Positions 1 through 64,000 of a stretch of 64,000 nt of DNA are shown one piece after another (the stretch's first letter is position 1; each line of letters starts with the position of its first letter). The notes beneath the pieces are model-generated. The model did no database searches. It was not told the DNA's origin and was given only the letters and a program-made list of their open reading frames with translations. The DNA is from Phaeosaccion multiseriatum (taxonomy: Eukaryota; Protista; Ochrophyta, other classes), in assembly GCA_965112735.1 (NCBI GenBank), contig OZ218964.1, forward strand, positions 2,356,001 to 2,420,000, written 5' to 3'. Made by a program: the position numbers and the translations under genes.

Positions 1-1136
1 AGATGAAACGAGCGACGACGGCCTCGCGCCTATTGTACGCTGCAAGGTAGAGGGCTGAAGCGCCAATGTTGGTTCGTTTGTCCACACGTGCTCCCGCAGA
101 AAGAAGCTTCTCCACCACGGCGTCGTGTCCCTGTAGAGAGGCACCGAGAAGAGGAGTGGAACCTTCGAGGTCAGCCTTGTCGATGCTGGCGTGGGCCCTG
201 ATGAGCTGCTGTACGATACCCGCATGCCCATTAATCGATGCCGCCAGAAGCGGAGTAGCCCCGAGATAACTTGCGTGGTTCACATCCGCTTGGGCTGAGA
301 TGAGGTGCCTTACAACAGATCCATGTCCTTTCTGAGAGGCCACCCAAATCGGAGAGAAGCCCTGCTTCTCCGCCAAGTCGACGTTAGCGCGCGCCGAGAG
401 CAGCTGCTGCACTGTCGTGGAGTGCCCCGTTCCTGATGCTGCAATCAAGGGAGTAGCGCCTCTGGCATCCGCTTGGTCGACAGGGGCTCCAGCGTCCAAC
501 AGCCACCTTACCACCTGATCTTGTCCCTCGGCGCTAGCGGCTATCAACGGCGTGCTTCCGTGAGGTCCCTGTCTGGTGCGGAAGGAGGCCCCTTCGCGCA
601 GCAGAAAGTCCATGACATCCAGCCGACCGTGTTGTGCAGCCCTCAACATTGCGGTGTATCCTTCTTCGTCGACAGGCTGATCCAAACTCGCTTTGCCATG
701 TTTGGCGATGAGCTTCCCAACCACCGCTCTCACATTGGGGAAGCTCTTCCCTCTACGCAGGGCCTGCCCCAGCTGCTGGGCCTGGAGTTGTTGAGGGCAG
801 CGAATTCGGGGGGAAGAGACGCACATGCATAGGATAAAAGGGATCAACGGGAAGCTGCTGACTGCTTCGATACGTGCGCATCCCACCTCCGGGAACGTAT
901 CCGTTACCCCCCCTCCCTTTCCTCTCTCCAGATCTATTTCCTCAAAGCGGGGGAGAGGCCCATACACCGGATAAAAAGGGAACAGAGAGCTGCCCATTGC
1001 GTCGACACGTGAGCTTCCATCGCAGCTTCCGTACCCGCACAAGGCCCCTTTCTATGCTATACTCTTTCCTAAGGGCATCGTCTTATAGGAGGGCGCTAAG
1101 TCGTACCTCGCGCGTTAACGTTGCCTGATGCGCCAT
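1..1136 (-). CDS. Ankyrin-repeat protein, copy 1 (3' end beyond window); exon1 1107-1136, intron 782-1106, exon2 <1-781
   Basis: Manual translation MAHQATLTRE|AQQLGQALRRGKSFPNV...GSTPLIAASAEGQ...GATPLIAASGTGH...; GAG|GTACGA donor, CTCCAG| acceptor; colinear with the other 13 copies. Not in ORF track because it runs off the edge. Confidence 0.85.
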
Positions 1137-1232
1137 GGTGAGCAAGCGGCCCCTCCCTTGACACAGTAGTGCTGACAAGGGGGCTACAGAAGGCCTTCTC
1201 CGCGCCTGCTGTGCAGTAGTCGGTCGTTCTGC

Positions 1233-1240
1233 CTTTTATA
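1233..1240 (-). promoter_or_regulatory. Putative TATA box (TATAAAAG) 97 nt upstream of copy 1 ATG
   Basis: Consensus TATA in GC-rich context at constant spacing in copies 1, 5, 11 and 13; no transcript evidence. Confidence 0.4.
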
Positions 1241-1267
1241 CAATGGGGCCTCCCCATTATTACTAAG

Positions 1268-2021
1268 TATTATATTTTTTTTTCTCTTGTCTAAAAGTAA
1301 CGTCTCCACCGCCCCGGCAATCGCCCCGGGGGACAAAAGTTGATACCATTCTGTGGCGAGTGTTTTGATATTGCTGTTCCATCAAAAGGGACGAGATGGT
1401 ACCTCGTGGGGTCATAGTGGATGTCTCCACCCTGGCCCTCCATGCCTACCTGTGGCACCCCATACTTGGTGCGCTTGGTGGCTTCAGCCTTCTTGGCTGC
1501 CGCGAGTGCTTCCTTCGATGCCTTGGCCCTATTGGTGATGTTGGTGGCATCAGTGAGCGTGATGTCGATCATCAGGGACTTGTGGCCATCCCCATATTCG
1601 TGGTCAGGTGGAAGCTCGAACATCCTGGGGGGAGTCACGATGTCCATCTCCATCTGTTTGGCCACGTGGGCGTCACCCCTCACGCCGTTGCCCCCCCCTT
1701 TCCCTCGTCTCGCGGTGACGGTTCGTTCCCTCATGAAGGGGAAGCCGATGTTCTGCACTATCCCTCTGCCCAGTCAGGCCCTCGCTCTTCATCAACGCGA
1801 CAAGTGCCTTCTGCACAGCATTGGAGGTCTCTGAAGGCATTGGGTTTGGTGATCCGATTCACAGATCCCGAACCCAGGGGGGGGGGAGTTCCTTGCGTGG
1901 GCGAGGGCAGAGGCTGTGTTGAGTGCGCACAGACGCGACCGCGCAGCTGCTGCCTAGATGGGCGGTGCCTGCCTTTGGCTTCCACACGAGCACAACCCCC
2001 GCCTAGGACCTGGCGTTCACC
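1268..2021 (-). mobile_element. Decayed 3' fragment of an RLE-type (CRE-like) non-LTR retrotransposon: Zn-knuckle remnant, restriction-like endonuclease, A-rich tail
   Basis: Across frameshifts: LCSCG...HARNS...PNAFR..(H)NAVQKALV...MEMDIV...LMIDITLTD...AAKKAEATKRTKY...YHLVPF, then an A-rich run (AGAGAAAAAAAAATATAAT). Motif order matches the CCHC knuckle plus RLE of CRE/R2-group elements; recognised by eye. Confidence 0.7.
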
Positions 2022-2489
2022 TTCACCACTCTGTGTTTAGCAGGGCAATACCCTTCTCTAATAAGCTACGACTCTTTGCTGTGCCCCGCATGCCCCACCC
2101 AGGAAGGAAGCCCTCGGCCTCTATCCATCGGGATTGCACTTCTCCCCCCTCCAAATGAGCTGACCTTCCCTCTCTCACCCCCCCCCCCTCAAGCTATACA
2201 CTGCATCCATTGGGCCCGTAAGCTACACACGTGACTCCCCTCCCCCCCGGACCCCCTACCTCCTGTACTCCGACTCCTCTCTGCGACAGAGCATCGCAAT
2301 CACTTCACCGCTCTTACACCAAGCCAGTGTGCCGTGGGCTGTCTCTGTCTCGCATCGCATCCTCATGCACAGGCTCACTCGCATGGGCTGCATGACTGGT
2401 GCAAGCGAGCAAGCTGGAGCGGTACTCTTTCGTTGCCAAAGTCCTCGTTGCCCCTTCCAGCCCCCACCTCGCACATCCCTCCTACTCGC

Positions 2490-3996
2490 TCAGCCCATCT
2501 CCTCCGCCATGCTCTCCCACGTCTCGCTCCCCACACTCCAGGGCCTCTCCAGCGGCAGGATTCCGCTCTCCTTGCCGAAGGTCGGATCCGTCCTTCGCAT
2601 GAGGTCCAGCGCGGTTTGGGACCGGAAGAAGGCTGCTGCCGCCTCCATAAGTCGCTGCTCAATGTCCCGGCCGAGCTGACACCGCCGTGCCCCAGCCAAG
2701 GCCTTGTCCACCGAAGCACCGGCCGAGAGGAGCTGCCGCGTTATCCCGTGGTGGTCTCTGAAGATGGCATAAAGGAGAGGGGTGCCACCGTTTGGTACTG
2801 TGATATCGATGGGGGATCCCGCAGAGATGAGACGAGCGACGACGGCCTCGCGCCTATTGTACGCTGCAAGGTAGAGGGCTGAAGCGCCATTGTTGGTTCG
2901 TTTGTCCACACGTGCTCCCGCAGAAAGAAGCTTCTCCACCACGGCGTCGTGTCCCTGTAGAGAGGCACCGTGAAGAGGAGTCGAACCTTCGAGGTCAGCC
3001 TTGTCGATGCTGGCGTGGGCCCAGATGAGCTGCTGTACGATGTCCGCATGCCCATGAATCGATGCCGCCAGAAGCGGAGTAGTCCCGAGATAACTTGCGT
3101 GGTCCACATCCGCTTGGGCTGCGATGAGGAGCCTTAGAACAGAGCTATGTCCTTTCTGAGAGGCATACCAAATCGGAGAACAACCGTGTTCCTCCGCCAA
3201 GTCGACGTTAGCACGCGCCGAGAGCAGCTGCTGCACTGTCGTAGAGTGCCCCATTACTGATGCTACAATCAAGGGAGTAGCGCCTGTGGCATCCACTTGG
3301 TCGACAGGGGCTCCAATGTCCAACAGCCACCTCACCACCTGATCGCGTCCGTTGCCGCTAGCTACTATTAATGGCGTGTCTCCGACGAGCCCGCATCTGG
3401 TGCGGAAGGAGGCCCCTTCCCGCAGCAGAAAGTCCATGACATCCAGCCGACCGTGTTGTGCAGCCCTCAACATTGCGGTGTATGCGGTATATGCTTCTTC
3501 GTCGACAGGCTGATCCAAACTCGCTTTGCCATGTTTGGCGATGAGCTCCCCAACCACCGCTTTCACATTGGGGAAGCTCTCCCCTCTGACCAGGGCCTGC
3601 CCCAGCCGCCGCGCCTGGAGTTGTTGAGGGAAACGATGTCGGGGGGGAGAGGCGCACATGCATAGGATGAAAGGATCAATAAGAAGCTGCTGACTACTTC
3701 GATACGTGCGTATCCCACCACCTCAGGGATCGTATCCGAAAAGCCCCCCCTCGCTTTGCTCTCTCCGAAACACAGTCAGAGTCCATCTATTTCCTCAAAG
3801 CGGGGGAGAGGCCCATACACCGGATGAAAAGGGATCAACGGAGAGCTTCCCACTGCGTCGACACGTGAGCTTCCCACCGCAGCTTCCGTATCCACACAAG
3901 GACCCTCGCCATGCTCTATTCTTTCCTAAGGACACCGTCTTATAGGAGGGCGCTAGGTCGTACCTCGGGCGTTAACGTTGCCTGCTGCTGCGCCAT
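2490..3996 (-). CDS. Ankyrin-repeat protein, copy 2 (8 ANK); exon1 3964-3996, exon2 2490-3614
   Basis: ORF 2490..3659 has eight 33-aa GxTPL..A...G repeats; exon1 MAQQQATLTPE in CACCATGG context; phase-0 GT-AG intron; in-frame 9-nt duplication (AYTAYTA). Confidence 0.9.
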
Positions 3997-4129
3997 GGTG
4001 AGCAAGCGGCCCCTCCCTTGAGACGGTAGTGCTGACAAGGGGGCTACAGGAGGCCTTCTCCCTGCTGCGCCTGCTGTGCAGTAGTTCGTCGCTCTGTCTT
4101 TTGTATCAGGCCTCCTCCCGCTGATATGT

Positions 4130-4201
4130 TTAGTTATGGAGGCCTCTGAAGGCATTGGGTTTGGTGATCCGATTCACAGATCCCGATCCCAGGGGGGGGG
4201 G
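4130..4201 (-). repeat. Retroelement-derived ~70-nt hub (SVNRITKPNAFRGLHN-stop plus poly-G), upstream of every ANK gene; 17 copies
   Basis: gaaggcattgggtttggtga.ccgatt core near 1834, 4148, 9712, 15052, 17737, 20526, 23230, 29099, 31807, 34121, 36894, 39207, 44898, 50936, 53213, 58326, 61021. Confidence 0.85.
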
Positions 4202-4204
4202 ACT

Positions 4205-7180
4205 TCCTGCGGAGAGCAAGCAGAGCCGGGGGGGGTCAGTAGGAGGAGAAGGAAAAGGGCAAGCAGGAGCAGGAGCCGCTGTATGGACTCCTCTCCCTCC
4301 CGCGAGACCAGCGGAGCCCATCACCTTCTCCCCCCTTCTCCTGCAGGGCCTGGGAATCAGCACTCCCTCCCTCGGTACGGCTCGGCTCTTCCAGCACCCC
4401 TGGACCGATTCCGAGGGCCTGGCCCCGTGGTGCACCACGAATGCTGAGGTGAGTGGTGGCGACTGCGTGAGGGGTGCGTGAGCGAGCCAAGCTGTGAGCC
4501 CCCTGCCTTCGGCTAGCTACAGCCTCACCTCCTCTTTAGGAGAGCTCCACTCGCCCACTCCCTTCCCCTCCCCCGCCCACCCCACCTCCCAAACCCTGTA
4601 TCCCACACCCCCACAGCCGCTCAAACTCGTTCATTCTCCGGGCAGACAGGAGCTCCGCGTCGTCAGCGGGAGAAGGAAAGGGGGTGAGCAGCCGCATGCC
4701 GTCGCGAGGAGAGCATGTAGACGAACTCGAACCCGATGCCGATGCCGATGCCGGTGTCAATGTCGATGTCGAAGGCGCATCCCCCGAGAAGCACCGGCGA
4801 GACGTGCCTCCTTCTCCTTGTCCTCGTCCTCCCACGCGGCCTTGTTGCAGCGCATGGGTCTCGCGATACCCAACTTTGGCCGTGTGCAGCAGTATGGAGA
4901 CCTGCAGCGGGAGCTGGACACGCTCAGGGGGGAGGAGGAGAAGGACTACGCAGGAGGAGGGAGGACCCGAGCGACTAGAGGGGAGGGCTCTAGGCGGGGA
5001 CAGACGACTCGGCCTGCCAGCACTCGGCCTCGGATGGAGGGGGGCGCCGGGCAGACCCAGGGGGCGGCAGGGTGAGCAGGTACGGAAGGAAGCAAGTGGC
5101 TGTAGATGAAAGTTGAGGGCTGAAGGCTGAATGACAGCATGACAGCAGCTGTCAAGGCCGAGTGGGGATGGAGGGGGGTCGGTACCAGGATGTTGGGGGG
5201 GCAAAGGCGCAAAGGCGCCAAGGTGGATGATCAACAGTTGCGTCCTTTTCGCCCTTCTTTCTCTCTCTCTGTCGCTCTCGCTCTGGCCCTCTTTCATCTC
5301 TCTCTCTCCCTCCTTTCCTCCCTCCCCTTCCCTCTGTCCGTGGGCCACAGACGCGTACACCGCTCTGCTTCGACAGCAGGCCAGGCAGCGCTCGCAGCGC
5401 CCGCGACATGAAGAGGCGGAACGAACAGCGGCAGCAGCAGCAGCAGAGGCGATAAGGGCGGCAGAGAGGGAGGGCTGCTGATGAGGGGGGCGGCGGCAGT
5501 TCTGCGGCAACAGCGGCAATCCGGTCAAGCCGCTGCGGTGAGGGAGGGGAAGGAGAGAGTTGGTGATACAGAGGGAGGGAGGGAGCGAGTGCTAGAGTGA
5601 CGGAGGGAGTGAGGTAGAGAGAAAGGGGGTGAAAGCGTGAGGGAGTGAGTGGGAGCGGGAGGAATTGAGGGCGTGAGAGCGGTGGGGAAGAGGAAGGAAG
5701 AAGGATAGCAGCGTCGCCAGCACGGCAGTGAGGTCTCGCAGCAGAGAAGACAGCGACGTGTGTATTGAATGAATAATTGATGCCCTCGCACCCCGTACCC
5801 GGTCCCACTCGTGCTCTGCTGCTCTGCTGCTCTGCCGCACCATTCATGTCTGCTCGATCCTGCTCCATGCGGTTTTGCCCCCCTTCATTTCTGCTCCCCA
5901 TCACTCATCCCAAAGGCCAAGCTTCGGAGTCGTCGGGAGAAGCAGCAGCAGCGGCGAGCAGCGGCCATCGCGATGGCAGGCGTGGCTGGATCCAGCACGG
6001 CCAGGGAAGGAGCAAGGCCGGTGACGGCTGCTGCTGCTGTACCACCAACTGTTGTACCTCGAGACGATGTGCTGGAGTGGGGTAAGCAGATCGAGATGGC
6101 ACTGGACAGGAGAGCAGAGCTAGTCGAGGGCGGCAAGACGTTCGCCTTCAATGGAAGATGAGGGGGGAGGAGGGTGAGGGAGGGAGGGAGGGAGGGGGTG
6201 AGGGAGATGGCAGAGGATGGAGTATGCTATGGATCCAACGCACGAGGAGATGGAGCGACGAAACGATGGAGTGACTCCCCGCAGCACGGTGGTGCGCTCT
6301 GCTCTACCCCTCGCGACATATGCTTCCTCCCTGCCTCCTTCCTTCCTTCCTTCCTTCCTTCCTTCCTTCCTTCCTTCCTTCCTTCTTTCCTTCCACTCAT
6401 TGACTTAGCGTTCACTCTGACGACCTCCCCTCCCCTCTCTTCTCTCTCTCTCTCCACCCTCTCCTCCCTCTCCTCCCCCTCCCCGCTGTCCACCCGTTTT
6501 CCCCTTTCTCCCCTGCTGCCAGAGAACAAGTACGCATCATCGAAGAATGTCCTCCCGCCGCCGCCGCCGGAGCGCCTTCCTTGCACAGAGACCGTTCCAG
6601 ATCGGTACAACAGCTTCGACCTCCCCCCTTGGACTCAGCGCGGAGCCGTCTGCGATCGTTCCGGGCCTCGCGATCCCCCCGGGGCGGAGGGGAGGGGCCG
6701 GGAGGAGGATACGTTGGGTGGAGGGCCAGGGGGAGGGGGGAGCATGAGCCATCGGAGCGTTCCCAATCTCGCCATTAGGGGGGGGGGGGAGAAGCTCTGT
6801 CTCTGTTTCTGTCTATGGCTCCAACACTCAGGAGGAGGGGGAGTGGGGCGTCACAAATGGCTTCAGTATCACCAACACCAGGAGGGGGAGAGGGGTTGGG
6901 AGGGGAGGACAAGGCATTGGACTTGGGTCTCAGCAGAGGCCCATTGGACGCCCCGTCACAGGGACGGGCAGGAGAGATAAGGAGGAGGTATCAGTGGTGG
7001 TGGCCGGGTTGGTGCTGGGCCGGCGTCAGCCCCTGTGAGTCGGGTGGGAGGGGTGAAGGCGGGGGTAGCGGGGGAGAGGAGGGAGGGATGCCGCGAGGGA
7101 GGGTAGCAGGAGGAGGGGCAGGAGGAGGAGCAGGAGGAAGAGGATGAGGACGAGGCGGGCAGGGCAGGTAGACGAGGAAT
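4205..7180 (+). pseudogene. Decaying multi-exon gene relic of unknown product in the long spacer
   Basis: Plus-strand donors (GAG|GTGAGT at 4449, CAGG|GTGAGC, GCG|GTGAGG) and polypyrimidine acceptors (CCACAG|, GCCAG|) bracket coding-like blocks (RVQQY.DLQREL..LRGEEE; DAYTALLRQQARQ; DDVLEWGKQIEMALDRRAELVEGG; ENKYASSK..PPPPERLPCTETVPDRY); frames broken differently in each copy. Confidence 0.45.
6337..6394. repeat. (TTCC)n microsatellite
   Basis: Direct reading. Confidence 0.95.
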
Positions 7181-8079
7181 CCATCCTCACTCACTCCATC
7201 GCTCACTCACTCATGCACTAAGTATTCACTTTCTAGCTCTATTCTATAAACGAAGTCCAGAGAGCAAACGCAATACACATGCTTCTCCAAGGTCGAGAGG
7301 CAAGCAGCAAGATTCACAGATGGATACAATTTCGGCACTCCGTATCCACTGCCTCCCCGCTGCCCTCTTCCGTCCGCTGGGAAGCATGTCTCACCCGTAC
7401 GCTTCTATCTGATCCCCACTTGATATTGCCGAGGGCAGGGCTCTCTTAAGACGAGGGGGCACAAATAGAGACCAAAAAGTAGCAGAGCACTGGGGAAGTC
7501 ACTGAGTACCAGCTTGTCTTGTTTACGTAATCTTTCGTAATAGCAAAGTGTTTCATCAGTCACTGAGTACGCATAGACTCGATTGGGGGGAGCTTGCCTT
7601 TTGTCTCCACACGAGCACAACCCCCGCCTAGGACCTGGCGTTCACCTTTACAATTGTGTGTTTCTAAGCTGTGACTACTTGCTGTGCCCTGCATGCCCCA
7701 CCCAGGAAGGAAGCCCTCGGCCTCTATCCATCGGGATTACACTCTCTTCCCTTCAAATGAGCTGACCTTCCCTCCCCTCAAGCTATACACTACATCCATT
7801 GGTGCCGTAAGCGACACACGTGACTCCCCTCCCCCCCCGGGACCCCCTACCTCCTGTACTCCGCTCCTCTCTGCGACAGAGCATCGCAATCACTTCACCG
7901 CTCTTACACCAAGCCAGTGTGCCGTGGGCTGTCTCTCTCTCACATCGCATCCTGATGCACAGGCTCACTCGCATGGGGTACGTGGCTGGTGCCAGCGAGC
8001 AAGCTGGAGCGGTACTCTTTCGTTGCCAAAGTCGTCGTTGCCCCTGCCCGCCCACACCCCACACATCCCTCCTACTCGC

Positions 8080-9567
8080 TCAGCCCATCTCCTCCGCCAT
8101 GCTCTCCCACGTCTCGCTCCCCACACTCCAGGGCCTCTCCAGCGGCAGGATTCCGCTCTCCTTGCCGAAGGTCGGATCCGTCCTTCGCATGAGGTCCAGC
8201 GCGGTTTGGGACCGGAAGAAGGCTGCTGCCGCCTCCGTAAGTCGCTGCTCAATGTCCCGGCCGAGCTGATTCCGCCGTGCCCCAGCCAATGCCTTGTCCA
8301 CCGAAGCACCGGCCGAGAGGAGCTGCCGCGCTGTCCCGTGGTGGTCTCTGATGATGGCAGCAAGGAGAGGGGTGGCACCGTCTGATGCCGTGATATCGAT
8401 CCGGGATCCCGCAGAGATGAGACGAGCGACGACGGCCTCGTGCCCATTGTACGCTGCAAGGTAGAGGGGTGAAGCACCAATGTTGGTCATTTTGCCCACA
8501 CGTGCTCCCGCAGAGAGAAGCTTCTCCACCACGGCGTCGTGCCCTTCCTGACAGGCATTGCCAAGAGGAGTAGCACCTTGGAGGTCATCAGCCTTGTCGA
8601 TGCTGGCGTGGGCCCTGATGAGCTGCTGTACGATGCCCGCATGCCCTTTGAACGATGCCTTCCAAAGCGGAGTAGTCCCGAGAATACCTGCGTTGTTCAC
8701 ATCCGCTTGGGCTGAGATGAGGTGCCTTACAACAGAGCTATGTCCGTTCTGAGACGCAAGCCAAATCGGAGAAGAACCGTCTCCCGCTGCCAAGTCGACA
8801 CTAGCACGCGCCAAGAGCAGCTGCAGCACTGTCGTGGAGTGCCCCATAGTTGATGCTGCAATCAAGGGAGTAAATCCTCTGGCATCCGCTTGGTCGACAG
8901 GGGCTCCAATGTCCAACAACCGCCTCACCACCTGATCGCGTCCGTTGCCGCTAGCGGCTATCAATGGCGTGTCTCCGACGAGCCCGCATCTGGTGCGGAA
9001 GGAGGCCCCTTCCCGCAGCAGAAGGTCCATGACATCCAGCCGATCGTATTGTGCAGCCCTATACATTGCGGTATATCCTTCTTCGTCGATACGCTGATCC
9101 AAACTCGCTTTGCCATGTTTGGCGATGAGCTTGATAACCAGCGCTCTCACATTGGGGAAGCTCTCCCCTCTGTCCAGCGCCTGCCCCAGCCGCCGCGCCT
9201 GGTGTTGTTGAGGAAAACGATGTCGGGGGGGAGAGGCGCACATGCATATGATAAAAAGATCAACGGGAAGCTGCTCATAGCTTCGATACGTGCGCATCCC
9301 ACCTCAGGGATCGTATCCGAAAAGCCCCCCCTCGCTTGGATCTCTCCGAAACACAGATGTTTCCTCAAAAGCTGGGGAGAGGCGCATACACCGGATGAAA
9401 AGGGATCAACGGAGGCGAGGGCTGCCTGTTGCGTCGACACGTGAGCATCCCCCACCGCAGCTATCGTATCCGCAGAGGGACCTATTCTTTCCGATGGACA
9501 TCGTCATATCGTCATACAGGAGGGCGCTAGGTCGTACCTCGGGCGTTAACGTTGCCTGCTGCGCCAT
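8080..9567 (-). CDS. Ankyrin-repeat protein, copy 3; exon1 9538-9567, exon2 8080-9198
   Basis: ORF 8080..9297 ankyrin motifs; same splice sites; one-codon insertion (DDLQG). Confidence 0.9.
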
Positions 9568-9766
9568 GGTGAGCAAGCGGCCCCTCCCTGAGACGGCAGT
9601 GCTGACAAGGGGGCTACAGAAGGCCCTCTCCCTGCTGCACCTGCCGTGCAGTAGTCGGTCGCTCTGCCTTTCTTATCAGGCCTCCCCGTGATTTAGTTAT
9701 GGAGGCCTCTGAAGGCATTGGGTTTGGTGATCCGATTCACAGATCCCGATCCCAGGGGGGGGGGAC

Positions 9767-12530
9767 TTCCTGCGAGAGCAAGCAGAGCAGGGGACAAGCA
9801 GGAGCCGGAGCCGCTGTATGGACTCCTCTCCCCCCCGCGAGACCAGCGGAGCCCTTCACCTCCTCCCCCCTTCTCCTGCAGGGCCTGGGCATCAGCACTC
9901 CCTCCCCCGGTACGGCTCTGCCCTTCCAGCACCCCTGGACCGATTCCGAGGGCCTGGCCCCGTGGTGCACCACGAATGCTGAGGTGAGTGGTGGCGACTG
10001 CGTGAGGGGTGCGTGAGCGAGCCAAGCTGTGAGCCCCCTGCTTTCGGCTAGATACAGCCTCACCTCCTCTTTAGGAGAGCTCCACTCGCCCACTCCCTTC
10101 CCCTCCCCCGCCCACCCCACCTCCCATACCCCATATCCCACACACCCACAGCCGCTCAAGCTCGTTCATTCTCCGGGCAGACAGGAGCTCCGCGTCGTCA
10201 GCGGGAGAGGGAAAGGGAGAAGGAGAGGGGGTGGGTAGCCGCACGCCGTCGCGAGGAGAGCATGTAGACGAACTCGAAACCGAACTCGATGCCGATGCCG
10301 ATGTCAATGTCGATGTGGAAGGCGCGCCCCTGGAGGAAGCAGGGGTGAGAGATGCCTCCATCTCCTTGTCCTCTTCCTCCCACGCGGCCTTGTTGCAGCG
10401 CGTGGGTCTCGCGATACCCAACTTTGACCGTGTGCAGCAGTATGAAGACCTGCAGCGGGAGCTGGAGATGGTCAGGGGGGAGGAGGAGAAGGACTACGCA
10501 GGAGGAGGGAGGACCCGAGCGACTAGAGGGGAGGGCTCTCGGCGGGGACAGACGACTCGGCCTGCCAGCGCTCGGCCTCGGATGGAGGGGGGCGCCGGGC
10601 AGACCCAGGGGGGGCAGGGTGGGCAGGAACGGAAGGAAGCAAGTGGCTGTAGATGAAAGTTGAGGGCTGAAGGCTGAATGACAGTATGACAGCAGCTGTC
10701 AAGGCCGAGTGGGGATGGAGGGGGGTCGGTACCAGAATGTTGGGGGGGCAAAGGCGCAAAGACGCCAAGGTGGATGATCAACAATTGAGTCAATTTCGCC
10801 CTTCTTTCTCTCTCTCTGTCGCTCTCGCTCTGGCTCTCTTTATCTCTCTCTCTCTCCCTCCTTGTCCCTCTCTCTCCCCTCTCTCTCTCGCTCTCGTCAC
10901 ATGCCTCTCTCTCTCCCACCTTTCCTCTCTCCCTCCTCTCTCCCTGTCTCTCCCTCCTTTCCACCTCCCCCCTCCGTCTACTCGTGGGCCACAGACGCGT
11001 ACACCGCTCTGCTTCGACAGCAGGCCAGGCAGCGCTCGCAGCGCCCGCGACATGAAGAGGCGGAACGAACAGCGGCAGCAGCAGCGCAGAGGGGGAAAGG
11101 GCGGCAGAGAAGGAGGGCTGCTGATGCTGGGGGCGGCAGCGGTTCTGCAGCAACAGCGGCAATCCGGCCTTCCTCCCTTCCGTCCTTCCGTCCTTCCTTC
11201 CTTCCTTCCTTCCTTCCTTCCTTCCTTCCTTCCTTCCTTCCTTCCTTCCTTCCTTCCTTCCTTCCTTCCTTCCTTCCTTCCTTCCTTCCTTCCTTCCTTC
11301 CTTCCTTCCTTTCCTTCCTTCCTTCCTTCCTTCCTTCCTTCCTTCCTTCCTTCCTTCCTTCCTTCCTTCCTTCCTTCCTTCCTTCCTTCTTCCCTCCCTC
11401 CCTTCCCCCCTTCCTTCCGTCCTTCCTTCCTTCCTTCCTTCGTTCCTTCCTTCGTTCCTTCGTTCCTTCCTTCCTTCCTCCCTCCCGTCCTTCCTTCCTT
11501 CCTTCCTCCCTCCCGTCCTTCCTTCCTTCCTTCCTTCCTTCCTTCCTTCCTTCCTTTCTTTCTTCCTTCCTCCCTTCCTTCCTTCCTCCCTTCCTTCCTT
11601 CCTTCCTTCGTTCCTTCGTTCCTTCCTTCGTTCCTTCCTTCCTTCCTTCCTTCCTTCCTTCCTTCCTTCCTCCCTTCCTCCCTTCCTCCCTTCCTTCCTT
11701 CCTTCCTTCCACTCATTGACTTAGCGCTCACTCTGACGACCTCTCCTTCCCCTCTCTTCTCTCTCTCTCCACATTCTTCACCCTCTGTCTTCCCCCTCCC
11801 CTCTGTCCACCCTTTCTCCCCTGCTGCCAGGGAACAAGTACGCATCATCGAAGAAGACCCTTCCGCTGCCGCCACCGGAGCGCCTTCCTTGTACAGAGAC
11901 CGTTCCAGATCGGTACAACAGCTTCGACCCGCCCCCTTGGACTCAATGCGGAGCGGTCTGCGATCGTGCCGGGCCTCGCGATCCCCCGGGGCGGAGGGGA
12001 GGGGGCGGGAGGAGGATACGTTGGGTGGAGGGCCAGGGGGGGAGGGGAGCATGAGCCATCGGAGCGTTCTCAATCTCGCCATGGGGGGGGGGGGGAGAAG
12101 CTCTGCCTCTGTTTCTGTCTATGGCTCCAACCCTTAGGAGGAGGAGGAGGAGGAGGAGGGGGGCGTCACAAATGGCTTCAGTACCACCAACACCAGGAGA
12201 GGGAGAGGGCGCTGGGAGGGGAGGGCAAGGTATTGGACTTGGGTATCAGCAGAGGCCCATTGGAAGCCCCGTCACAGGGACGGGCAGGAGAGAGAAGGAG
12301 GGGGTATCATTGGTGGTAGTGGTGGTGGTGGCGGGGTTGGTGTTAGGCCGGAGTCAGCCCCTGTGAGTCGGGGGGGGAGGGGTGAAGGCGGGGGTAGCGG
12401 GGGAGAGGAGGGAGGGACACCGCGAGGGAGGGTAGCAGGAGGAGGGGCAAGAGGAGGAGTAGGAGGAAGAGGAGGAGGAAGTGGAGGATGAGGGCGAGGC
12501 GGGCACGGCAGGTAGACGGGGAACCCATCC
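9767..12530 (+). pseudogene. Copy of plus-strand gene relic (internal deletion ending in the TTCC tract)
   Basis: Colinear with 4205-7180; junction aatccggc|cttcctccc at ~11168. Confidence 0.4.
11168..11710. repeat. (TTCC)n microsatellite, ~540 nt, interrupted
   Basis: Direct reading. Confidence 0.95.
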
Positions 12531-13440
12531 TCACTAACTCACTCGCTCACTCACTCATGCACTAAGTATTCACTTTCTAGCTCTATTCTATAAGCGAAGT
12601 CCAGGAGGCAAATGCAATACACATGCTTCTCCAAGGTCGAGAGGCAAGCAGCACGATTCACAGATGGACACAATTGCGGCACTCCGTATCCACTGCCTCC
12701 CCGCTGCTCTCTTCCGTCCGCTGGGAAACAGGGCTCACCTGTACGCTTCTATCTGATCCCACTTAATATTGCCGAGGGCAGGGTTCTCTTTGACGAGGGG
12801 GTAGAAATAGAGACCAGCAAGTAGCAGAGCACTGGGGAAGTCACTGAGTAATAGCTCATCTCGTTATTAGTTTACGTAATTAGTCACTGCGTACGTGTAG
12901 ACGGATGGAGCGGAGCTTGCCTTTGGCCTCCACACGAGTACAACCCCCGCCTAGGACCTGGCGTTCACCTTCACCACTCTGTGTTTAGCAGGGCAATACC
13001 CTTCTCTAATAAGCTACGACTCTTTGCTGTGCCCGCATGCCCCACCCAGGAAGGAAGCCCTCGGCCTCAATCCATCGGGATTGCACTTCTCCCCCCTCCA
13101 CATGAGCTCACCTTCCCTCTCACCCCCCCCCCCTCCAGCTATACACTTCATCCATTGGTCCCTTAAGCTACACACGTGACTCCCCTCCCTCCCGGACCCC
13201 CTACCTCCTGTACTCCGACTCCTCTCTGCGACAGAGCATCGCAATCACTTCACCGCTCTTACACCAAGCCAGTGTGCCGTGGGCTGTCTCTCTCTCTCGC
13301 ATCGCATCCTCATGTACAGGCTCACTCGCATGGGCTGCATGACTGGCTGGTGCAAGCGAGCAAGCTGGAGCGGTAGTCTTTCGTTGCCAAAGTCCTCGTT
13401 GCCCCTACCAGCCCCCACCTCGCACATCCCTCCTACTCGC

Positions 13441-14903
13441 TCAGCCCATCTCCTCCGCCATGCTCTCCCACGTTTCGCTCCCCACACTCCAGGGCCTCTC
13501 CAGCGGCAGGATTCCGCTCTCCTTGCCGAAGGTCGGATCCGTCCTTCGCATGAGGTACAGCGCGGTTTGGGACCGGAAGAAGGCTGCTGCCGCCTCCATA
13601 AGTCGCTGCTCAATGTCCCGGCCGAGCTGATTCCGCCGTGCCCCAGCCAATGCCTTGTCCACCGAAGCACCGGCCGAGAGGAGCTGCCACGCTATCCCGT
13701 GCTGGTCATTGTGGATGGCAGCAAGGAGAGGAGTCATAGCGGTTGCTGTGGTCGTATCGATGGGGGATCCCGCAGAGATGAGACGAGCGACGACGGCCTC
13801 GCGCCTATTGTACGCTGCAAGGTAGAGGGCTGAAGCGCCAATGTTGGTTCGTTTGTCCACACGTGCTCCCGCAGAAAGAAGCTTCTCCACCACGGCGTCG
13901 TGTCCCTGTAGAGAGGCACCGAGAAGAGGAGTGGAACCTTCGAGGTCAGCCTTGTCGATGCTGGCGTGGGCCTTGATGAGCTGCTGTACGATACCCGCAT
14001 GCCCATTAATCGATGCCGCCAGAAGCGGAGTAGCCCCGAGATAACTTGCTTGGTTCACATCCGCTTGGGCTGAGATGAGGTGCCTTACAACAGATCCATG
14101 TCCTTTCTGAGAGGCCATCCAAATCGGAGAAGAACCGTCTTCCGCTGCCAAGTCGACGTTAGCACCCGCCGAGAGCAGCTGCTGTACTGTCGTGGAGTGC
14201 CCCGTTCCTGATGCTGCAATCAAGGGAGTAGCGCCTCTGGCATTCGCTTGGTCGACAGGGGCTCCAGCGTCCAACAGCCACCTTACCACCTGATCTTGTC
14301 CCTCGGCGCTAGCGGCTATCAACGGCGTGCTTCCGTGAGGTCCCTGTCTGGTGCTGAAGGAGGCCCTTTCCCGCAGCAGCAGGTCCACGACATCCAGTCG
14401 ACCGTATTGTGCAGCCACAAGCATTGCGGTATATCCATTTTCGTAGATAGGCTGATCCAAGCTCGCTTTGCCATGTTTGGCGATGAGCTTGGTAACCACC
14501 GCTCTCACATTGGGGAAGCTGTCTTCTCTGTTCAGGGCCTGCCCCAGCCGCCGCGCCTGGTGTTGTTGAGAACAATGATGTCGGGGGGGAGAGGCGCACA
14601 TGCATAGGATAAAAGGGTCAACAAGAAGCTGCTGACTACTTCGATCCCCCCCCCCCCCCCCTCCCTCGCTTTCCTCTCTCCATCGCACAGATATTTCCTC
14701 AAAAGCGGGGGAAAGGCGCATACACCGGATAAAAAGGGATCAACGGAGGGGAGAGCTGCCCACTGCGTCGACACGTGAGCTTCCCACCGCAGCTTCCATA
14801 TCTGCACAAGGACTCTCTCTATGCTCTATTCTTTCCTAAGGACATCGTCTTATAGGAGGGCGCTAGGTCGTACCTCGGGCGTTAACGTTGCCTGCTGCGC
14901 CAT
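13441..14903 (-). CDS. Ankyrin-repeat protein, copy 4; exon1 14874-14903, exon2 13441-14556
   Basis: ORF 13441..14721 ankyrin motifs; conserved donor and acceptor; exon2 1116 nt. Confidence 0.9.
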
Positions 14904-15107
14904 GGTGAGCAAGCGGCCCCTCCCTTGAGACGGTAGTGCTGACAAGGGGGCTACAGAAGGCCCTCTCCCTGCTGCACCTGCCGTGCAGTAGTCGGTCGCT
15001 CTGCCTTTCTTATCAGGCCTCCCCGTGATATGTTTAGTTATGGAGGCCTCTGAAGGCATTGGGTTTGGTGATCCGATTCACAGATCCCGATCCCAGGGGG
15101 GGGGGAC

Positions 15108-17684
15108 TTCCTGCGAGAGCAAGCAGAGCCGGGGACAGGAGCAGGAGCCGCTGTATGGACTCCTCTCCCCCCCGCGAGACCAGCGGAGCCCTTCACCTCC
15201 TCCCCCCTTCTCCTGCAGGGCCTGGGCATCAGCACTCCCTCCCCCGGTACGGTTCGGCTCTTCCAGCACCCCTGGACCGATTCAGAGGGCCTGGCCCCGT
15301 GGTGCACCACGAATGCTGAGGTGAGTGGTGGCGACTGCGTGAGGGGTGCGTGAGGGAGCCAAGCTGTGAGCCCCCTGCTTTCGGCTAGATACAGCCTCAC
15401 CTCCTCTTTAGGAGAGCTCCACTCGCCCACTCCCTTCCCCTCCCCCGCCCACCCCACCTCCCATACCCCATATCCCACACACCCACAGCCGCTCAAGCTC
15501 GTTCATTCTCCGGGCAGACAGGAGCTCCGCGTCGTCAGCGGGAGAAGGAAAGGGAGAAGGAGAGGGGGTGGGTAGCCGCACGCCGTCGCGAGGAGAGCAT
15601 GTAGACGAACTCGAAACCGAACTCGATGCCGATGCCGATGTCAATGTCGATGTGGAAGGCGCGCCCCTGGAGGAAGCAGGGGTGAGAGATGCCTCCATCT
15701 CCTTGTCCTCTTCCTCCCACGCGGCCTTGTTGCAGCGCATGGGTCTCGCGATACCCAACTTTCACCGTGTGCAGCAGTATGAAGACCTGCAGCGGGAGCC
15801 GGAGATGCTCAGGGGGGAGGAGGAGAAGGACTACGCAGGAGGAGGGAGGAACGGAGCGACTAGAGGGGAGGGCTCTCGGCGGGGACAGACGACTCAGCCT
15901 GCCAGCGCTCGGCCTCGGATGGAGGGGTGCGCCGGGCAGACCCAGGGGGGGCAGGGTGAGCAGGTACGGAAGGAAGCAAGTGGCTGTAGATGAAAGCTGA
16001 GGGCTGAAGGCTGAATGACAGCATGACAGCAGCTGTCAAGGCCGAGTGGGGATGAAGGGGGGTCGGTACCAGGATGTTGGGGGGGCAAAGGCGCAAAGGT
16101 GCCAAGGTGGATGATCAACAATTGAGTCCTCTTCGCCCTTCTTTCTCTCTGTCGCTCTCGCTCCCTCTGATCTCTCTCTCTCTCGCTTTCTCTCCCTCCT
16201 TCTCCCTCTCTCTCCCCTCTCTCTCGCTCTCGTCACCTGTCTCTCTCTCTCCCACCTTTCCTCCCTCCCTCTCTCTTTCTCTTCCCCCCCCCCTTCCCCT
16301 CCCTCCGTCCGTGGGCCACAGACGCGTACACCGCTCTGTTTCGACAGCAGGCCAGGCAGCGCTCGAACGGCGTCAGCAGCGCAGAGGGGGTAAGCGCGGC
16401 AGAGAGGGAGGGCTGCTGATGCTGGGGGCGGCGGCAGTTCTGCAGCAACAGCGGCAATCCGGCGAAGCCTCTGCGGTGAGGGAGGGGAGGCAGGGAGGGA
16501 GGGAGTTGGTGATACAGAGGGAGGGAGTGTGCGAGGCAGAGAGAGCGGGGGTGAAAGCGCGAGGGAGTTGAATTGGAGCGGGAGGAAGTGAGGGAGCGAG
16601 AGCTGGGGGGGGGGGAGGGAGGAAGAAGGGTAGCAGCGCCGCCAGCATGGCAGTGAGGTCTCGCAACAGAGAACACAGCGACGTGTGTATTGAATAAATG
16701 ATTGATGCCCTCGCACCCCGTACCCGGTCCCACGTGTGCTCTGCTGCTCTGCCGCTCTGCCGCACCATTCATGTCTGCTCGATCCTGCTCTACGCGGCTC
16801 TGTCCCACTCCTTTCTACTCCCCATCTCTCGTCCCAAAGGCTAAGCTTCGGAGTCGTCGGGAGAAGCAGCAGCGGCGAGCAGCAGCCATCGGGCGACGGG
16901 CGTGGTTATATCCAGCACTGCCAGAGGAGGAGCAAGGCCGGTGACGGCTGCTGCTGCTGTACCACCAACTGTTGCATCTCGAGACGATGTGCTGGAGTGG
17001 GGTAAGCAGATCGAGATGGCACTGGACGAGAGGGCAGAGCTAGTCGAGGGCGGCAAGATGTTCGCCGTCAGTGGAAGGTGAGGGGGAAGGGGGGGTGAAG
17101 GAGTGAGGGAGGGAGGGAGGGAGGGACCGAAAGAGGGGATGGAGGGATCAAACGATGGGGCGACTCCCCGCAGCACCGTGGTGCGTTCTGCTCTACCCCT
17201 CTTGACATATGCTTCCTCCCTGCCTCCTTCCTTCCTTCCGTCCTTCCTTCCTTCCTTCCCTCCTTCCTTCCTTCCTTCCTTCCGTCCGTCCTTCCTTCCT
17301 TCCTTCCTCCCTTCCTTCCTCCCTACCTCCATCCTTCCTTCCTTCCTTCCTCCCTTCCTTCCTCCCTACCTCCATCCATCCTTTCTTTCTTCCTTCCTTC
17401 CTTCCTTCCTTCCTTCCTTCCTTCCTTCCTTCCTTCCTTCCTTCCTTCCTTCCTTCCTTTCTTTCTTCCTTCTTTCTTTCTTTCCTTCCACTCATTGACT
17501 TCGCGTTCACTCCGACGACCTTTCCTCCCCCTCTCTTCTCTTCTCCACCCTCTCCACCCTCTCCTCCACCTCCTCTCTGTCCACGATTCCTCCCCTTTCT
17601 CCCCTGCTGCCAGAGAATAAGTACGCATCATCGAAGAAGACCCTTCCGCTGCCGCCACCGGAGCGCCTTCCTTGCACAGAGACC
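15108..17684 (+). pseudogene. Copy of plus-strand gene relic, 3'-truncated
   Basis: Colinear until gagaccg|ctctgcc at ~17685. Confidence 0.4.
17226..17489. repeat. (TTCC)n microsatellite, interrupted
   Basis: Direct reading. Confidence 0.95.
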
Positions 17685-17718
17685 GCTCTGCCTTTTGTTA
17701 GGCTCCCAGCGATATGTT

Positions 17719-17927
17719 TAGTTATGGAGGCCTCTGAAGGCATTGGGTTTGGTGATCCGATTCACAGATCCCGATCCCAGGGGGGGGGGGAGATCCTTAG
17801 CTGGACGAGAGGGCAGAGGCTATGCTGAGTGCGCACAGACGCGACCGCGCAGCTGCTGCCTAGATGAGCGGTGCCTGCCTTTTGCCTCCACACGAGCACA
17901 ACCCCCGCCTAGGACCTGGCGTTCACC
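17719..17927 (-). mobile_element. Short retroelement remnant (hub plus Zn-knuckle segment) closing a truncated long spacer
   Basis: Colinear with ~1822-2021; near-identical copies at 31789-31998 and 36876-37086. Confidence 0.6.
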
Positions 17928-18394
17928 TTCACCACTCTGTGTTTAGCAGGGCAGTACCCATCTCTAATAATCTATGACTACTTGCTGTGCCCGCATGCCC
18001 CACCCAGGAAGGAAGCCCTCGGCCTCTATCCATCGGGATTACACTCTCCCCCCTCCAAAAGAGCTGACCTTCCCTCTCACCCCCCCCCCCTCAAGCTATA
18101 CACTTCATCCATTGGTCCCATAAGCTACACACGTCACTCCCCTCCCCCCCGGACCCCCTTCCTCCTGCGGTACTCTGACTCCTCTCTGCGACAGAGCATC
18201 GCAATCACTTCACCGCTCTAACACCAAGCCAGTGTGCCGTGGGCTGTCTCTCTCTCGCATCGCATCCTGATGTACAGGCTCACTCGCATGGGCTGCATGA
18301 CTGGTGCAAGCGAGCAAGCTGGAGCGGTTCTCTTTCGTTGCCAAAGTCTTCGTTGCCCCTTCCAGCCCCCACCTCGCACATCCCTCCTACTCGC

Positions 18395-19852
18395 TCAGCC
18401 CATCTCCTCCGCCATGCTCTCCCACGTCTCGCTCCCCACACTCCAGGGCCTCTCCAGCGGCAGGATTCCGCTCTCCTTGCCGAAGGTCGGATCCGTCCTT
18501 CGCATGAGGTCCAGCGCGGTTTGGGACCGGAAGAAGGCTGCTGCCGCCTCCATAAGTCGCTGCTCAATGTCCCGGCCGAGCTGATTCCGCCGTGCCCCAG
18601 CCAATGCCTTGTCCACCGAAGCACCGGCCGAGAGGAGCTGCCGCGCTATCCCGTGCTGGTCATTGTGGATGGCAGCAAGGAGAGGAGTCATAGCGGTTGC
18701 TGTGGTCGTATCGATGGGGGATCCCGCAGAGATGAGACGAGCGACGACGGCCTCGCGCCTATTGTACGCTGCAAGGTAGAGGGCTGAAGCGCCAATGTTG
18801 GTTCGTTTGTCCACACGTGCTCCCGCATAGAGAAGCTTCTCCACCACGGCGTCGTGTCCCTGTAGAGAGGCACCGAGAAGAGGAGTGGAACCTTCGAGGT
18901 CAGCCTTGTCGATGCTGGCGTGGGCCCAGATGAGCTGCTGTACGATGCCCACATGCCCATTAATCGATGCCGCCAGAAGCGGAGTAGCCCCGAGATAACT
19001 TGCGTGGTTCACATCCGCTTGGGCTGAGATGAGGTGCCTTACAATAGATCCATGTCCTTTCTGAGAGGCATACCAAATCGGAGAATAACCGTGTTCCTCC
19101 GCCAAGTCGACGTTAGCACGCGCCGAGAGCAGCTGCTGCACTGTCGTAGAGTGCCCCATTACTGATGCTGCAATCAAGGGAGTAGCGCCTGTGGCATCCA
19201 CTTGGTCGACAGGGGCTCCAATGTCCAACAGCCACCTCACCACCTGATCGCGTCCGCCGCCGCTAGATACTATCAATGGCGTGTGTCCGACGAGCCCGCA
19301 TCTGGTGCGGAAGGAGGCCCCTTCGCGCAGCAGAAAGTCCATGACATCCAGCCGACCGTGTTGTGCAGCCCTCAACATTGCGGTGTATCCTTCTTCGTCG
19401 ACAGGCTGATCCAAACTCGCTTTGCCATGTTTGGCGATGAGCTTCCCAACCACCGCTCTCACATTGGGGAAGCTCTTCCCTCTACGCAGGGCCTGCCCCA
19501 GCTGCTGGGCCTGGAGTTGTTGAGGGCAGCGAATTCGAGGGGGAAGAGACGCACATGCATAGGATAAAAGGGATCAACGGGAAGTTGCTGACTGCTTCGA
19601 TACGTGCGCATCCCACCTCCGGGAACGTATCCGTTACCCCCCCTCCCTTTCCTCTCTCCAGATCTATTTCCTCAAAGTGGGGGAGAGGCCCATACACCGG
19701 ATAAAAAGGGAACAGAGAGCTTCCCATTGCGTCGACACGTGAGCTTCCCACCGCACAAGGACCCTTTCTATGCTATACTCTTTCCTAAGGGCATCGTCTT
19801 ATAGGAGGGCGCTAAGTCGTACCTCGCGCGTTAACGTTGCCTGATGCGCCAT
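18395..19852 (-). CDS. Ankyrin-repeat protein, copy 5; exon1 19823-19852, exon2 18395-19510
   Basis: ORF 18395..19462; the apparent N-terminal frameshift lies inside the predicted intron; exon1 MAHQATLTRE. Confidence 0.9.
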
Positions 19853-19948
19853 GGTGAGCAAGCGGCCCCTCCCTTGACACAGTAGTGCTGACAAGGGGGC
19901 TACAGAAGGCCTTCTCCGCGCCTGCTGTGCAGTAGTCGGTCGCTCTGC

Positions 19949-19956
19949 CTTTTATA
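19949..19956 (-). promoter_or_regulatory. Putative TATA box upstream of copy 5
   Basis: TATAAAAG, same spacing. Confidence 0.4.
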
Positions 19957-19967
19957 TGGCCTCCCCA

Positions 19968-21150
19968 TTATTATTATATATTTTTTTCTCTTGTCTAAAA
20001 GTAACGTCTCCACCGCCCCGGGGGACAAAAGTTGATACCATTCTGTGGCGAGTGTTTTGATATTGCTGTTCCATCAAAAGGGACGAGATGGTACCTCGTG
20101 GGGTCATAGTGGATGTCTCCACCCTGGCCCTCCATGCCTACCTGTGGCACCCCATACTTGGTGCGCTTGGTGGCTTCAGCCTTCTTGGCTGCCGCGAGTG
20201 CTTCCTTCGATGCCTTGGCCCTATTGGTGATGTTGGTGGCATCAGTGAGCGTGATGTCGATCATCAGGGACTTGTGGCCATCCCCATATTCGTGGTCAGG
20301 TGGAAGCTCGAACATCCTGGGGGGAGTCACGATGTCCATCTCCATCTGTTTGGCCACGTGGGCGTCACCCCTCACGCCGTTGCCCCCCCCTTTCCCTCGT
20401 CTCGCGGTGACGGTTCGTTCCCTCATGAAGGGGAAGCCGATGTTCTGCACTATCCCTCTGCCCAGTCAGGCCCTCGCTCTTCATCAACGCGACAAGTGCC
20501 TTCTGCACAGCATTGGAGGTCTCTGAAGGCATTGGGTTTGGTGATCCGATTCACAGATCCCGAACCCAGGGGGGGGGGGAGTTCCTTGCGTGGGCGAGGG
20601 CAGAGGCTGTGTTGAGTGCGCACAGACGCGACCGCGCAGCTGCTGCCTAGATGGGCGGTGCCTGCCTTTGGCTTCCACACGAGCACAACCCCCGCCCAGG
20701 ACCTGGCGTTCACCTTTTCACGGCCTTCCCGGTCGGATACCTCTCCCCAACGCTCACAAATGCCCACCCAATAGTATTACAAATTAGCTAGGTAAGAGGG
20801 GGTACTTGCCAGTCGGAAGTTAGAGAGGAGGACGAGTCTTTGCGCACCCGGCACCGCCCCTCTGACGGTGCCGCGCACACTCCAACCCACCCGATTCTCT
20901 ATCTCCCCGCGGTAGATACCAATGGGTACCCCTCGAATATCTCCCCACTGAGTCCACCAGTCCCCCGGGGCGGGTGTGTGGGAGAAGATTCACCGCGTTA
21001 GCTGCTTTCAGGGCAGCGACTCCTATCCTCGCCTCCACTCAACCACACCACACCACAGTCCTCTTATGCCACATCCTCAAGTTTTTAAACCCCATCCTCC
21101 CTCGCCAGTCCGTGAAAAGTCGTTTTCCCACCGGGGTACGAAAACTCCCC
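19968..21150 (-). mobile_element. Longer decayed RLE non-LTR retrotransposon fragment (extra ~440 nt at its 5' side)
   Basis: ORF 19995..20450 has the same RLE motifs; 20715-21150 is absent from the short versions and is stop/frameshift-ridden. Confidence 0.68.
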
Positions 21151-21591
21151 TTACAATTGTGTGTTTCTAAGCTACGACTCTTTGCTGTGCCCCGCATGCC
21201 CCACCCAGGAAGGAAGCCCTCGGCCTCTATCCATCGGGATTGCACTTCTCCCCCCTCCAAATGAGCTGACCTTCCCTCTCACCCCCCCCCTCAAGCTATA
21301 CACTGCATCCATTGGTCCCTTAAGCTACACACGTGACTCCCCTCCCCCCCGGACCCCCTACCTCCTGTACTCCGACTCCTCTCTGCGACAGAGCATCGCA
21401 ATCACTTCACCGCTCTTACACCAAGCCAGTGTGCCGTGGGCTGTCTCTCTCTCGCATCGCATCCTGATGTACAGGCTCACTCGCATGGGCTGCATGACTG
21501 GTGCAAGCGAGCAAGCTGGAGCGGTACTCTTTCGTTGCCAAAGTCCTCGTTGCCCCTTCCAGCCCCCACCTCGCACATCCCTCCTACTCGC

Positions 21592-23081
21592 TCAGCCCAT
21601 CTCCTCCGCCATGCTCTCCCACGTCTCGCTCCCCACACTCCACGGTCTCTCCAGCGGCAGGATTCCGCTCTCCTTGCCGAAGGTCGGATCCGTCCTTCGC
21701 ATGAGGTCCAGCGCGGTTTGGGACCGGAAGAAGGCTGCTGCCGCCTCCAGAAGTCGCTGCTCAATGTCCCGGCCGAGCTGATTCCGCCGTGCCCCAGCCA
21801 AGGCCTTGTCCACCGAAGCACCGGCCGAGAGGAGCTGCCGCCCTATCCCGTGCTGGTCATTGTGGATGGCAGCAAGGAGATGAGTCATACCGTTTGCTGT
21901 CGTCGTATCGATGGGGGATCCCGCAGAGATGAGACGAGCGACGGCGGCCTCGCGCCCATTCTCCGCTGCAAGGTAGAGGGGTGAAACGCCATTGTTGGTT
22001 CGTTTGTCCACACGTGCTCCCGCTGAGAGAAGCTTCTCCACCACGGCGTCGTGCCCTTTCTCACAGGCAACGTGAAGAGGAGTGAAACCTTTGACGTCAG
22101 CCTTGTCGATGCTGGCGTGGGCCCTGATGAGCTGCTGTACGATGCCCGCATGCCCTTGGAACGATGCCTTCCAAAGCGGAGTAGCCCCGAGATTACTTGC
22201 GTTGTTCACATCCGCTTGGGCTGAGATGAGATGCCTTACAACAGAGCTATGTCCGTTCTGAGAGGCCATCCAAATCGGAGAAGAACCGTCTTCCGCTGCC
22301 AAGTCGACGTTAGCACCCGCCGAAAGCAGCTGGTGCACTGTCGTGGAGTGCCCCCCTTCTGATGCTGCAATCAAGGGAGTAAGTCCTCTGGCATCCACTT
22401 GGTCGACAGGGGCTCCAATGTCCAACAACCGCCTCACCACCTGATCGTGTCCCTCGAAGCTAGATATTATCAACGGCGTGTCTCCAAAGAGCCCGCATCT
22501 GGTGCGGAAGGAGGCCCCTTCCCCCAGCAGAAAGTCCATGACGTCCAGCCGACGGTGCTGTGCAGCCCTCAACATTGCGGTGTATCCTTCTTCGTCGACA
22601 GGCTGATCCAAACTCGCTTTGCCATGTTTGGCGATGAGCTTCCCAACCACCGCTCTCACATTGGGGAAGCTCTCCCCTCTACGCAGGGCCTGCCCCAGCC
22701 GCCGCGCCTGGTGTGGTTGAGGAAAACGATGTCGGGGCGGAGAGGCGCACATGCATAGGATAAAAGGGTCAACAGGAAGCTGCTGACTACTTCGATACGT
22801 GCGTATCCTACCACCTCAGGGATCGTATCCGAAAAGCCCCCCCTCGCTTGGATCTCTCCGAAACACAGATGTTTCCTCAAAAGCGGGGGAGAGGCGCATA
22901 CACCGGATAAAAAGGGATCAACGGAGGGGAGAGCTGCCCACTGCGTCGACACGTGAGCTTCCCACCGCAGCTTCCATATCTGCACAAGGACCCTCTCTAT
23001 GCTCTATTCTTTCCTAAGGACATCGTCTTATAGGAGGGCGCTAGGTCGTACCTCGGGCGTTAACGTTGCCTGCTGCGCCAT
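21592..23081 (-). CDS. Ankyrin-repeat protein, copy 6; exon1 23052-23081, exon2 21592-22707
   Basis: ORF 21592..22752 ankyrin motifs; conserved splice sites. Confidence 0.9.
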
Positions 23082-23285
23082 GGTGAGCAAGCGGCCCCTC
23101 CCTTGAGACGGTAGTGCTGACAAGGGGGCTACAGAAGGCCCTCTCCCTGCTGCACCTGCCGTGCAGTAGTCGGTCGCTCTGCCTTTCTTATCAGGCCTCC
23201 CCGTTATATGATTAGTTATGGAGGCCTCTGAAGGCATTGGGTTTGGTGATCCGATTCACAGATCCCGATCCCAGGGGGGGGGGAC

Positions 23286-26200
23286 TTCCTGCGAGAGCAA
23301 GCAGAGCAGGGTGAGAAGGAGAAGGGCAAGCAGGAGCAGGAGCCGCTGTATGGACTCCTCTCCCTCCCGCGAGACCAGCGGAGCCCTTCACCTTCTCCCC
23401 CCTTCTCCTGCAGGGCCTGGGCATCAGCACTCCCTCCCCCGGTACGGTTCGGCTCTTCCAGCACCCCTGGACCGATTCCGAGGGCCTGACCCCGTGGAGC
23501 ACCACGAATGCTGAGGTGAGTGGTGGCGACTGCGTGAGGGGTGCGTGAGCGAGCCAAGCTGTGAGGCCCCTGCTTTCGGCTAGATACAGCCTCACCTCCT
23601 CTTTAGGAGAGCTCCACTCGCCCACTCGCTTCCCCTCCCCCGCCCACCCCACCTTTCATACCCCATATCCCACACCCCCACAGCCGCTCAAACTCGTTCA
23701 TTCTCCGGGCAGACAGGAGCTCCGCGTCGTCAGCGGGAGAAGGAAAGGGAGAAGGAGACGGGGTGGGTAGCCGCATGCTGTCGCGAGGAGAGCATGTAGA
23801 CGAACTCGAAACCGAACTCGATGCCGATGCCGATGTCAATGTCGATGTGGAAGGCGCGCCCCTGGAGGAAGCAGGGGTGAGGGATGCCTCGTCCTCCTTC
23901 TCCTCTTCCTCCCACGCGGCCTTGTTGCAGCGCATGGGTCTCGCGATACCCAACTTTGACCGTGTGCAGCAGTATGAAGACCTGCAGCGGGAGCCGGAGA
24001 TGCTCAGGGGGGAGGAGGAGAAGGACTGCGCAGGAGGAGGGAGGACCCGAGCGACTAGAGGGGAGGGCTCTAGGCGGGGACAGACGACTCGGCCTGCCAG
24101 CACTCGGCCTCGGATGGAGGGGGGCGCCGGGCAGACCCAGGGGGGGGCAGGGTGAGCAGGTACGGAAGGCAGCAAGTGGCTGTAGATGAAAGTTGAGGGC
24201 TGAAGGCTGAATGACAGCATGACGGCAGCTGTCAAGGCCGAGTGGGGATGGAGGGGGTCCCTCTTTCTCCCCTCTCTCTTGCTCTCGTCACCTGCCTCTC
24301 TCTCTCCCACCTTTCCTCCCTCCCTCTCTCGCTCTCCTTTCCTCCCTCCCCCTCCCTCTGTCCGTGGGCCACAGACGCGTACACCGCTCTGTTTCGACAG
24401 CAGGCCAGGCAGCGCTCGCAGCGCCCGCGTCATGAAGAGGCGGAACGAACAGCGGCAGTAGCAGCAGCAGAGGGGGCAAGGGCGGCAGAGAGGGAGGGCT
24501 GCTGATGCTGGGGGCGGCAGCGGTTCTGCAGCAACAGCGGCACTCCGGCCAAGCCTCTGTGGGGAGGGAGGGGAGGGAGGGAGGAAGAGACTTGGTGATA
24601 CAGAGGGAGGGAGTGAGCGAGTGCGAGAGAGCGGGGGTGAAAGTGCGAGGGAGTTGAATTGGTGCAGGAGGAAGTGAGGGAGCGAGAGCGGGGGGGGGGG
24701 GGGGGAGGAAGAAGGGTAGCAGCGCCGCCAGCATGGCAGTGAGGTCTCGCAACAGAGAAGACAGCGACGTGTGTATTGAATGAATAATTGATGCCCTCGC
24801 ACCCCGTACCCGGTCCCACGTGTGCTCTGCCGCTCTGCCGCACCATTCATGTCTGCTCAATCCTGCTCCACACGGTTCTACACCCCTCCTTTCTACTCCC
24901 CATCTCTCGTCCCAAAGGCCAAGCTTCGGAGTCGTCGGGAGAAGCAGCAGCAGCGGCGAGCAGAGGCCATCACAATGACAGGCGTGGTTGGATCCAGCAC
25001 GGCCAGGGAAGGAGCAAGGACAGTGACGGCTGCTGCTGCTGTACCACCAACAGTTGTATCTCGAGACGATGTGCTAGAGTGGGATACGCAGATGGAGATG
25101 GCACTGAACAGGAGGGCAGAGCTCGTCGAGGGCGGCAGGATGTTCGCCGTCAATGGAAGGTGAGGGGGGAGGAGGGAGGAAGGGGTGAGGGAGGGAGGGA
25201 GGGAGGGAGATGGCAGAGGATGGAGTATGCTATGGATCCAACGCACAAGGAGAGGGACCGACGAAACGATGGAGTGACTCCCCGCAGCACGGTGGTGCGC
25301 TCTGCTCTACCCCTAATGACATATGCTTCCTCCCTGCCTCCTTCCTTCCTTCCTTCCTTCCTTCCTTCCTTCCTTCCTTCCTTCCACTCATTGACTTAGC
25401 GTTCACTCTGACGACCTCCCCTCCCCTCTCTTCTCTCTCTCTCTCCACCCTCTCCTCCCTCTCCTCCCCCTCCCCGCTGTCCACCCTTTCTCCCGTTTCT
25501 CCCCTGCTGCCAGGGAACAAGTACGCATCATCGAAGAAGATCCTTCGCCGCCACCACCGGAGCGCCTTCCTTGCACAGAGACCGTTCCAGATGGGACAGC
25601 CGGATGCAACAGTGTGGACCCGCCCCCTTGGAGTCAACGCGGAGCGGTCTGCGATCGTTCCGGGCCTCGCGATCCCCCGGGGTGGAGGGGAGGGGGCGGG
25701 AGGAGGATACGTTGGGTGGAGCGCCAGGGGGAGGGGGGAGCATGAGCCATCGAAGCGTTCTCAACCTCGCCATTGGGGAGGGGGGGAGGGGAAGCTCTGT
25801 CTATGGCTCAAACACTCAGGAGGAGGAGGAGGAGGAGGAGGGGGGCGTCACAAATGGCTTCAGTACCACCACACCAGGAGAGGGAGAGGGGGCTGGGAGG
25901 GGAGGGCAAGGTATTGGACTTGGGGGATCAGCAGAGGCCCATTGGAAGCCCCGTCACAGGGACGGGCAGGAGAGAGGAGGAGGAAGTATCATTGGTGGTA
26001 GTGGTGGTGGTGGCGGGGTTGGTGTTAGGCCAGAGTCAGCCCCTGTGAGTCGGGGGGGGAGGGAAGGCGGGGGTAGCGGGGGAGAGGAGGGAGGGACACC
26101 GCGAGCGAGGGTAGCAGGAGGAGGGGCAAGAGGAGGAGTAGGAGGAAGAGGATGAGGAAGTGGAGGAAGAGGCAGGCACGGCAGGTAGACGAGGAACCCA
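23286..26200 (+). pseudogene. Copy of plus-strand gene relic
   Basis: Colinear with 4205-7180; small deletion at ~24259. Confidence 0.4.
25340..25385. repeat. (TTCC)n microsatellite
   Basis: Direct reading. Confidence 0.95.
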
Positions 26201-26203
26201 TCC

Positions 26204-26281
26204 TCACTCACTCACTCACTCACTCACTCACTCACTCACTCACTCACTCACTCACTCACTCACTCACTCACCCACTCACTC
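26204..26281. repeat. (ACTC)n microsatellite
   Basis: Direct reading; short versions at ~7186, ~12530, ~55257. Confidence 0.95.
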
Positions 26282-27162
26282 ATGCACCACGTATTCACTT
26301 TCTGTATTCTATAAGCGAAGTCCAGAGAGCAAATGCAATACACATGCTTCTCCAAGGTCGAGAGGCAAGCAGCAAGATTCACAGATGGATACAATTGCGG
26401 CACTCCGTATCCACTGCCTCCCCGCTACTCTCTTCCGTCCGCTGGGAAACATGGCTCACCCGTACGCTTCTATCTGATCCCCACTTGATATTGCCGAGGG
26501 GGCAGAAATAGAGACCAAGAAGTAGCAGAGCACTGTGGAAGTCACTGAGTACCAGCTCATCTTGTTAGTTTACGTAATCTTTCGTAATAGCAAAGTGTTT
26601 CATCAGTCACTGAGTACGCGTAGACTCGATTGGGCGGTGCCTGCCTTTTGCCTCCACACGAGCACAACCCCCGCCTAGGACCTGGCGTTCACCTTCACCA
26701 CTCTGTGCTTAGCAGGGCAGTACCCATCTCTAATAATCTATGACTACTTGCTGTGCCCGCATGCCCCACCCAGGAAGGAAGCCCTCGGCCTCTATCCATC
26801 GGGATTACACTCTCCCCCCTCTAAACGAGCTGACCTTCCCTCTCACCCCCCCCCCCCTCAAGCTATACACTTCATCCATTGGTCCCTTAAGCTACACACG
26901 TCACTCCCCTCCCCCCCGGACCCCCTACCTCCTGTACTCCGACTCCTCTCTGCGACAGAGCATCGCAATCACTTCACCGCTCTTACACCAAGCCAGTGTG
27001 CCGTGGGCTGTCTCTGTCTCGCATCGCATCCTCATGTACAGGCTCACTCGCATGGGCTGCATGACTGGCTGGTGCAAGCGAGCAAGCTGGAGCGGTTCTC
27101 TTTCGTTGCCAAAGTCGTCACTGCCCCTAGCAGCCCCCACCTCACACATCCCTCCTACTCGC

Positions 27163-28951
27163 TCAGCTCATCTCCTCCGCCATGCTCTCCCACGTCTCGC
27201 TCCCCACACTCCAGGGCCTCTCCAGCGGCAGGACTCCGCTCTCCTTGCCGAAGGTCGGATCCGTCCTTCGCATGAGGTCCAGCGCGGTTTGGGACCGGAA
27301 GAAGGCTGCTGCCGCCTCCATAAGTCGCTGCTCAATGTCCCGGCCGAGCTGCCACCGCCGTGCCCCAGCCAAGGCCTTGTCCACCGAAGCACCGGCCGAG
27401 AGGAGCTGCCGCGCAGTCCCGTGGTGGCCTGTGTAGATGGCATAAAGGAGGGGGGTGCCACCGTGTGATGTCGTGGTATCGATGGGGGATCCCGCAGAGA
27501 CGAGACGAGCGACGACGGCCTCGTGCCCACTCTCCGCGGCAAGGTGGAGGGGTGAAGCGCCGAAGCTGGTTCGTTTGTCCACACGTGCTCCCGCTGAGAG
27601 AAGCTTCTCCACCACGGCGTCGTGCCCTTTCTCACAGGCAAGGTGAAGAGGAGTAGCACCTTGGAAGTCAGCCTTGTCGATACTGGCGTGGGCGCTGATG
27701 AGCTGCTGTACGATGCCCGCATGCCCATATCGGGATGCCTGCAGAAGCGGAGTAGCCCCGATATTATCTGCGTTGTCCACATCCGCTTGGGCTGAGATGA
27801 GGTGCCTTACAACAAAGCCATGTCCGTTCTGAGCGGCAAGCCAAATCGGAGAGAAGCCCTGCTTCTCCGCCAAGTCGACGTTAGCGCGCGCCGAAAGCAG
27901 CTGCTGCACTGTCGTGGAGTGCCCCCTATCTGATGCTGCAATCAAGGGAGTAGCACCCTGGAGGTCAGCCTTGTCGATGCTGGCGTGGGCCCTGATGAGC
28001 TGCTGTACGATGCCCGCATGCCCTTTGGACGATGCCTGGTGAAGCGGAGTAATCCCGAGATTATCTGCGTTGTCCACATCCGCTTGGGCTGAGATGAGGT
28101 GCCTTACAACAGAGCCATGTCCGTTCTGAGAGGCCATCCAAATCGGAGAAGAACCGTCTCCCGCTGCCAAGTCGACACTAGCACGCGCCAAGAGCAGCTG
28201 CTGCACTGTCGTGGAGTGCCCCCTTTCTGATGCTGCAATCAAGGGAGTAAGTCCTCTGGCACCCGCTTGGTCGACAGGGGCTCCAATGTCCAACAGCCGC
28301 CTCACCACCTGATCGCGTCCGTTGCCGCTAGCTATTATCAATGGCGTGTCTCCGACGAGCCCGCATGTGGTGCGGAAGGAGGCCCCTTCCCGCAGCAGCA
28401 GGTCCATGACATCCAGCCGATCGTATTGTGCAGCCCTATACATTGCGGTATATCCTTCTTCGTCGATAAGCTGATCCAAACTCGCTTTGCCATGTTTGGC
28501 GATGAGCTTCCCAACCACCGCTCTCACATTGGGGAAGCTCTCCCCTCTGACCAGGGCCTGCCCCAGCCGCCGCGCCTGGTGTTGTTGAGGGAAACGATGT
28601 CGGGGGGGAGAGGCGCACATGCATAGGATAAAAAGATCAACGGGAAGCTGCTCATTGCTTCGATACGTGCGCATCCCACCTCAGGGATCGTATCCGCAAA
28701 GCCCCCCCCTCGCTTTGCTCTCTCCGAAACACAGAGTCCATCTATTTCCTCAAAGCGGGGGAGAGGCCCATACACCGGATGAAAAGGGATCAACGGAGAG
28801 CTTCCCACTGCGTCGACACGTGAGCTTCCCATCGCAGCTTCCGTATCCACACAAGGACCCTCGCCATGCTCTATTCTTTCCTAAGGACACCGTCTTATAG
28901 GAGGGCGCTAGGTCGTACCTCGGGCGTTAACGTTGCCTGCTGCTGCGCCAT
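27163..28951 (-). CDS. Ankyrin-repeat protein, copy 7 (11 ANK; internal 297-nt duplication); exon1 28919-28951, exon2 27163-28575
   Basis: ORF 27163..28674; exon2 1413 nt = 1116+297; repeats 3-5 present twice. Confidence 0.9.
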
Positions 28952-29156
28952 GGTGAGCAAGCGGCCCCTCCCTTGAGACGGTAGTGCTGACAAGGGGGCT
29001 ACGGAAGACCCTCTCCCTGCTGCGCCTGCTGTCAGTAATCGGTTGCTCTGCCTTTCTTATCAGGCCTCCCCGTGATATGTTTAGTTATGGAGGCCTCTGA
29101 AGGCATTGGGTTTGGTGATCCGATTCACAGATCCCGATCCCAGGGGGGGGGGGACT

Positions 29157-31755
29157 TCCTGCGAGAGCAAGCAGAGCAGGGGACAAGCAGGAGCAGGAGC
29201 CGCTGTATGGACTCCTCTCCCCCCCGCGAGACCAGCGGAGCCCTTCACCTCCTCCCCCCTTCTCCTGCAGGGCCTGGGCATCAGCACTCCCTCCCCCGGT
29301 ACGGCTCTGCCCTTCCAGCACCCCTGGACCGATTCCGAGGGCCTGGCCCCGTGGTGCACCACGAATGCTGAGGTGAGTGGAGATGGTGGCGACTGCGTGA
29401 GGGGTGCGTGAGCGAGCCAAGCTGTGAGCCCCCTGCTTTCGGCTAGATACAGCCTCACCTGCTCTTGAGGAGAGCTCCACTCGCCCACTCCCTTCCCCTC
29501 CCCCGCCCACCCCACCTCCCAAACCCCATATCCCACACACCCACAGCCGCTCAAGCTCGTTCATTCTCCGGGCAGACAGGAGCTCCGCGTCGTCAGCGGG
29601 AGAAGGAAAGGGAGAAGGAGAGGGGGTGGGTAGCCGTACGCCGTCGCGAGGAGAGCATGTAGACGAACTCGAAACCGAACTCGATGCCGATGCCGATGTC
29701 AATGTCGATGTGGAAGGCGCGCCCCTGGGGGAAGCAGGGGTGAGGGATGCCTCCATCTCCTTGTCCTATTCCTCCCACGCGGCCTTGTTGCGGCGCATGG
29801 GTCTCGCGATACCCAACTTTGACCGTGTGCAGCAGTATGAAGACCTGCAGCGGGAGCTGGAGATGCTCAGGGGGGAGGAGGAGAAGGACTACGCAGGAGG
29901 AGGGAGGACCCGAGCGACTAGAGGGGAGGGGCTCTCGGCGGGGACAGACGACTCAGCCTGCCAGCGCTCGGCCTCGGATGGAGGGGGGCGCCGGGCAGAC
30001 CCAGGGGGGGCAGGGTGAGCAGGTACGGAAGGAAGCAAGTGGCTGTAGATAAAAGCTGAGGGCTGAAGGCTGAATGACAGCATGACAGCAGCTGTCAAGG
30101 CCGAGTGGGGATGAAGGGGGGTCGGTACCAGGATGTTGGGGGGGCAAAGGCGCAAAGGTGCCAAGGAGGATGATCAACAATTGAGTCCCTTTCGCCCTTC
30201 TTTCTCTCTGTCGCTCTCGCTCTCTCTGATCTCTCTCTCTCTCGCTTTCTCTCCCTCCTTCTCCCTCTCTCTCCCCTCTCTCTCGCTCGCGTCACCTGTC
30301 TCTCTCTCTCCCACCTTTCCTCCCTCCCTCTCTCTTTCTCTCCCCCCCCCCCTTCCCCTCCCTCCGTCCGTGGGCCACAGACGCGTACACCGCTCTGTTT
30401 CGACAGCAGGCCAGGCAGCGCTCGAACGGCGTCAGCAGCGCAGAGGGGGTAAGCGCGGCAGAGAGGGAGGGCTGCTGATGCGGGGGGCGGCGGCAGTTCT
30501 GCAGCAACAGCGGCAATCCGGCGAAGCCTCTGCGGTGAGGGAGGGGAGGCAGGGAGGGAGGGAGCTGGTGATACAGAGGGAGGGAGTGTGCGAGGCAGAG
30601 AGAGCGGGGGTGAAAGCGCGAGGGAGTTGAATTGGAGCGGGAGGAAGTGAGGGAGCGAGAGCTGGGGGGGGGGGAGGGAGGAAGAAGGGTAGCAGCGCCG
30701 CCAGCATGGCAGTGAGGTCTCGCAACAGAGAAGACAGCGACGTGTGTATTGAATGAGTATTTGATGCCCTCGCACCCCGTACCCGGTCCCACGTGTGCTC
30801 CGCTCCTCTGCCGCTCTGCCGCACCATTCATGTCTGCTCGATCCTGCTCTACGCGGCTCTGTCCCACTCCTTTCTACTCCCCATCTCTCATCCCAAAGGC
30901 TAAGCTTCGGAGTCGTCGGGAGAAGCAGCAGCGGCGAGCAGCAGCCATCGGGCGACGGGCGTGGTTATATCCAGCACTGCCAGAGGAGGAGCAAGGCCGG
31001 TGACGGCCGCTGCTGCTGTACCACCAACTGTTGTATCTCGAGACGATGTGCTAGAGTGGGATACGCAGATCGAGATGGCACTGAACAGGAGGGCAGAGCT
31101 CGTCGAGGGCGGCAGGATGTTCGCCGTCAATGGAAGGTGAGGGGGGAGGGGGGGTGAAGGAGTGAGGGAGGGAGGGAGGGAGGGAGGGAGGGGGTGAGGG
31201 AGGGGGTGAGGGAGGGGGTGAGGGAGGGAAGGAGGGACCGAAAGAGGGGATGGAGGGATCAAACGATGGGGCGACTCCCCGCAGCACCGTGGTGCGTTCT
31301 GCTCTACCCCTCTTGACATATGCTTCCTCCCTGCCTCCTTCCTTCCTTCCTTCCGTCCTTCCTTCCTTCCTTCCTTCCCTCCTTCCTTCCTTCCGTCCTT
31401 CCTTCCTTCCTCCCTTCCTTCCTCCCTACCTCCATCCTTCCTTCCTTCCTTCCTCCCTTCCTTCCTCCCTACCTCCATCCATCCTTCCTTTCTTTCTTCC
31501 TTCCTTCCTTCCTTCCTTCCTTCCTTCCTTCCTTCCTTCCTTCTTTCTTTCTTTCCTTCCACTCATTGACTTCGCGTTCACTCCGACGACCTTTCCTCCC
31601 CCTCTCTTCTCTTCTCCACCCTCTCCACCCTCTCCTCCACCTCCTCTCTGTCCACGCTTCCTTCCCTTTCTCCCCTGCTGCCAGAGAATAAGTACGCATC
31701 ATCGAAGAAGACCCTTCCGCTGCCGCCACCGGAGCGCCTTCCTTGCACAGAGACC
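29157..31755 (+). pseudogene. Copy of plus-strand gene relic, 3'-truncated
   Basis: Near-identical to 15108-17684. Confidence 0.4.
31337..31560. repeat. (TTCC)n microsatellite, interrupted
   Basis: Direct reading. Confidence 0.95.
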
Positions 31756-31788
31756 GCTCTGCCTTTTGTTAGGCTCCCAGCGATATGT

Positions 31789-31998
31789 TTAGTTATGGAG
31801 GCCTCTGAAGGCATTGGGTTTGGTGATCCGATTCACAGATCCCGATCCCAGGGGGGGGGGGAGATCCTTAGCTGGACGAGAGGGCAGAGGCTATGCTGAG
31901 TGCGCACAGACGCGACCGCGCAGCTGCTGCCTAGATGAGCGGTGCCTGCCTTTTGCCTCCACACGAGCACAACCCCCGCCTAGGACCTGGCGTTCACC
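31789..31998 (-). mobile_element. Short retroelement remnant (hub plus Zn-knuckle segment)
   Basis: Near-identical to 17719-17927. Confidence 0.6.
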
Positions 31999-32467
31999 TT
32001 TATAATTGTGGGTTTGGCAGGGCAATACCCTTCTCTAATACGCTACGACTCTTTACTGTACCCGCATGCCCCACCCAGGAAGGAAGCCCTCGGCCTCTAT
32101 CCATCGGGATTACACTCTCCCCCTTTCAAATGAGCTGACCCTCCCTCTCACCCCCCCCCCCTCAAGCTATACACTTCAACCATTGGTCCCATAAGCTACA
32201 CACGTGACTCCCCTCCCCCCCCCGGACCCCCATCCTCCTGCTGTACTCCGACTCCTCTCTGCGACAGAGCATCGCAATCACTTCACCGCTCTTACACCAG
32301 GCCAGTGTGCCGTGGGCTGTCTCTCTCTCGCATCGCATCCTGATGTACAGGCTCACTCGCATGGGCTGCATGACTGGTGCAAGCGAGCAAGCTGGAGCGG
32401 TAGTCTTTCGTTGCCAAAGTCCTCGTTGCCCCTACCAGCCCCCACCTCGCACATCCCTCCTACTCGC

Positions 32468-33969
32468 TCAGCCCATCTCCTCCGCCATGCTCTCCCACGT
32501 CTCGCTCCCCACACTCCAGGGCCTCTCCAGCGGCAGGATTCTGCTCTCCTTGCCGAAGGTCGGATCCGTCCTTCGCATGAGGTCCAGCGCGGTTTGGGAC
32601 CGGAAGAAGGCTGCTGCCGCCTCCATAAGTCGCTGCTCAATGTCCCGGCCGAGCTGATTCCGCCGTGCCCCAGCCAAGGCCTTGTCCACCGAAGCACCGG
32701 CCGAGAGGAGCTGCCACGCTATCCCGTGCTGGTCATTGTGGATGGCAGCAAGGAGAGGAGTCATACCGTTTGCTGTCGTCGTATCGATGGGGGATCCCGC
32801 AGAGATGAGACGAGCGACGGCGGCCTCGCGCCTATTGTACGCTGCAAGGTAGATGGCTGAAGCGCCAATGTTGGTTCGTTTGTCCACACGTGCTCCCGCA
32901 GAAAGAAGCTTCTCCACCACGGCGTCGTGTCCCTGTAGAGAGGCACCGTGAAGAGGAGTGGAACCTTCGAGGTCAGCCTTGTCGATGCTGGCGTGGGCCC
33001 AGATGAGCTGCTGTACGATGCCCGCATGCCCATTAATCGATGCCGCCAGAAGCGGAGTAGCCCCGAGATAATTTGCGTGGTTCACATCCGCTTGGGCTGA
33101 GATGAGGTGCCTTACAATAGATCCATGTCCTTTCTGAGAGGCATACCAAATCGGAGAACAACCGCGTTCCTCCGCCAAGTCGACGTTAGCACGCGCCGAG
33201 AGCAGCTGCTGCACTGTCGTAGAGTGCCCCATTACTGATGCTACAATCAAGGGAGTAGCGCCTGTGGCATCCACTTGGTCGACAGGGGCTCCAATGTCCA
33301 ACAGCCGCCTCACCACCTGATCGCGTCCGTTGCCGCTAGATACTATCAATGGCGTGTCTCCGACGAGCCCGCATCTGGTGCGGAAGGAGGCCCCTTCCCG
33401 CAGCAGAAAGTCCATGACATCCAGCCGACCGTGTTGTGCAGCCCTCAACATTGCGGTGTATCCTTCTTCGTCGACAGGCTGATCCAAACTCGCTTTGCCA
33501 TGTTTGGCGATGAGCTTGGTAACCAGCGCTCTCACAGTGGGGAAGCTGTCTTCTCTGTCCAGGGCCTGCCCCAGCCGCCGCGCCTTGTGTGGTTGAGGAA
33601 AACGATGTCAGGGGGGAGAGGCGCACATGCATAGGATGAAAGGATCAACAAGAAGCTACTGACTACTTCGATACATGCGTATCCCACCACCTCAGGGATC
33701 GTATCCGAAAAGCCCCCCCTCGCTTTGCTCACTCCGAAACATAGTCAGAGTCCATCTATTTCCTCAAAGCGGGGGAGAGGCCCATACACCGGATGAAAAG
33801 GGATCAACGGAGAGCTTCCCACTGCGTCGACACGTGAGCTTCCCACCGCAGCTTCCGTATCCACACAAGGACCCTCTCTATGCTCTATTCTTTCCTAAGG
33901 ATATCACATCTCATATAGGAGGGCGCTAGGTCGTACCTCGGGCGTCAACGTTGCCTGCTGCTGCGCCAT
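32468..33969 (-). CDS. Ankyrin-repeat protein, copy 8; exon1 33937-33969, exon2 32468-33583
   Basis: ORF 32468..33535; the upstream TGA is intronic; acceptor is AAG rather than CAG. Confidence 0.85.
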
Positions 33970-34176
33970 GGTGAGCAAGCGGCCCCTCCCTTGAGACGGT
34001 AGTGCTGACAAGGGGGCTACAGGAGGCCTTCTCCCTGCTGCGCCTGCTGTGCAGTAGTTCGTCGCTCTGTCTTTTGTATCAGGCCTCCTCCCGCTGATAT
34101 GTTTAGTTATGGAGGCCTCTGAAGGCATTGGGTTTGGTGATCCGATTCACAGATCCCGATCCCAGGGGGGGGGGAC

Positions 34177-36842
34177 TTCCTGCGAGAGCAAGCAGAGCAG
34201 GGTACCAGCAGGAGCAGGAGCCGCTGTATGGACTCCTCTCCCTCCCGCGAGACCAGCGGAGCCCTTCACCTTCTCCCCCCTTCTCCTGCAGGGCCTGGGC
34301 ATCAGCACTCCCTCCCCCGGTACGGCTCTGCCCTTCCAGCACCCCTAGACCGATTCAGAGGGCCTGGCCCCGTGGTGCACCACGAATGCTGAGGTGAGTG
34401 GTGGCGACTGCGTGAGGGGTGCGTGAGCGAGCCAAGCTGTGAGCCCCCTGCTTTCGGCTAGCTACAGCCTCACCTCCTCTTCAGGAGAGCTCCACTCGCC
34501 CACTCGCTTCCCCTCCCCCGCCCACCCCACCTCCCATACCCCATATCCCACACCCCCACAGCCGCTCAAACTCGTTCATTCTCCGGGCAGACAGGAGCTC
34601 CGCGTCGTCAGCGGGAGAAGGAAAGGGGGTGAGTAGCCGCATGCCGTCGCGAGGAGAGCATGTAGACGAACTCGAAACCGAACTCGATGCCGATGCGATG
34701 TCAATGTCGATGTGGAAGGCGCGCCCCTGGGGGAAGCAGGGGTGAGGGGTGCCTCCATCTCCTTGTCCTCTTCCTCCCACGCTGCCTTGTTGCAGCGAAT
34801 GGGTCTCGCGATACCCAACTTTCACCGTGTGCAGCAGTATGAAGACCTGCAGCGGGAGCTGGAGATGCTCAGGGGGGAGGAGGAGAAGGACTACGCAGGA
34901 GGAGGGAGGACCCGAGCGACTAGAGGGGAGGGCTCTCGGCGGGGACAGACGACTCGGCCTGCCAGCGCTCGGCCTCGGATGGAGGGGGGCGCCGGGCAGA
35001 CCCAGGAGGGGCAGGGTGAGCAGGAACGGAAGGAAGCAAGTGGCTGTAGATGAACGCTGAGGGCTGAAGGCTGAATGACAGCATGACAGCAGCTGTCAAG
35101 ACCGAGTGGGGATGAAGGGGGGTCGGTACGAGGATGTTGGGGGAGCAAAGGCGCAAAGGCGCCAAGGTGGATGATCAACTCTTCCTCTTCTTTCTTCTTT
35201 CTCTCTGTCCCTCTCTCTTTCGCTCTCGCTCTCTCTTATCTCTCTCTCTCGCTTTCTCTCCCTCTCTCTCCCTCCTTCTCCCTCTCTCTCTCGCTCTCGT
35301 CACCTGTCGCTCTCTCTCCCACCTTTCTTCCCTCCCTCCCTCCCTCCCTCTCGCTCCCTCCTTTCCTCCCTCCCCCTCCCTCTGTCCATGGGCCACAGAC
35401 GCGTACACCGCTCTGCTTCGACAGCAGGCCAGGCAGCGCTCGCAGCGCCCGCGTCATGAAGAGGCGGAACGAACAGCGGCAGCAGCAGCAGCAGAGGGGG
35501 TAAGCGCGGCAGAGAAGGAGGGCTGCTGATGCTGGGGGCGGCAGCGGTTCTGCAGCAACAGCGGCAATCCGGTCAAGCCGCTGCGGTGAGGGAGGGGAAG
35601 GAGGGAGGGAGGGGAGGGAGGGAGGGAGTTGGTGATACAGAGGGAGGGGGTGAGCGAGGCAGAGAAAGCGGGGGTGAAAGCGTGAGGGAGTTGAATTGGA
35701 GCGGGAGGAAGTGAGGGAGCGAGAGCGGGTGGGGGGGAGGGAGGAAGCAGGGTAGCAGCGCCGCCAGCATGGCAGTGAGGTCTCGCAACAGAGAAGACAG
35801 CGACGTGTGTATTGAATGAATAATTGATGCCCTCGCACCCCGTACCCGGTCCCACGTGTGCTCTGCTGCTCTGCCGCTCTGCCGCACCATTCATGTCTGC
35901 TCGATCCTGCTCTACGCGGCTCTGTCCCACTCCTTTCTACTCCCCATCTCTCATCCCAAAGGCTAAGCTTCGGAGTCGTCGGGAGAAGCAGCAGCGGCGA
36001 GCAGCAGCCATCGGGCGACGGGCGTGGTTATATCCAGCACTGCCAGAGGAGGAGCAAGGCCGGTGACGGCCGCTGCTGCTGTACCACCAACTGTTGTATC
36101 TCGAGACGATGTGCTAGAGTGGGATACGCAGATGGAGATGGCACTGAACAGGAGGGCAGAGCTCGTCGAGGGCGGCAGGATGTTCGCCGTCAATGGAAGG
36201 TGAGGGGGGAGGGGGGGTGAAGGAGTGAGGGAGGGAGGGAGGGAGGGAGGGGGTGAGGGAGGGGGTGAGGGAGGGAGGGAGGGAGGGAGGGACCGAAAGA
36301 GGGGATGGAGGGATCAAACGATGGGGCGACTCCCCGCAGCACCGTGGTGCGTTCTGCTCTACCCCTCTTGACATATGCTTCCTCCCTGCCTCCTTCCTTC
36401 CTTCCGTCCTTCCTTCCTTCCTTCCTTCCTTCCTTCCTTCCTTCCTTCCTTCCTTCCTTCCCTCCTTCCTTCCTTCCTTCCGTCCGTCCTTCCTTCCTTC
36501 CTTCCTCCCTTCCTTCCTCCCTACCTCCATCCTTCCTTCCTTCCTTCCTCCCTTCCTTCCTCCCTACCTCCATCCATCCTTCCTTTCTTTCTTCCTTCCT
36601 TCCTTCCTTCCTTCCTTCCTTTCTTCCTTCTTTCTTTCTTTCCTTCCACTCATTGACTTCGCGTTCACTCCGACGACCTTTCCTCCCCCTCTCTTCTCTT
36701 CTCCACCCTCTCCACCCTCTCCTCCCCCTCCTCTCTGTCCACGCTTCCTCCCCTTTCTCCCCTGCTGCCAGAGAACAAGTACGCATCATCGAAGAAGACC
36801 CTTCCGCTGCCGCCACCGGAGCGCCTTCCTTGCACAGAGACC
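34177..36842 (+). pseudogene. Copy of plus-strand gene relic, 3'-truncated
   Basis: Same truncation junction as 17685 and 31756. Confidence 0.4.
36392..36647. repeat. (TTCC)n microsatellite, interrupted
   Basis: Direct reading. Confidence 0.95.
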
Positions 36843-36875
36843 GCTCTGCCTTTTGTTAGGCTCCCAGCGATATGT

Positions 36876-37086
36876 TTAGTTATGGAGGCCTCTGAAGGCA
36901 TTGGGTTTGGTGATCCGATTCACAGATCCCGATCCCAGGGGGGGGGGGGAGATCCTTAGCTGGACGAGAGGGCAGAGGCTATGCTGAGTGCGCATAGACG
37001 CGACCGCGCAGCTGCTGCCTAGATGAGCGGTGCCTGCCTTTTGCCTCCACACGAGCACAACCCCCGCCTAGGACCTGGCGTTCACC
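36876..37086 (-). mobile_element. Short retroelement remnant (hub plus Zn-knuckle segment)
   Basis: Near-identical to 17719-17927. Confidence 0.6.
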
Positions 37087-37555
37087 TTTATAATTGTGGG
37101 TTTGGCAGGGCAATGCCCTTCTCTAATACGCTACGACTCTTTACTGTACCCGCATGCCCCACCCAGGAAGGAAGCCCTCGGCCTCTATCCATCGGGATTA
37201 CACTCTCCCCCTTTCAAATGAGCTGACCCTCCCTCTCACCCCCCCCCCCTCAAGCTATACACTTCAGCCATTGGTCCCATAAGCTACACACGTGACTCCC
37301 CTCCCCCCCCGGACCCCCTACCTCCTGTACTCCGACTCCTCTCTGCGACAGAGCATGGCAATCACTTCACCGCTCTTACACCAAGCCAGTGTGCCGTGGG
37401 CTGTCTCTCTCTCGCATCGCATCCTGATGTACAGGCTCACTCGCATGGGCTGCATGACTGGCTGGTGCAAGCGAGCAAGCTGGTGCGGTTCTCTTTCGTT
37501 GCCAAAGTCGTCACTGCCCCTACCAGCCCCCACCTCGCACATCCCTCCTACTCGC

Positions 37556-39059
37556 TCAGCCCATCTCCTCCGCCATGCTCTCCCACGTCTCGCTCCCCAC
37601 ACTCCAGGGCCTCTCCAGCGGCAGGATTCCGCTCTCCTTGCCGAAGGTCGGATCCGTCCTTCGCATGAGGTCCAGCGCGGTTTGGGACCGGAAGAAGGCT
37701 GCTGCCGCCTCCAAAAGTCGCTGCTCAATGTCCCGGCCGAGCTGATTCCGCCGTGCCCCAGCCAATGCCTTGTCCACCGAAGCACCGGCCGAGAGGAGCT
37801 GCCGCGCTATCCCGTGCTGGTCATTGTGGATGGCAGCAAGGAGAGGAGTCATAGCGGTTGCTGTCGTCGTATCGATGGGGGATCCCGCAGAGATGAGACG
37901 AGCGACGACGGCCTCGCGCCTATTGTACGCTGCAAGGTAGAGGGCTGAAGCGCCAATGTTGGTTCGTTTGTCCACACGTGCTCCCGCAGAAAGAAGCTTC
38001 TCCACCACGGCGTCGTGTCCCTGTAGAGAGGCACCGAGAAGAGGAGTGGAACCTTCGAGGTCAGCCTTGTCGATGCTGGTGTGGGCCTTGATGAGCGGCT
38101 GTACGATGCCCGCATGCCCATTAATCGATGCCGCCAGAAGCGGAGTAGTCCCGAGATAACTTGCGTGGTCCACATCCGCTTGGGCTGCGATGAGGAGCCT
38201 TACAACAGAGCTATGTCCTTTCTGAGAGGCATACCAAATCGGAGAACAACCGTGTTCCTCCGCCAAGTCGACGTTAGCACGCGCCGAGAGCAGCTGCTGC
38301 ACTGTCGTAGAGTGCCCCATTACTGATGCTGCAATCAAGGGAGTAGCGCCTGTGGCATCCACTTGGTCGACAGGGGCTCCAATGTCCAACAGCCGCCTCA
38401 CCACCTGATCGCGTCCGTTGCCGCTAGCTACTATCAATGGCGTGTCTCCGACGAGCCCGCATCTGGTGCGGAAGGAGGCCCCTTCCCGCAGCAGAAAGTC
38501 CATGACATCCAGCCGACCGTGTTGTGCAGCCCTCAACATTGCGGTGTATGCGGTATATGCTTCTTCGTCGACAGGCTGATCCAAACTCGCTTTGCCATGT
38601 TTGGCGATGAGCTCCCCAACCACCGCTTTCACATTGGGGAAGCTCTCCCCTCTGACCAGGGCCTGCCCCAGCCGCCGCGCCTGGTGTTGTTGAGGGAAAC
38701 GATGTCGGGGGGGAGAGGCGCACATGCATAGGATGAAAGGATCAACAAGAAGCTGCTGACTACTTCGATACGTGCGTATCCCACCACCTCAGGGATCGTA
38801 TCCGAAAAGCCCCCCCTGGCTTTGCTCTCTCCGAAACATAGTCAGAGTCCATCTATTTCCTCAAAGCGGGGGAGAGGCCCATACACCGGATGAAAAGGGA
38901 TCAACGGAGAGCTTCCCACTGCGTCGACACGTGAGCTTCCCACCGCAGCTTCCGTATCCGCACAAGGACCCTCTCTATGCTCTATTCTTTCCTAAGGACA
39001 TCGTCATATAGGAGGGCGCTAGATCGTACCTCGGGCGTTAACGTTGTCTGCTGCGCCAT
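37556..39059 (-). CDS. Ankyrin-repeat protein, copy 9; exon1 39030-39059, exon2 37556-38680
   Basis: ORF 37556..38725; shares the AYTAYTA duplication with copy 2; start context CAATATGG. Confidence 0.9.
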
Positions 39060-39261
39060 ATTGAGCAAGCGGCCCCTCCCTTGAGACGGCAGTGCTGACA
39101 AGGGGGCTACAGAAGGCCCTCTCACTGCTGCGCCTCCCGTGAGTAGGCGGTCGCTCTGCCTTTCTTATCAGGCCTCCCCGCTATATGTTTAGTTATGGAG
39201 GCCTCTGAAGGCATTGGGTTTGGTGATCCGATTCACAGATCCCGATCCCAGGGGGGGGGGA

Positions 39262-42200
39262 CTTCCTGCGAGAGCAAGCAGAGCCGGGGGGGGTCAGTGG
39301 GAGGAGAAGGAGAAGGGCAAGCAAGAGCAGGAGCTGCTGTATGGACTCCTCTCCCTCCCGCGAGACCAGCGGAGCCCTTCATCTTCTCCCCCCTTCTCCT
39401 GCAGGGCCTGGGAATCAGCACTCCCTCCCTCGGTACGGCTCGGCTCTTCCAGCACCCCTGGACCGATTCCGAGGGCCTGGCCCCGTGGTGCACCACGAAT
39501 GCTGAGGTGAGTGGTGGCGACTGCGTGAGGGGTGCGTGAGCGAGCCAAGCTGTGAGCCCCCTGCCTTCGGCTAGCTACAGCCTCACCTCCTCTTTAGGAG
39601 AGCTCCACTCGCCCACTCCCTTCCCCTCCCCCGCCCACCCCACCTCCCAAACCCCATATCCCACACCCCCACAGCCGCTCAAACTCGTTCATTCTCCGGG
39701 CAGACAGGAGCTCCGCGTCGTCAGCGGGAGAAAGAGAGGGGGTGAGTAGCCGCATGCCGTCGCGAGGAGAGCATGTAGACGAACTCGAAACCGAACTCGA
39801 TGCCGATGCGATGTCAATGTCGATGTCGAAGGCGCGCCCCTGGGGGAAGCACCGGTGAGGGATGCCTCCTCCTCCGTCTCCTCTTCCTCCCACGCTGCCT
39901 TGTTGCAGCGCATGGGTCTCGCGATACCCAAGTTTGGCCGTGTGCAGCAGTATGAAGACCTGCAGCGGGAGTTGGAGATGCTCAGGGGGGAGGAGGAGAA
40001 GGACTGCGCAGGAGGAGGGAGGACCCGAGCGACTAGAGGGGAGGGCTCTCGGCGGGGACAGACGACTCGGCCTGCCAGCACTCGGCCTCGGATGGAGGGG
40101 GGCGCCGGGCAGACCCAGGGGGGCAGGGTGGGCAGGTACGGATGGAAGCAAGTGGCTGTAGATGAAAGTTGAGGTGATAAGGCTGAATGACAGCATGACA
40201 GCAGCTGTCAAGGCCGAGTGGGGATGAAAGGGGGGTCGGTACCAGGATGTTGGGGGGGCAAAGACGCAAAGGCGCGAAGGTGGATGATCAACAGTTGCGT
40301 CCTTTTCGCCCTTCTTTCTCTCTCTCTGTCGCTCTCGCTCTGGCTCTCATTTATCTCTCTCTCTCCTTTCCACCCTCCCCTTCCCTCTGTCCGTGGGCCA
40401 CAGACGCGTACACCGCTCTGCTTCGACAGCAGGCCAGGCAGCGCTCGCAGCGCCGGCGCCATGAAGAGGCGGAACGAACAGCGGCAGCAGCAGCGCAGAG
40501 GGGGCAAGGGCGGCAGAGAGGGAGGGCTGCTGATGGGGGGGGCGGCGGCAGTTCTGCAGCAACAGCGGCAATCCGGCCAAGCCTCTGCGGTGAGGGAGGG
40601 GAGGGAGGGAGGGAGCTGGAGAGTTGGTGATACAGAGGGAGGGAGTGAGCGAATGCGAGAGAGCGGGGTAAGCAGATCGAGATGGCACTGGACAGGAGGG
40701 CAGAGCTCGTCGAGAACGGCAGGATGGTCGCCGTCAATGGAAGGTGAGGGGGGAGGAGGGATGAAGGGGTGAGGGAGGAGGGGAGGGGTAAGGAAGGGAG
40801 GGAGGAAGGGGGTGAGGGAGATGACAGAAGGTAGAGTATGCTATGGATAAAACGCAGGAGGGAGTGGACCGACGAAACGATGGGGCGCTTCCCCGCAGCA
40901 CGGTGGTGCGCTCTGCTCTACCCCTCACGACATATGCTTCCTCCCTGCCTCCTTCCTTCCTTCCTTCCTTCCTTCCGTTCTTCCTTCCGTTCTTCCTTCC
41001 GTCCTTCCTTCCTTCCTTCCTTCCTTCCTTCCTTCCTTCCTTCCTTCCTTCCTTCCTTCCTCCCTTCCTTCCTCCCTTCCTTCCTTCCTTCCTTCCTTCC
41101 TTCCTTCCTTCCTTCCTTCCTTCCTTCCTTCCTTCCTTCCTTCCTTCCTTCCTTCCTTCCTTCCTTCCTTCCTTCCTTCCTTCCTTCCTTCCTCCCTCCC
41201 GTCCTCCCTTCCTCCCTCCCTTCCTTCCTTCCTTCCTTCCTTCCTTCCTTCCTTCCTTCCTTCCTTCCTTCCTTCCTTCCTTCCTTCCTTCCTTCCTTCC
41301 TTCCTTCCTTCCTTCCTTCCTTCCTTCCTTCCTTCCTTCCTTCCTTCCTTCCTTCCTTCCTTCCTTCCTTCCTTCCTCCCTCCCTCCCTTCCTCCCTCCC
41401 TCCCTCCCTCCCTCCCTTCCTTCCTTCCTTCCTTCCTTCCTTCCTTCCTTCCTTTCTTCCTTCCTTGCTTTCTTCCTTCCTTCCTTCTTTCTTTCCTTCC
41501 ACTCATTGACATAGCGTTCACTCTGACGACCTCCCCTTCCCCTCTCTTCTCTCTCGCTCCACATTCTTCACCCTCTGTCCTCCCCCTCCCCTCTGTCCAC
41601 CCTTTCTCCCCTGCTGCCAGAGAAGAAGTACGCATCATCGAAGAAGACCCTTTCACCGCCGCCGCCGGAGCGCCTTCTCTCTTGCACAGAGACTGATCCA
41701 GATCGGTACAACAGCTTCGACCTGCACCCTTGGAGTCAGCGCGGAGCCGTCTGCGATCGTTCCGGGCCTCGCGATCCCCCGGGGTGGAGGGGAGGGGGCG
41801 GGAGGAGGATACGTTGGGTGGAGCGCCAGGGGGAGGGGGGAGCATGAGCCATCGGAGCGTTCTCAGTCTCGCCATGGGGGGGGGGGGAGAAGCTCTGTCT
41901 ATGGCTCCAACCCTCAGGAGGAGGAGGAGGAGGGGGGCGTCACAAATGGCTTCAGTACCACCAACACCAACACCAGGAGGGGGAGAGGGGGCTGGGAGGG
42001 GAGGGCAAGGTATTGGACTTGGGTATCAGCAGAGGCCCATTGGAAGCCCCGTCACAGGGACGGGCAGGAGAGAAGGAGGTGTCAGTGGTGGTAGTGGTGG
42101 TGGTGGCGGGGTTGGTGTTAGGCCGGAGTCAGCCCCTGTGAGTCGGGTGGGAGGGGTGAAGGCGGGGGTAGTGGGGGAGAGGTGGGAGGGACACCGTGAG

Positions 42201-42305
42201 AGAGGGTAGCAGGAGGAGGGGCAAGAGGAGGAGTAGGATGAAGAAGAGGACGAAGAGGAGGACGAGGACGAAGAGGAGGGCACGGCAGATAGACGAGGAA
42301 CCCAT
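39262..42305 (+). pseudogene. Copy of plus-strand gene relic (internal deletion at ~40668)
   Basis: Junction gagagcggggt|aagcag shared with ~46351. Confidence 0.4.
40951..41500. repeat. (TTCC)n microsatellite, ~550 nt
   Basis: Direct reading. Confidence 0.95.
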
Positions 42306-42306
42306 C

Positions 42307-42361
42307 CTCACTCACTCACTCACTCACTCACTCACTCACTCACTCACTCACTCACTCACTC
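42307..42361. repeat. (ACTC)n microsatellite
   Basis: Direct reading. Confidence 0.95.
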
Positions 42362-43269
42362 AGCCACTCACCCCCGTCTTCACTTTCTAGCTTTAGTCCA
42401 TATACGAAGTCCAGAGCGCTTAAAAGCAGTGTATAAATTTCTGCAAGGTCGAGAGGCAAGCAGCAAGATTCACAGATGGATATAATTGCGGCACTCCGTA
42501 TCCACTGCCCCCCCGCTACTCTCTTCCGTCCGCTGGGAAACAGGGCTCACCCGTACGCTTCTTTCTGGTCCCCACTTGATATTGCCGAGGGCAGGGCTCT
42601 CTTTGACGAGGGGGCCGAAATAGAGACCAAAAAGTAGCAGAGCACTGGGAAGTCACTGAGTACTAGCTTATCTTGTTAGTTTACGTAATCTTCAAAAAGG
42701 AAAGTGTTTCATCAGTCACTGAGTACGCATAGACTCGATTGGGGGGAGCTTGCCTTTGGCCTCCACACGAGCACAACCCCCGCCTAGGACCTGGCGTTCA
42801 CCTTTACAATTGTGTGTTTAGCAGGGCAATACCCTTCTCTAATACGCTACGACTCTTTACTGTACCCGCATGCCCCACCCAGGAAGGAAGCCCTCGGCCT
42901 CTATCCATCGGGATTACAATCTCTCCCCTCCAAATGAGCTGACCTTCCCTCTCACCCCCCCCCCCCTCAAGCTATACACTGCATCCATTGGTCCCGTAAG
43001 CTACACACGTCACTCCCCCCCCCCCCGGACCCCCATCCTCCTGTACTCCGACTCCTCTCTGCGACAGAGCATCGCAATCACTTCACCGCTCTTACACCAA
43101 GCCAGTGTGCGGTGGGCTGTCTCTCTCTCTCGCATCGCATTCTGATGTACAGGCTCACTCGCATGGGCTGCATGACTGGTGCAAGCGAGCAAGCTGGAGC
43201 GGTACTCTTTCGTTGCCAAAGTCGTCGTTGCCCCTACCAGCCCCCACCTCGCACATCCCTCCTACTCGC

Positions 43270-44767
43270 TCAGCCCATCTCCTCCGCCATGCTCTCCCAC
43301 GTCTCGCTCCCCACACTCCAGGGCCTCTCCAGCGGCAGGATTCCGCTCTCCTTGCCGAAGGTCGGATCTGCCCTTCGCATGAGGTCCAGCGCGGTTTGGG
43401 ACCGGAAGAAGGCTGCTGCCGCCTCCAGAAGTCGCTGCTCAATGTCCCGGCCGAGCTGATTCCGCCGTGCCCCAGCCAAGGCCTTGTCCACCGAAGCACC
43501 GGCCGAGAGGAGCTGCCGCCCTATCCCGTGCTGGTCATTGTGGATGGCAGCAAGGAGAGGAGTCATACCGTCTGATGCCGGGATATCGATGGGGGATCCC
43601 GCAGAGACGAGACGAGCGACGACGGCCTCGTGCCCATTGACCGCTGCAAGGTAGAGGGGTGAAACGCCATTGTTGGTTCGTTTGTCCACACGTGCTCCCG
43701 CAGAGAGAAGCTTCTCCACCACGGCGTCGTGCCCTTCCTGACAGGCAACGTGAAGAGGAGTGACACCTTCGAGGTCAGCCTTGTCGATGCTGGCGTGGGC
43801 CCTGATGAGCTGCTGTACGATACCCGCATGCCCATTAATCGATGCCTTCGAAAGCGGAATAATCCCGAGATTACTTGCGTGGTTCACATCCGCTTGGGCT
43901 GAGATGAGGTGCCTTACAACAGAGCTATGTCCGTTCTGAGAGGCCATCCAAATCGGAGAAGAACCGTCTTCCGCTGCCAAGTCGACGTTAGCACCCGCCG
44001 AAAGCAGCTGGTGCACTATCGTGGAGTGCCCCCACTCTGATGCTGCAATCAAGGGAGTAAGTCCTCTGGCATCCACTTGGTCGACAGGGGCTCCAATGTC
44101 CAACAACCGCCTCACCACCTGATCGTGTCCCTCGAAGCTAGAAATTATCAACGGCGTGTCTCCGACGAGCCCGCATCTGGTGCGGAAGGAGGCCCCTTCC
44201 CCCAGCAGAAAGTCCATGACGTCCAGTCGACCGTATTGTGCAGCCACAAGTATTGCGGTATATCCTTCTTCGTCGATAAGCTGATCCAAACTCGCTTTGC
44301 CATGTTTGGCGATGAGCTTCCCAACCACCGCTCTCACTTTGCGGAAGCTCTCCCCTCTACGCAGGGCCTGCCCCAGCCGCCGCGCCTGGTGTGGTTGAGG
44401 AAAACGCGGGGCGGAGAGGCGCACATGCATAGGATAAAAGGGTCAACAGGAAGCTGCTGACTACTTCGATACGTGCGTATCCCACCACCTCAGGGATCGT
44501 ATCCGAAAAGCCCCCCCTCGCTTGGATCTCTCCGAAACACAGATGTTTCCTCAAAAGCGGGGGAGAGGCGCATACACCGGATAAAAAGGGATCAACGGAG
44601 GGGAGAGCTGCCCACTGCGTCGACACGTGAGCTTCCCACCGCAGCTTCCGTACCCGCACAAGGACCCTCTCTATGCTCTATTCTTTCCTAAGGATATCAC
44701 ATCTCATATATATATATAGGAGGGCGCTAGATCGTACTTCGGGCGTTAACGTTGTCTGCTGCGCCAT
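43270..44767 (-). CDS. Ankyrin-repeat protein, copy 10; exon1 44738-44767, exon2 43270-44385
   Basis: ORF 43270..44430; donor GAA|GTACGA; a 4-nt deletion upstream of exon2 is intronic. Confidence 0.9.
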
Positions 44768-44956
44768 GGTGAGCAAGCGGCCCCTCCCTTGAGACGGCAG
44801 TGCTGACAAGGGGGCTACGGAAGACCCTCTCTCTGCTGCGCTTGCTGTAGTGTAGTCGGGTCGCTCTGCCTCCTCCCCGTGATGTTTAGTGATGGAGGAA
44901 GGCATTGGGTTTGGTGATCCGATTCACAGATTCCGATCCCAGGGGGGGGGGGGGGG

Positions 44957-46977
44957 TTCCTGCGAGAGCAAGCAGAGCAGGGGGAAGCAAGCAGGGGCAG
45001 GAGCTGCTGTATGGATGAATCTCCCCCCCGCGAGACCTGCGGAGCCCTTCATCTTCTCCCCCCTTCTCCTGCTGCAGGGCCTGGGCATCAGCACTCCCTC
45101 CCCCGGTACGGCTCTGCCCTTCCAGCACCCCTGGACCGATTCCGAGGGCCTGGCCCCGTGGAGCACTACGAATGCTGAGGTGAGTGGTGGCGACTGCGTG
45201 AGGGGTGCGTGAGCGAGCCAAGCTTTGAGCCCCCTGCTTTCGGCTAGATACAGCCTCACCTCCTCTTTAGGAGAGCTCCACTCGCCCACTCCCTTCCCCT
45301 CCCCCGCCCGCCCCACCTCCCATACCCCATATCCCACACCCCCACAGCCGCTCAAACTCGTTCATTCTCCGGGAAGACAGGAGCTCCGCGTCATCAGCGG
45401 GAGAAGGAAAGGGAGAAGGAGAGGGGGTGGGTAGCCGCATGCCGTCGAGAGGAGAGCACGTAGACGAACTCGAAACCGAACTCGATGCCGATGCCGATGT
45501 CAATGTCGATGTCAAAGGCGCGCCCCTGGGGGAAGCAGGGGTGAGGGGTGCCTCCTCCTCCTTCTCCTCGTCCTCCCACGCTGCCTTGTTGCAGCGCATG
45601 GGTCTCGCGATACCCAACTTTGGCCATGTGCAGCAGTATGAAGACCTGCAGCGGGAGCTGGAGATGCTCAGGGGGGAGGAGGAGAAGGACGCAGGAGGAG
45701 GGAGGACCCGAGCCACTAGAGGGGAGGGCTCTAGGCGGGGACAGACGACTCCGCCTGCCAGCGCTCGGCCTCGGATGGAGGGGGGCGCCGGGCAGACCCA
45801 GGGGGGCAGGGTGAGCAGGTACGGAAGGAAGCAAGTGGCTGTAGATGAAAGCTGAGGGCTGAAGGCTGAATGATAGCATGACAGCAGCTGTCAAGGCCGA
45901 GTGGGGATGAAGGGGGGTCGGTACCAGGATGTTGGGGGGGCAAAGACGCAAAGGCGCGAAGGTGGATGATCAACAATTGAGTCCTCTTCGCCCTTCTTTC
46001 TCTCTGTCCCTTTCTCTATGTCTCTCTGGCTCTCTTTTATCTCTCCCTCTCTCTCTTCCGCCCCCCCTTCCCCTCCCTCTGTCCGTGGGCCACAGACGCG
46101 TACACCGCTCTGCTTCGACAGCAGGCCAGGCAGCGCTCGCAGCGCCGGCGCCATGAAGAGGCGGAACGAACAGCGGCAGCAGCAGCGCAGAGGGGGCAAG
46201 GGCGGCAGAGAGGGAGGGCTGCTGATGGGGGGGGCGGCGGCAGCTCTGTAGCAACAGCGGCAATCCGGTCAAGCCTCTGAGGGAGGGAAGGGAGGGAGGG
46301 AGGGAGTTGGTGATACAGAGGAAGGGAGTGAGCGAATGCGAGAGAGCGGGGTAAGCAGACCGAGATGGCACTGGACAGGAGGGCAGAGCTCGTCGAGGGC
46401 GGCAGGATGGTCGCCGTCAATGGAAGGTGAGGGGGGAGGAGGGGTGAAGGGGTGAGGGAGGAGGGGAGGGGTAAGGGAGGGAGGGAGAAAGGGGGTGAGG
46501 GAGATGATAGAGGGTAGAGTATGCTACAGATAGAACGCAGGAGGGAGTGGAGCGACGAAACGATGGGGCGACTCCCCGCAGCACGGTGGTGCGCTCTGCT
46601 CTACCCCTCTTGACATATGCTTCCTCCCTGCCTCCTTCCATCCTTCCTTCCTTCCTTCCTTCCTTCCTTACTTCCTTCCTTCCTTCCTTCCTTCCTTCCT
46701 TCCTTCCTTCCTTCCTTCCTTCCTTCCTTCCTTCCTTCCTTCCTTCCTCCCTCCCTCCCTCCCTCCCTCCCTCCCTTCCCTCCTTCCTTCCTTCTTTCCT
46801 TCCTACCTTCCTTCCTTCCTCCCTCCCTCCCGTCCTCCCTTCCTCCCTCCCTTCCTTCCTTCCTTCCTTCCTTCCTTCCTTCCTTCCTTCCTTCCTTCCT
46901 TCCTTCCTTCCTTCCTTCCTTCCTTCCTTCCTTCCTTCCTTCCTTCCTTCCTTCCTTCCTTCCTTCCTTAATTCCTT

Positions 46978-47009
<32 letters not shown>

Positions 47010-47833
47010 CCTTCCTCCTTTCCTACTTCCTTTCCTTCCACTCATTGACTTAGCAGTCCCTCTCACGACCTCCTCCCATCCTCTCTTCTCTCTCTCTCCA
47101 CTCTCTCCATCCTCTCCTCCCCCTCCCCTCTGTCCACCCTTTCTCCCCTGCTGCCAGAGCAAGTACGCATCATCGAAGAAGATCCTTCTGCCGCCGCCAC
47201 CGGATCGCCTTTCTTGCACAGAGACCGTTCCAGATCGGTACAACACCTTCGACCTGCCCCCTTGGAGTCAACGCGGAGCGGTCTGCGATCGTTCCGGGCC
47301 TCGCGATCCCCCGGGATGGAGGGGAGGGGGCGGGAGGAGGATACGTTGGGTGGAGGGCCAGGGGGAGGGGGGAGCATGAGCCATCGGAGCGTTCTCAATC
47401 TCGCCATGGGGGGGGGGGGAGAAGCTCTGTCTATGGCTCAAACACTCAGGAGGGGGAGGAGGAGGAGGGGGGCGTCACAAATGGCTTCAGTACCACCACA
47501 CCAGGAGAGGGAGAGGGGGCTGGGAGGGGAGGGCAAGGTATTGGACTTGGGGATCAGCAGAGGCCCATTGGAAGCCCCGTCACAGGGACGGGCAGGAGAG
47601 AGGAGGAGGAGGTATCATTGGTGGTAGTGGTGGTGGCGGCGGGGTTGGTGTTAGGCCAGAGTCAGCCCCTGTGAGTCGGGGGGGGAGGGAAGGCGGGGGT
47701 AGCGGGGGAGAGGAGGGAGGGACACCGCGAGCGAGGGTAGCAGGGGGAGGGGCAAGAGGAGGAGTAGGAGGAAGAGGACGAGGAAGTGGAGGATGAGGAA
47801 GAGGCAGGCACGGCAGGTAGACGAGGAACCCAT
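44957..47833 (+). pseudogene. Copy of plus-strand gene relic (internal deletion at ~46351)
   Basis: Colinear; same deletion as ~40668. Confidence 0.4.
46634..47039. repeat. (TTCC)n microsatellite, ~400 nt
   Basis: Direct reading. Confidence 0.95.
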
Positions 47834-47834
47834 C

Positions 47835-47913
47835 CTCACTCACTCACTCACTCACTCACTCACTCACTCACTCACTCACTCACTCACTCACTCACTCACT
47901 CACCCACTCACTC
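47835..47913. repeat. (ACTC)n microsatellite
   Basis: Direct reading. Confidence 0.95.
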
Positions 47914-48798
47914 ATGCACCACGTATTCACTTTCTAGCTCTATTCTATAAGCGAAGTCCAGAGAGCAAATGCAATACACATGCTTCTCCAAGGTCGAGAG
48001 GCAAGCAGCAAGATTCACAGATGGATACAATTGCGGCACTCCGTATCCACTGCCTCCCCGCTACTCTCTTCCGTCCGCTGGGAAACATGGCTCACCCGTA
48101 CGCTTCTATCTGATCCCCACTTGATATTGCCGAGGGGGCAGAAATAGAGACCAAGAAGTAGCAGAGCACTGTGGAAGTCACTGAGTACCAGCTCATCTTG
48201 TTAGTTTACGTAATCTTTCGTAATAGCAAAGTGTTTCATCAGTCACTGAGTACGCGTAGACTCGATTGGGCGGAGCTTACCTACTGCCTCCACAGGGGCA
48301 CAACCCCCGCCTAGGACCTGGCGTTCACCTTCACCACTCTGTGTTTAGCAGGGCAGTACCCTTCTCTAATAATCTGTGACTACTTGCTGTGCCCGCATGC
48401 CCCACCCAGGAAGGAAGCCCTCGGCCTCTATCCATCGGGATTACACTCTCCCCCCTCTAAACGAGCTGACCTTCCCTCTCACCCCCCCCCCCTCAACCTA
48501 TACACTTCAACCATTGGTCCCATAAGCTACACACGTCACTCCCCTCCCCCCCGGACCCCCATCCTCCTGCGGTACTCTGACTCCTCTCTGCGACAGAGCA
48601 TCGCAATCACTTCACCGCTCTTACACCAAGCCAGTGTGCCGTGGGCTGTCTCTCTCGCATCGCATCCTGATGTACAGGCTCACTCGCATGGGCTGCATGA
48701 CTGGCTGGTGCAAGCGAGCAAGCTGGAGCGGTACTCTTTCGTTGCCAAAGTCGTCACTGCCCCTACCAGCCCCCACCTCGCACATCCCTCCTACTCGC

Positions 48799-50272
48799 TC
48801 AGCCCATCTCCTCCGCCATGCTCTCCCACGTCTCGCTCCCCACACTCCAGGGCCTCTCCAGCGGCAGGATTCCGCTCTCCTTGCCGAAGGTCGGATCCGT
48901 CCTTCGCATGAGGTCCAGCGCGGTTTGGGACCGGAAGAAGGCTGCTGCCGCCTCCATAAGTCGCTGCTCAATGTCCCGGCCGAGCTGATTCCGCCGTGCC
49001 CCAGCCAATACCTTGTCCACCGAAGCACCGGCCGAGAGGAGCTGCCGCGCTATCCCGTGCTGGTCATTGTGGATGGCAGCAAGGAGAGGAGTCATACCGG
49101 TTGCTGTGGTCGTATCGATGGGGGATCCCGCAGAGATGAGACGAGCGACGACGGCCTCGTGCCTATTGTATGCTGCAAGGTAGAGGGCTGAAGCGCCAAT
49201 GTTGGTTCGTTTGTCCACACGTGCTCCCGCAGAAAGAAGCTTCTCCACCACGGCGTCGTGTCCCTGTAGAGAGGCACCGAGAAGAGGAGTGGAACCTTCG
49301 AGGTCAGCCTTGTCGATGCTGGCGTGGGCCCTGATGAGCTGCTGTACGATACCCGCATGCCCATTAATCGATGCCGCCAGAAGCGGAGTAGTCCCGAGAT
49401 AACTTGCGTGGTTCACATCCGCTTGGGCTGCGATGAGGAGCCTTACAACAGAGCCATGTCCGTTCTGAGAGGCCATCCAAATCGGAGAACAACCGTGTTC
49501 CTCCGCCAAGTCGACGTTAGCACGCGCCGAGAGCAGCTGCTGCACTGTCGTAGAGTGCCCCATTACTGATGCTGCAATCAAGGGAGTAGCGCCTGTGGCA
49601 TCCACTTGGTCGACAGGGGCTCCAATATCCAACAGCCGCCTCACCACCTGATCGCGTCCGTTGCCGCTAGCGGCTATCAACGGCGTGCTTCCGTGAGGTC
49701 CCTGTCTGGTGCTGAAGGAGGCCCTTTCCCGCAGCAGCAGGTCCACGACATCCAGTCGACCGTATTGTGCAGCCACAAGCATTGCGGTATATCCCTCTTC
49801 GTCGATAGGCTGATCTAAGCTCGCTTTGCCATGTTTGGCGATGAGCTTGGTAACCACCGCTCTTACATTGGGGAAGCTGTCTTCTCTGTCCAGGGCCTGA
49901 CCTAGCCGCCGCGCCTGGTGTTGTGGAGGGCAGCGAATTCGGGGGGGAGAGACGCACATGCATAGGATAAAAGGATCAACAGGAAGCTGCTTGACTGCTT
50001 CGATAAGTTAGCATCCCACCTCAGGGATCGTATCCGAAATGCCCCCCCTCGCTTTGCTCTCTCCGAAACACAGATATTTCCTCAAAAGCGGGGGAGAGGC
50101 GCATACACCGGATAAAAAGGGAACGGAGAGCTGCCCACTGCGTCGTCACGTGAGAATCCCACCGCAGCTTCCATATCTGCATAAGGACTCTCTCTATGCT
50201 CTATTCTTTCCTAAGGACTTACAGGAGGGCGCTAGGTCGTACCTCGGGCGTTAACGTTGCCTGCTGCGCCAT
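48799..50272 (-). CDS. Ankyrin-repeat protein, copy 11; exon1 50243-50272, exon2 48799-49914
   Basis: ORF 48799..49959 ankyrin motifs; conserved splice sites. Confidence 0.9.
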
Positions 50273-50368
50273 GGTGAGCAAGCGGCCCCTCCCTTGAGAC
50301 GGTAGTGCTGACAAGGGGGCTACAGAAGGCCCTCTCCGCGCCTGCTGTGCAGTAGTCGGTCGCTCTGC

Positions 50369-50376
50369 CTTTTATA
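50369..50376 (-). promoter_or_regulatory. Putative TATA box upstream of copy 11
   Basis: TATAAAAG, same spacing. Confidence 0.4.
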
Positions 50377-50387
50377 TGGCCTCCTCA

Positions 50388-51125
50388 TTATTTTTTTTTC
50401 TCTTGTCTAAAAGTAACGTCTCCACCGCCCCGGGGGACAAAAGTTGATACCATTCTGTGGCGAGTGTTTTGATATTGCTGTTCCATCAAAAGGGACGAGA
50501 TGGTACCTCGTGGGGTCATAGTGGATGTCTCCACCCTGGCCCTCCATGCCTACCTGTGGCACCCCATACTTGGTGCGCTTGGTGGCTTCAGCCTTCTTGG
50601 CTGCCGCAAGTGCCTCCTTCGAGGCCTTGGCCCTATTGGTGATGTTGGCGGCATCAGTGAGCGTGATGTCGATCATCAGGGACTTGTGGCCATCCCCATA
50701 GTACTCGTGGTCAGATGGAAGCTCGAACATCCTGGGGGGAGTCACGATGTCCATCTCCATCTGTTTGGCCACGTGGGCGTCACCCCTCACGCCGTTGCCC
50801 CCCCCTTTCCCTTGTCTCGCGGTGACGGTTCGTTCCCTCATGAAGGGGAAGCCGATGTTCTGCACTATCCCTCTGCCCAGGCCCTCGCTCTTCATCAACG
50901 CGACAAGTGCCTTCTGCACAGCATTGGAGGTCTCGGAAGGCATTGGGTTTGGTGATCCGATTCACAGATCCCGATCCCAGGGGGGGGGAGTTCCTTGCGT
51001 GGGCGAGAGGGCAGAGGCTGTGCTGAGTGCGCGCAGACGCGACCGCGCAGCTGCTGCTTAGATGAGCGGAGCTTGCCTTTGGCTTCCACACGAGCACAAC
51101 CCCCGCCTATGACCTGGCGTTCACC
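50388..51125 (-). mobile_element. Decayed RLE non-LTR retrotransposon fragment
   Basis: ORF 50407..50943 NAVQKALVALMKSEGLGRG...MDIV...IDITLTD...KRTKY...LVPF. Confidence 0.7.
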
Positions 51126-51574
51126 TTTACAATTGTGTGTTTCTAAGCTACGACTCTTTGCTGTGCCCCGCATGCCCCACCCAGGAAGGAAGCCCTCGGC
51201 CTCTATCCATCGGGATTGCACTTCTCCCCCCTCCACATGAGCTGACCTTCCCTCTCACCCCCCCCCCCCTCAAGCTATACACTGCATCCATTGGGCCCGT
51301 AAGCTACACACGTGACTCCCCTCCCCCCCGGACCCCCTACCTCCTCTACTCCGACTCCTCTCTGCGACAGAGCATCGCAATCACTTCACCGCTCTTACAC
51401 CAAGCCAGTGTGCCGTGGGCTGTCTCTCTCTCGTATCGCATCCTGATGTACAGGTTCACTCGCATGGGCTGCATGACTGGCTGGTGCAAGCGAGGAAGCT
51501 GGAGCGGTACCCTTTCGCTGCCAAAGTCGTCGTTGCCCCTACCAGCCCCCACCTCGCACATCCCTCCTACTCGC

Positions 51575-53062
51575 TCAGCCCATCTCCTCCGCCATGCTTT
51601 CCCACGTCTCGCTCCCCACACTCCAGGGCCTCTCCAGCGGCAGGATTCCGCTCTCCTTGCCGAAGGTCGGATCCGTCCTTCGCATGAGGTCCAGCGCGGT
51701 TTGGGACCAGAAGAAGGCTGCTGCCGCCTCCATAAGTCGCTGCTCAATGTCCCGGCCGAGCTGACGCCGCCGTGCCCAAGCCAAGGCCTTGTCCACCGAA
51801 GCACCGGCCGAGAGGAGCTGCCGCGCAGTCCCGTGGTGGTCATTGTAGATGGCAGCAAGGAGAGGGGTGGCACCGTTTGGTGCTGTGACATGGATGGGGG
51901 ATCCCGCAGAGATGAGACGAGCGACGGCGGCCTCGCGCCCATTCTGCGCTGCAAGGTAGAGGGGTGTAGCGCCATTGTTGGTCCTTTTGCCCACACGTGC
52001 TCCCGCAGAAAGAAGCTTCTCCACCACGGCGTCGTGCCCTTCCTGACAGGCAACGTGAAGAGGAGTAGCACCTTGGAGGTCAGCCTTGTCGATGCTGGCG
52101 TGGGCCCTGATGAGCTGCTGTACGATACCCGCATGCCCTTGGAACGATGCCTTCGAAAGCGGAGTAGTCCCGTCATTATCTGCGTTGTTCACATCCCCTT
52201 GGGCTGAGATGAGGAGCCTAACAACAGAGCCATATCCGTTCTCAGAGGCCACCCAAATCGGAGAGAAGCCCTGCTTGTCCGCCAAGTCGACGTTAGCGCG
52301 CGCCGAGAGCAGCTGCTGCACTGTCGTGGAGTGCCCCATAGTTGATGCTGCAATCAAGGGAGTAAATCCTCTGGCATCCGCTTGGTCGACAGGGGCTCCA
52401 ATGTCCAACAGCCGCCTCACCACCTGATCGCGTCCGTTGCCGCTAGCTATTATCAATGGCGTGTCTCCGACGAGCCCGCATCTGGTGCGGAAGGAGGCCC
52501 CTTCCCGCAGCAGAAAGTCCATGACATCCAGCCGACCGTGTTGTGCAGCCCTCAACATTGCGGTATATCCTTCTTCGTCGATAAGCTGATCCAAACTCGC
52601 TTTGCCATGTTTGGCGATGAGCTTCAGAACCACCGCTCTCACATTGCGGAAGCTGTCCCCTCTACGCAGGGCCTGCCCCAGCTGCCGCGCCTGGTGTTGT
52701 TGAGAATAACGATGTCGGGGGGGAGAGGCGCACATGCATAGGATAAAGGGGTCAACAGGAAGCTGCTTGACTGCTTCGATACGTGCGCATCCCACCTCAG
52801 GGATCGTATCCGAAAAGCCCCCCCTCGCTTTTCTCTCTCCGAAACACAGTCAGAGTCCATCTATTTCCTCAAAGCGGGGGAGAGGCCCATACACCGGATA
52901 AAAAGGGAACGGAGAGCTGCCCACTGCGTCGACACGTGAGCTTCCCATCGCAGCTTCCGTACCCGCACAAGGACCCTCTCTATGCTCTATTCTTTCCTAA
53001 GGATTTATCACATCTCATATAGGTCGTACCTCGGGCGTTAACGTTGCCTGCTGCTGCGCCAT
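51575..53062 (-). CDS. Ankyrin-repeat protein, copy 12; exon1 53030-53062, exon2 51575-52690
   Basis: ORF 51575..52795 ankyrin motifs; conserved splice sites. Confidence 0.9.
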
Positions 53063-53265
53063 GGTGAGCAAGCGGCCCCTCCCTTGAGACGGTAGTGCTG
53101 ACAAGGGGGCTACAGGAGGCCTTCTCCCTGCTGCGCCTGCTGTGCAGTAGTTCGTCGCTCTGTCTTTTGTATCAGGCCTCCTCCCGCTGATATGTTTAGT
53201 TATGGAGGCCTCTGAAGGCATTGGGTTTGGTGATCCGATTTTCACAGATCCCGATCCCAGGGGGG

Positions 53266-55256
53266 TGCGAGAGCAAGCAGAGCCGGGGGGGGTCAGTGGG
53301 AGGAGAAGGAGAAGGGCAAGCAGGAGCAGGAGCCGCTGTATGGACTCCTCTCCCTCCCGCGAGACCAGCGGAGCCCTTCAGCTTCTCCCCCCTTCTCCTG
53401 CAGGGCCTGGGCATCAGCACTCCCTCCCCCGGTACGGCTCGGCTCTTCCAGCACCCCTGGACCGATTCCGAGGGCCTGGCCCCGTGGTGCACCACGAATG
53501 CTGAGGTGAGTGGTGGCGACTGCGTGAGGGGTTCGTGAGCAAGCCAAGCTGTGAGCCCCCTGCTTTCGGCTAGATACAGCCTCACCTCCTCTTGAGGAGA
53601 GCTCCACTCGCCCACTCGCTTCCCCTCCCCCGCCAGTTCTGCAGCAACAGCGGCAATCCGGTCAAGCCTCTGCGGTGAGGGAGGGAGTTGGAGATACAGA
53701 GGGAGGGAGTGAGCGAGTGCTAGAGTGATGGAGGGAGTGAGGTAGAGTGAAAGGGGGTGAAAGCGTGAGGGAGTTGAATTGGAGCGGGAGGAAGTGAGGG
53801 AGCGAGAGCGGGGGGGGGGAGGAAGGAAGAAGGGTAGCAGCGCCGCCAGCATGGCAGTGAGGTCTCGCAACAGAGAAGACAGCGATGTGTGTATTGAATG
53901 AGTAATTGATGCCCTCGGTCCTGTGTGTGCTCTGCTCCTCTGCCGCTCTGCCGCACCATTCATGTCTGCTCGATCCTGCTCTACGCGGCTCTGTCCTTAC
54001 TCCTCATGTCTCATCCCAAAGGCCAAGCTTCGGAGTCGTCGGGAGAAGCAGCAGCGGCGGAGCAGCGGCCATCGCGGCGACAGGCGTGGTTGGATCCAGC
54101 ACGGCCAGGGAAGGAGCAAGGCCGGTGACGGCTGCTGCTGCTGTACTACCAACTGCTGTATCTCGAGACGAGGTGCTGGAGTGGAGTAAGCAGATCGAGA
54201 TGGCACTGGACAGGAGGGCAGAGCTCGTCGAGGGCGGCAAGATGTTCGCCGTCAATGGAAGGTGAGGGGGAAGGGGGGTGAAGGGGTGAGGGAGGGAGGG
54301 AGGGAGGGTGTGAGGGAGGGTGTGAGGGAGGGAGGGAGGGACCGAAAGAGGGGATGGAGCGACGAAACGATGGGGCGACTCCCCGCAGCACCGTGGTGCG
54401 TTCTGCTCTACCCCTCTTGACATACGCTTCCTCCCTGCCTCCATCCTCCCTTCCGTCCTTCCTTCCTTCCTTCCTTCCTTCCTTCCTTCCATCCTTCCTT
54501 CCTTCCTTCCTTCCTTCCTTCCTTCCTTCCTTCCTTCCTTCCTTCCTTCCTTCCTTCCTTCCTTCCTTCCTTCCTTCCTTCCTTCCTTCCTTCCTTCCTT
54601 CCTTCCTTCCTTCCTTCCTTCCTTCCTTCCTTCCTTCCTTCCTTCCTTCCTTCCTTCCTTCCTTCCTTCCTTCCTTCCTTCCTTCCTTCCTTCCTTCCTT
54701 CCTTCCTTCCTTCCTTCCTTCCTTCCATGCTTCCTTCCTTCCTTCCTTCCCTCGTTCGTTCGTTCGTTCGTTCCACTCATTGACTTAGCGTTGACTCTGA
54801 CGACCTCCCCTCCCCCTCTCTTCTCTTCGCCACCCTCTCCACCCTCTCCTCTCTGTCCACGCTTCCTCCCCTTTTCCCCCTGCTGCAAGGGAACAAGTAC
54901 GCATCATCGAAGAAGATCCTTCCGCCGCCGCCACCGGAGCGCCTTCCTTGCACAGAGACCGTTCCAGATGGGACAGCCGGATGCAACAGTGTGGACCCGC
55001 CCCCTTGGAGGTAGCGCGGAGCGGTCTGCGATCGTTCCGGGCCTCGCGATCACCCGGGGTGGAGGGGAGGGGGCGGGAGGAGGATACGTTGGGTGGAGGG
55101 CCAGGGGGGGAGGGGAGCATGAGCCATCGCAGCGTTCTCAATCTCGCCATTGGGGGGGGGGGGGAAGCTCTGTCTATGGCTCCAACACTCAGTAGGAGGA
55201 AGAGAATGAGGAAGTGGAGGAAGAGGCAGGCACGGCAGGTAGACGGGGAACCCATC
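53266..55256 (+). pseudogene. Copy of plus-strand gene relic (large deletions at ~53633 and ~55195)
   Basis: Junction cccccgc|cagttctgcag; remaining blocks colinear. Confidence 0.4.
54440..54774. repeat. (TTCC)n microsatellite ending in a short (TTCG)n
   Basis: Direct reading. Confidence 0.95.
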
Positions 55257-56164
55257 CTCACTCCCTCACTCACCCACTCGCTCATGCACCAAAGTATTCA
55301 CTTTCTAGCTCTATTCTATAAGCGAAGTCCAGAGAGCAAATGCAATACACATGCTTCTCCAAGGTCGAGAGGCAAGCAGCAAGATTCACAGATGGATACA
55401 ATTGCGGTACTCCGTATCCACTGCCTCCCCGCTACTCTCTTCCGTCCGCTGGGAAACAGTGCTCACCCGTACGCTTCTTTCTGATCCCCACTTGACATTG
55501 CCGAGGGGGCAGAAATAGAGACCAAGAAGTAGCAGAGCACTGGGGAAGTCACTGAGTACTAGCTTATCTCGTGAAGTTACGTAATCTTTCGTAATTACAA
55601 AGTGTTTCATCAGTCACTGAGTACGCATAGACTCGATTGGGCGGAGCTTGCCCTTTGTCTCCACACGAGCCCAACCCCCGCCTAGGACCTGGCGTTCACC
55701 TTTGCCATTGTGTGTTTACCCATAACAACTCTTTTCTAAGCTGTGACTACTTGCTGTGCCCTGCATGCCCCACCCAGGAAGGAAGCCCTCGGCCTCTATC
55801 CATCGGGATTACAATCTCTCCCCCCTTCAAACGAGCTGACACTCCCTCTCACCCCCCCCCCCTCAAGCTATACACTGCATCCATTGGTCCCTTAAGCTAC
55901 ACACGTGACTCCCCCCCCCCCCCGGACCCCCTACCTCCTGTACTCCGACTCCTCTCTGCGACAGAGCATCGCAATCACTTCACCGCTCTTACAACAAGCC
56001 AGTGTGCTGTGGACAGTCTCTCTCTCGCATCGCATTCTGATTTACAGGCTCACTCGCATGGGCTGCATGACTGGTGCAAGCGAGCAAGCTGGAGCGGTAC
56101 TCTTTCGTTGCCAAAGTCGTCGTTGCCCCTACCAGCCCCCACCTCGCACATCCCTCCTACTCGC

Positions 56165-57620
56165 TCAGCCCATCTCCTCCGCCATGCTCTCCCACGTCTC
56201 GCTCCCCACACTCCAGGGCCTCTCCAGCGGCAGGATTCCGCTCTCCTTGCCGAAGGTCGGATCCGTCCTTCGCATGAGGTCCAGCGCGGTTTGGGACCGG
56301 AAGAAGGCTGCTGCCGCCTCCATAAGTCGATGCTCAATGTCCCGGCCGAGCTGATTCCGCCGTGCCCCAGCCAATGCCTTGTCCACCGAAGCACCGGCCG
56401 AGAGGAGCTGCCGCGCTATCCCGTGCTGGTCATTGTGGATGGCAGCAAGGAGAGGAGTCATAGCGGTTGCTGTGGTCGTATCGATGGGGGATCCCGCAGA
56501 GATGAGACGAGCGACGACGGCCTCGCGCCTATTGTACGCTGCAAGGTAGAGGGCTGAAGCGCCAATGTTGGTTCGTTTGTCCACACGTGCTCCCGCAGAA
56601 AGAAGCTTCTCCACCACGGCGTCGTGTCCCTGTAGAGAGGCACCGAGAAGAGGAGTGGAACCTTCGAGGTCAGCCTTGTCGATGCTGGCGTGGGCCCAGA
56701 TGAGCTGCTGTACGATGCCCGCATGCCCATTAATCGATGCCGCCAGAAGCGGAGTAGCCCCGAGATAACTTGCGTGGTTCACATCCGCTTGGGCTGAGAT
56801 GAGGTGCCTTACAATAGATCCATGTCCTTTCTGAGAGGCATACCAAATCGGAGAATAACCGTGTTCCTCCGCCAAGTCGACGTTAGCACGCGCCGAGAGC
56901 AGCTGCTGCACTGTCGTAGAGTGCCCCATTACTGATGCTGCAATCAAGGGAGTAGCGCCTGTGGCATCCACTTGGTCGACAGGGGCTCCAATGTCCAACA
57001 GCCACCTCACCACCTGATCGCGTCCGCCGCCGCTAGATACTATCAATGGCGTGTGTCCGACGAGCCCGCATCTGGTGCGGAAGGAGGCCCCTTCGCGCAG
57101 CAGAAAGTCCATGACATCCAGCCGACCGTGTTGTGCAGCCCTCAACATTGCGGTGTATCCTTCTTCGTCGACAGGCTGATCCAAACTCGCTTTGCCATGT
57201 TTGGCGATGAGCTCCCCAACCACCGCTCTCACATTGGGGAAGCTCTCCCCTCTACGCAGGGCCTGCCCCAGGTGCTGGGCCTGGAGTTGTTGAGGGCAGT
57301 GAATTCGGGGGGGAAGAGACGCACATGCATAGGATAAAAGGGATCAACGGGAAGTTGCTGACTGCTTCGATACGTGCGCATCCCAGGGAACGTATCCGTT
57401 ACCCCCCCTCCCTTTCCTCTTTCCAGATCTATTTCCTCAAAGTGGGGGAGAGGCCCATACACCGGATAAAAAGGGAACAGAGAGCTGCCCATTGCGTCGA
57501 CACGTGAACTTCCCACCGCACAAGGACCCTTTCTATGCTATACTCTTTCCTAAGGGCATCGTCTTATAGGAGGGCGCTAACAAGTCGTACCTCGCGCGTT
57601 AACGTTGCCTGATGCGCCAT
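56165..57620 (-). CDS. Ankyrin-repeat protein, copy 13; exon1 57591-57620, exon2 56165-57280
   Basis: ORF 56165..57232, nearly identical to copy 5; exon1 MAHQATLTRE. Confidence 0.9.
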
Positions 57621-57716
57621 GGTGAGCAAGCGGCCCCTCCCTTGACACAGTAGTGCTGACAAGGGGGCTACAGAAGGCCCTCTCCGCGCCTGCTGTGCAG
57701 TAGTCGGTCGTTCTGC

Positions 57717-57724
57717 CTTTTATA
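57717..57724 (-). promoter_or_regulatory. Putative TATA box upstream of copy 13
   Basis: TATAAAAG, same spacing. Confidence 0.4.
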
Positions 57725-57734
57725 TGGCCTCCCC

Positions 57735-58924
57735 ATTATTATTATATTTTTTTTTCTTTTGTCTAAAAGTAACGTCTCCACCGCCCCGGGGGACAAAAGT
57801 TGATACATTCTGTATTGACTTGGGTGGCGAGTGCTTTCATAAATATCAAATGCGCCTTGCTGTTCCATCCCAAAAGGGACGAGATGGTACCTCGTGGGGT
57901 CATAGTGGATGTCTCCACCCTGGCCCTCCATGCCTACCTGTGGCACCCCATACTTGGTGCGCTTGGTGGCTTCAGCCTTCTTGGCTGCCGCACAAGTGCT
58001 TCCTTCGATGCCTTGGCCCTATTGGTGATGTTGGTGGCATCAGTGAGCGTGACGTCGATCATCAGGGACTTGTGGCCATCCCCATAGTACTCGTGGTCAG
58101 ATGGAAGCTCGAACATCCTGGGGGGAGTCACGATGTCCATCTCCATCTGTTTGGCCACGTGGGCGTCACCCCTCACGCCGTTGCCCCCCCCTTTCCCTCG
58201 TCTCGCGGTGACGGTTCGTTCCCTCATGAAGGGGAAGCCGATGTTCTGCACTATCCCTCTGCCCAGTCAGGCCCTCGCTCTTCATCAACGCGACAAGTGC
58301 CTTCTGCACAGCATTGGAGGTCTCGGAAGGCATTGGGTTTGGTGACCCGATTCACAGATCCTGATCCCAGGGGGGGGGAGTTCCTTGCGTGGGCGAGGGC
58401 AGAGGCTGTGTTGAGTGCGCACAGACGCGACCGCGCAGCTGCTGCTTAGATGAGCGGAGCTTGCCTTTGGCTTCCACACGAGCACAACCCCCGCTTAGGA
58501 CCTGGCGTTCACCTTTTCACGGCCTTCCCGGTCGGATACCTCTCCCCAACACTCACAATTAGGTAAGAGGGGGTACTTGCCAGTCGGAAGTTAGAGAGGA
58601 GGACGAGTCTTTGCGCACCCGGCACCGCCCCTCTGACGGTGCCGCGCACACTCCAACCCACCCGATTCTCTATCTCCCCGCGGTAGATCATACCAATGGG
58701 TACCCCTCGAATATCTCCCCACTGAGTCCACCAGTCCCCCGGGGCGGGTGTGTGGGAGAAGATTCACCGCGTTAGCTGCTTTCAGGGCAGCGACTCCTAT
58801 CCTCGCCTCCACTCAACCACACCACACCACAGTCCTCTTATGCCACATCCTCAAGTTTCTAAACCCCATCCTCCCTCGCCAGTCCGTGAAAAGTCGTTTT
58901 CCCACCGGGGTACGAAAACTCCCC
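57735..58924 (-). mobile_element. Decayed RLE non-LTR retrotransposon fragment, least deleted 3' end
   Basis: ORF 57668..57946 retains YHLVPFGMEQQGAF (the P-x-x-x-E-x-x-G motif lost by frameshift in the other copies); ORF 57934..58251 has IDVTLTD. Confidence 0.72.
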
Positions 58925-59372
58925 TTACAATTGCGTGTTTCTAAGCTGTGACTACTTGCTGTGCCCTGCATGCCCCACCCAGGAAGGAAGCCCTCAGCCT
59001 CTATCCATCGGGATTACAATCTCTCCCCCCTTCAAACGAGCTGACCCTCCCTCTCACCCCCCCCCCCTCAAGCTATACACTTCATCCATTGGTCCCATAA
59101 GCTACACACGTGACTCCCCTCCCCCCCCCGGACCCCCTACCTCCTGTACTCCGACTCCTCTCTGCGACAGAGCATCGCAATCACTTCGCCGCTCTTACAC
59201 CAAGCCAGTGTGCCGTGGGCTGTCTCTCTCCCTCGCATCGCATCCTCATGTACAGGTTCACTCGCATGGGCTGCATGACTGGTGCAAGCGAGCAAGCTGG
59301 AGCGGTACTCTTTCGTTGCCAAAGTCCTCGCTGCCCCTTCCAGCCCCCACCTCGCACATCCCTCCTACTCGC

Positions 59373-60869
59373 TCAGCCCATCTCCTCCGCCATGCTCTCC
59401 CACGTCTCGCTCCCCACACTCCAGGGCCTCTCCAGCGGCAGGATTCCGCTCTCCTTGCCGAAGGTCGGATCCGCCCTTCGCATGAGGTCCAGCGCGGTTT
59501 GGGACCGGAAGAAGGCTGCTGCCGCCTCCATAAGTCGCTGCTCAATGTCCCGGCCGAGCTGCCACCACCGTGCCCCAGCCAAGGCCTTGTCCACCGAAGC
59601 ACCGGCCGAGAGGAGCTGCCGCGCAGTCCCGTGCTGGTCATTGTGGATGGCATAAAGGAGAGGGGTGCCACCCTGTGATGTCGTGACATCGATGGGGGAT
59701 CCCGCAGAGATGAGACGAGCGACGGCGGCCTCGCGCCCATTCTCCGCTGCAAGGTGGAGGGGTGAAGCGCCGATGTTGGTTCGTTTGTCCACACGTGCTC
59801 CCGCAGAAAGAAGCTTCTCCACCACGGCGTCGTGTCCCTGTAGAGAGGCACCGTGAAGAGGAGTGGAACCTTCGAGGTCAGCCTTGTCGATGCTGGCGTG
59901 GGCCCAGATGAGCTGCTGTACGATGCCCGCATGCCCATTAATCGATGCCGCCAGAAGCGGAGTAGTCCCGACATAACTTGCGTGGTCCACATCCGCTTGG
60001 GCTGAGATGAGGAGCCTTACAACAGAGCTATGTCCTTTCTGAGAGGCATACCAAATCGGAGAACAACCGTGTTCGTCCGCCAAGTCGACGTTAGCACGCG
60101 CCGAGAGCAGCTGCTGCACTGTCGTAGAGTGCCCCATTACTGATGCTGCAATCAAGGGAGTAGCGCCTGTGGCATCCACTTGGTCGACAGGGGCTCCAAT
60201 GTCCAACAGCCGCCTCACCACCTGATCGCGTCCGTTGCCGCTAGATACTATCAATGGCGTGTCTCCGACGAGCCCGCATCTGGTGCGGAAGGAGGCCCCT
60301 TCCCGCAGCAGAAAGTCCATGACATCCAGCCGACCGTGTTGTGCAGCCCTCAACATTGCGGTGTATCCTTCTTCGTCGACAGGCTGATCCAAACTCGCTT
60401 TGCCACGTTTGGCGATGAGCTTCCCAACCACCGCTCTCACATTGGGGAAGCTCTCCCCTCTACGCAGGGCCTGCCCCAGCCGCCGCGCCTGGTGTTGTTG
60501 AGGGAAACGATGTCGGGGGGGAGAGGCGCACATGCATAGGATGAAAGGATCAATAAGAAGCTGCTGACTACTTCGATACGTGCGTATCCCACCACCTCAG
60601 GGATCGTATCCGAAAAGCCCCCCCTCGCTTTGCTCTCTCCGAAACACAGTCAGAGTCCATCTTTTTTTTAAAGCGGGGGAGAGGCCCATACACCGGATGA
60701 AAAGGGATCAACGGAGAGCTTCCCACTGCGTCGACACGTGAGCTTCCCACCGCAGCTTCCGTATCCACACAAGGACCCTCGCCATGCTCTATTCTTTCCT
60801 AAGGACACCGTCTTATAGGAGGGCGCTAGGTCGTACCTCGGGCGTTAACGTTGCCTGCTGCTGCGCCAT
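59373..60869 (-). CDS. Ankyrin-repeat protein, copy 14; exon1 60837-60869, exon2 59373-60488
   Basis: ORF 59373..60533 ankyrin motifs; conserved splice sites. Confidence 0.9.
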
Positions 60870-61070
60870 GGTGAGCAAGCGGCCCCTCCCTTGAGACGGT
60901 AGTGCTGACAAGGGGGCTACAGGAGGCCTTCTCCCTGCTGCGCCTGCTGTGCAGTAGTTCGTCGCTCTGTCTTTTGTATCAGGCCTCCTCCCGCTGATAT
61001 GTTTAGTTATGGAGGCCTCTGAAGGCATTGGGTTTGGTGATCCGATTCACAGATCCCGATCCCAGGGGGG

Positions 61071-64000
61071 TGCGAGAGCAAGCAGAGCCGGGGGGGGTCA
61101 GTGGGAGGAGAAGGAGAAGGGCAAGCAAGAGCAGGAGCTGCTGTATGGACTCCTCTCCCTCCCGCGAGACCAGCGGAGCCCTTCATCTTCTCCCCCCTTC
61201 TCCTGCAGGGCCTGGGCATCAGCACTCCCTCCCCCGGTACGGCTCTGCCCTTCCAGCACCCCTGGACCGATTCAGAGGGCCTGGCCCCGTGGTACACCAC
61301 GAATGCGGAGTGGTGGCGACTGCGTGGGGGGTGCGTGAGCGAGCCAAGCTGTGAGCCCCCTGCTTTCGGCTAGATACAGCCTCACCTCCTCTTGAGGAGA
61401 GCTCCACTCGCCCACTCGCTTCCCCTCCCCCGCCCACCCCACCTCCCATACCCCATATCCCACACCCCCACAGCCGCTCAAACTCGTTCATTCTCCGGGC
61501 AGACAGGAGCTCCGCGTCGTCAGCGGGAGAAGGAGAGGGGGTGGGTAGCCGCACGCCGTCGCGAGGAGAGCATATAGACGAACTCGAAACCGAACTCGAT
61601 GCCGATGCCGATGTCAATGTCGATGTGGAAGGCGCGCCCCTGGGGGAAGCAGGGGTGAGGGGTGCCTCCATCTCCTTGTCCTCGGCCTCCCACGCGGCCT
61701 TGTTGCAGCGCATGGGTCTCGTGATACCCAACTTTGACCGTGTACAGCAGTATGAAGACCTGCAGCGGGAGCCGGAGATTCTCAGGGGGGAGGAGGAGAA
61801 GGACTACGCAGGAGGAGGGAGGAACGGAGCGACTAGAGGGGAGGGCTCTCGGCGGGGACAGACGACTCGGCCTGCCAGCGCTCGGCCTCGGATGGAGGGG
61901 TGCGCCGGACAGACCCAGGGGGGGCAGGGTGAGCAGGTACGGAAGGAAGCAAGTGGCTGTAGATGAAAGCTGAGGGCTGAAGGCTGAATGACAGCATTGT
62001 AGCAGCTGTTAAGGCCGAGTGAGGATGAAAGGGGGGTCGGTACCGGGATGTTGGGGGGGCAAAGGCGCAAAGGCGGCAAGGTGGATGATCAACAATTGAG
62101 TCCTTTTCGCTCTTCTTTCTCTCTGTCCCTCGCTCTGTCGCTCTCTTTTATCTCTCCCTCCCTTCCTCCCTCCCTTCCTCCCTCCCCCTCCCTCTGGCCG
62201 TGGGCCACAGACGCGTACACCGCTCTGCCTCGACAGCAGGCCAGGCAGCGCTCGCAGCGCCGGCGCCATGAAGAGGCGGAACGAACAGCGCCAGCAGCAG
62301 GGCAGAGGGGGCAAGGGCGGTAGAGAGGGAGGGCTGCTGATGCGGGGGGCAGCGGCAGTTCTGCAGCAACAGCGGCACTCCGGCCAAGCCTCTGCGGTGA
62401 GGGAGGGGAGGGAGGGAGGAAGAGACTTGGTGATACAGAGGGAGGGAGTGAGCGAGTGCGAGAGAGCGGGGGTGAAAGTGCGAGGGAGTTGAATTGGTGC
62501 AGGAGGAAGTGAGGGAGCGAGAGCGGGGGGGGGGGGGGAGGAAGAAGGGTAGCAGCGCCGCCAGCATGGCAGTGAGGTCTCGCAACAGAGAAGACAGCGA
62601 CGTGTGTATTGAATGAGTAATTGATGCCCTCGCACCCCGTACCCGGTCCCACGTGTGCTCTGCTGCTCTGCCGCACCATTCATGTCTGCTCAATCCTGCT
62701 CCACACGGTTCTACACCCCTCCTTTCTACTCCCCATCTCTCGTCCCAAAGGCCAAGCTTCGGAGTCGTCGGGAGAAGCAGCAGCAGCGGCGAGCAGAGGC
62801 CATCACAATGACAGGCGTGGTTGGATCCAGCACGGCCAGGGAAGGAGCAAGGACAGTGACGGCTGCTGCTGCTGTACCACCAACAGTTGTATCTCGAGAC
62901 GATGTGCTAGAGTGGGATACGCAGATGGAGATGGCACTGAACAGGAGGGCAGAGCTCGTCGAGGGCGGCAGGATGTTCGCCGTCAATGGAAGGTGAGGGG
63001 GGAGGAGGGAGGAAGGGGTGAGGGAGGGAGGGAGGGAGGGAGGGAGGGAGATGGCAGAGGATGGAGTATGCTATGGATCCAACGCACAAGGAGAGGGACC
63101 GACGAAACGATGGGTTGACTCCCCGCAGCACGGTGGTGCGCTCTGCTCTACCCCTAATGACATATGCTTCCTCCCTGCCTCCTTTCTTCCTTTCTTCATT
63201 CTTTCATTCCTTCCTTCCTTCCTTCCTTCCTTCCTTCCTTCCTTCCTTCCTTCCTTCCTTCCTTCCTTCCTTCCTTCCTTCCTTCCTTCCTTCCTTCCTT
63301 CCTTCCTTCCTTCCTTCCTTCCTTCCTTCCTTCCTTCCTTCCTTCCTTCCTTCCTTCCTTTCTTTCTTTCTTCCTTCCTTCCTCCCTCCCTCCCTCCCTT
63401 CCTTCCTTCCTTCCTTCCTTCCTTCCCTCCACTCATTGACTTAGCGTTCACTCTGACGACCTCCCCCCCCCCTCTCTCCTGTTCTCCACCCTCTCCACCC
63501 TCTCCTCCCCCTCCTCTCTGCCCACGCTTCCTCCCTTTTCTCCCCTGCTGCCAGAGAACAAGTACGCATCATCGAAGATCCTTCCGCCGCCGCCACCGGA
63601 GCGTCTTCCTTGCACAGAGACCGTTCCAGATCTGTGCAACAGCTTCGACCTCCCCCCTTGGAGTCAGCGCGGAGCAGTCTGCGATCGTTCCGGGCCTCGC
63701 GATCCCCCGGGATGGAGGGGAAGGGGCGGAAGGAGGATGCGTTGGGTGGAGGGCCAGGGGGAGGGGGGAGCATGAGCCATCGGAGCGTTCTCAATCTCGC
63801 CATGGGGGGGGGGGGGGAGAAGCTCTGTCTATGGCTCCAACACTCAGGAGGAGGAGGAGGAGGAGGAGGAGGAGGGGGGCGTCACAAATGGCTTCAGTAC
63901 CACCAACACCAGGAGAGGGAGAAGGGGCTGGGAGGGGAGGGCAAGGTATTGGACTTGGGTATCAGCAGAGGCCCATTGGAAGCCCCGTCACAGGGACGGG
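61071..64000 (+). pseudogene. Copy of plus-strand gene relic (runs off window)
   Basis: Colinear; ~62350-63180 near-identical to ~24520-25340. Confidence 0.4.
63181..63430. repeat. (TTCC)n microsatellite
   Basis: Direct reading. Confidence 0.95.

Follow-up and report, generated by a model that had tools for sequence, protein, structure and literature searches.

A tandem array of ankyrin genes on one strand

The window, by which we mean the whole 64,000-nt stretch of Phaeosaccion multiseriatum DNA that was analysed, is a single head-to-tail array on the minus strand with a unit length of 2.8-5.7 kb (Table 1). A BLASTN search within the window, with one copy as query, found 14 ankyrin-gene copies, all on the minus strand and 88-95% identical in DNA, i.e. 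5-12% apart. A preliminary description of this DNA had counted at least 14 intact genes; of the 14 copies, 13 are complete and the remaining one (copy 1) is deprived of its C-terminal end by the window start. The end coordinate that it gave, 60869, is the end of the last exon 1. Furthermore, the unit match of the spacer upstream of copy 14 reaches as far as the window end, and the array therefore probably runs on beyond it.

The predicted gene model is common to all 14 copies and consists of a first exon of 10-11 codons, a 310-353-nt intron and a single large second exon. An in-frame stop precedes the start codon by 99-315 nt. The two-exon model and expression are predictions: the only sequencing runs with the array sequence, four in number, show equal presence of exons, intron and spacer and no intron-skipping joint, and these runs behave like DNA.

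Table 1. Ankyrin-gene copies and spacer features in the window. The first coordinate of each complete copy is its stop-codon end.
Feature	Coordinates	Strand	Details
Copy 1	1-1136	-	exon 2 (partial) 1-781, intron 782-1106, exon 1 1107-1136; 255 codons open
Copy 2	2490-3996	-	exon 2 2490-3614, intron 3615-3963, exon 1 3964-3996; 9-nt in-frame insertion within repeat 1
Copy 3	8080-9567	-	exon 2 8080-9198, exon 1 9538-9567
Copy 4	13441-14903	-	exon 2 13441-14556, exon 1 14874-14903
Copy 5	18395-19852	-	exon 2 18395-19510, exon 1 19823-19852; upstream spacer short
Copy 6	21592-23081	-	exon 2 21592-22707, exon 1 23052-23081
Copy 7	27163-28951	-	exon 2 27163-28575, exon 1 28919-28951; 11 repeats, doubled block 27650-28249
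Copy 8	32468-33969	-	exon 2 32468-33583, exon 1 33937-33969
Copy 9	37556-39059	-	exon 2 37556-38680, exon 1 39030-39059
Copy 10	43270-44767	-	exon 2 43270-44385, exon 1 44738-44767
Copy 11	48799-50272	-	exon 2 48799-49914, intron 49915-50242, exon 1 50243-50272; analysis reference
Tail codons of copy 11	48802-49008	-	
Copy 12	51575-53062	-	exon 2 51575-52690, exon 1 53030-53062
Copy 13	56165-57620	-	exon 2 56165-57280, exon 1 57591-57620
Copy 14	59373-60869	-	exon 2 59373-60488, exon 1 60837-60869
Upstream spacer of copy 14	60870-64000	-	unit match to window end
~860-nt spacer segment	50280-51150	-	unbroken; 178-codon ORF 50407-50943
~860-nt spacer segment	1144-2038		unbroken
~860-nt spacer segment	19860-20717		unbroken
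~860-nt spacer segment	57628-58516		unbroken
(CTTC)n microsatellite	46620-47039	.	long spacer
(CTTC)n microsatellites	11168-11710, 17212-17489, 31323-31560, 36378-36647, 40937-41500, 54427-54774, 63167-63430		long spacers

A segment of ~860 nt lies unbroken in four short spacers and is split into flanking pieces in the long ones, which carry a (CTTC)n microsatellite of 240-560 nt. The 178-codon ORF within this segment looks transposon-derived. Ten spacer ORFs scanned against Pfam matched no family, and so no reverse transcriptase or NTPase is recognisable in them.

Ankyrin-only proteins with a constant tail

The encoded protein is made of an N-cap, eight ankyrin repeats of 33 residues (11 in copy 7) and a 69-residue tail. 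Pfam searches with three copies returned Ank_2 (E = 3e-45 to 1e-82) and Ank (E = 2e-44 to 9e-68), and the 33-residue register was recovered in all repeats. No Pfam domain other than ankyrin was found in the gene and no hydrophobic segment or signal-like N-terminus in the protein, which bears out the earlier suggestion of stand-alone proteins without signal peptide, transmembrane segment or NTPase. The AlphaFold2 model of copy 11 (mean pLDDT 86) pairs the helices in every repeat and places helix 1 at register positions 7-14 and helix 2 at positions 17-25. The best PDB matches by Foldseek were DARPins, ankyrin-B and ankyrin-1 (ankyrin-R), with E down to 4e-17 and TM up to 0.77.

Inside one copy the repeats are strongly diverged, repeats 3 and 4 being about one third identical by eye. 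Only the doubled repeat 3-5 block of copy 7 (297-nt period, block copies 89% alike) provides repeats that resemble each other within one protein.

The tail is strongly conserved and homogenised: 58 of its 69 positions are invariant in amino acid, and its nucleotide diversity is 0.013 compared to 0.044 in the 3′ flank. In the AlphaFold2 model it has a short and a long helix and is disordered at its end. The tail probably starts as a degenerate ankyrin cap and continues as a disordered peptide of acidic and aromatic character. Framework and tail had both been described as almost invariant, which is accurate for the tail but too strong for the framework, with ~5% nucleotide diversity and a scaffold dN/dS of ~0.7-0.9.

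The family is lineage-specific. A search of 1.84 billion representatives, in which very remote similarity may have passed unseen, returned no relative except three weak repetitive matches, and the tail gave nothing above chance in the Atlas and no Pfam match at a cut-off of E = 10, F-box, PRANC, SOCS-box and BTB included. IMG/VR viral contigs held no relative of the family, and metagenome contigs gave only generic ankyrin matches at 23-43% identity.

Copies differ at the predicted binding face

Amino-acid differences between copies are concentrated at repeat positions 1, 2, 3, 5, 9, 10, 13 and 14, of which the first four lie in the beta-turn and the last four on one side of the inner helix, a concave-face placement based on the repeat register and the model helix limits, not on atomic coordinates. 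The register and the predicted helix limits agree in putting the variable sites on beta-turn and helix 1, as the preliminary description had it.

We also compared the copies at the six positions randomised in DARPins, picked in advance: there, 41 of 48 codon columns encode more than one amino acid, whereas of the remaining 216 ankyrin columns 68 do so (Fisher p = 5e-12), and columns with at least three residues number 27/48 and 17/216, respectively (p = 6e-13). The positions randomised by Binz et al. in 2003 were reportedly 2, 3, 5, 13, 14 and 33. The proposal that variable and DARPin-randomised sites largely coincide is right for 2, 3, 5, 13 and 14; however, position 33 lacks such amino-acid hypervariability (pN 0.07), and positions 1, 9 and 10 are hypervariable though not randomised in DARPins. 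All residue strings quoted earlier were found again (VM, TM, GT, EG, ER and EW in repeat 3, and those of repeats 5 and 8), with DR and DNIGATPLLQASRY located in the repeats that copy 7 (27163) has in addition to the usual eight.

The 13 genes carry 12 distinct sets of groove residues. Copies 13 and 5 differ at six residues, none of which falls on the ten binding-face positions per repeat.

The copies are mosaics

We found at least 40 four-gamete-incompatible intervals (Rm = 40), some of them inside one codon and hence due to recurrent change. Local compatibility is above that under permutation (p < 0.001), and segment trees are discordant. In this array units are duplicated, crossing-over is unequal and short gene conversions are frequent, and an out-of-register exchange gave copy 7 its three extra repeats; the copies are therefore mosaics.

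Support for diversifying selection at face codons

Amino-acid change at face codons is ~2-5 times faster than change at silent or intron sites. The face dN of 0.24-0.26 (0.26 at the six DARPin positions) is 2.5 times the intron diversity (0.099) and 4 times the scaffold dS (0.066 at other ankyrin codons). By minimum-change counts, face codons have 0.60-0.70 nonsynonymous changes per site, compared to 0.19 synonymous changes per site elsewhere, and the tree-free ratio within face codons is ~2.

Codon likelihoods with fixed partitions on segment trees, computed with fixed trees and home-made code and with likelihood-ratio tests that heavy recombination inflates, gave an omega of 4.6 with a shared silent rate (p = 3e-25), of 2.05 when face codons had their own silent rate (p = 0.0013) and of 3.3-5.0 for the eight face positions (p = 6e-8). 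A test of the M1a versus M2a type (2dlnL = 160) placed 24% of codons at omega 5.9, although multi-nucleotide codon differences, which single-step codon models may misread, are common. Among 29 ankyrin sites with a posterior above 0.95, 25 are at the eight hypervariable positions.

Silent diversity is 0.08 (0.02-0.16) at the eight face positions versus 0.052 elsewhere, and four-fold third-position diversity is 0.012-0.024 versus 0.054. At codon positions 32/33 silent diversity is high (0.18-0.22), without explanation. Because every test puts dN/dS above 1 at the face and silent sites are not raised there, diversifying selection on the binding face is supported, as had been proposed, by tree-free counts, fixed-partition likelihood and the M1a/M2a-type test alike.

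Could the same pattern arise without positive selection, in a young birth-and-death family with gene conversion whose surface is unconstrained and whose scaffold is constrained? The whole-gene dN/dS is ~1, the scaffold is weakly constrained, with a dN/dS that is high for a constrained protein, and heavy recombination is known to yield false positives in site models. However, the neutral rate is the ceiling for unconstrained sites and the face dN lies well above intron diversity; omega exceeds 1 even with the face's own silent rate (p = 0.0013 to 6e-8), the ratio within face codons needs no tree, and control partitions of convex-side and shifted positions show no excess (omega 0.6-1.05). We therefore regard an origin without positive selection as unlikely, at about one chance in ten.

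Less probable again is an untranscribed gene-bearing macrosatellite, with ORFs open through recency or constant homogenisation. The lack of RNA evidence and of a homologue in the protein collections searched would fit such an element, as would the weak scaffold constraint. Yet with 5-12% DNA divergence between copies, the three gap runs over the 1113 nt of exon 2 are all multiples of 3, whereas 18 of 26 gap runs in the 353-nt intron and 11 of 13 in ~400 nt of 3′ flank are not. Furthermore, the frame is free of stop codons in every copy, none having arisen in the 168 or more residue changes inferred, and the ATG, the GTACGA donor and the AG acceptor are kept in 14/14 copies. The predicted reading frame and splice signals are thus strictly kept.

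We hold it to be quite improbable that face codons are targets of mutation without selection on the protein, be it by local hypermutation, by mutations of several nucleotides at once or by micro-conversion with diverged donors as templates. Many face codons do differ at two or three bases, diversity at the six DARPin positions is raised in all three codon positions (0.25/0.22/0.20), a higher silent rate for face codons is favoured by the codon model (r = 2.2-2.7), and each unit has a transposon-like fragment. But same-residue silent diversity is not raised at the face and four-fold third-position diversity is lower there, the surplus silent signal comes only from positions 32/33, and the shift in Ts/Tv (0.76 at face codons, 1.43 elsewhere) fits selection for residue change. 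The targets follow the protein register, with no DNA motif seen, and changes affect all bases, not one. A diversity-generating retroelement or other templated hypermutation system was rejected since the ten spacer ORFs hold no recognisable reverse transcriptase by Pfam, all bases change and silent sites are not raised.

A giant-virus or transposon insertion rather than a host family is very improbable: tandem ankyrin paralogues do occur in giant viruses and poxviruses and the transposon-like fragment is present in each unit, but the GT-AG intron, of spliceosomal type, is conserved in every copy, GC is ~60% across the window without a compositional break, IMG/VR held no relative, and the metagenome contigs gave generic ankyrin matches only.

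Relation to known systems

The preliminary description knew of no described system of this architecture. Indeed, neither the family nor its tail had a relative in our searches, but the kind of system, repeat-protein paralogues with a binding face under diversifying selection, is already established (PMC4986451). In fungal NOD-like receptors ANK, TPR and WD repeats are hypervariable, and a role in non-self recognition has been proposed for them (Dyrka et al. 2014, PMC4986451). The array shares with them change in repeat number, exchange between copies, and ankyrin repeats that are positively selected on their concave face, in the beta-hairpin and the inner helix. Unlike them, the array genes have no NACHT/NB-ARC NTPase or effector domain by Pfam; and whereas the fungal repeats are near-identical within one gene, variation here is between tandem paralogues at the same repeat, and the diverged repeats of one array protein lack high internal conservation.

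DARPin libraries are randomised at six concave-face positions per repeat (PMC3602593). In common with them, the array encodes capped, ankyrin-only putative binders on a constant scaffold, with five of the six randomised positions hypervariable; in contrast to DARPins, with two or three repeats, it is a natural germline array with 8-11 repeats and an added constant tail, and differs at position 33 (not variable) and at 1, 9 and 10 (variable).

In brown algae, a family of candidate pathogen receptors with shuffled LRR/TPR exons has been proposed as immune receptors (Zambounis et al. 2012, PMC3341825). Both are stramenopile multigene families of repeat proteins diversified by recombination, but the brown-alga proteins have ROCO or NB-ARC signalling domains and shuffle LRR/TPR units as exons, whereas the array genes have ankyrin repeats, all in one exon, and no signalling domain.

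Substrate adaptors of ubiquitin ligases are also expanded and positively selected, such as F-box and MATH-BTB proteins (nematodes, plants), ANK-SOCS-box proteins and poxvirus ANK-PRANC proteins. They too occur as clustered paralogues that combine a variable binding module with a constant one, and selection acts on the surface that binds the substrate. Among the F-box, PRANC, SOCS-box and BTB models none matches the array tail, and a ligase link for the array proteins is speculation.

Taken together, we put the probability at roughly three in four that the array is an ankyrin-only tandem family under face-directed diversifying selection which would serve as a recognition or adaptor repertoire. 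Amino-acid change is favoured at ~8 positions per repeat. Inside the cell, the copies would each bind their own partner or their own variant of a common one, and through the constant tail all copies would be joined to one shared downstream partner. The array may thus be a germline-encoded set of soluble proteins that act in recognition or as adaptors, possibly driven by a conflict whose other side could be, for instance, viruses, parasites or selfish elements. A role in immunity or non-self recognition, in line with the suggestion of the preliminary description, is a candidate function. Variation mainly at the residues that would grip a partner is what one would expect if selection had favoured the recognition of many targets by the family.

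An array of ankyrin genes with a preserved reading frame

We found that the window consists of a single head-to-tail array on the minus strand, at about 60% GC throughout. With one copy as query, BLASTN against the window recovered 14 copies at 88-95% identity, and a whole unit of 5.5 kb (gene plus spacer) aligns with all other units, spacers included, at about 85-94%. The units come in two forms: the long ones measure about 4.6-5.7 kb and have a (CTTC)n microsatellite of 240-560 nt in the spacer, and an 860-nt segment that is contiguous in four short spacers is split in the long units into flanking pieces on either side of the spacer. The microsatellites give rise to long spurious ORFs made up of GRKE-type repeats. 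The ten spacer ORFs scanned are free of Pfam domains, a single Yae1_N match having been rejected because it falls on a microsatellite translation, and Rfam gave no match anywhere in the window. One recurrent 178-codon spacer ORF, without a Pfam match and with an empty PDB sequence search, reached an Atlas score of 0.95 with unnamed clusters of eukaryotic proteins that belong to scattered phyla. A reverse-transcriptase protein is found among the structural neighbours of one of these Atlas matches, not of the ORF itself, and the ORF fits a transposon-derived fragment.

Table. Coordinates of features in the array (window positions)
Feature	Position	Strand	Remark
(CTTC)n microsatellite	11168-11710		long spacer; 60-140 units
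(CTTC)n microsatellite	17212-17489		long spacer; 60-140 units
(CTTC)n microsatellite	31323-31560		long spacer; 60-140 units
(CTTC)n microsatellite	36378-36647		long spacer; 60-140 units
(CTTC)n microsatellite	40937-41500		long spacer; 60-140 units
(CTTC)n microsatellite	46620-47039		long spacer; 60-140 units
(CTTC)n microsatellite	54427-54774		long spacer; 60-140 units
(CTTC)n microsatellite	63167-63430		long spacer; 60-140 units
178-codon spacer ORF	50407-50943	minus	just upstream of a gene, as in four genes
Copy of this ORF	within 1144-2038
Copy of this ORF	within 19860-20717
Copy of this ORF	within 57628-58516
Tail-coding part (207 nt)	48802-49008	minus	same part of every copy
Repeat 3-5 block, present twice	27650-28249	minus	copy 27163
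Copy with 9-nt insertion	2490-3614	minus	start of repeat 1
Copy with 9-nt insertion	37556-38680	minus	start of repeat 1

The gene model is a prediction based on alignment of the upstream regions. A conserved ATG in good context and then 10-11 codons (MAQQ(Q)ATLTPE; three copies have MAHQATLTRE) lead to a GTACGA donor, an intron of 310-353 nt, an AG acceptor and one large exon measuring 1116-1413 nt. The start codon and both splice signals are kept in 14 of 14 copies, and exon 1 varies by an in-frame CAG. In four copies, an alternative, unspliced start within the intron is missing or lies out of frame, which favours the spliced model. Exon 2 has three indels in 1113 nt, each a multiple of three; in the 353-nt intron, 18 of 26 gap runs are not multiples of three, and in 400 nt of 3′ flank 11 of 13 are not. 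Furthermore, no copy has a stop codon in the reading frame, despite at least 168 inferred residue changes. The frame-preserving indels and the lack of stop codons in exon 2 indicate that the frame is under selection, and a scaffold dN/dS of 0.7-0.9 (scaffold being the ankyrin codons off the binding face) indicates that individual scaffold residues are weakly constrained. Two copies have in common a 9-nt in-frame insertion that adds three residues.

Four read runs of unknown kind from one sample cover exons, intron and spacers of 47500-53300, and no joint in them skips the intron; this is the behaviour of DNA and carries no information on expression. The read contigs show unit-sized joints, with skips of 2777-2778 nt, that fit alternative unit arrangements. 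Summed contig depth in run X1 over 47500-53300 was 17,955 at the tail end of the gene versus 338 in the least-covered stretch (up to about 50-fold), an excess that hints at family copies far beyond the 14 in the window. In X5, a second sample of the same organism, just 9% of the words of the unit are present.

Copies vary at the predicted binding face

The large exon encodes a 37-residue N-terminal capping repeat, eight 33-residue repeats and a 69-residue tail. Pfam recognises ankyrin families alone in the product, which has a hydrophilic N-terminus and no hydrophobic segment, in agreement with the earlier reading that signal peptide, transmembrane segment and NTPase domain are lacking. AlphaFold2 on the 13-copy alignment predicts a regular solenoid (mean pLDDT 86), with helix 1 at register positions 7-14 and helix 2 at 17-25 of the repeat, and the top PDB matches to the model are DARPins and ankyrin-B/ankyrin-1. 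The whole-protein search gave generic ankyrin matches alone (27-41% identity), metagenome contigs gave generic matches only (23-43%), and viral contigs held no relative.

Copy 27163 (copies are named by their stop-codon end) has eleven repeats. Its extra repeat 3-5 block is 89% similar to the first one and is joined out of register, at a TPL motif common to repeat 6 and repeat 3. The block arose by out-of-register exchange between diverged copies, not by fresh in-place duplication.

The full set of positions randomised in DARPins, as credited to Binz et al. 2003, is reportedly 2, 3, 5, 13, 14 and 33. At these positions, chosen before data inspection, 41 of 48 columns vary, compared with 68 of 216 other ankyrin columns (p = 5e-12). 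The preliminary description of a tandem ankyrin array varying at its binding face is confirmed, with small corrections. Nonsynonymous diversity per register position peaks at 1, 2, 3, 5, 9, 10, 13 and 14 (0.13-0.36; hereafter the eight face positions) and is 0-0.11 at nearly all other positions. The match to the DARPin positions claimed earlier thus holds for 2, 3, 5, 13 and 14 and fails at 33, where the residue is not variable, while 1, 9 and 10 vary in addition. On helix 1, positions 9, 10, 13 and 14 are spaced by one helical turn; the beta-turn is made up of positions 1-5. According to a published account, six positions on the concave face are randomised in each DARPin repeat, and the residues that it lists correspond to offsets 3, 5, 13 and 14 (PMC3602593); the beta-turn and helix 1 surface has been described as the ankyrin binding interface (PMC4986451). 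Among 13 genes we count 12 different sets of face residues, with 5-11 variants per repeat.

Probable selection on residues rather than hypermutation

At face codons, diversity is raised at the first, second and third codon position alike, and many differences extend over two or three bases. The equal rise first suggested hypermutation; the explanation was dropped once truly silent sites were separated. In pairs of copies with the same residue, silent diversity is 0.08 (0.02-0.16) at the eight face positions versus 0.052 (0.033-0.074) elsewhere, and four-fold third positions show 0.012-0.024 at face codons versus 0.054 elsewhere. The changes are spread over all bases, and Ts/Tv is 0.76 at face codons versus 1.43 elsewhere. 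The silent-site, Ts/Tv and all-base pattern fits selection on residues, not hypermutation. Excess silent signal comes from positions 32/33 only (0.18-0.22, about four times the scaffold level). In repeats 3, 7 and 8, intermediate-frequency synonymous variants at these positions (near 49510 and 49110, for example) track two sequence types of the family; the excess may reflect linkage to these two old types.

Pooled Nei-Gojobori estimates gave a dN of 0.26 at the six DARPin positions versus a dS of 0.066 at other ankyrin codons; for comparison, nucleotide diversity is 0.099 in the intron and 0.053 at scaffold third positions. Tree-free minimum changes per site at face codons are 0.60-0.70 nonsynonymous and 0.29-0.36 synonymous, with 0.19 synonymous elsewhere. 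For codon likelihood we used our own implementation, in which each of four gene segments has its own tree and branch lengths are fixed; a single-tree analysis was rejected because the segment trees disagree. With a shared silent rate, omega was 4.6 at the six DARPin positions (2dlnL = 108) and about 1.0 at other codons; given their own silent rate, the DARPin-position codons still reached 2.05 (p = 0.0013). The eight observed face positions gave 3.3-5.0 (p = 6e-8), and shifted and buried control sets 0.6-1.05. The diversifying selection proposed earlier is likewise supported by a site mixture (M1a versus M2a type), with omega 5.9 in 24% of codons (2dlnL = 160). Posterior values exceed 0.95 at 33 sites; 25 of the 29 ankyrin sites among these fall at the eight face positions, and further selected sites lie in the N-terminal cap (three) and just past the last repeat (one).

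Mosaic genes and a constant tail

Recombination, for which the preliminary description had allowed, is extensive: the four-gamete test fails for 42% of pairs among 139 informative sites, there are at least 40 incompatible intervals, and the trees of the four segments are discordant. Some incompatible intervals lie inside one codon and thus reflect recurrent change there. Compatibility between neighbouring sites is higher than under permutation (p < 0.001). As an example of the discordance, copies 13441 and 48799 have a distinctive repeat 1-2 block in common and diverge further on.

Nucleotide diversity in the tail-coding part is 0.013, about 3-4 times less than at silent scaffold sites (0.053) or in the 3′ flank (0.044). 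As dN and dS there are both near 0.02, this 3′ portion of each unit is probably homogenised in addition to being conserved; conversion between copies, or else an extra DNA- or RNA-level constraint, may account for the low diversity. A phmmer search of this constant region in 1.84 billion representative proteins found no relatives, returning three weak repetitive matches only; Pfam had no match even at E = 10, and Atlas features, viral and metagenome scans gave nothing. Past the last repeat, AlphaFold2 predicts a short helix and then a long one (residues 313-339, pLDDT 65-83), with disorder at the end (343-371). Since BLASTP aligned the tail of the protein with further ankyrin repeats of two distant ankyrin proteins, we read its first part as a putative degenerate ankyrin cap and the rest as a disordered peptide of acidic and aromatic character. 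We infer that the tail would dock all copies to one partner.

By the standards of a computational analysis, diversifying selection on the predicted binding groove is well supported, together with gene conversion and homogenisation of the constant tail; the caveats are recombination, home-made likelihood code and a placement of the face by repeat register and predicted helix limits.

Discussion

To our knowledge, the well-studied variable repeat-protein receptors (plant and animal LRRs, lamprey VLRs, fungal NLR repeats) are every one joined to a signalling or anchoring module, and little is known of how stramenopile algae manage defence and recognition. In contrast to those receptors, the array encodes free-standing predicted ankyrin binders, whose groove changes several times faster than neutral sites. 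Our literature searches turned up no account of algal arrays in which free-standing ankyrin genes evolve under diversifying selection; the nearest described cases are the ankyrin repeats of fungal NLRs (PMC4986451) and the shuffled LRR/TPR receptors of a brown alga (PMC3341825).

We hypothesize, at a probability of roughly one in five, that the array is part of a genome-wide ankyrin-based system of intracellular recognition. Under this hypothesis, soluble binders encoded in the germline of a stramenopile alga, and reshuffled through gene conversion, would form a repertoire that detects viral or parasite proteins and passes them via the constant tail to a shared partner. If so, it would represent a class of immune receptor built on ankyrin repeats without any NTPase domain. 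If expressed, the array would represent a naturally occurring parallel to engineered DARPin libraries, and its 13 intact genes with 12 groove sets would be candidates with which to identify what the alga must recognise, such as viral or parasite proteins. It would also offer a clean model of how gene conversion and selection jointly hold a scaffold and tail constant and diversify a binding surface.

Follow-up and report, generated by a model that had tools for sequence, protein, structure and literature searches.

Fourteen ankyrin-repeat (ANK) genes of Phaeosaccion multiseriatum, lying in the 64,000-nt stretch of contig OZ218964.1 analysed here (the window; positions 2,356,001 to 2,420,000), form a tandem array whose members have very probably swapped sequence repeatedly, through germ-line homologous recombination on an evolutionary time scale. 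All fourteen copies are on the minus strand and belong to one tandem family (Table 1). Their coding sequences (CDS) are 88-99% identical at the DNA level and appear intronless, and each gene sits within a repeated unit of 2.8-5.7 kb. Copies 5 and 13 are the same at 99.2% of CDS positions. The likeness of copies 2 and 9, 4 and 11, and 7 and 14 gave the idea of a higher-order repeat of seven units, which conflicts with the spacer types and with the remaining pairs.

Table 1. Positions of gene copies, spacers and junctions in the window
Feature	Position	Strand	Remarks
ANK copy 1	1-826	-	truncated by window start; N-terminus to ANK7
ANK copy 2	2490-3659	-	389 aa; 9-nt AYT insertion in common with copy 9
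ANK copy 3	8080-9297	-	ORF 405 aa; homology to common ATG stops at 9243
ANK copy 4	13441-14721	-	ORF 426 aa; common ATG at 14601
ANK copy 5	18395-19556	-	1-nt insertion directly after common ATG, leaving 355 aa open frame from GTG
ANK copy 6	21592-22752	-	386 aa
ANK copy 7	27163-28674	-	503 aa; 11 ANK repeats, not 8
ANK copy 8	32468-33628	-	in-frame TGA in 5' head, leaving 355 aa open frame
ANK copy 9	37556-38725	-	389 aa
ANK copy 10	43270-44430	-	386 aa
ANK copy 11	48799-49959	-	386 aa
ANK copy 12	51575-52795	-	ORF 406 aa; common ATG at 52735
ANK copy 13	56165-57326	-	carries the 1-nt insertion of copy 5
ANK copy 14	59373-60533	-	386 aa
Short-type spacer (1.6-2.0 kb)	827-2489		upstream of copy 1
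Short-type spacer	19557-21591		upstream of copy 5
Short-type spacer	49960-51574		upstream of copy 11
Short-type spacer	57327-59372		upstream of copy 13
Long-type spacer, example (type 4.3-4.8 kb)	44427-48798		repeated along with gene; mosaic
Copy 7 second unit	27667-27963	-	297 nt, three repeats; end of ANK5 joined to start of ANK3
Main junction of copy 11	49664-49672	-	last copy 4-type site to first copy 9-type site; inside ANK2
Copy 1 short patch	343-410	-	13 sites; common to copy 12 and copy 7 second unit; copy 4-type sequence on either side

The exchange is most easily seen in individual copies. The preliminary description named four chimeras (copies 11, 9, 1 and 14), and each was tested here by comparing three copies at a time in the aligned DNA; all four were upheld (permutation p = 1e-4 in every case). 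Copy 11 was said to start like copy 4 and to switch in mid-repeat to the type of copies 2 and 9, and it is indeed of copy 4-type at 26 consecutive sites (49672-49793) and then of copy 9-type at 21 consecutive sites (49490-49664; maximum chi-squared 31.3), these parts being preceded by a 5' end and upstream region of the type found in copies 1, 5 and 13. Copy 9, described as a copy 2-like 5' part joined to a 3' part like copies 4 and 5, has about 75 copy 2-type sites followed by 24 consecutive sites of copy 4/5-type (37807-38089), with the switch between 38089 and 38149. Copy 1 joins 38 copy 5-type sites (580-805) to 23 copy 4-type sites (471-571), as had been proposed, and the short patch that it has in common with copy 7, with copy 4-type sequence on both sides, looks like a conversion tract. 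Copy 14 combines repeats of copy 8-type in its middle with an end of copy 7-type, as claimed, in the form of 3' patches (59447-59772), and its 5' end is also of copy 7-type, at 12 sites.

Such mosaics could in theory be made during assembly or polishing, by the mixing of reads of different paralogues in a consensus so as to mimic conversion tracts. The sequence is a single assembly, its read data are Logan unitigs of 60-155 nt, which did not reveal bridging of the main junctions, and of the 31-mers sampled from the stretch only 50-67% occur in four runs of the same sample. An artefact is nevertheless improbable, since the copies differ by 4-12%, with further differences between units in numerous indels and in the kind of spacer, and should thus be easily separated by long reads. 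All 13 full copies retain an open frame of 355 codons or more, and genes, flanks and spacers are mosaic to the same degree, in clean blocks of 100-275 nt. In addition, copy-specific stretches of copies 11 and 12 recur with 0 mismatches in short-read unitigs (77-155 nt); one of these unitigs (49870-49946) spans the 5' switch of copy 11 from copy 5-type to copy 4-type, with the main junction lying outside it.

The PHI test, put forward earlier as a check, and the comparison of segment trees extend the signal to the whole array. PHI detects recombination in the CDS (z of -11.7 to -11.9, p < 0.0005), and the result remains significant on thinning of the sites to one per codon, per 9 nt, per 15 nt and per 30 nt, with z of -8.3, z of -5.2, p of 0.01 and p of 0.03, respectively. 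Calibration was by 100 simulations that lacked recombination and kept the site-specific rates, for which z was 0.17 +/- 1.1, with a minimum of -2.15. Incompatible site pairs make up 42% of the total, against 20 +/- 3% in the simulations. The trees of seven segments reject one another in 42 of 42 AU tests. Raw AU cross-tests are anti-conservative (1-10 rejections out of 20 under the null), so effect sizes were compared with the simulations: the CDS tests reject in 20 of 20 cases with a median difference in log-likelihood of 69, compared with 0.1-8.4 in the null simulations. Linkage disequilibrium (LD) decays from an r2 of 0.35 at <25 nt to 0.09 at >800 nt (p 0.0005), and 19 shared tracts of about 100-275 nt, in CDS and flanks, are significant array-wide. 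The Hudson-Kaplan Rmin of 44 is unexceptional beside the 36 +/- 5.7 of a rate-heterogeneous null without recombination and is thus given no weight as evidence. There is no proximity effect, neighbouring copies being no more similar than distant ones (Mantel r = -0.15).

Variation in the coding region is shaped by selection. Variable sites lie in amino-acid-changing codons in 239 cases and in purely synonymous codons in 36, and dN/dS is 2.2 at six hypervariable ANK positions as against 0.68 in the framework. The C-terminal tail is invariant (dS 0.018), and copies 4 and 7 are 97.8% identical in the spacer and 87.9% in the CDS. In an AF2 model, the protein is a solenoid of eight ANK repeats, with eight helix pairs (pLDDT 85), on which the variable positions map to the turn before helix 1 and to one face of helix 1. 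On the codon comparisons, the canonical ANK binding positions are shown to be under diversifying selection, which keeps exchanged patches different. DARPin libraries reportedly randomise six positions on a fixed framework (Binz et al. 2003/2004), and we take the variable positions of the array (two before G, one after G, two before GH) to equal five of these six. The array differs from the libraries in being made of natural genes, with one further variable position in helix 1, and in the unique head and invariant tail, without known relatives, that its genes possess.

Selection of this kind could also suggest a reading without exchange, in which the copies follow a single gene tree and owe their common patches to recurrent or convergent changes in selected hypervariable codons. 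The concentration of variation in amino-acid-changing codons, the dN/dS at binding positions and the reproduction of Rmin by a rate-heterogeneous null would all fit. The same null fails, however, on PHI, on the share of incompatible pairs and on tree conflict, and LD decays with distance; the donor-type runs of 21-39 consecutive sites take in silent and framework sites. PHI on purely synonymous codons (p = 0.23) has no power with 16 informative sites, and the non-coding flanks and spacer were therefore taken as the selection-free control. There the signal is equally present, PHI giving p of 0.002 for the upstream flank, p of 0.0007 for the downstream flank and z of -4.6 with p of 0.0005 for the long spacer, and convergence is scarcely credible as an explanation.

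Segmental exchange between paralogues, as first proposed, is thus the best explanation of the PHI and AU results, the LD decay, the 19 tracts and the expansion of copy 7 described below. The proposal that it is the variable patches that are shuffled stands as regards exchange, but not as regards specificity for those patches or for coding DNA, since the long spacer and the flanks on either side of the gene are also mosaic. This argues for ordinary homologous exchange across the tandem unit, rather than a device aimed at variable patches.

The spacers are of two types. The copies downstream of short-type spacers have one common type of 5' end, and every long spacer contains a (CTTC)n tract of 240-560 bp. 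No Pfam family was found in spacer ORFs besides one Yae1_N match, which is taken as spurious because it is located in a translated microsatellite. Copy 7 contains two 297-nt units, of which the second bears a patch of the type of copies 1 and 12. They differ at 41 of 297 nt, which excludes a recent internal duplication. Judging by its sequence, the second unit is a diverged and mosaic product of out-of-register exchange, and such an expansion shows unequal exchange.

How limited is the pool from which the combinations are drawn depends on the scale considered. The suggestion of a limited pool of modules is borne out for short patches, each with 3-8 haplotypes, from which thirteen distinct full-length combinations are made. 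It does not apply to whole repeats: the 13-14 copies carry 8-13 variants of any one repeat, so that nearly every copy has its own. Singletons account for 97 of 276 variable sites, and many private variants are additions by point mutation.

The main process is likely to be ectopic gene conversion, with tracts of about 100-275 nt that often have both ends within the gene. Unequal and out-of-register crossover is the second process indicated by the pattern, and has probably built and reshuffled the array, mixed the two spacer types and given copy 7 its three additional repeats. Exchange covers the entire unit, coding and non-coding, without preference for adjacent copies. Homogenisation is seen in the C-terminal tail and 3' flank, and diversifying selection on the ANK binding face allows exchanged patches to persist as new combinations. 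With a single assembly, no clean line can be drawn between gene conversion and double or repeated crossover. The mechanism is not new, being a well-known route in the evolution of recognition-type gene families.

Cassette-copying diversification is known from VSG, VLR and chicken Ig genes and has been proposed for brown-algal LRR/TPR genes. A programmed or somatic system of this sort, copying cassettes in a targeted way between array members during the life of the organism, would fit a large and densely shuffled array without a proximity effect; the three copies with 5'-end defects (5, 8 and 13) could serve as silent donors, and the long (CTTC)n tracts might promote breaks. We regard it as highly unlikely, since the window has no distinct expression site or acceptor locus, all copies are full-length and share upstream region types and the read data contain few within-sample variants, whilst the equal evidence of exchange in non-coding DNA is what untargeted homologous recombination predicts. 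Also highly unlikely is a diversity-generating locus with active promotion of exchange, such as might come from (CTTC)n tracts prone to breakage or from a recombination pathway dedicated to it. If this were so, exchange would be frequent at mitosis or meiosis, and individuals or clones would differ in their ANK repertoires, in the manner of the 'controlled recombination' immunity that was at one time suggested for brown algae, but with intronless ankyrin genes.

As products of ordinary homologous exchange, the genes can be compared with several known families. Their proteins are ankyrin-repeat proteins (Pfam Ank_2, E = 1e-46 for copy 14 and 1e-82 for copy 7). In these two copies, Pfam matches are to ANK families only, with no NACHT or NB-ARC domain of the NLR/STAND class and no F-box, BTB or SOCS-box of ubiquitin-ligase adaptors; the invariant and predicted-disordered tail may hide a divergent motif of the latter kind. 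Head and tail match no Pfam family even at E <= 10, a homologue search with the tail and the ESM Atlas gave no match, and a search with the whole protein found only generic ANK proteins, with at most 39% identity.

Plant R-gene clusters (NLR, Cf and Xa21-type) consist of tandem paralogues made mosaic by conversion or unequal crossover between them, and the solvent-exposed residues of their repeats are under diversifying selection. The array is alike in its tandem mosaics and selection, but the R-genes have the LRR fold and signalling domains. Fungal NLR/STAND genes are reported to have near-identical repeats (such as the WD40 repeats of Podospora hnwd) whose binding-face positions are under positive selection, while hybrid repeats and altered repeat numbers result from gene conversion and unequal crossing-over (PMC2873952; PMC13449251). 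The array resembles the fungal ANK/TPR/WD families in binding-face selection and in reshuffling by conversion and unequal crossover. It differs in lacking NACHT, NB-ARC or effector domains, in the mutual divergence of the repeats inside one gene and in that exchange takes place mostly from gene to gene along the array, not from repeat to repeat within a gene. The ROCO-LRR and NB-ARC-TPR families of Ectocarpus evolve fast, their repeat domain is under diversifying selection and shuffling blurs paralogy (PMC3341825; PMC11378527). They are likewise algal repeat proteins under diversifying selection whose paralogue relationships are obscured by shuffling, but in Ectocarpus each repeat corresponds to an exon that is shuffled as a whole, whereas the ANK genes are apparently intronless and their tracts ignore repeat borders, as at the junction within ANK2 of copy 11. 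The repeats of the array are of ANK type and are joined to no GTPase or NB-ARC domain.

Two modes thus operate at once in the array: recombination of the whole unit homogenises and reshuffles, and selection keeps the binding face diverse. The outcome is a coding region more diverged than the adjoining spacer, a signature shared with the recognition-protein repertoires of plants and fungi. The combinations may differ in binding specificity and multiply useful binding surfaces, as was first suggested, and the genes may be expressed. The signature is found here in genes that carry ANK repeats alone, with a head and tail specific to the lineage, and this makes them a candidate system of recognition in a group that has been little studied. 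They may serve in immune-like recognition, in self/non-self discrimination or in conflict with viruses, and their value lies in providing a well-delimited locus at which these ideas are testable.

The window, with a G+C content of 60%, holds 14 copies of one ankyrin-repeat (ANK) gene, all 14 on the minus strand; 13 are complete and copy 1 is truncated at the window start. Pairwise CDS identity among the copies is 87.6-99.2%, and a single gene tree does not fit the array. For the CDSs of the 13 full copies (1157 ungapped columns, 276 variable sites, 179 informative), PHI lies far under its permutation mean (z about -11.7 to -11.9, p < 0.0005). Sites were thinned because adjacent co-varying bases could mimic a low PHI: z was -8.3 with one site per codon and -5.2 with one per 9 nt, p was 0.01 with one per 15 nt and 0.03 with one per 30 nt, and merging identical neighbouring patterns gave z -9.2. 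The null consisted of 200 no-recombination alignments simulated on the ML tree under GTR+R4 with site-specific rates kept. In 100 of these, PHI z averaged 0.17 +/- 1.1 and never fell under -2.15; calibration is good, since 5% of null runs fall below -1.645, and the observed -11.9 lies far beyond this range. Incompatible pairs make up 0.42 of all site pairs (0.20 +/- 0.03 in the simulations), and LD decays from r2 0.35 (< 25 nt) to 0.09 (> 800 nt; p 0.0005). The Hudson-Kaplan Rmin of 44 was discarded as evidence because the null gives 36 +/- 5.7, making it unexceptional.

ML trees for seven segments (upstream flank, five gene segments and downstream flank) disagree with each other, the AU test rejecting the trees of other segments in 42 of 42 comparisons at p < 0.02, most at < 1e-4. 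Such cross-segment tests are anti-conservative and were calibrated with 15 simulations free of recombination, in which 1-10 of 20 tests reject (median dlnL 0.1-8.4, maximum 8-31), against 20 of 20 on the real CDSs (median dlnL 69, minimum 18). Segmental exchange between paralogues, as the preliminary description had proposed, is supported by PHI, site incompatibility, tree conflict, LD decay and shared tracts.

The four copies singled out there as chimeras were tested on the DNA alignment at sites where the two proposed parents differ, using maximum chi-square with permutation (p = 1e-4 for each of copies 11, 9, 1 and 14). In copy 11, an unbroken run of 26 copy-4-type sites gives way to an unbroken run of 21 copy-9-type sites between 49672 and 49664, inside the second repeat (ANK2). 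Copy 9 resembles copy 2 as far as about 38149; from 38089 downward, 24 sites in a row are of copy-4/5 type. In copy 1, 38 copy-5-type sites are followed by 23 of copy-4 type, a 13-site patch (343-410) and copy-4-type sequence again; the patch is common to copy 12 and the extra block of copy 7. In copy 14, the 5' end and the 3' patches resemble copy 7, and the middle resembles copy 8. The observation of recombined variants among the copies is confirmed.

Mosaics could also be made by assembly or polishing. This is unlikely because the copies differ by about 4-12% and by many indels. Five public runs match the stretch (four from one sample, one from another study) and were used as Logan unitigs, placed on 47100-53099 at >= 98%. 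Against copies 11 and 12, copy-specific unitigs 77-155 nt long align with 0 mismatches, and one of them (49870-49946) spans the 5'-end switch in copy 11 between copy-1/5/13-type and copy-4-type sequence; among the unitigs listed for this interval, none bridges 49664-49672. Unique-unitig depth is similar in genes and spacers, which suggests that the read libraries are of DNA.

Most of the variation lies in amino-acid-changing codons, which hold 239 variable sites compared with 36 in purely synonymous ones, and convergence therefore had to be excluded. PHI on synonymous-only codons, with 16 sites, is powerless. The non-coding DNA, however, carries the same signal, in the upstream flank (445 nt, p 0.002), the downstream flank (420 nt, p 0.0007) and 1.2 kb of the long spacer (z -4.6, p 0.0005), and exchange thus belongs to the whole unit, beyond the variable patches. 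The proposal that variable patches are shuffled holds as regards exchange but not as regards confinement to the patches, since the flanks and long spacer are mosaic too.

The gene is embedded in a repeated unit with two kinds of spacer. Short spacers (1.6-2.0 kb) are those found upstream of copies 1, 5, 11 and 13. The long spacers (4.3-4.8 kb) each contain a (CTTC)n tract, 240-560 bp in length; such polypurine-polypyrimidine DNA can form triplexes, and the tracts might favour breakage and exchange between copies. About 550 nt of the short spacers occurs in no long spacer, so the former are not simple deletion derivatives of the latter. The longest short-spacer ORF has zero Pfam matches. Ten spacer ORFs gave a single Pfam match, to Yae1_N (E 6e-10), which looks spurious as it sits in translated (CTTC)n microsatellite.

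Features of the ANK gene array, in window coordinates
Feature	Position	Strand	Remark
Copy 2	2490-3659	-	numbering of preliminary description recovered
Copy 14	59373-60533	-	numbering of preliminary description recovered
(CTTC)n/(GAAG)n tracts	11168-11710, 17212-17489, 31323-31560, 36378-36647, 40937-41500, 46620-47039, 54427-54774, 63167-63430		eight spacers, all long type
Short-spacer segment	19965-20513		homologues in 827-2023, 49960-51128, 57327-58558
Longest short-spacer ORF	1396-2040	+	
Yae1_N match	54004-54888	-	
Spacer upstream of copy 4	14602-16250		
Spacer upstream of copy 7	28621-30270		
1-nt insertion, copy 5	19540-19556		
1-nt insertion, copy 13	57310-57326		
In-frame TGA, copy 8	about 33600-33615		
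Copies with frames open upstream of ATG	8080-9297, 13441-14721, 27163-28674, 51575-52795		
Second 297-nt unit, copy 7	27667-27963	-	
Junction, copy 1	571-580	-	
Junction, copy 14	60382-60423	-	
Invariant tail end	59373-59450		and homologous 3' ends

A GENECONV-like scan (runs of matching polymorphic sites per copy pair, with global permutation), the kind of check that had been suggested, found 19 significant tracts in CDS and flanks, of ~100-275 nt after removal of the columns of the copy-7 insertion. Several of these, and the copy-1 patch, are bounded at both ends by otherwise diverged sequence, which is the mark of gene conversion or double exchange. In copy 7, the second of two 297-nt three-repeat units fuses the end of ANK5 with the beginning of ANK3 and bears the copy-1/12-type patch. 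A fresh internal duplication is ruled out, as 41 of the 297 nt differ between the units; the extra block shows unequal, out-of-register exchange. Short and long spacers are interspersed, each kind linked to one 5'-end type, and this points to crossover between units. Proximity among the copies has no effect, adjacent copies being no more alike (Mantel r -0.15). The process is a generic exchange across the whole tandem unit, not directed at the patches.

The limited pool of modules that had been envisaged is found for patches, with 3-8 variants each at the scale of the turn triplet or helix triplet, but not for whole repeats, which have 8-13 protein variants among 13-14 copies. Singletons make up 97 of the 276 variable sites, tract ends disregard repeat borders, and the full combinations differ in all 13 of 13 copies.

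The complete copies encode proteins of 355-503 aa, with a head of ~55 aa, eight ankyrin repeats (11 in copy 7) and a tail of ~67 aa. Pfam matches are to ANK families only; head and tail have none, even at E <= 10. A whole-protein homologue search returned only generic ANK proteins (identity <= 39%), and a tail-only homologue search and an ESM Atlas search gave zero matches. The common ATG is a putative start codon only; in four copies open frames of differing sequence reach 18-40 codons upstream of it. Copies 5 and 13 have in common a 1-nt insertion directly after this ATG, and the head of copy 8 carries an in-frame TGA. In each of the three, a frame of 355 codons stays open from a GTG downstream, and they may use another start or be 5'-defective copies still serving as sequence donors. 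The final ~25 tail residues are invariant in 13 of 13 copies and predicted to be disordered (pLDDT < 50 in the AlphaFold model); they could form a conserved docking or degradation motif.

Within the 33-residue repeat, variability is highest at six positions: two before the G of GxTPL, one after that G, one in helix 1 and two before GH. These six have a dN/dS of 2.2 (framework, 0.68), and five of them presumably match positions varied in DARPin libraries. The AlphaFold model (pLDDT 85, pTM 0.80) places them in the turn preceding helix 1 and along one face of that helix, where ANK proteins usually have their binding groove. The ANK region has diverged further than the non-coding spacer next to it: between copies 4 and 7, identity is 97.8% in the spacer and 87.9% in the CDS. 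This reverses the usual pattern and is strong indirect evidence that the gene is under diversifying selection. The tail, in contrast, is near-identical across copies (dN 0.021, dS 0.018). Thus, one exchange process homogenises where selection permits and shuffles where difference is favoured.

Plant R-gene clusters are one of three known systems whose pattern the array matches. The others are fungal NLR repeat domains, where hybrid repeats arise via gene conversion and unequal crossing-over with positive selection at binding positions (PMC2873952), and the Ectocarpus LRR/TPR families, with exon shuffling and diversifying selection (PMC3341825). The gene described here differs in being ANK-only and apparently intronless, in its lineage-specific head and tail, and in lacking a signalling domain; its array differs in that exchange occurs chiefly between tandem genes, not inside one gene, and in tracts that disregard repeat borders. 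The mechanism is generic and of a known type, not patch-directed. Sequence comparison thus far supports reading the array as a product of exchange between paralogues, and the multiplication of binding surfaces is a candidate for its function.
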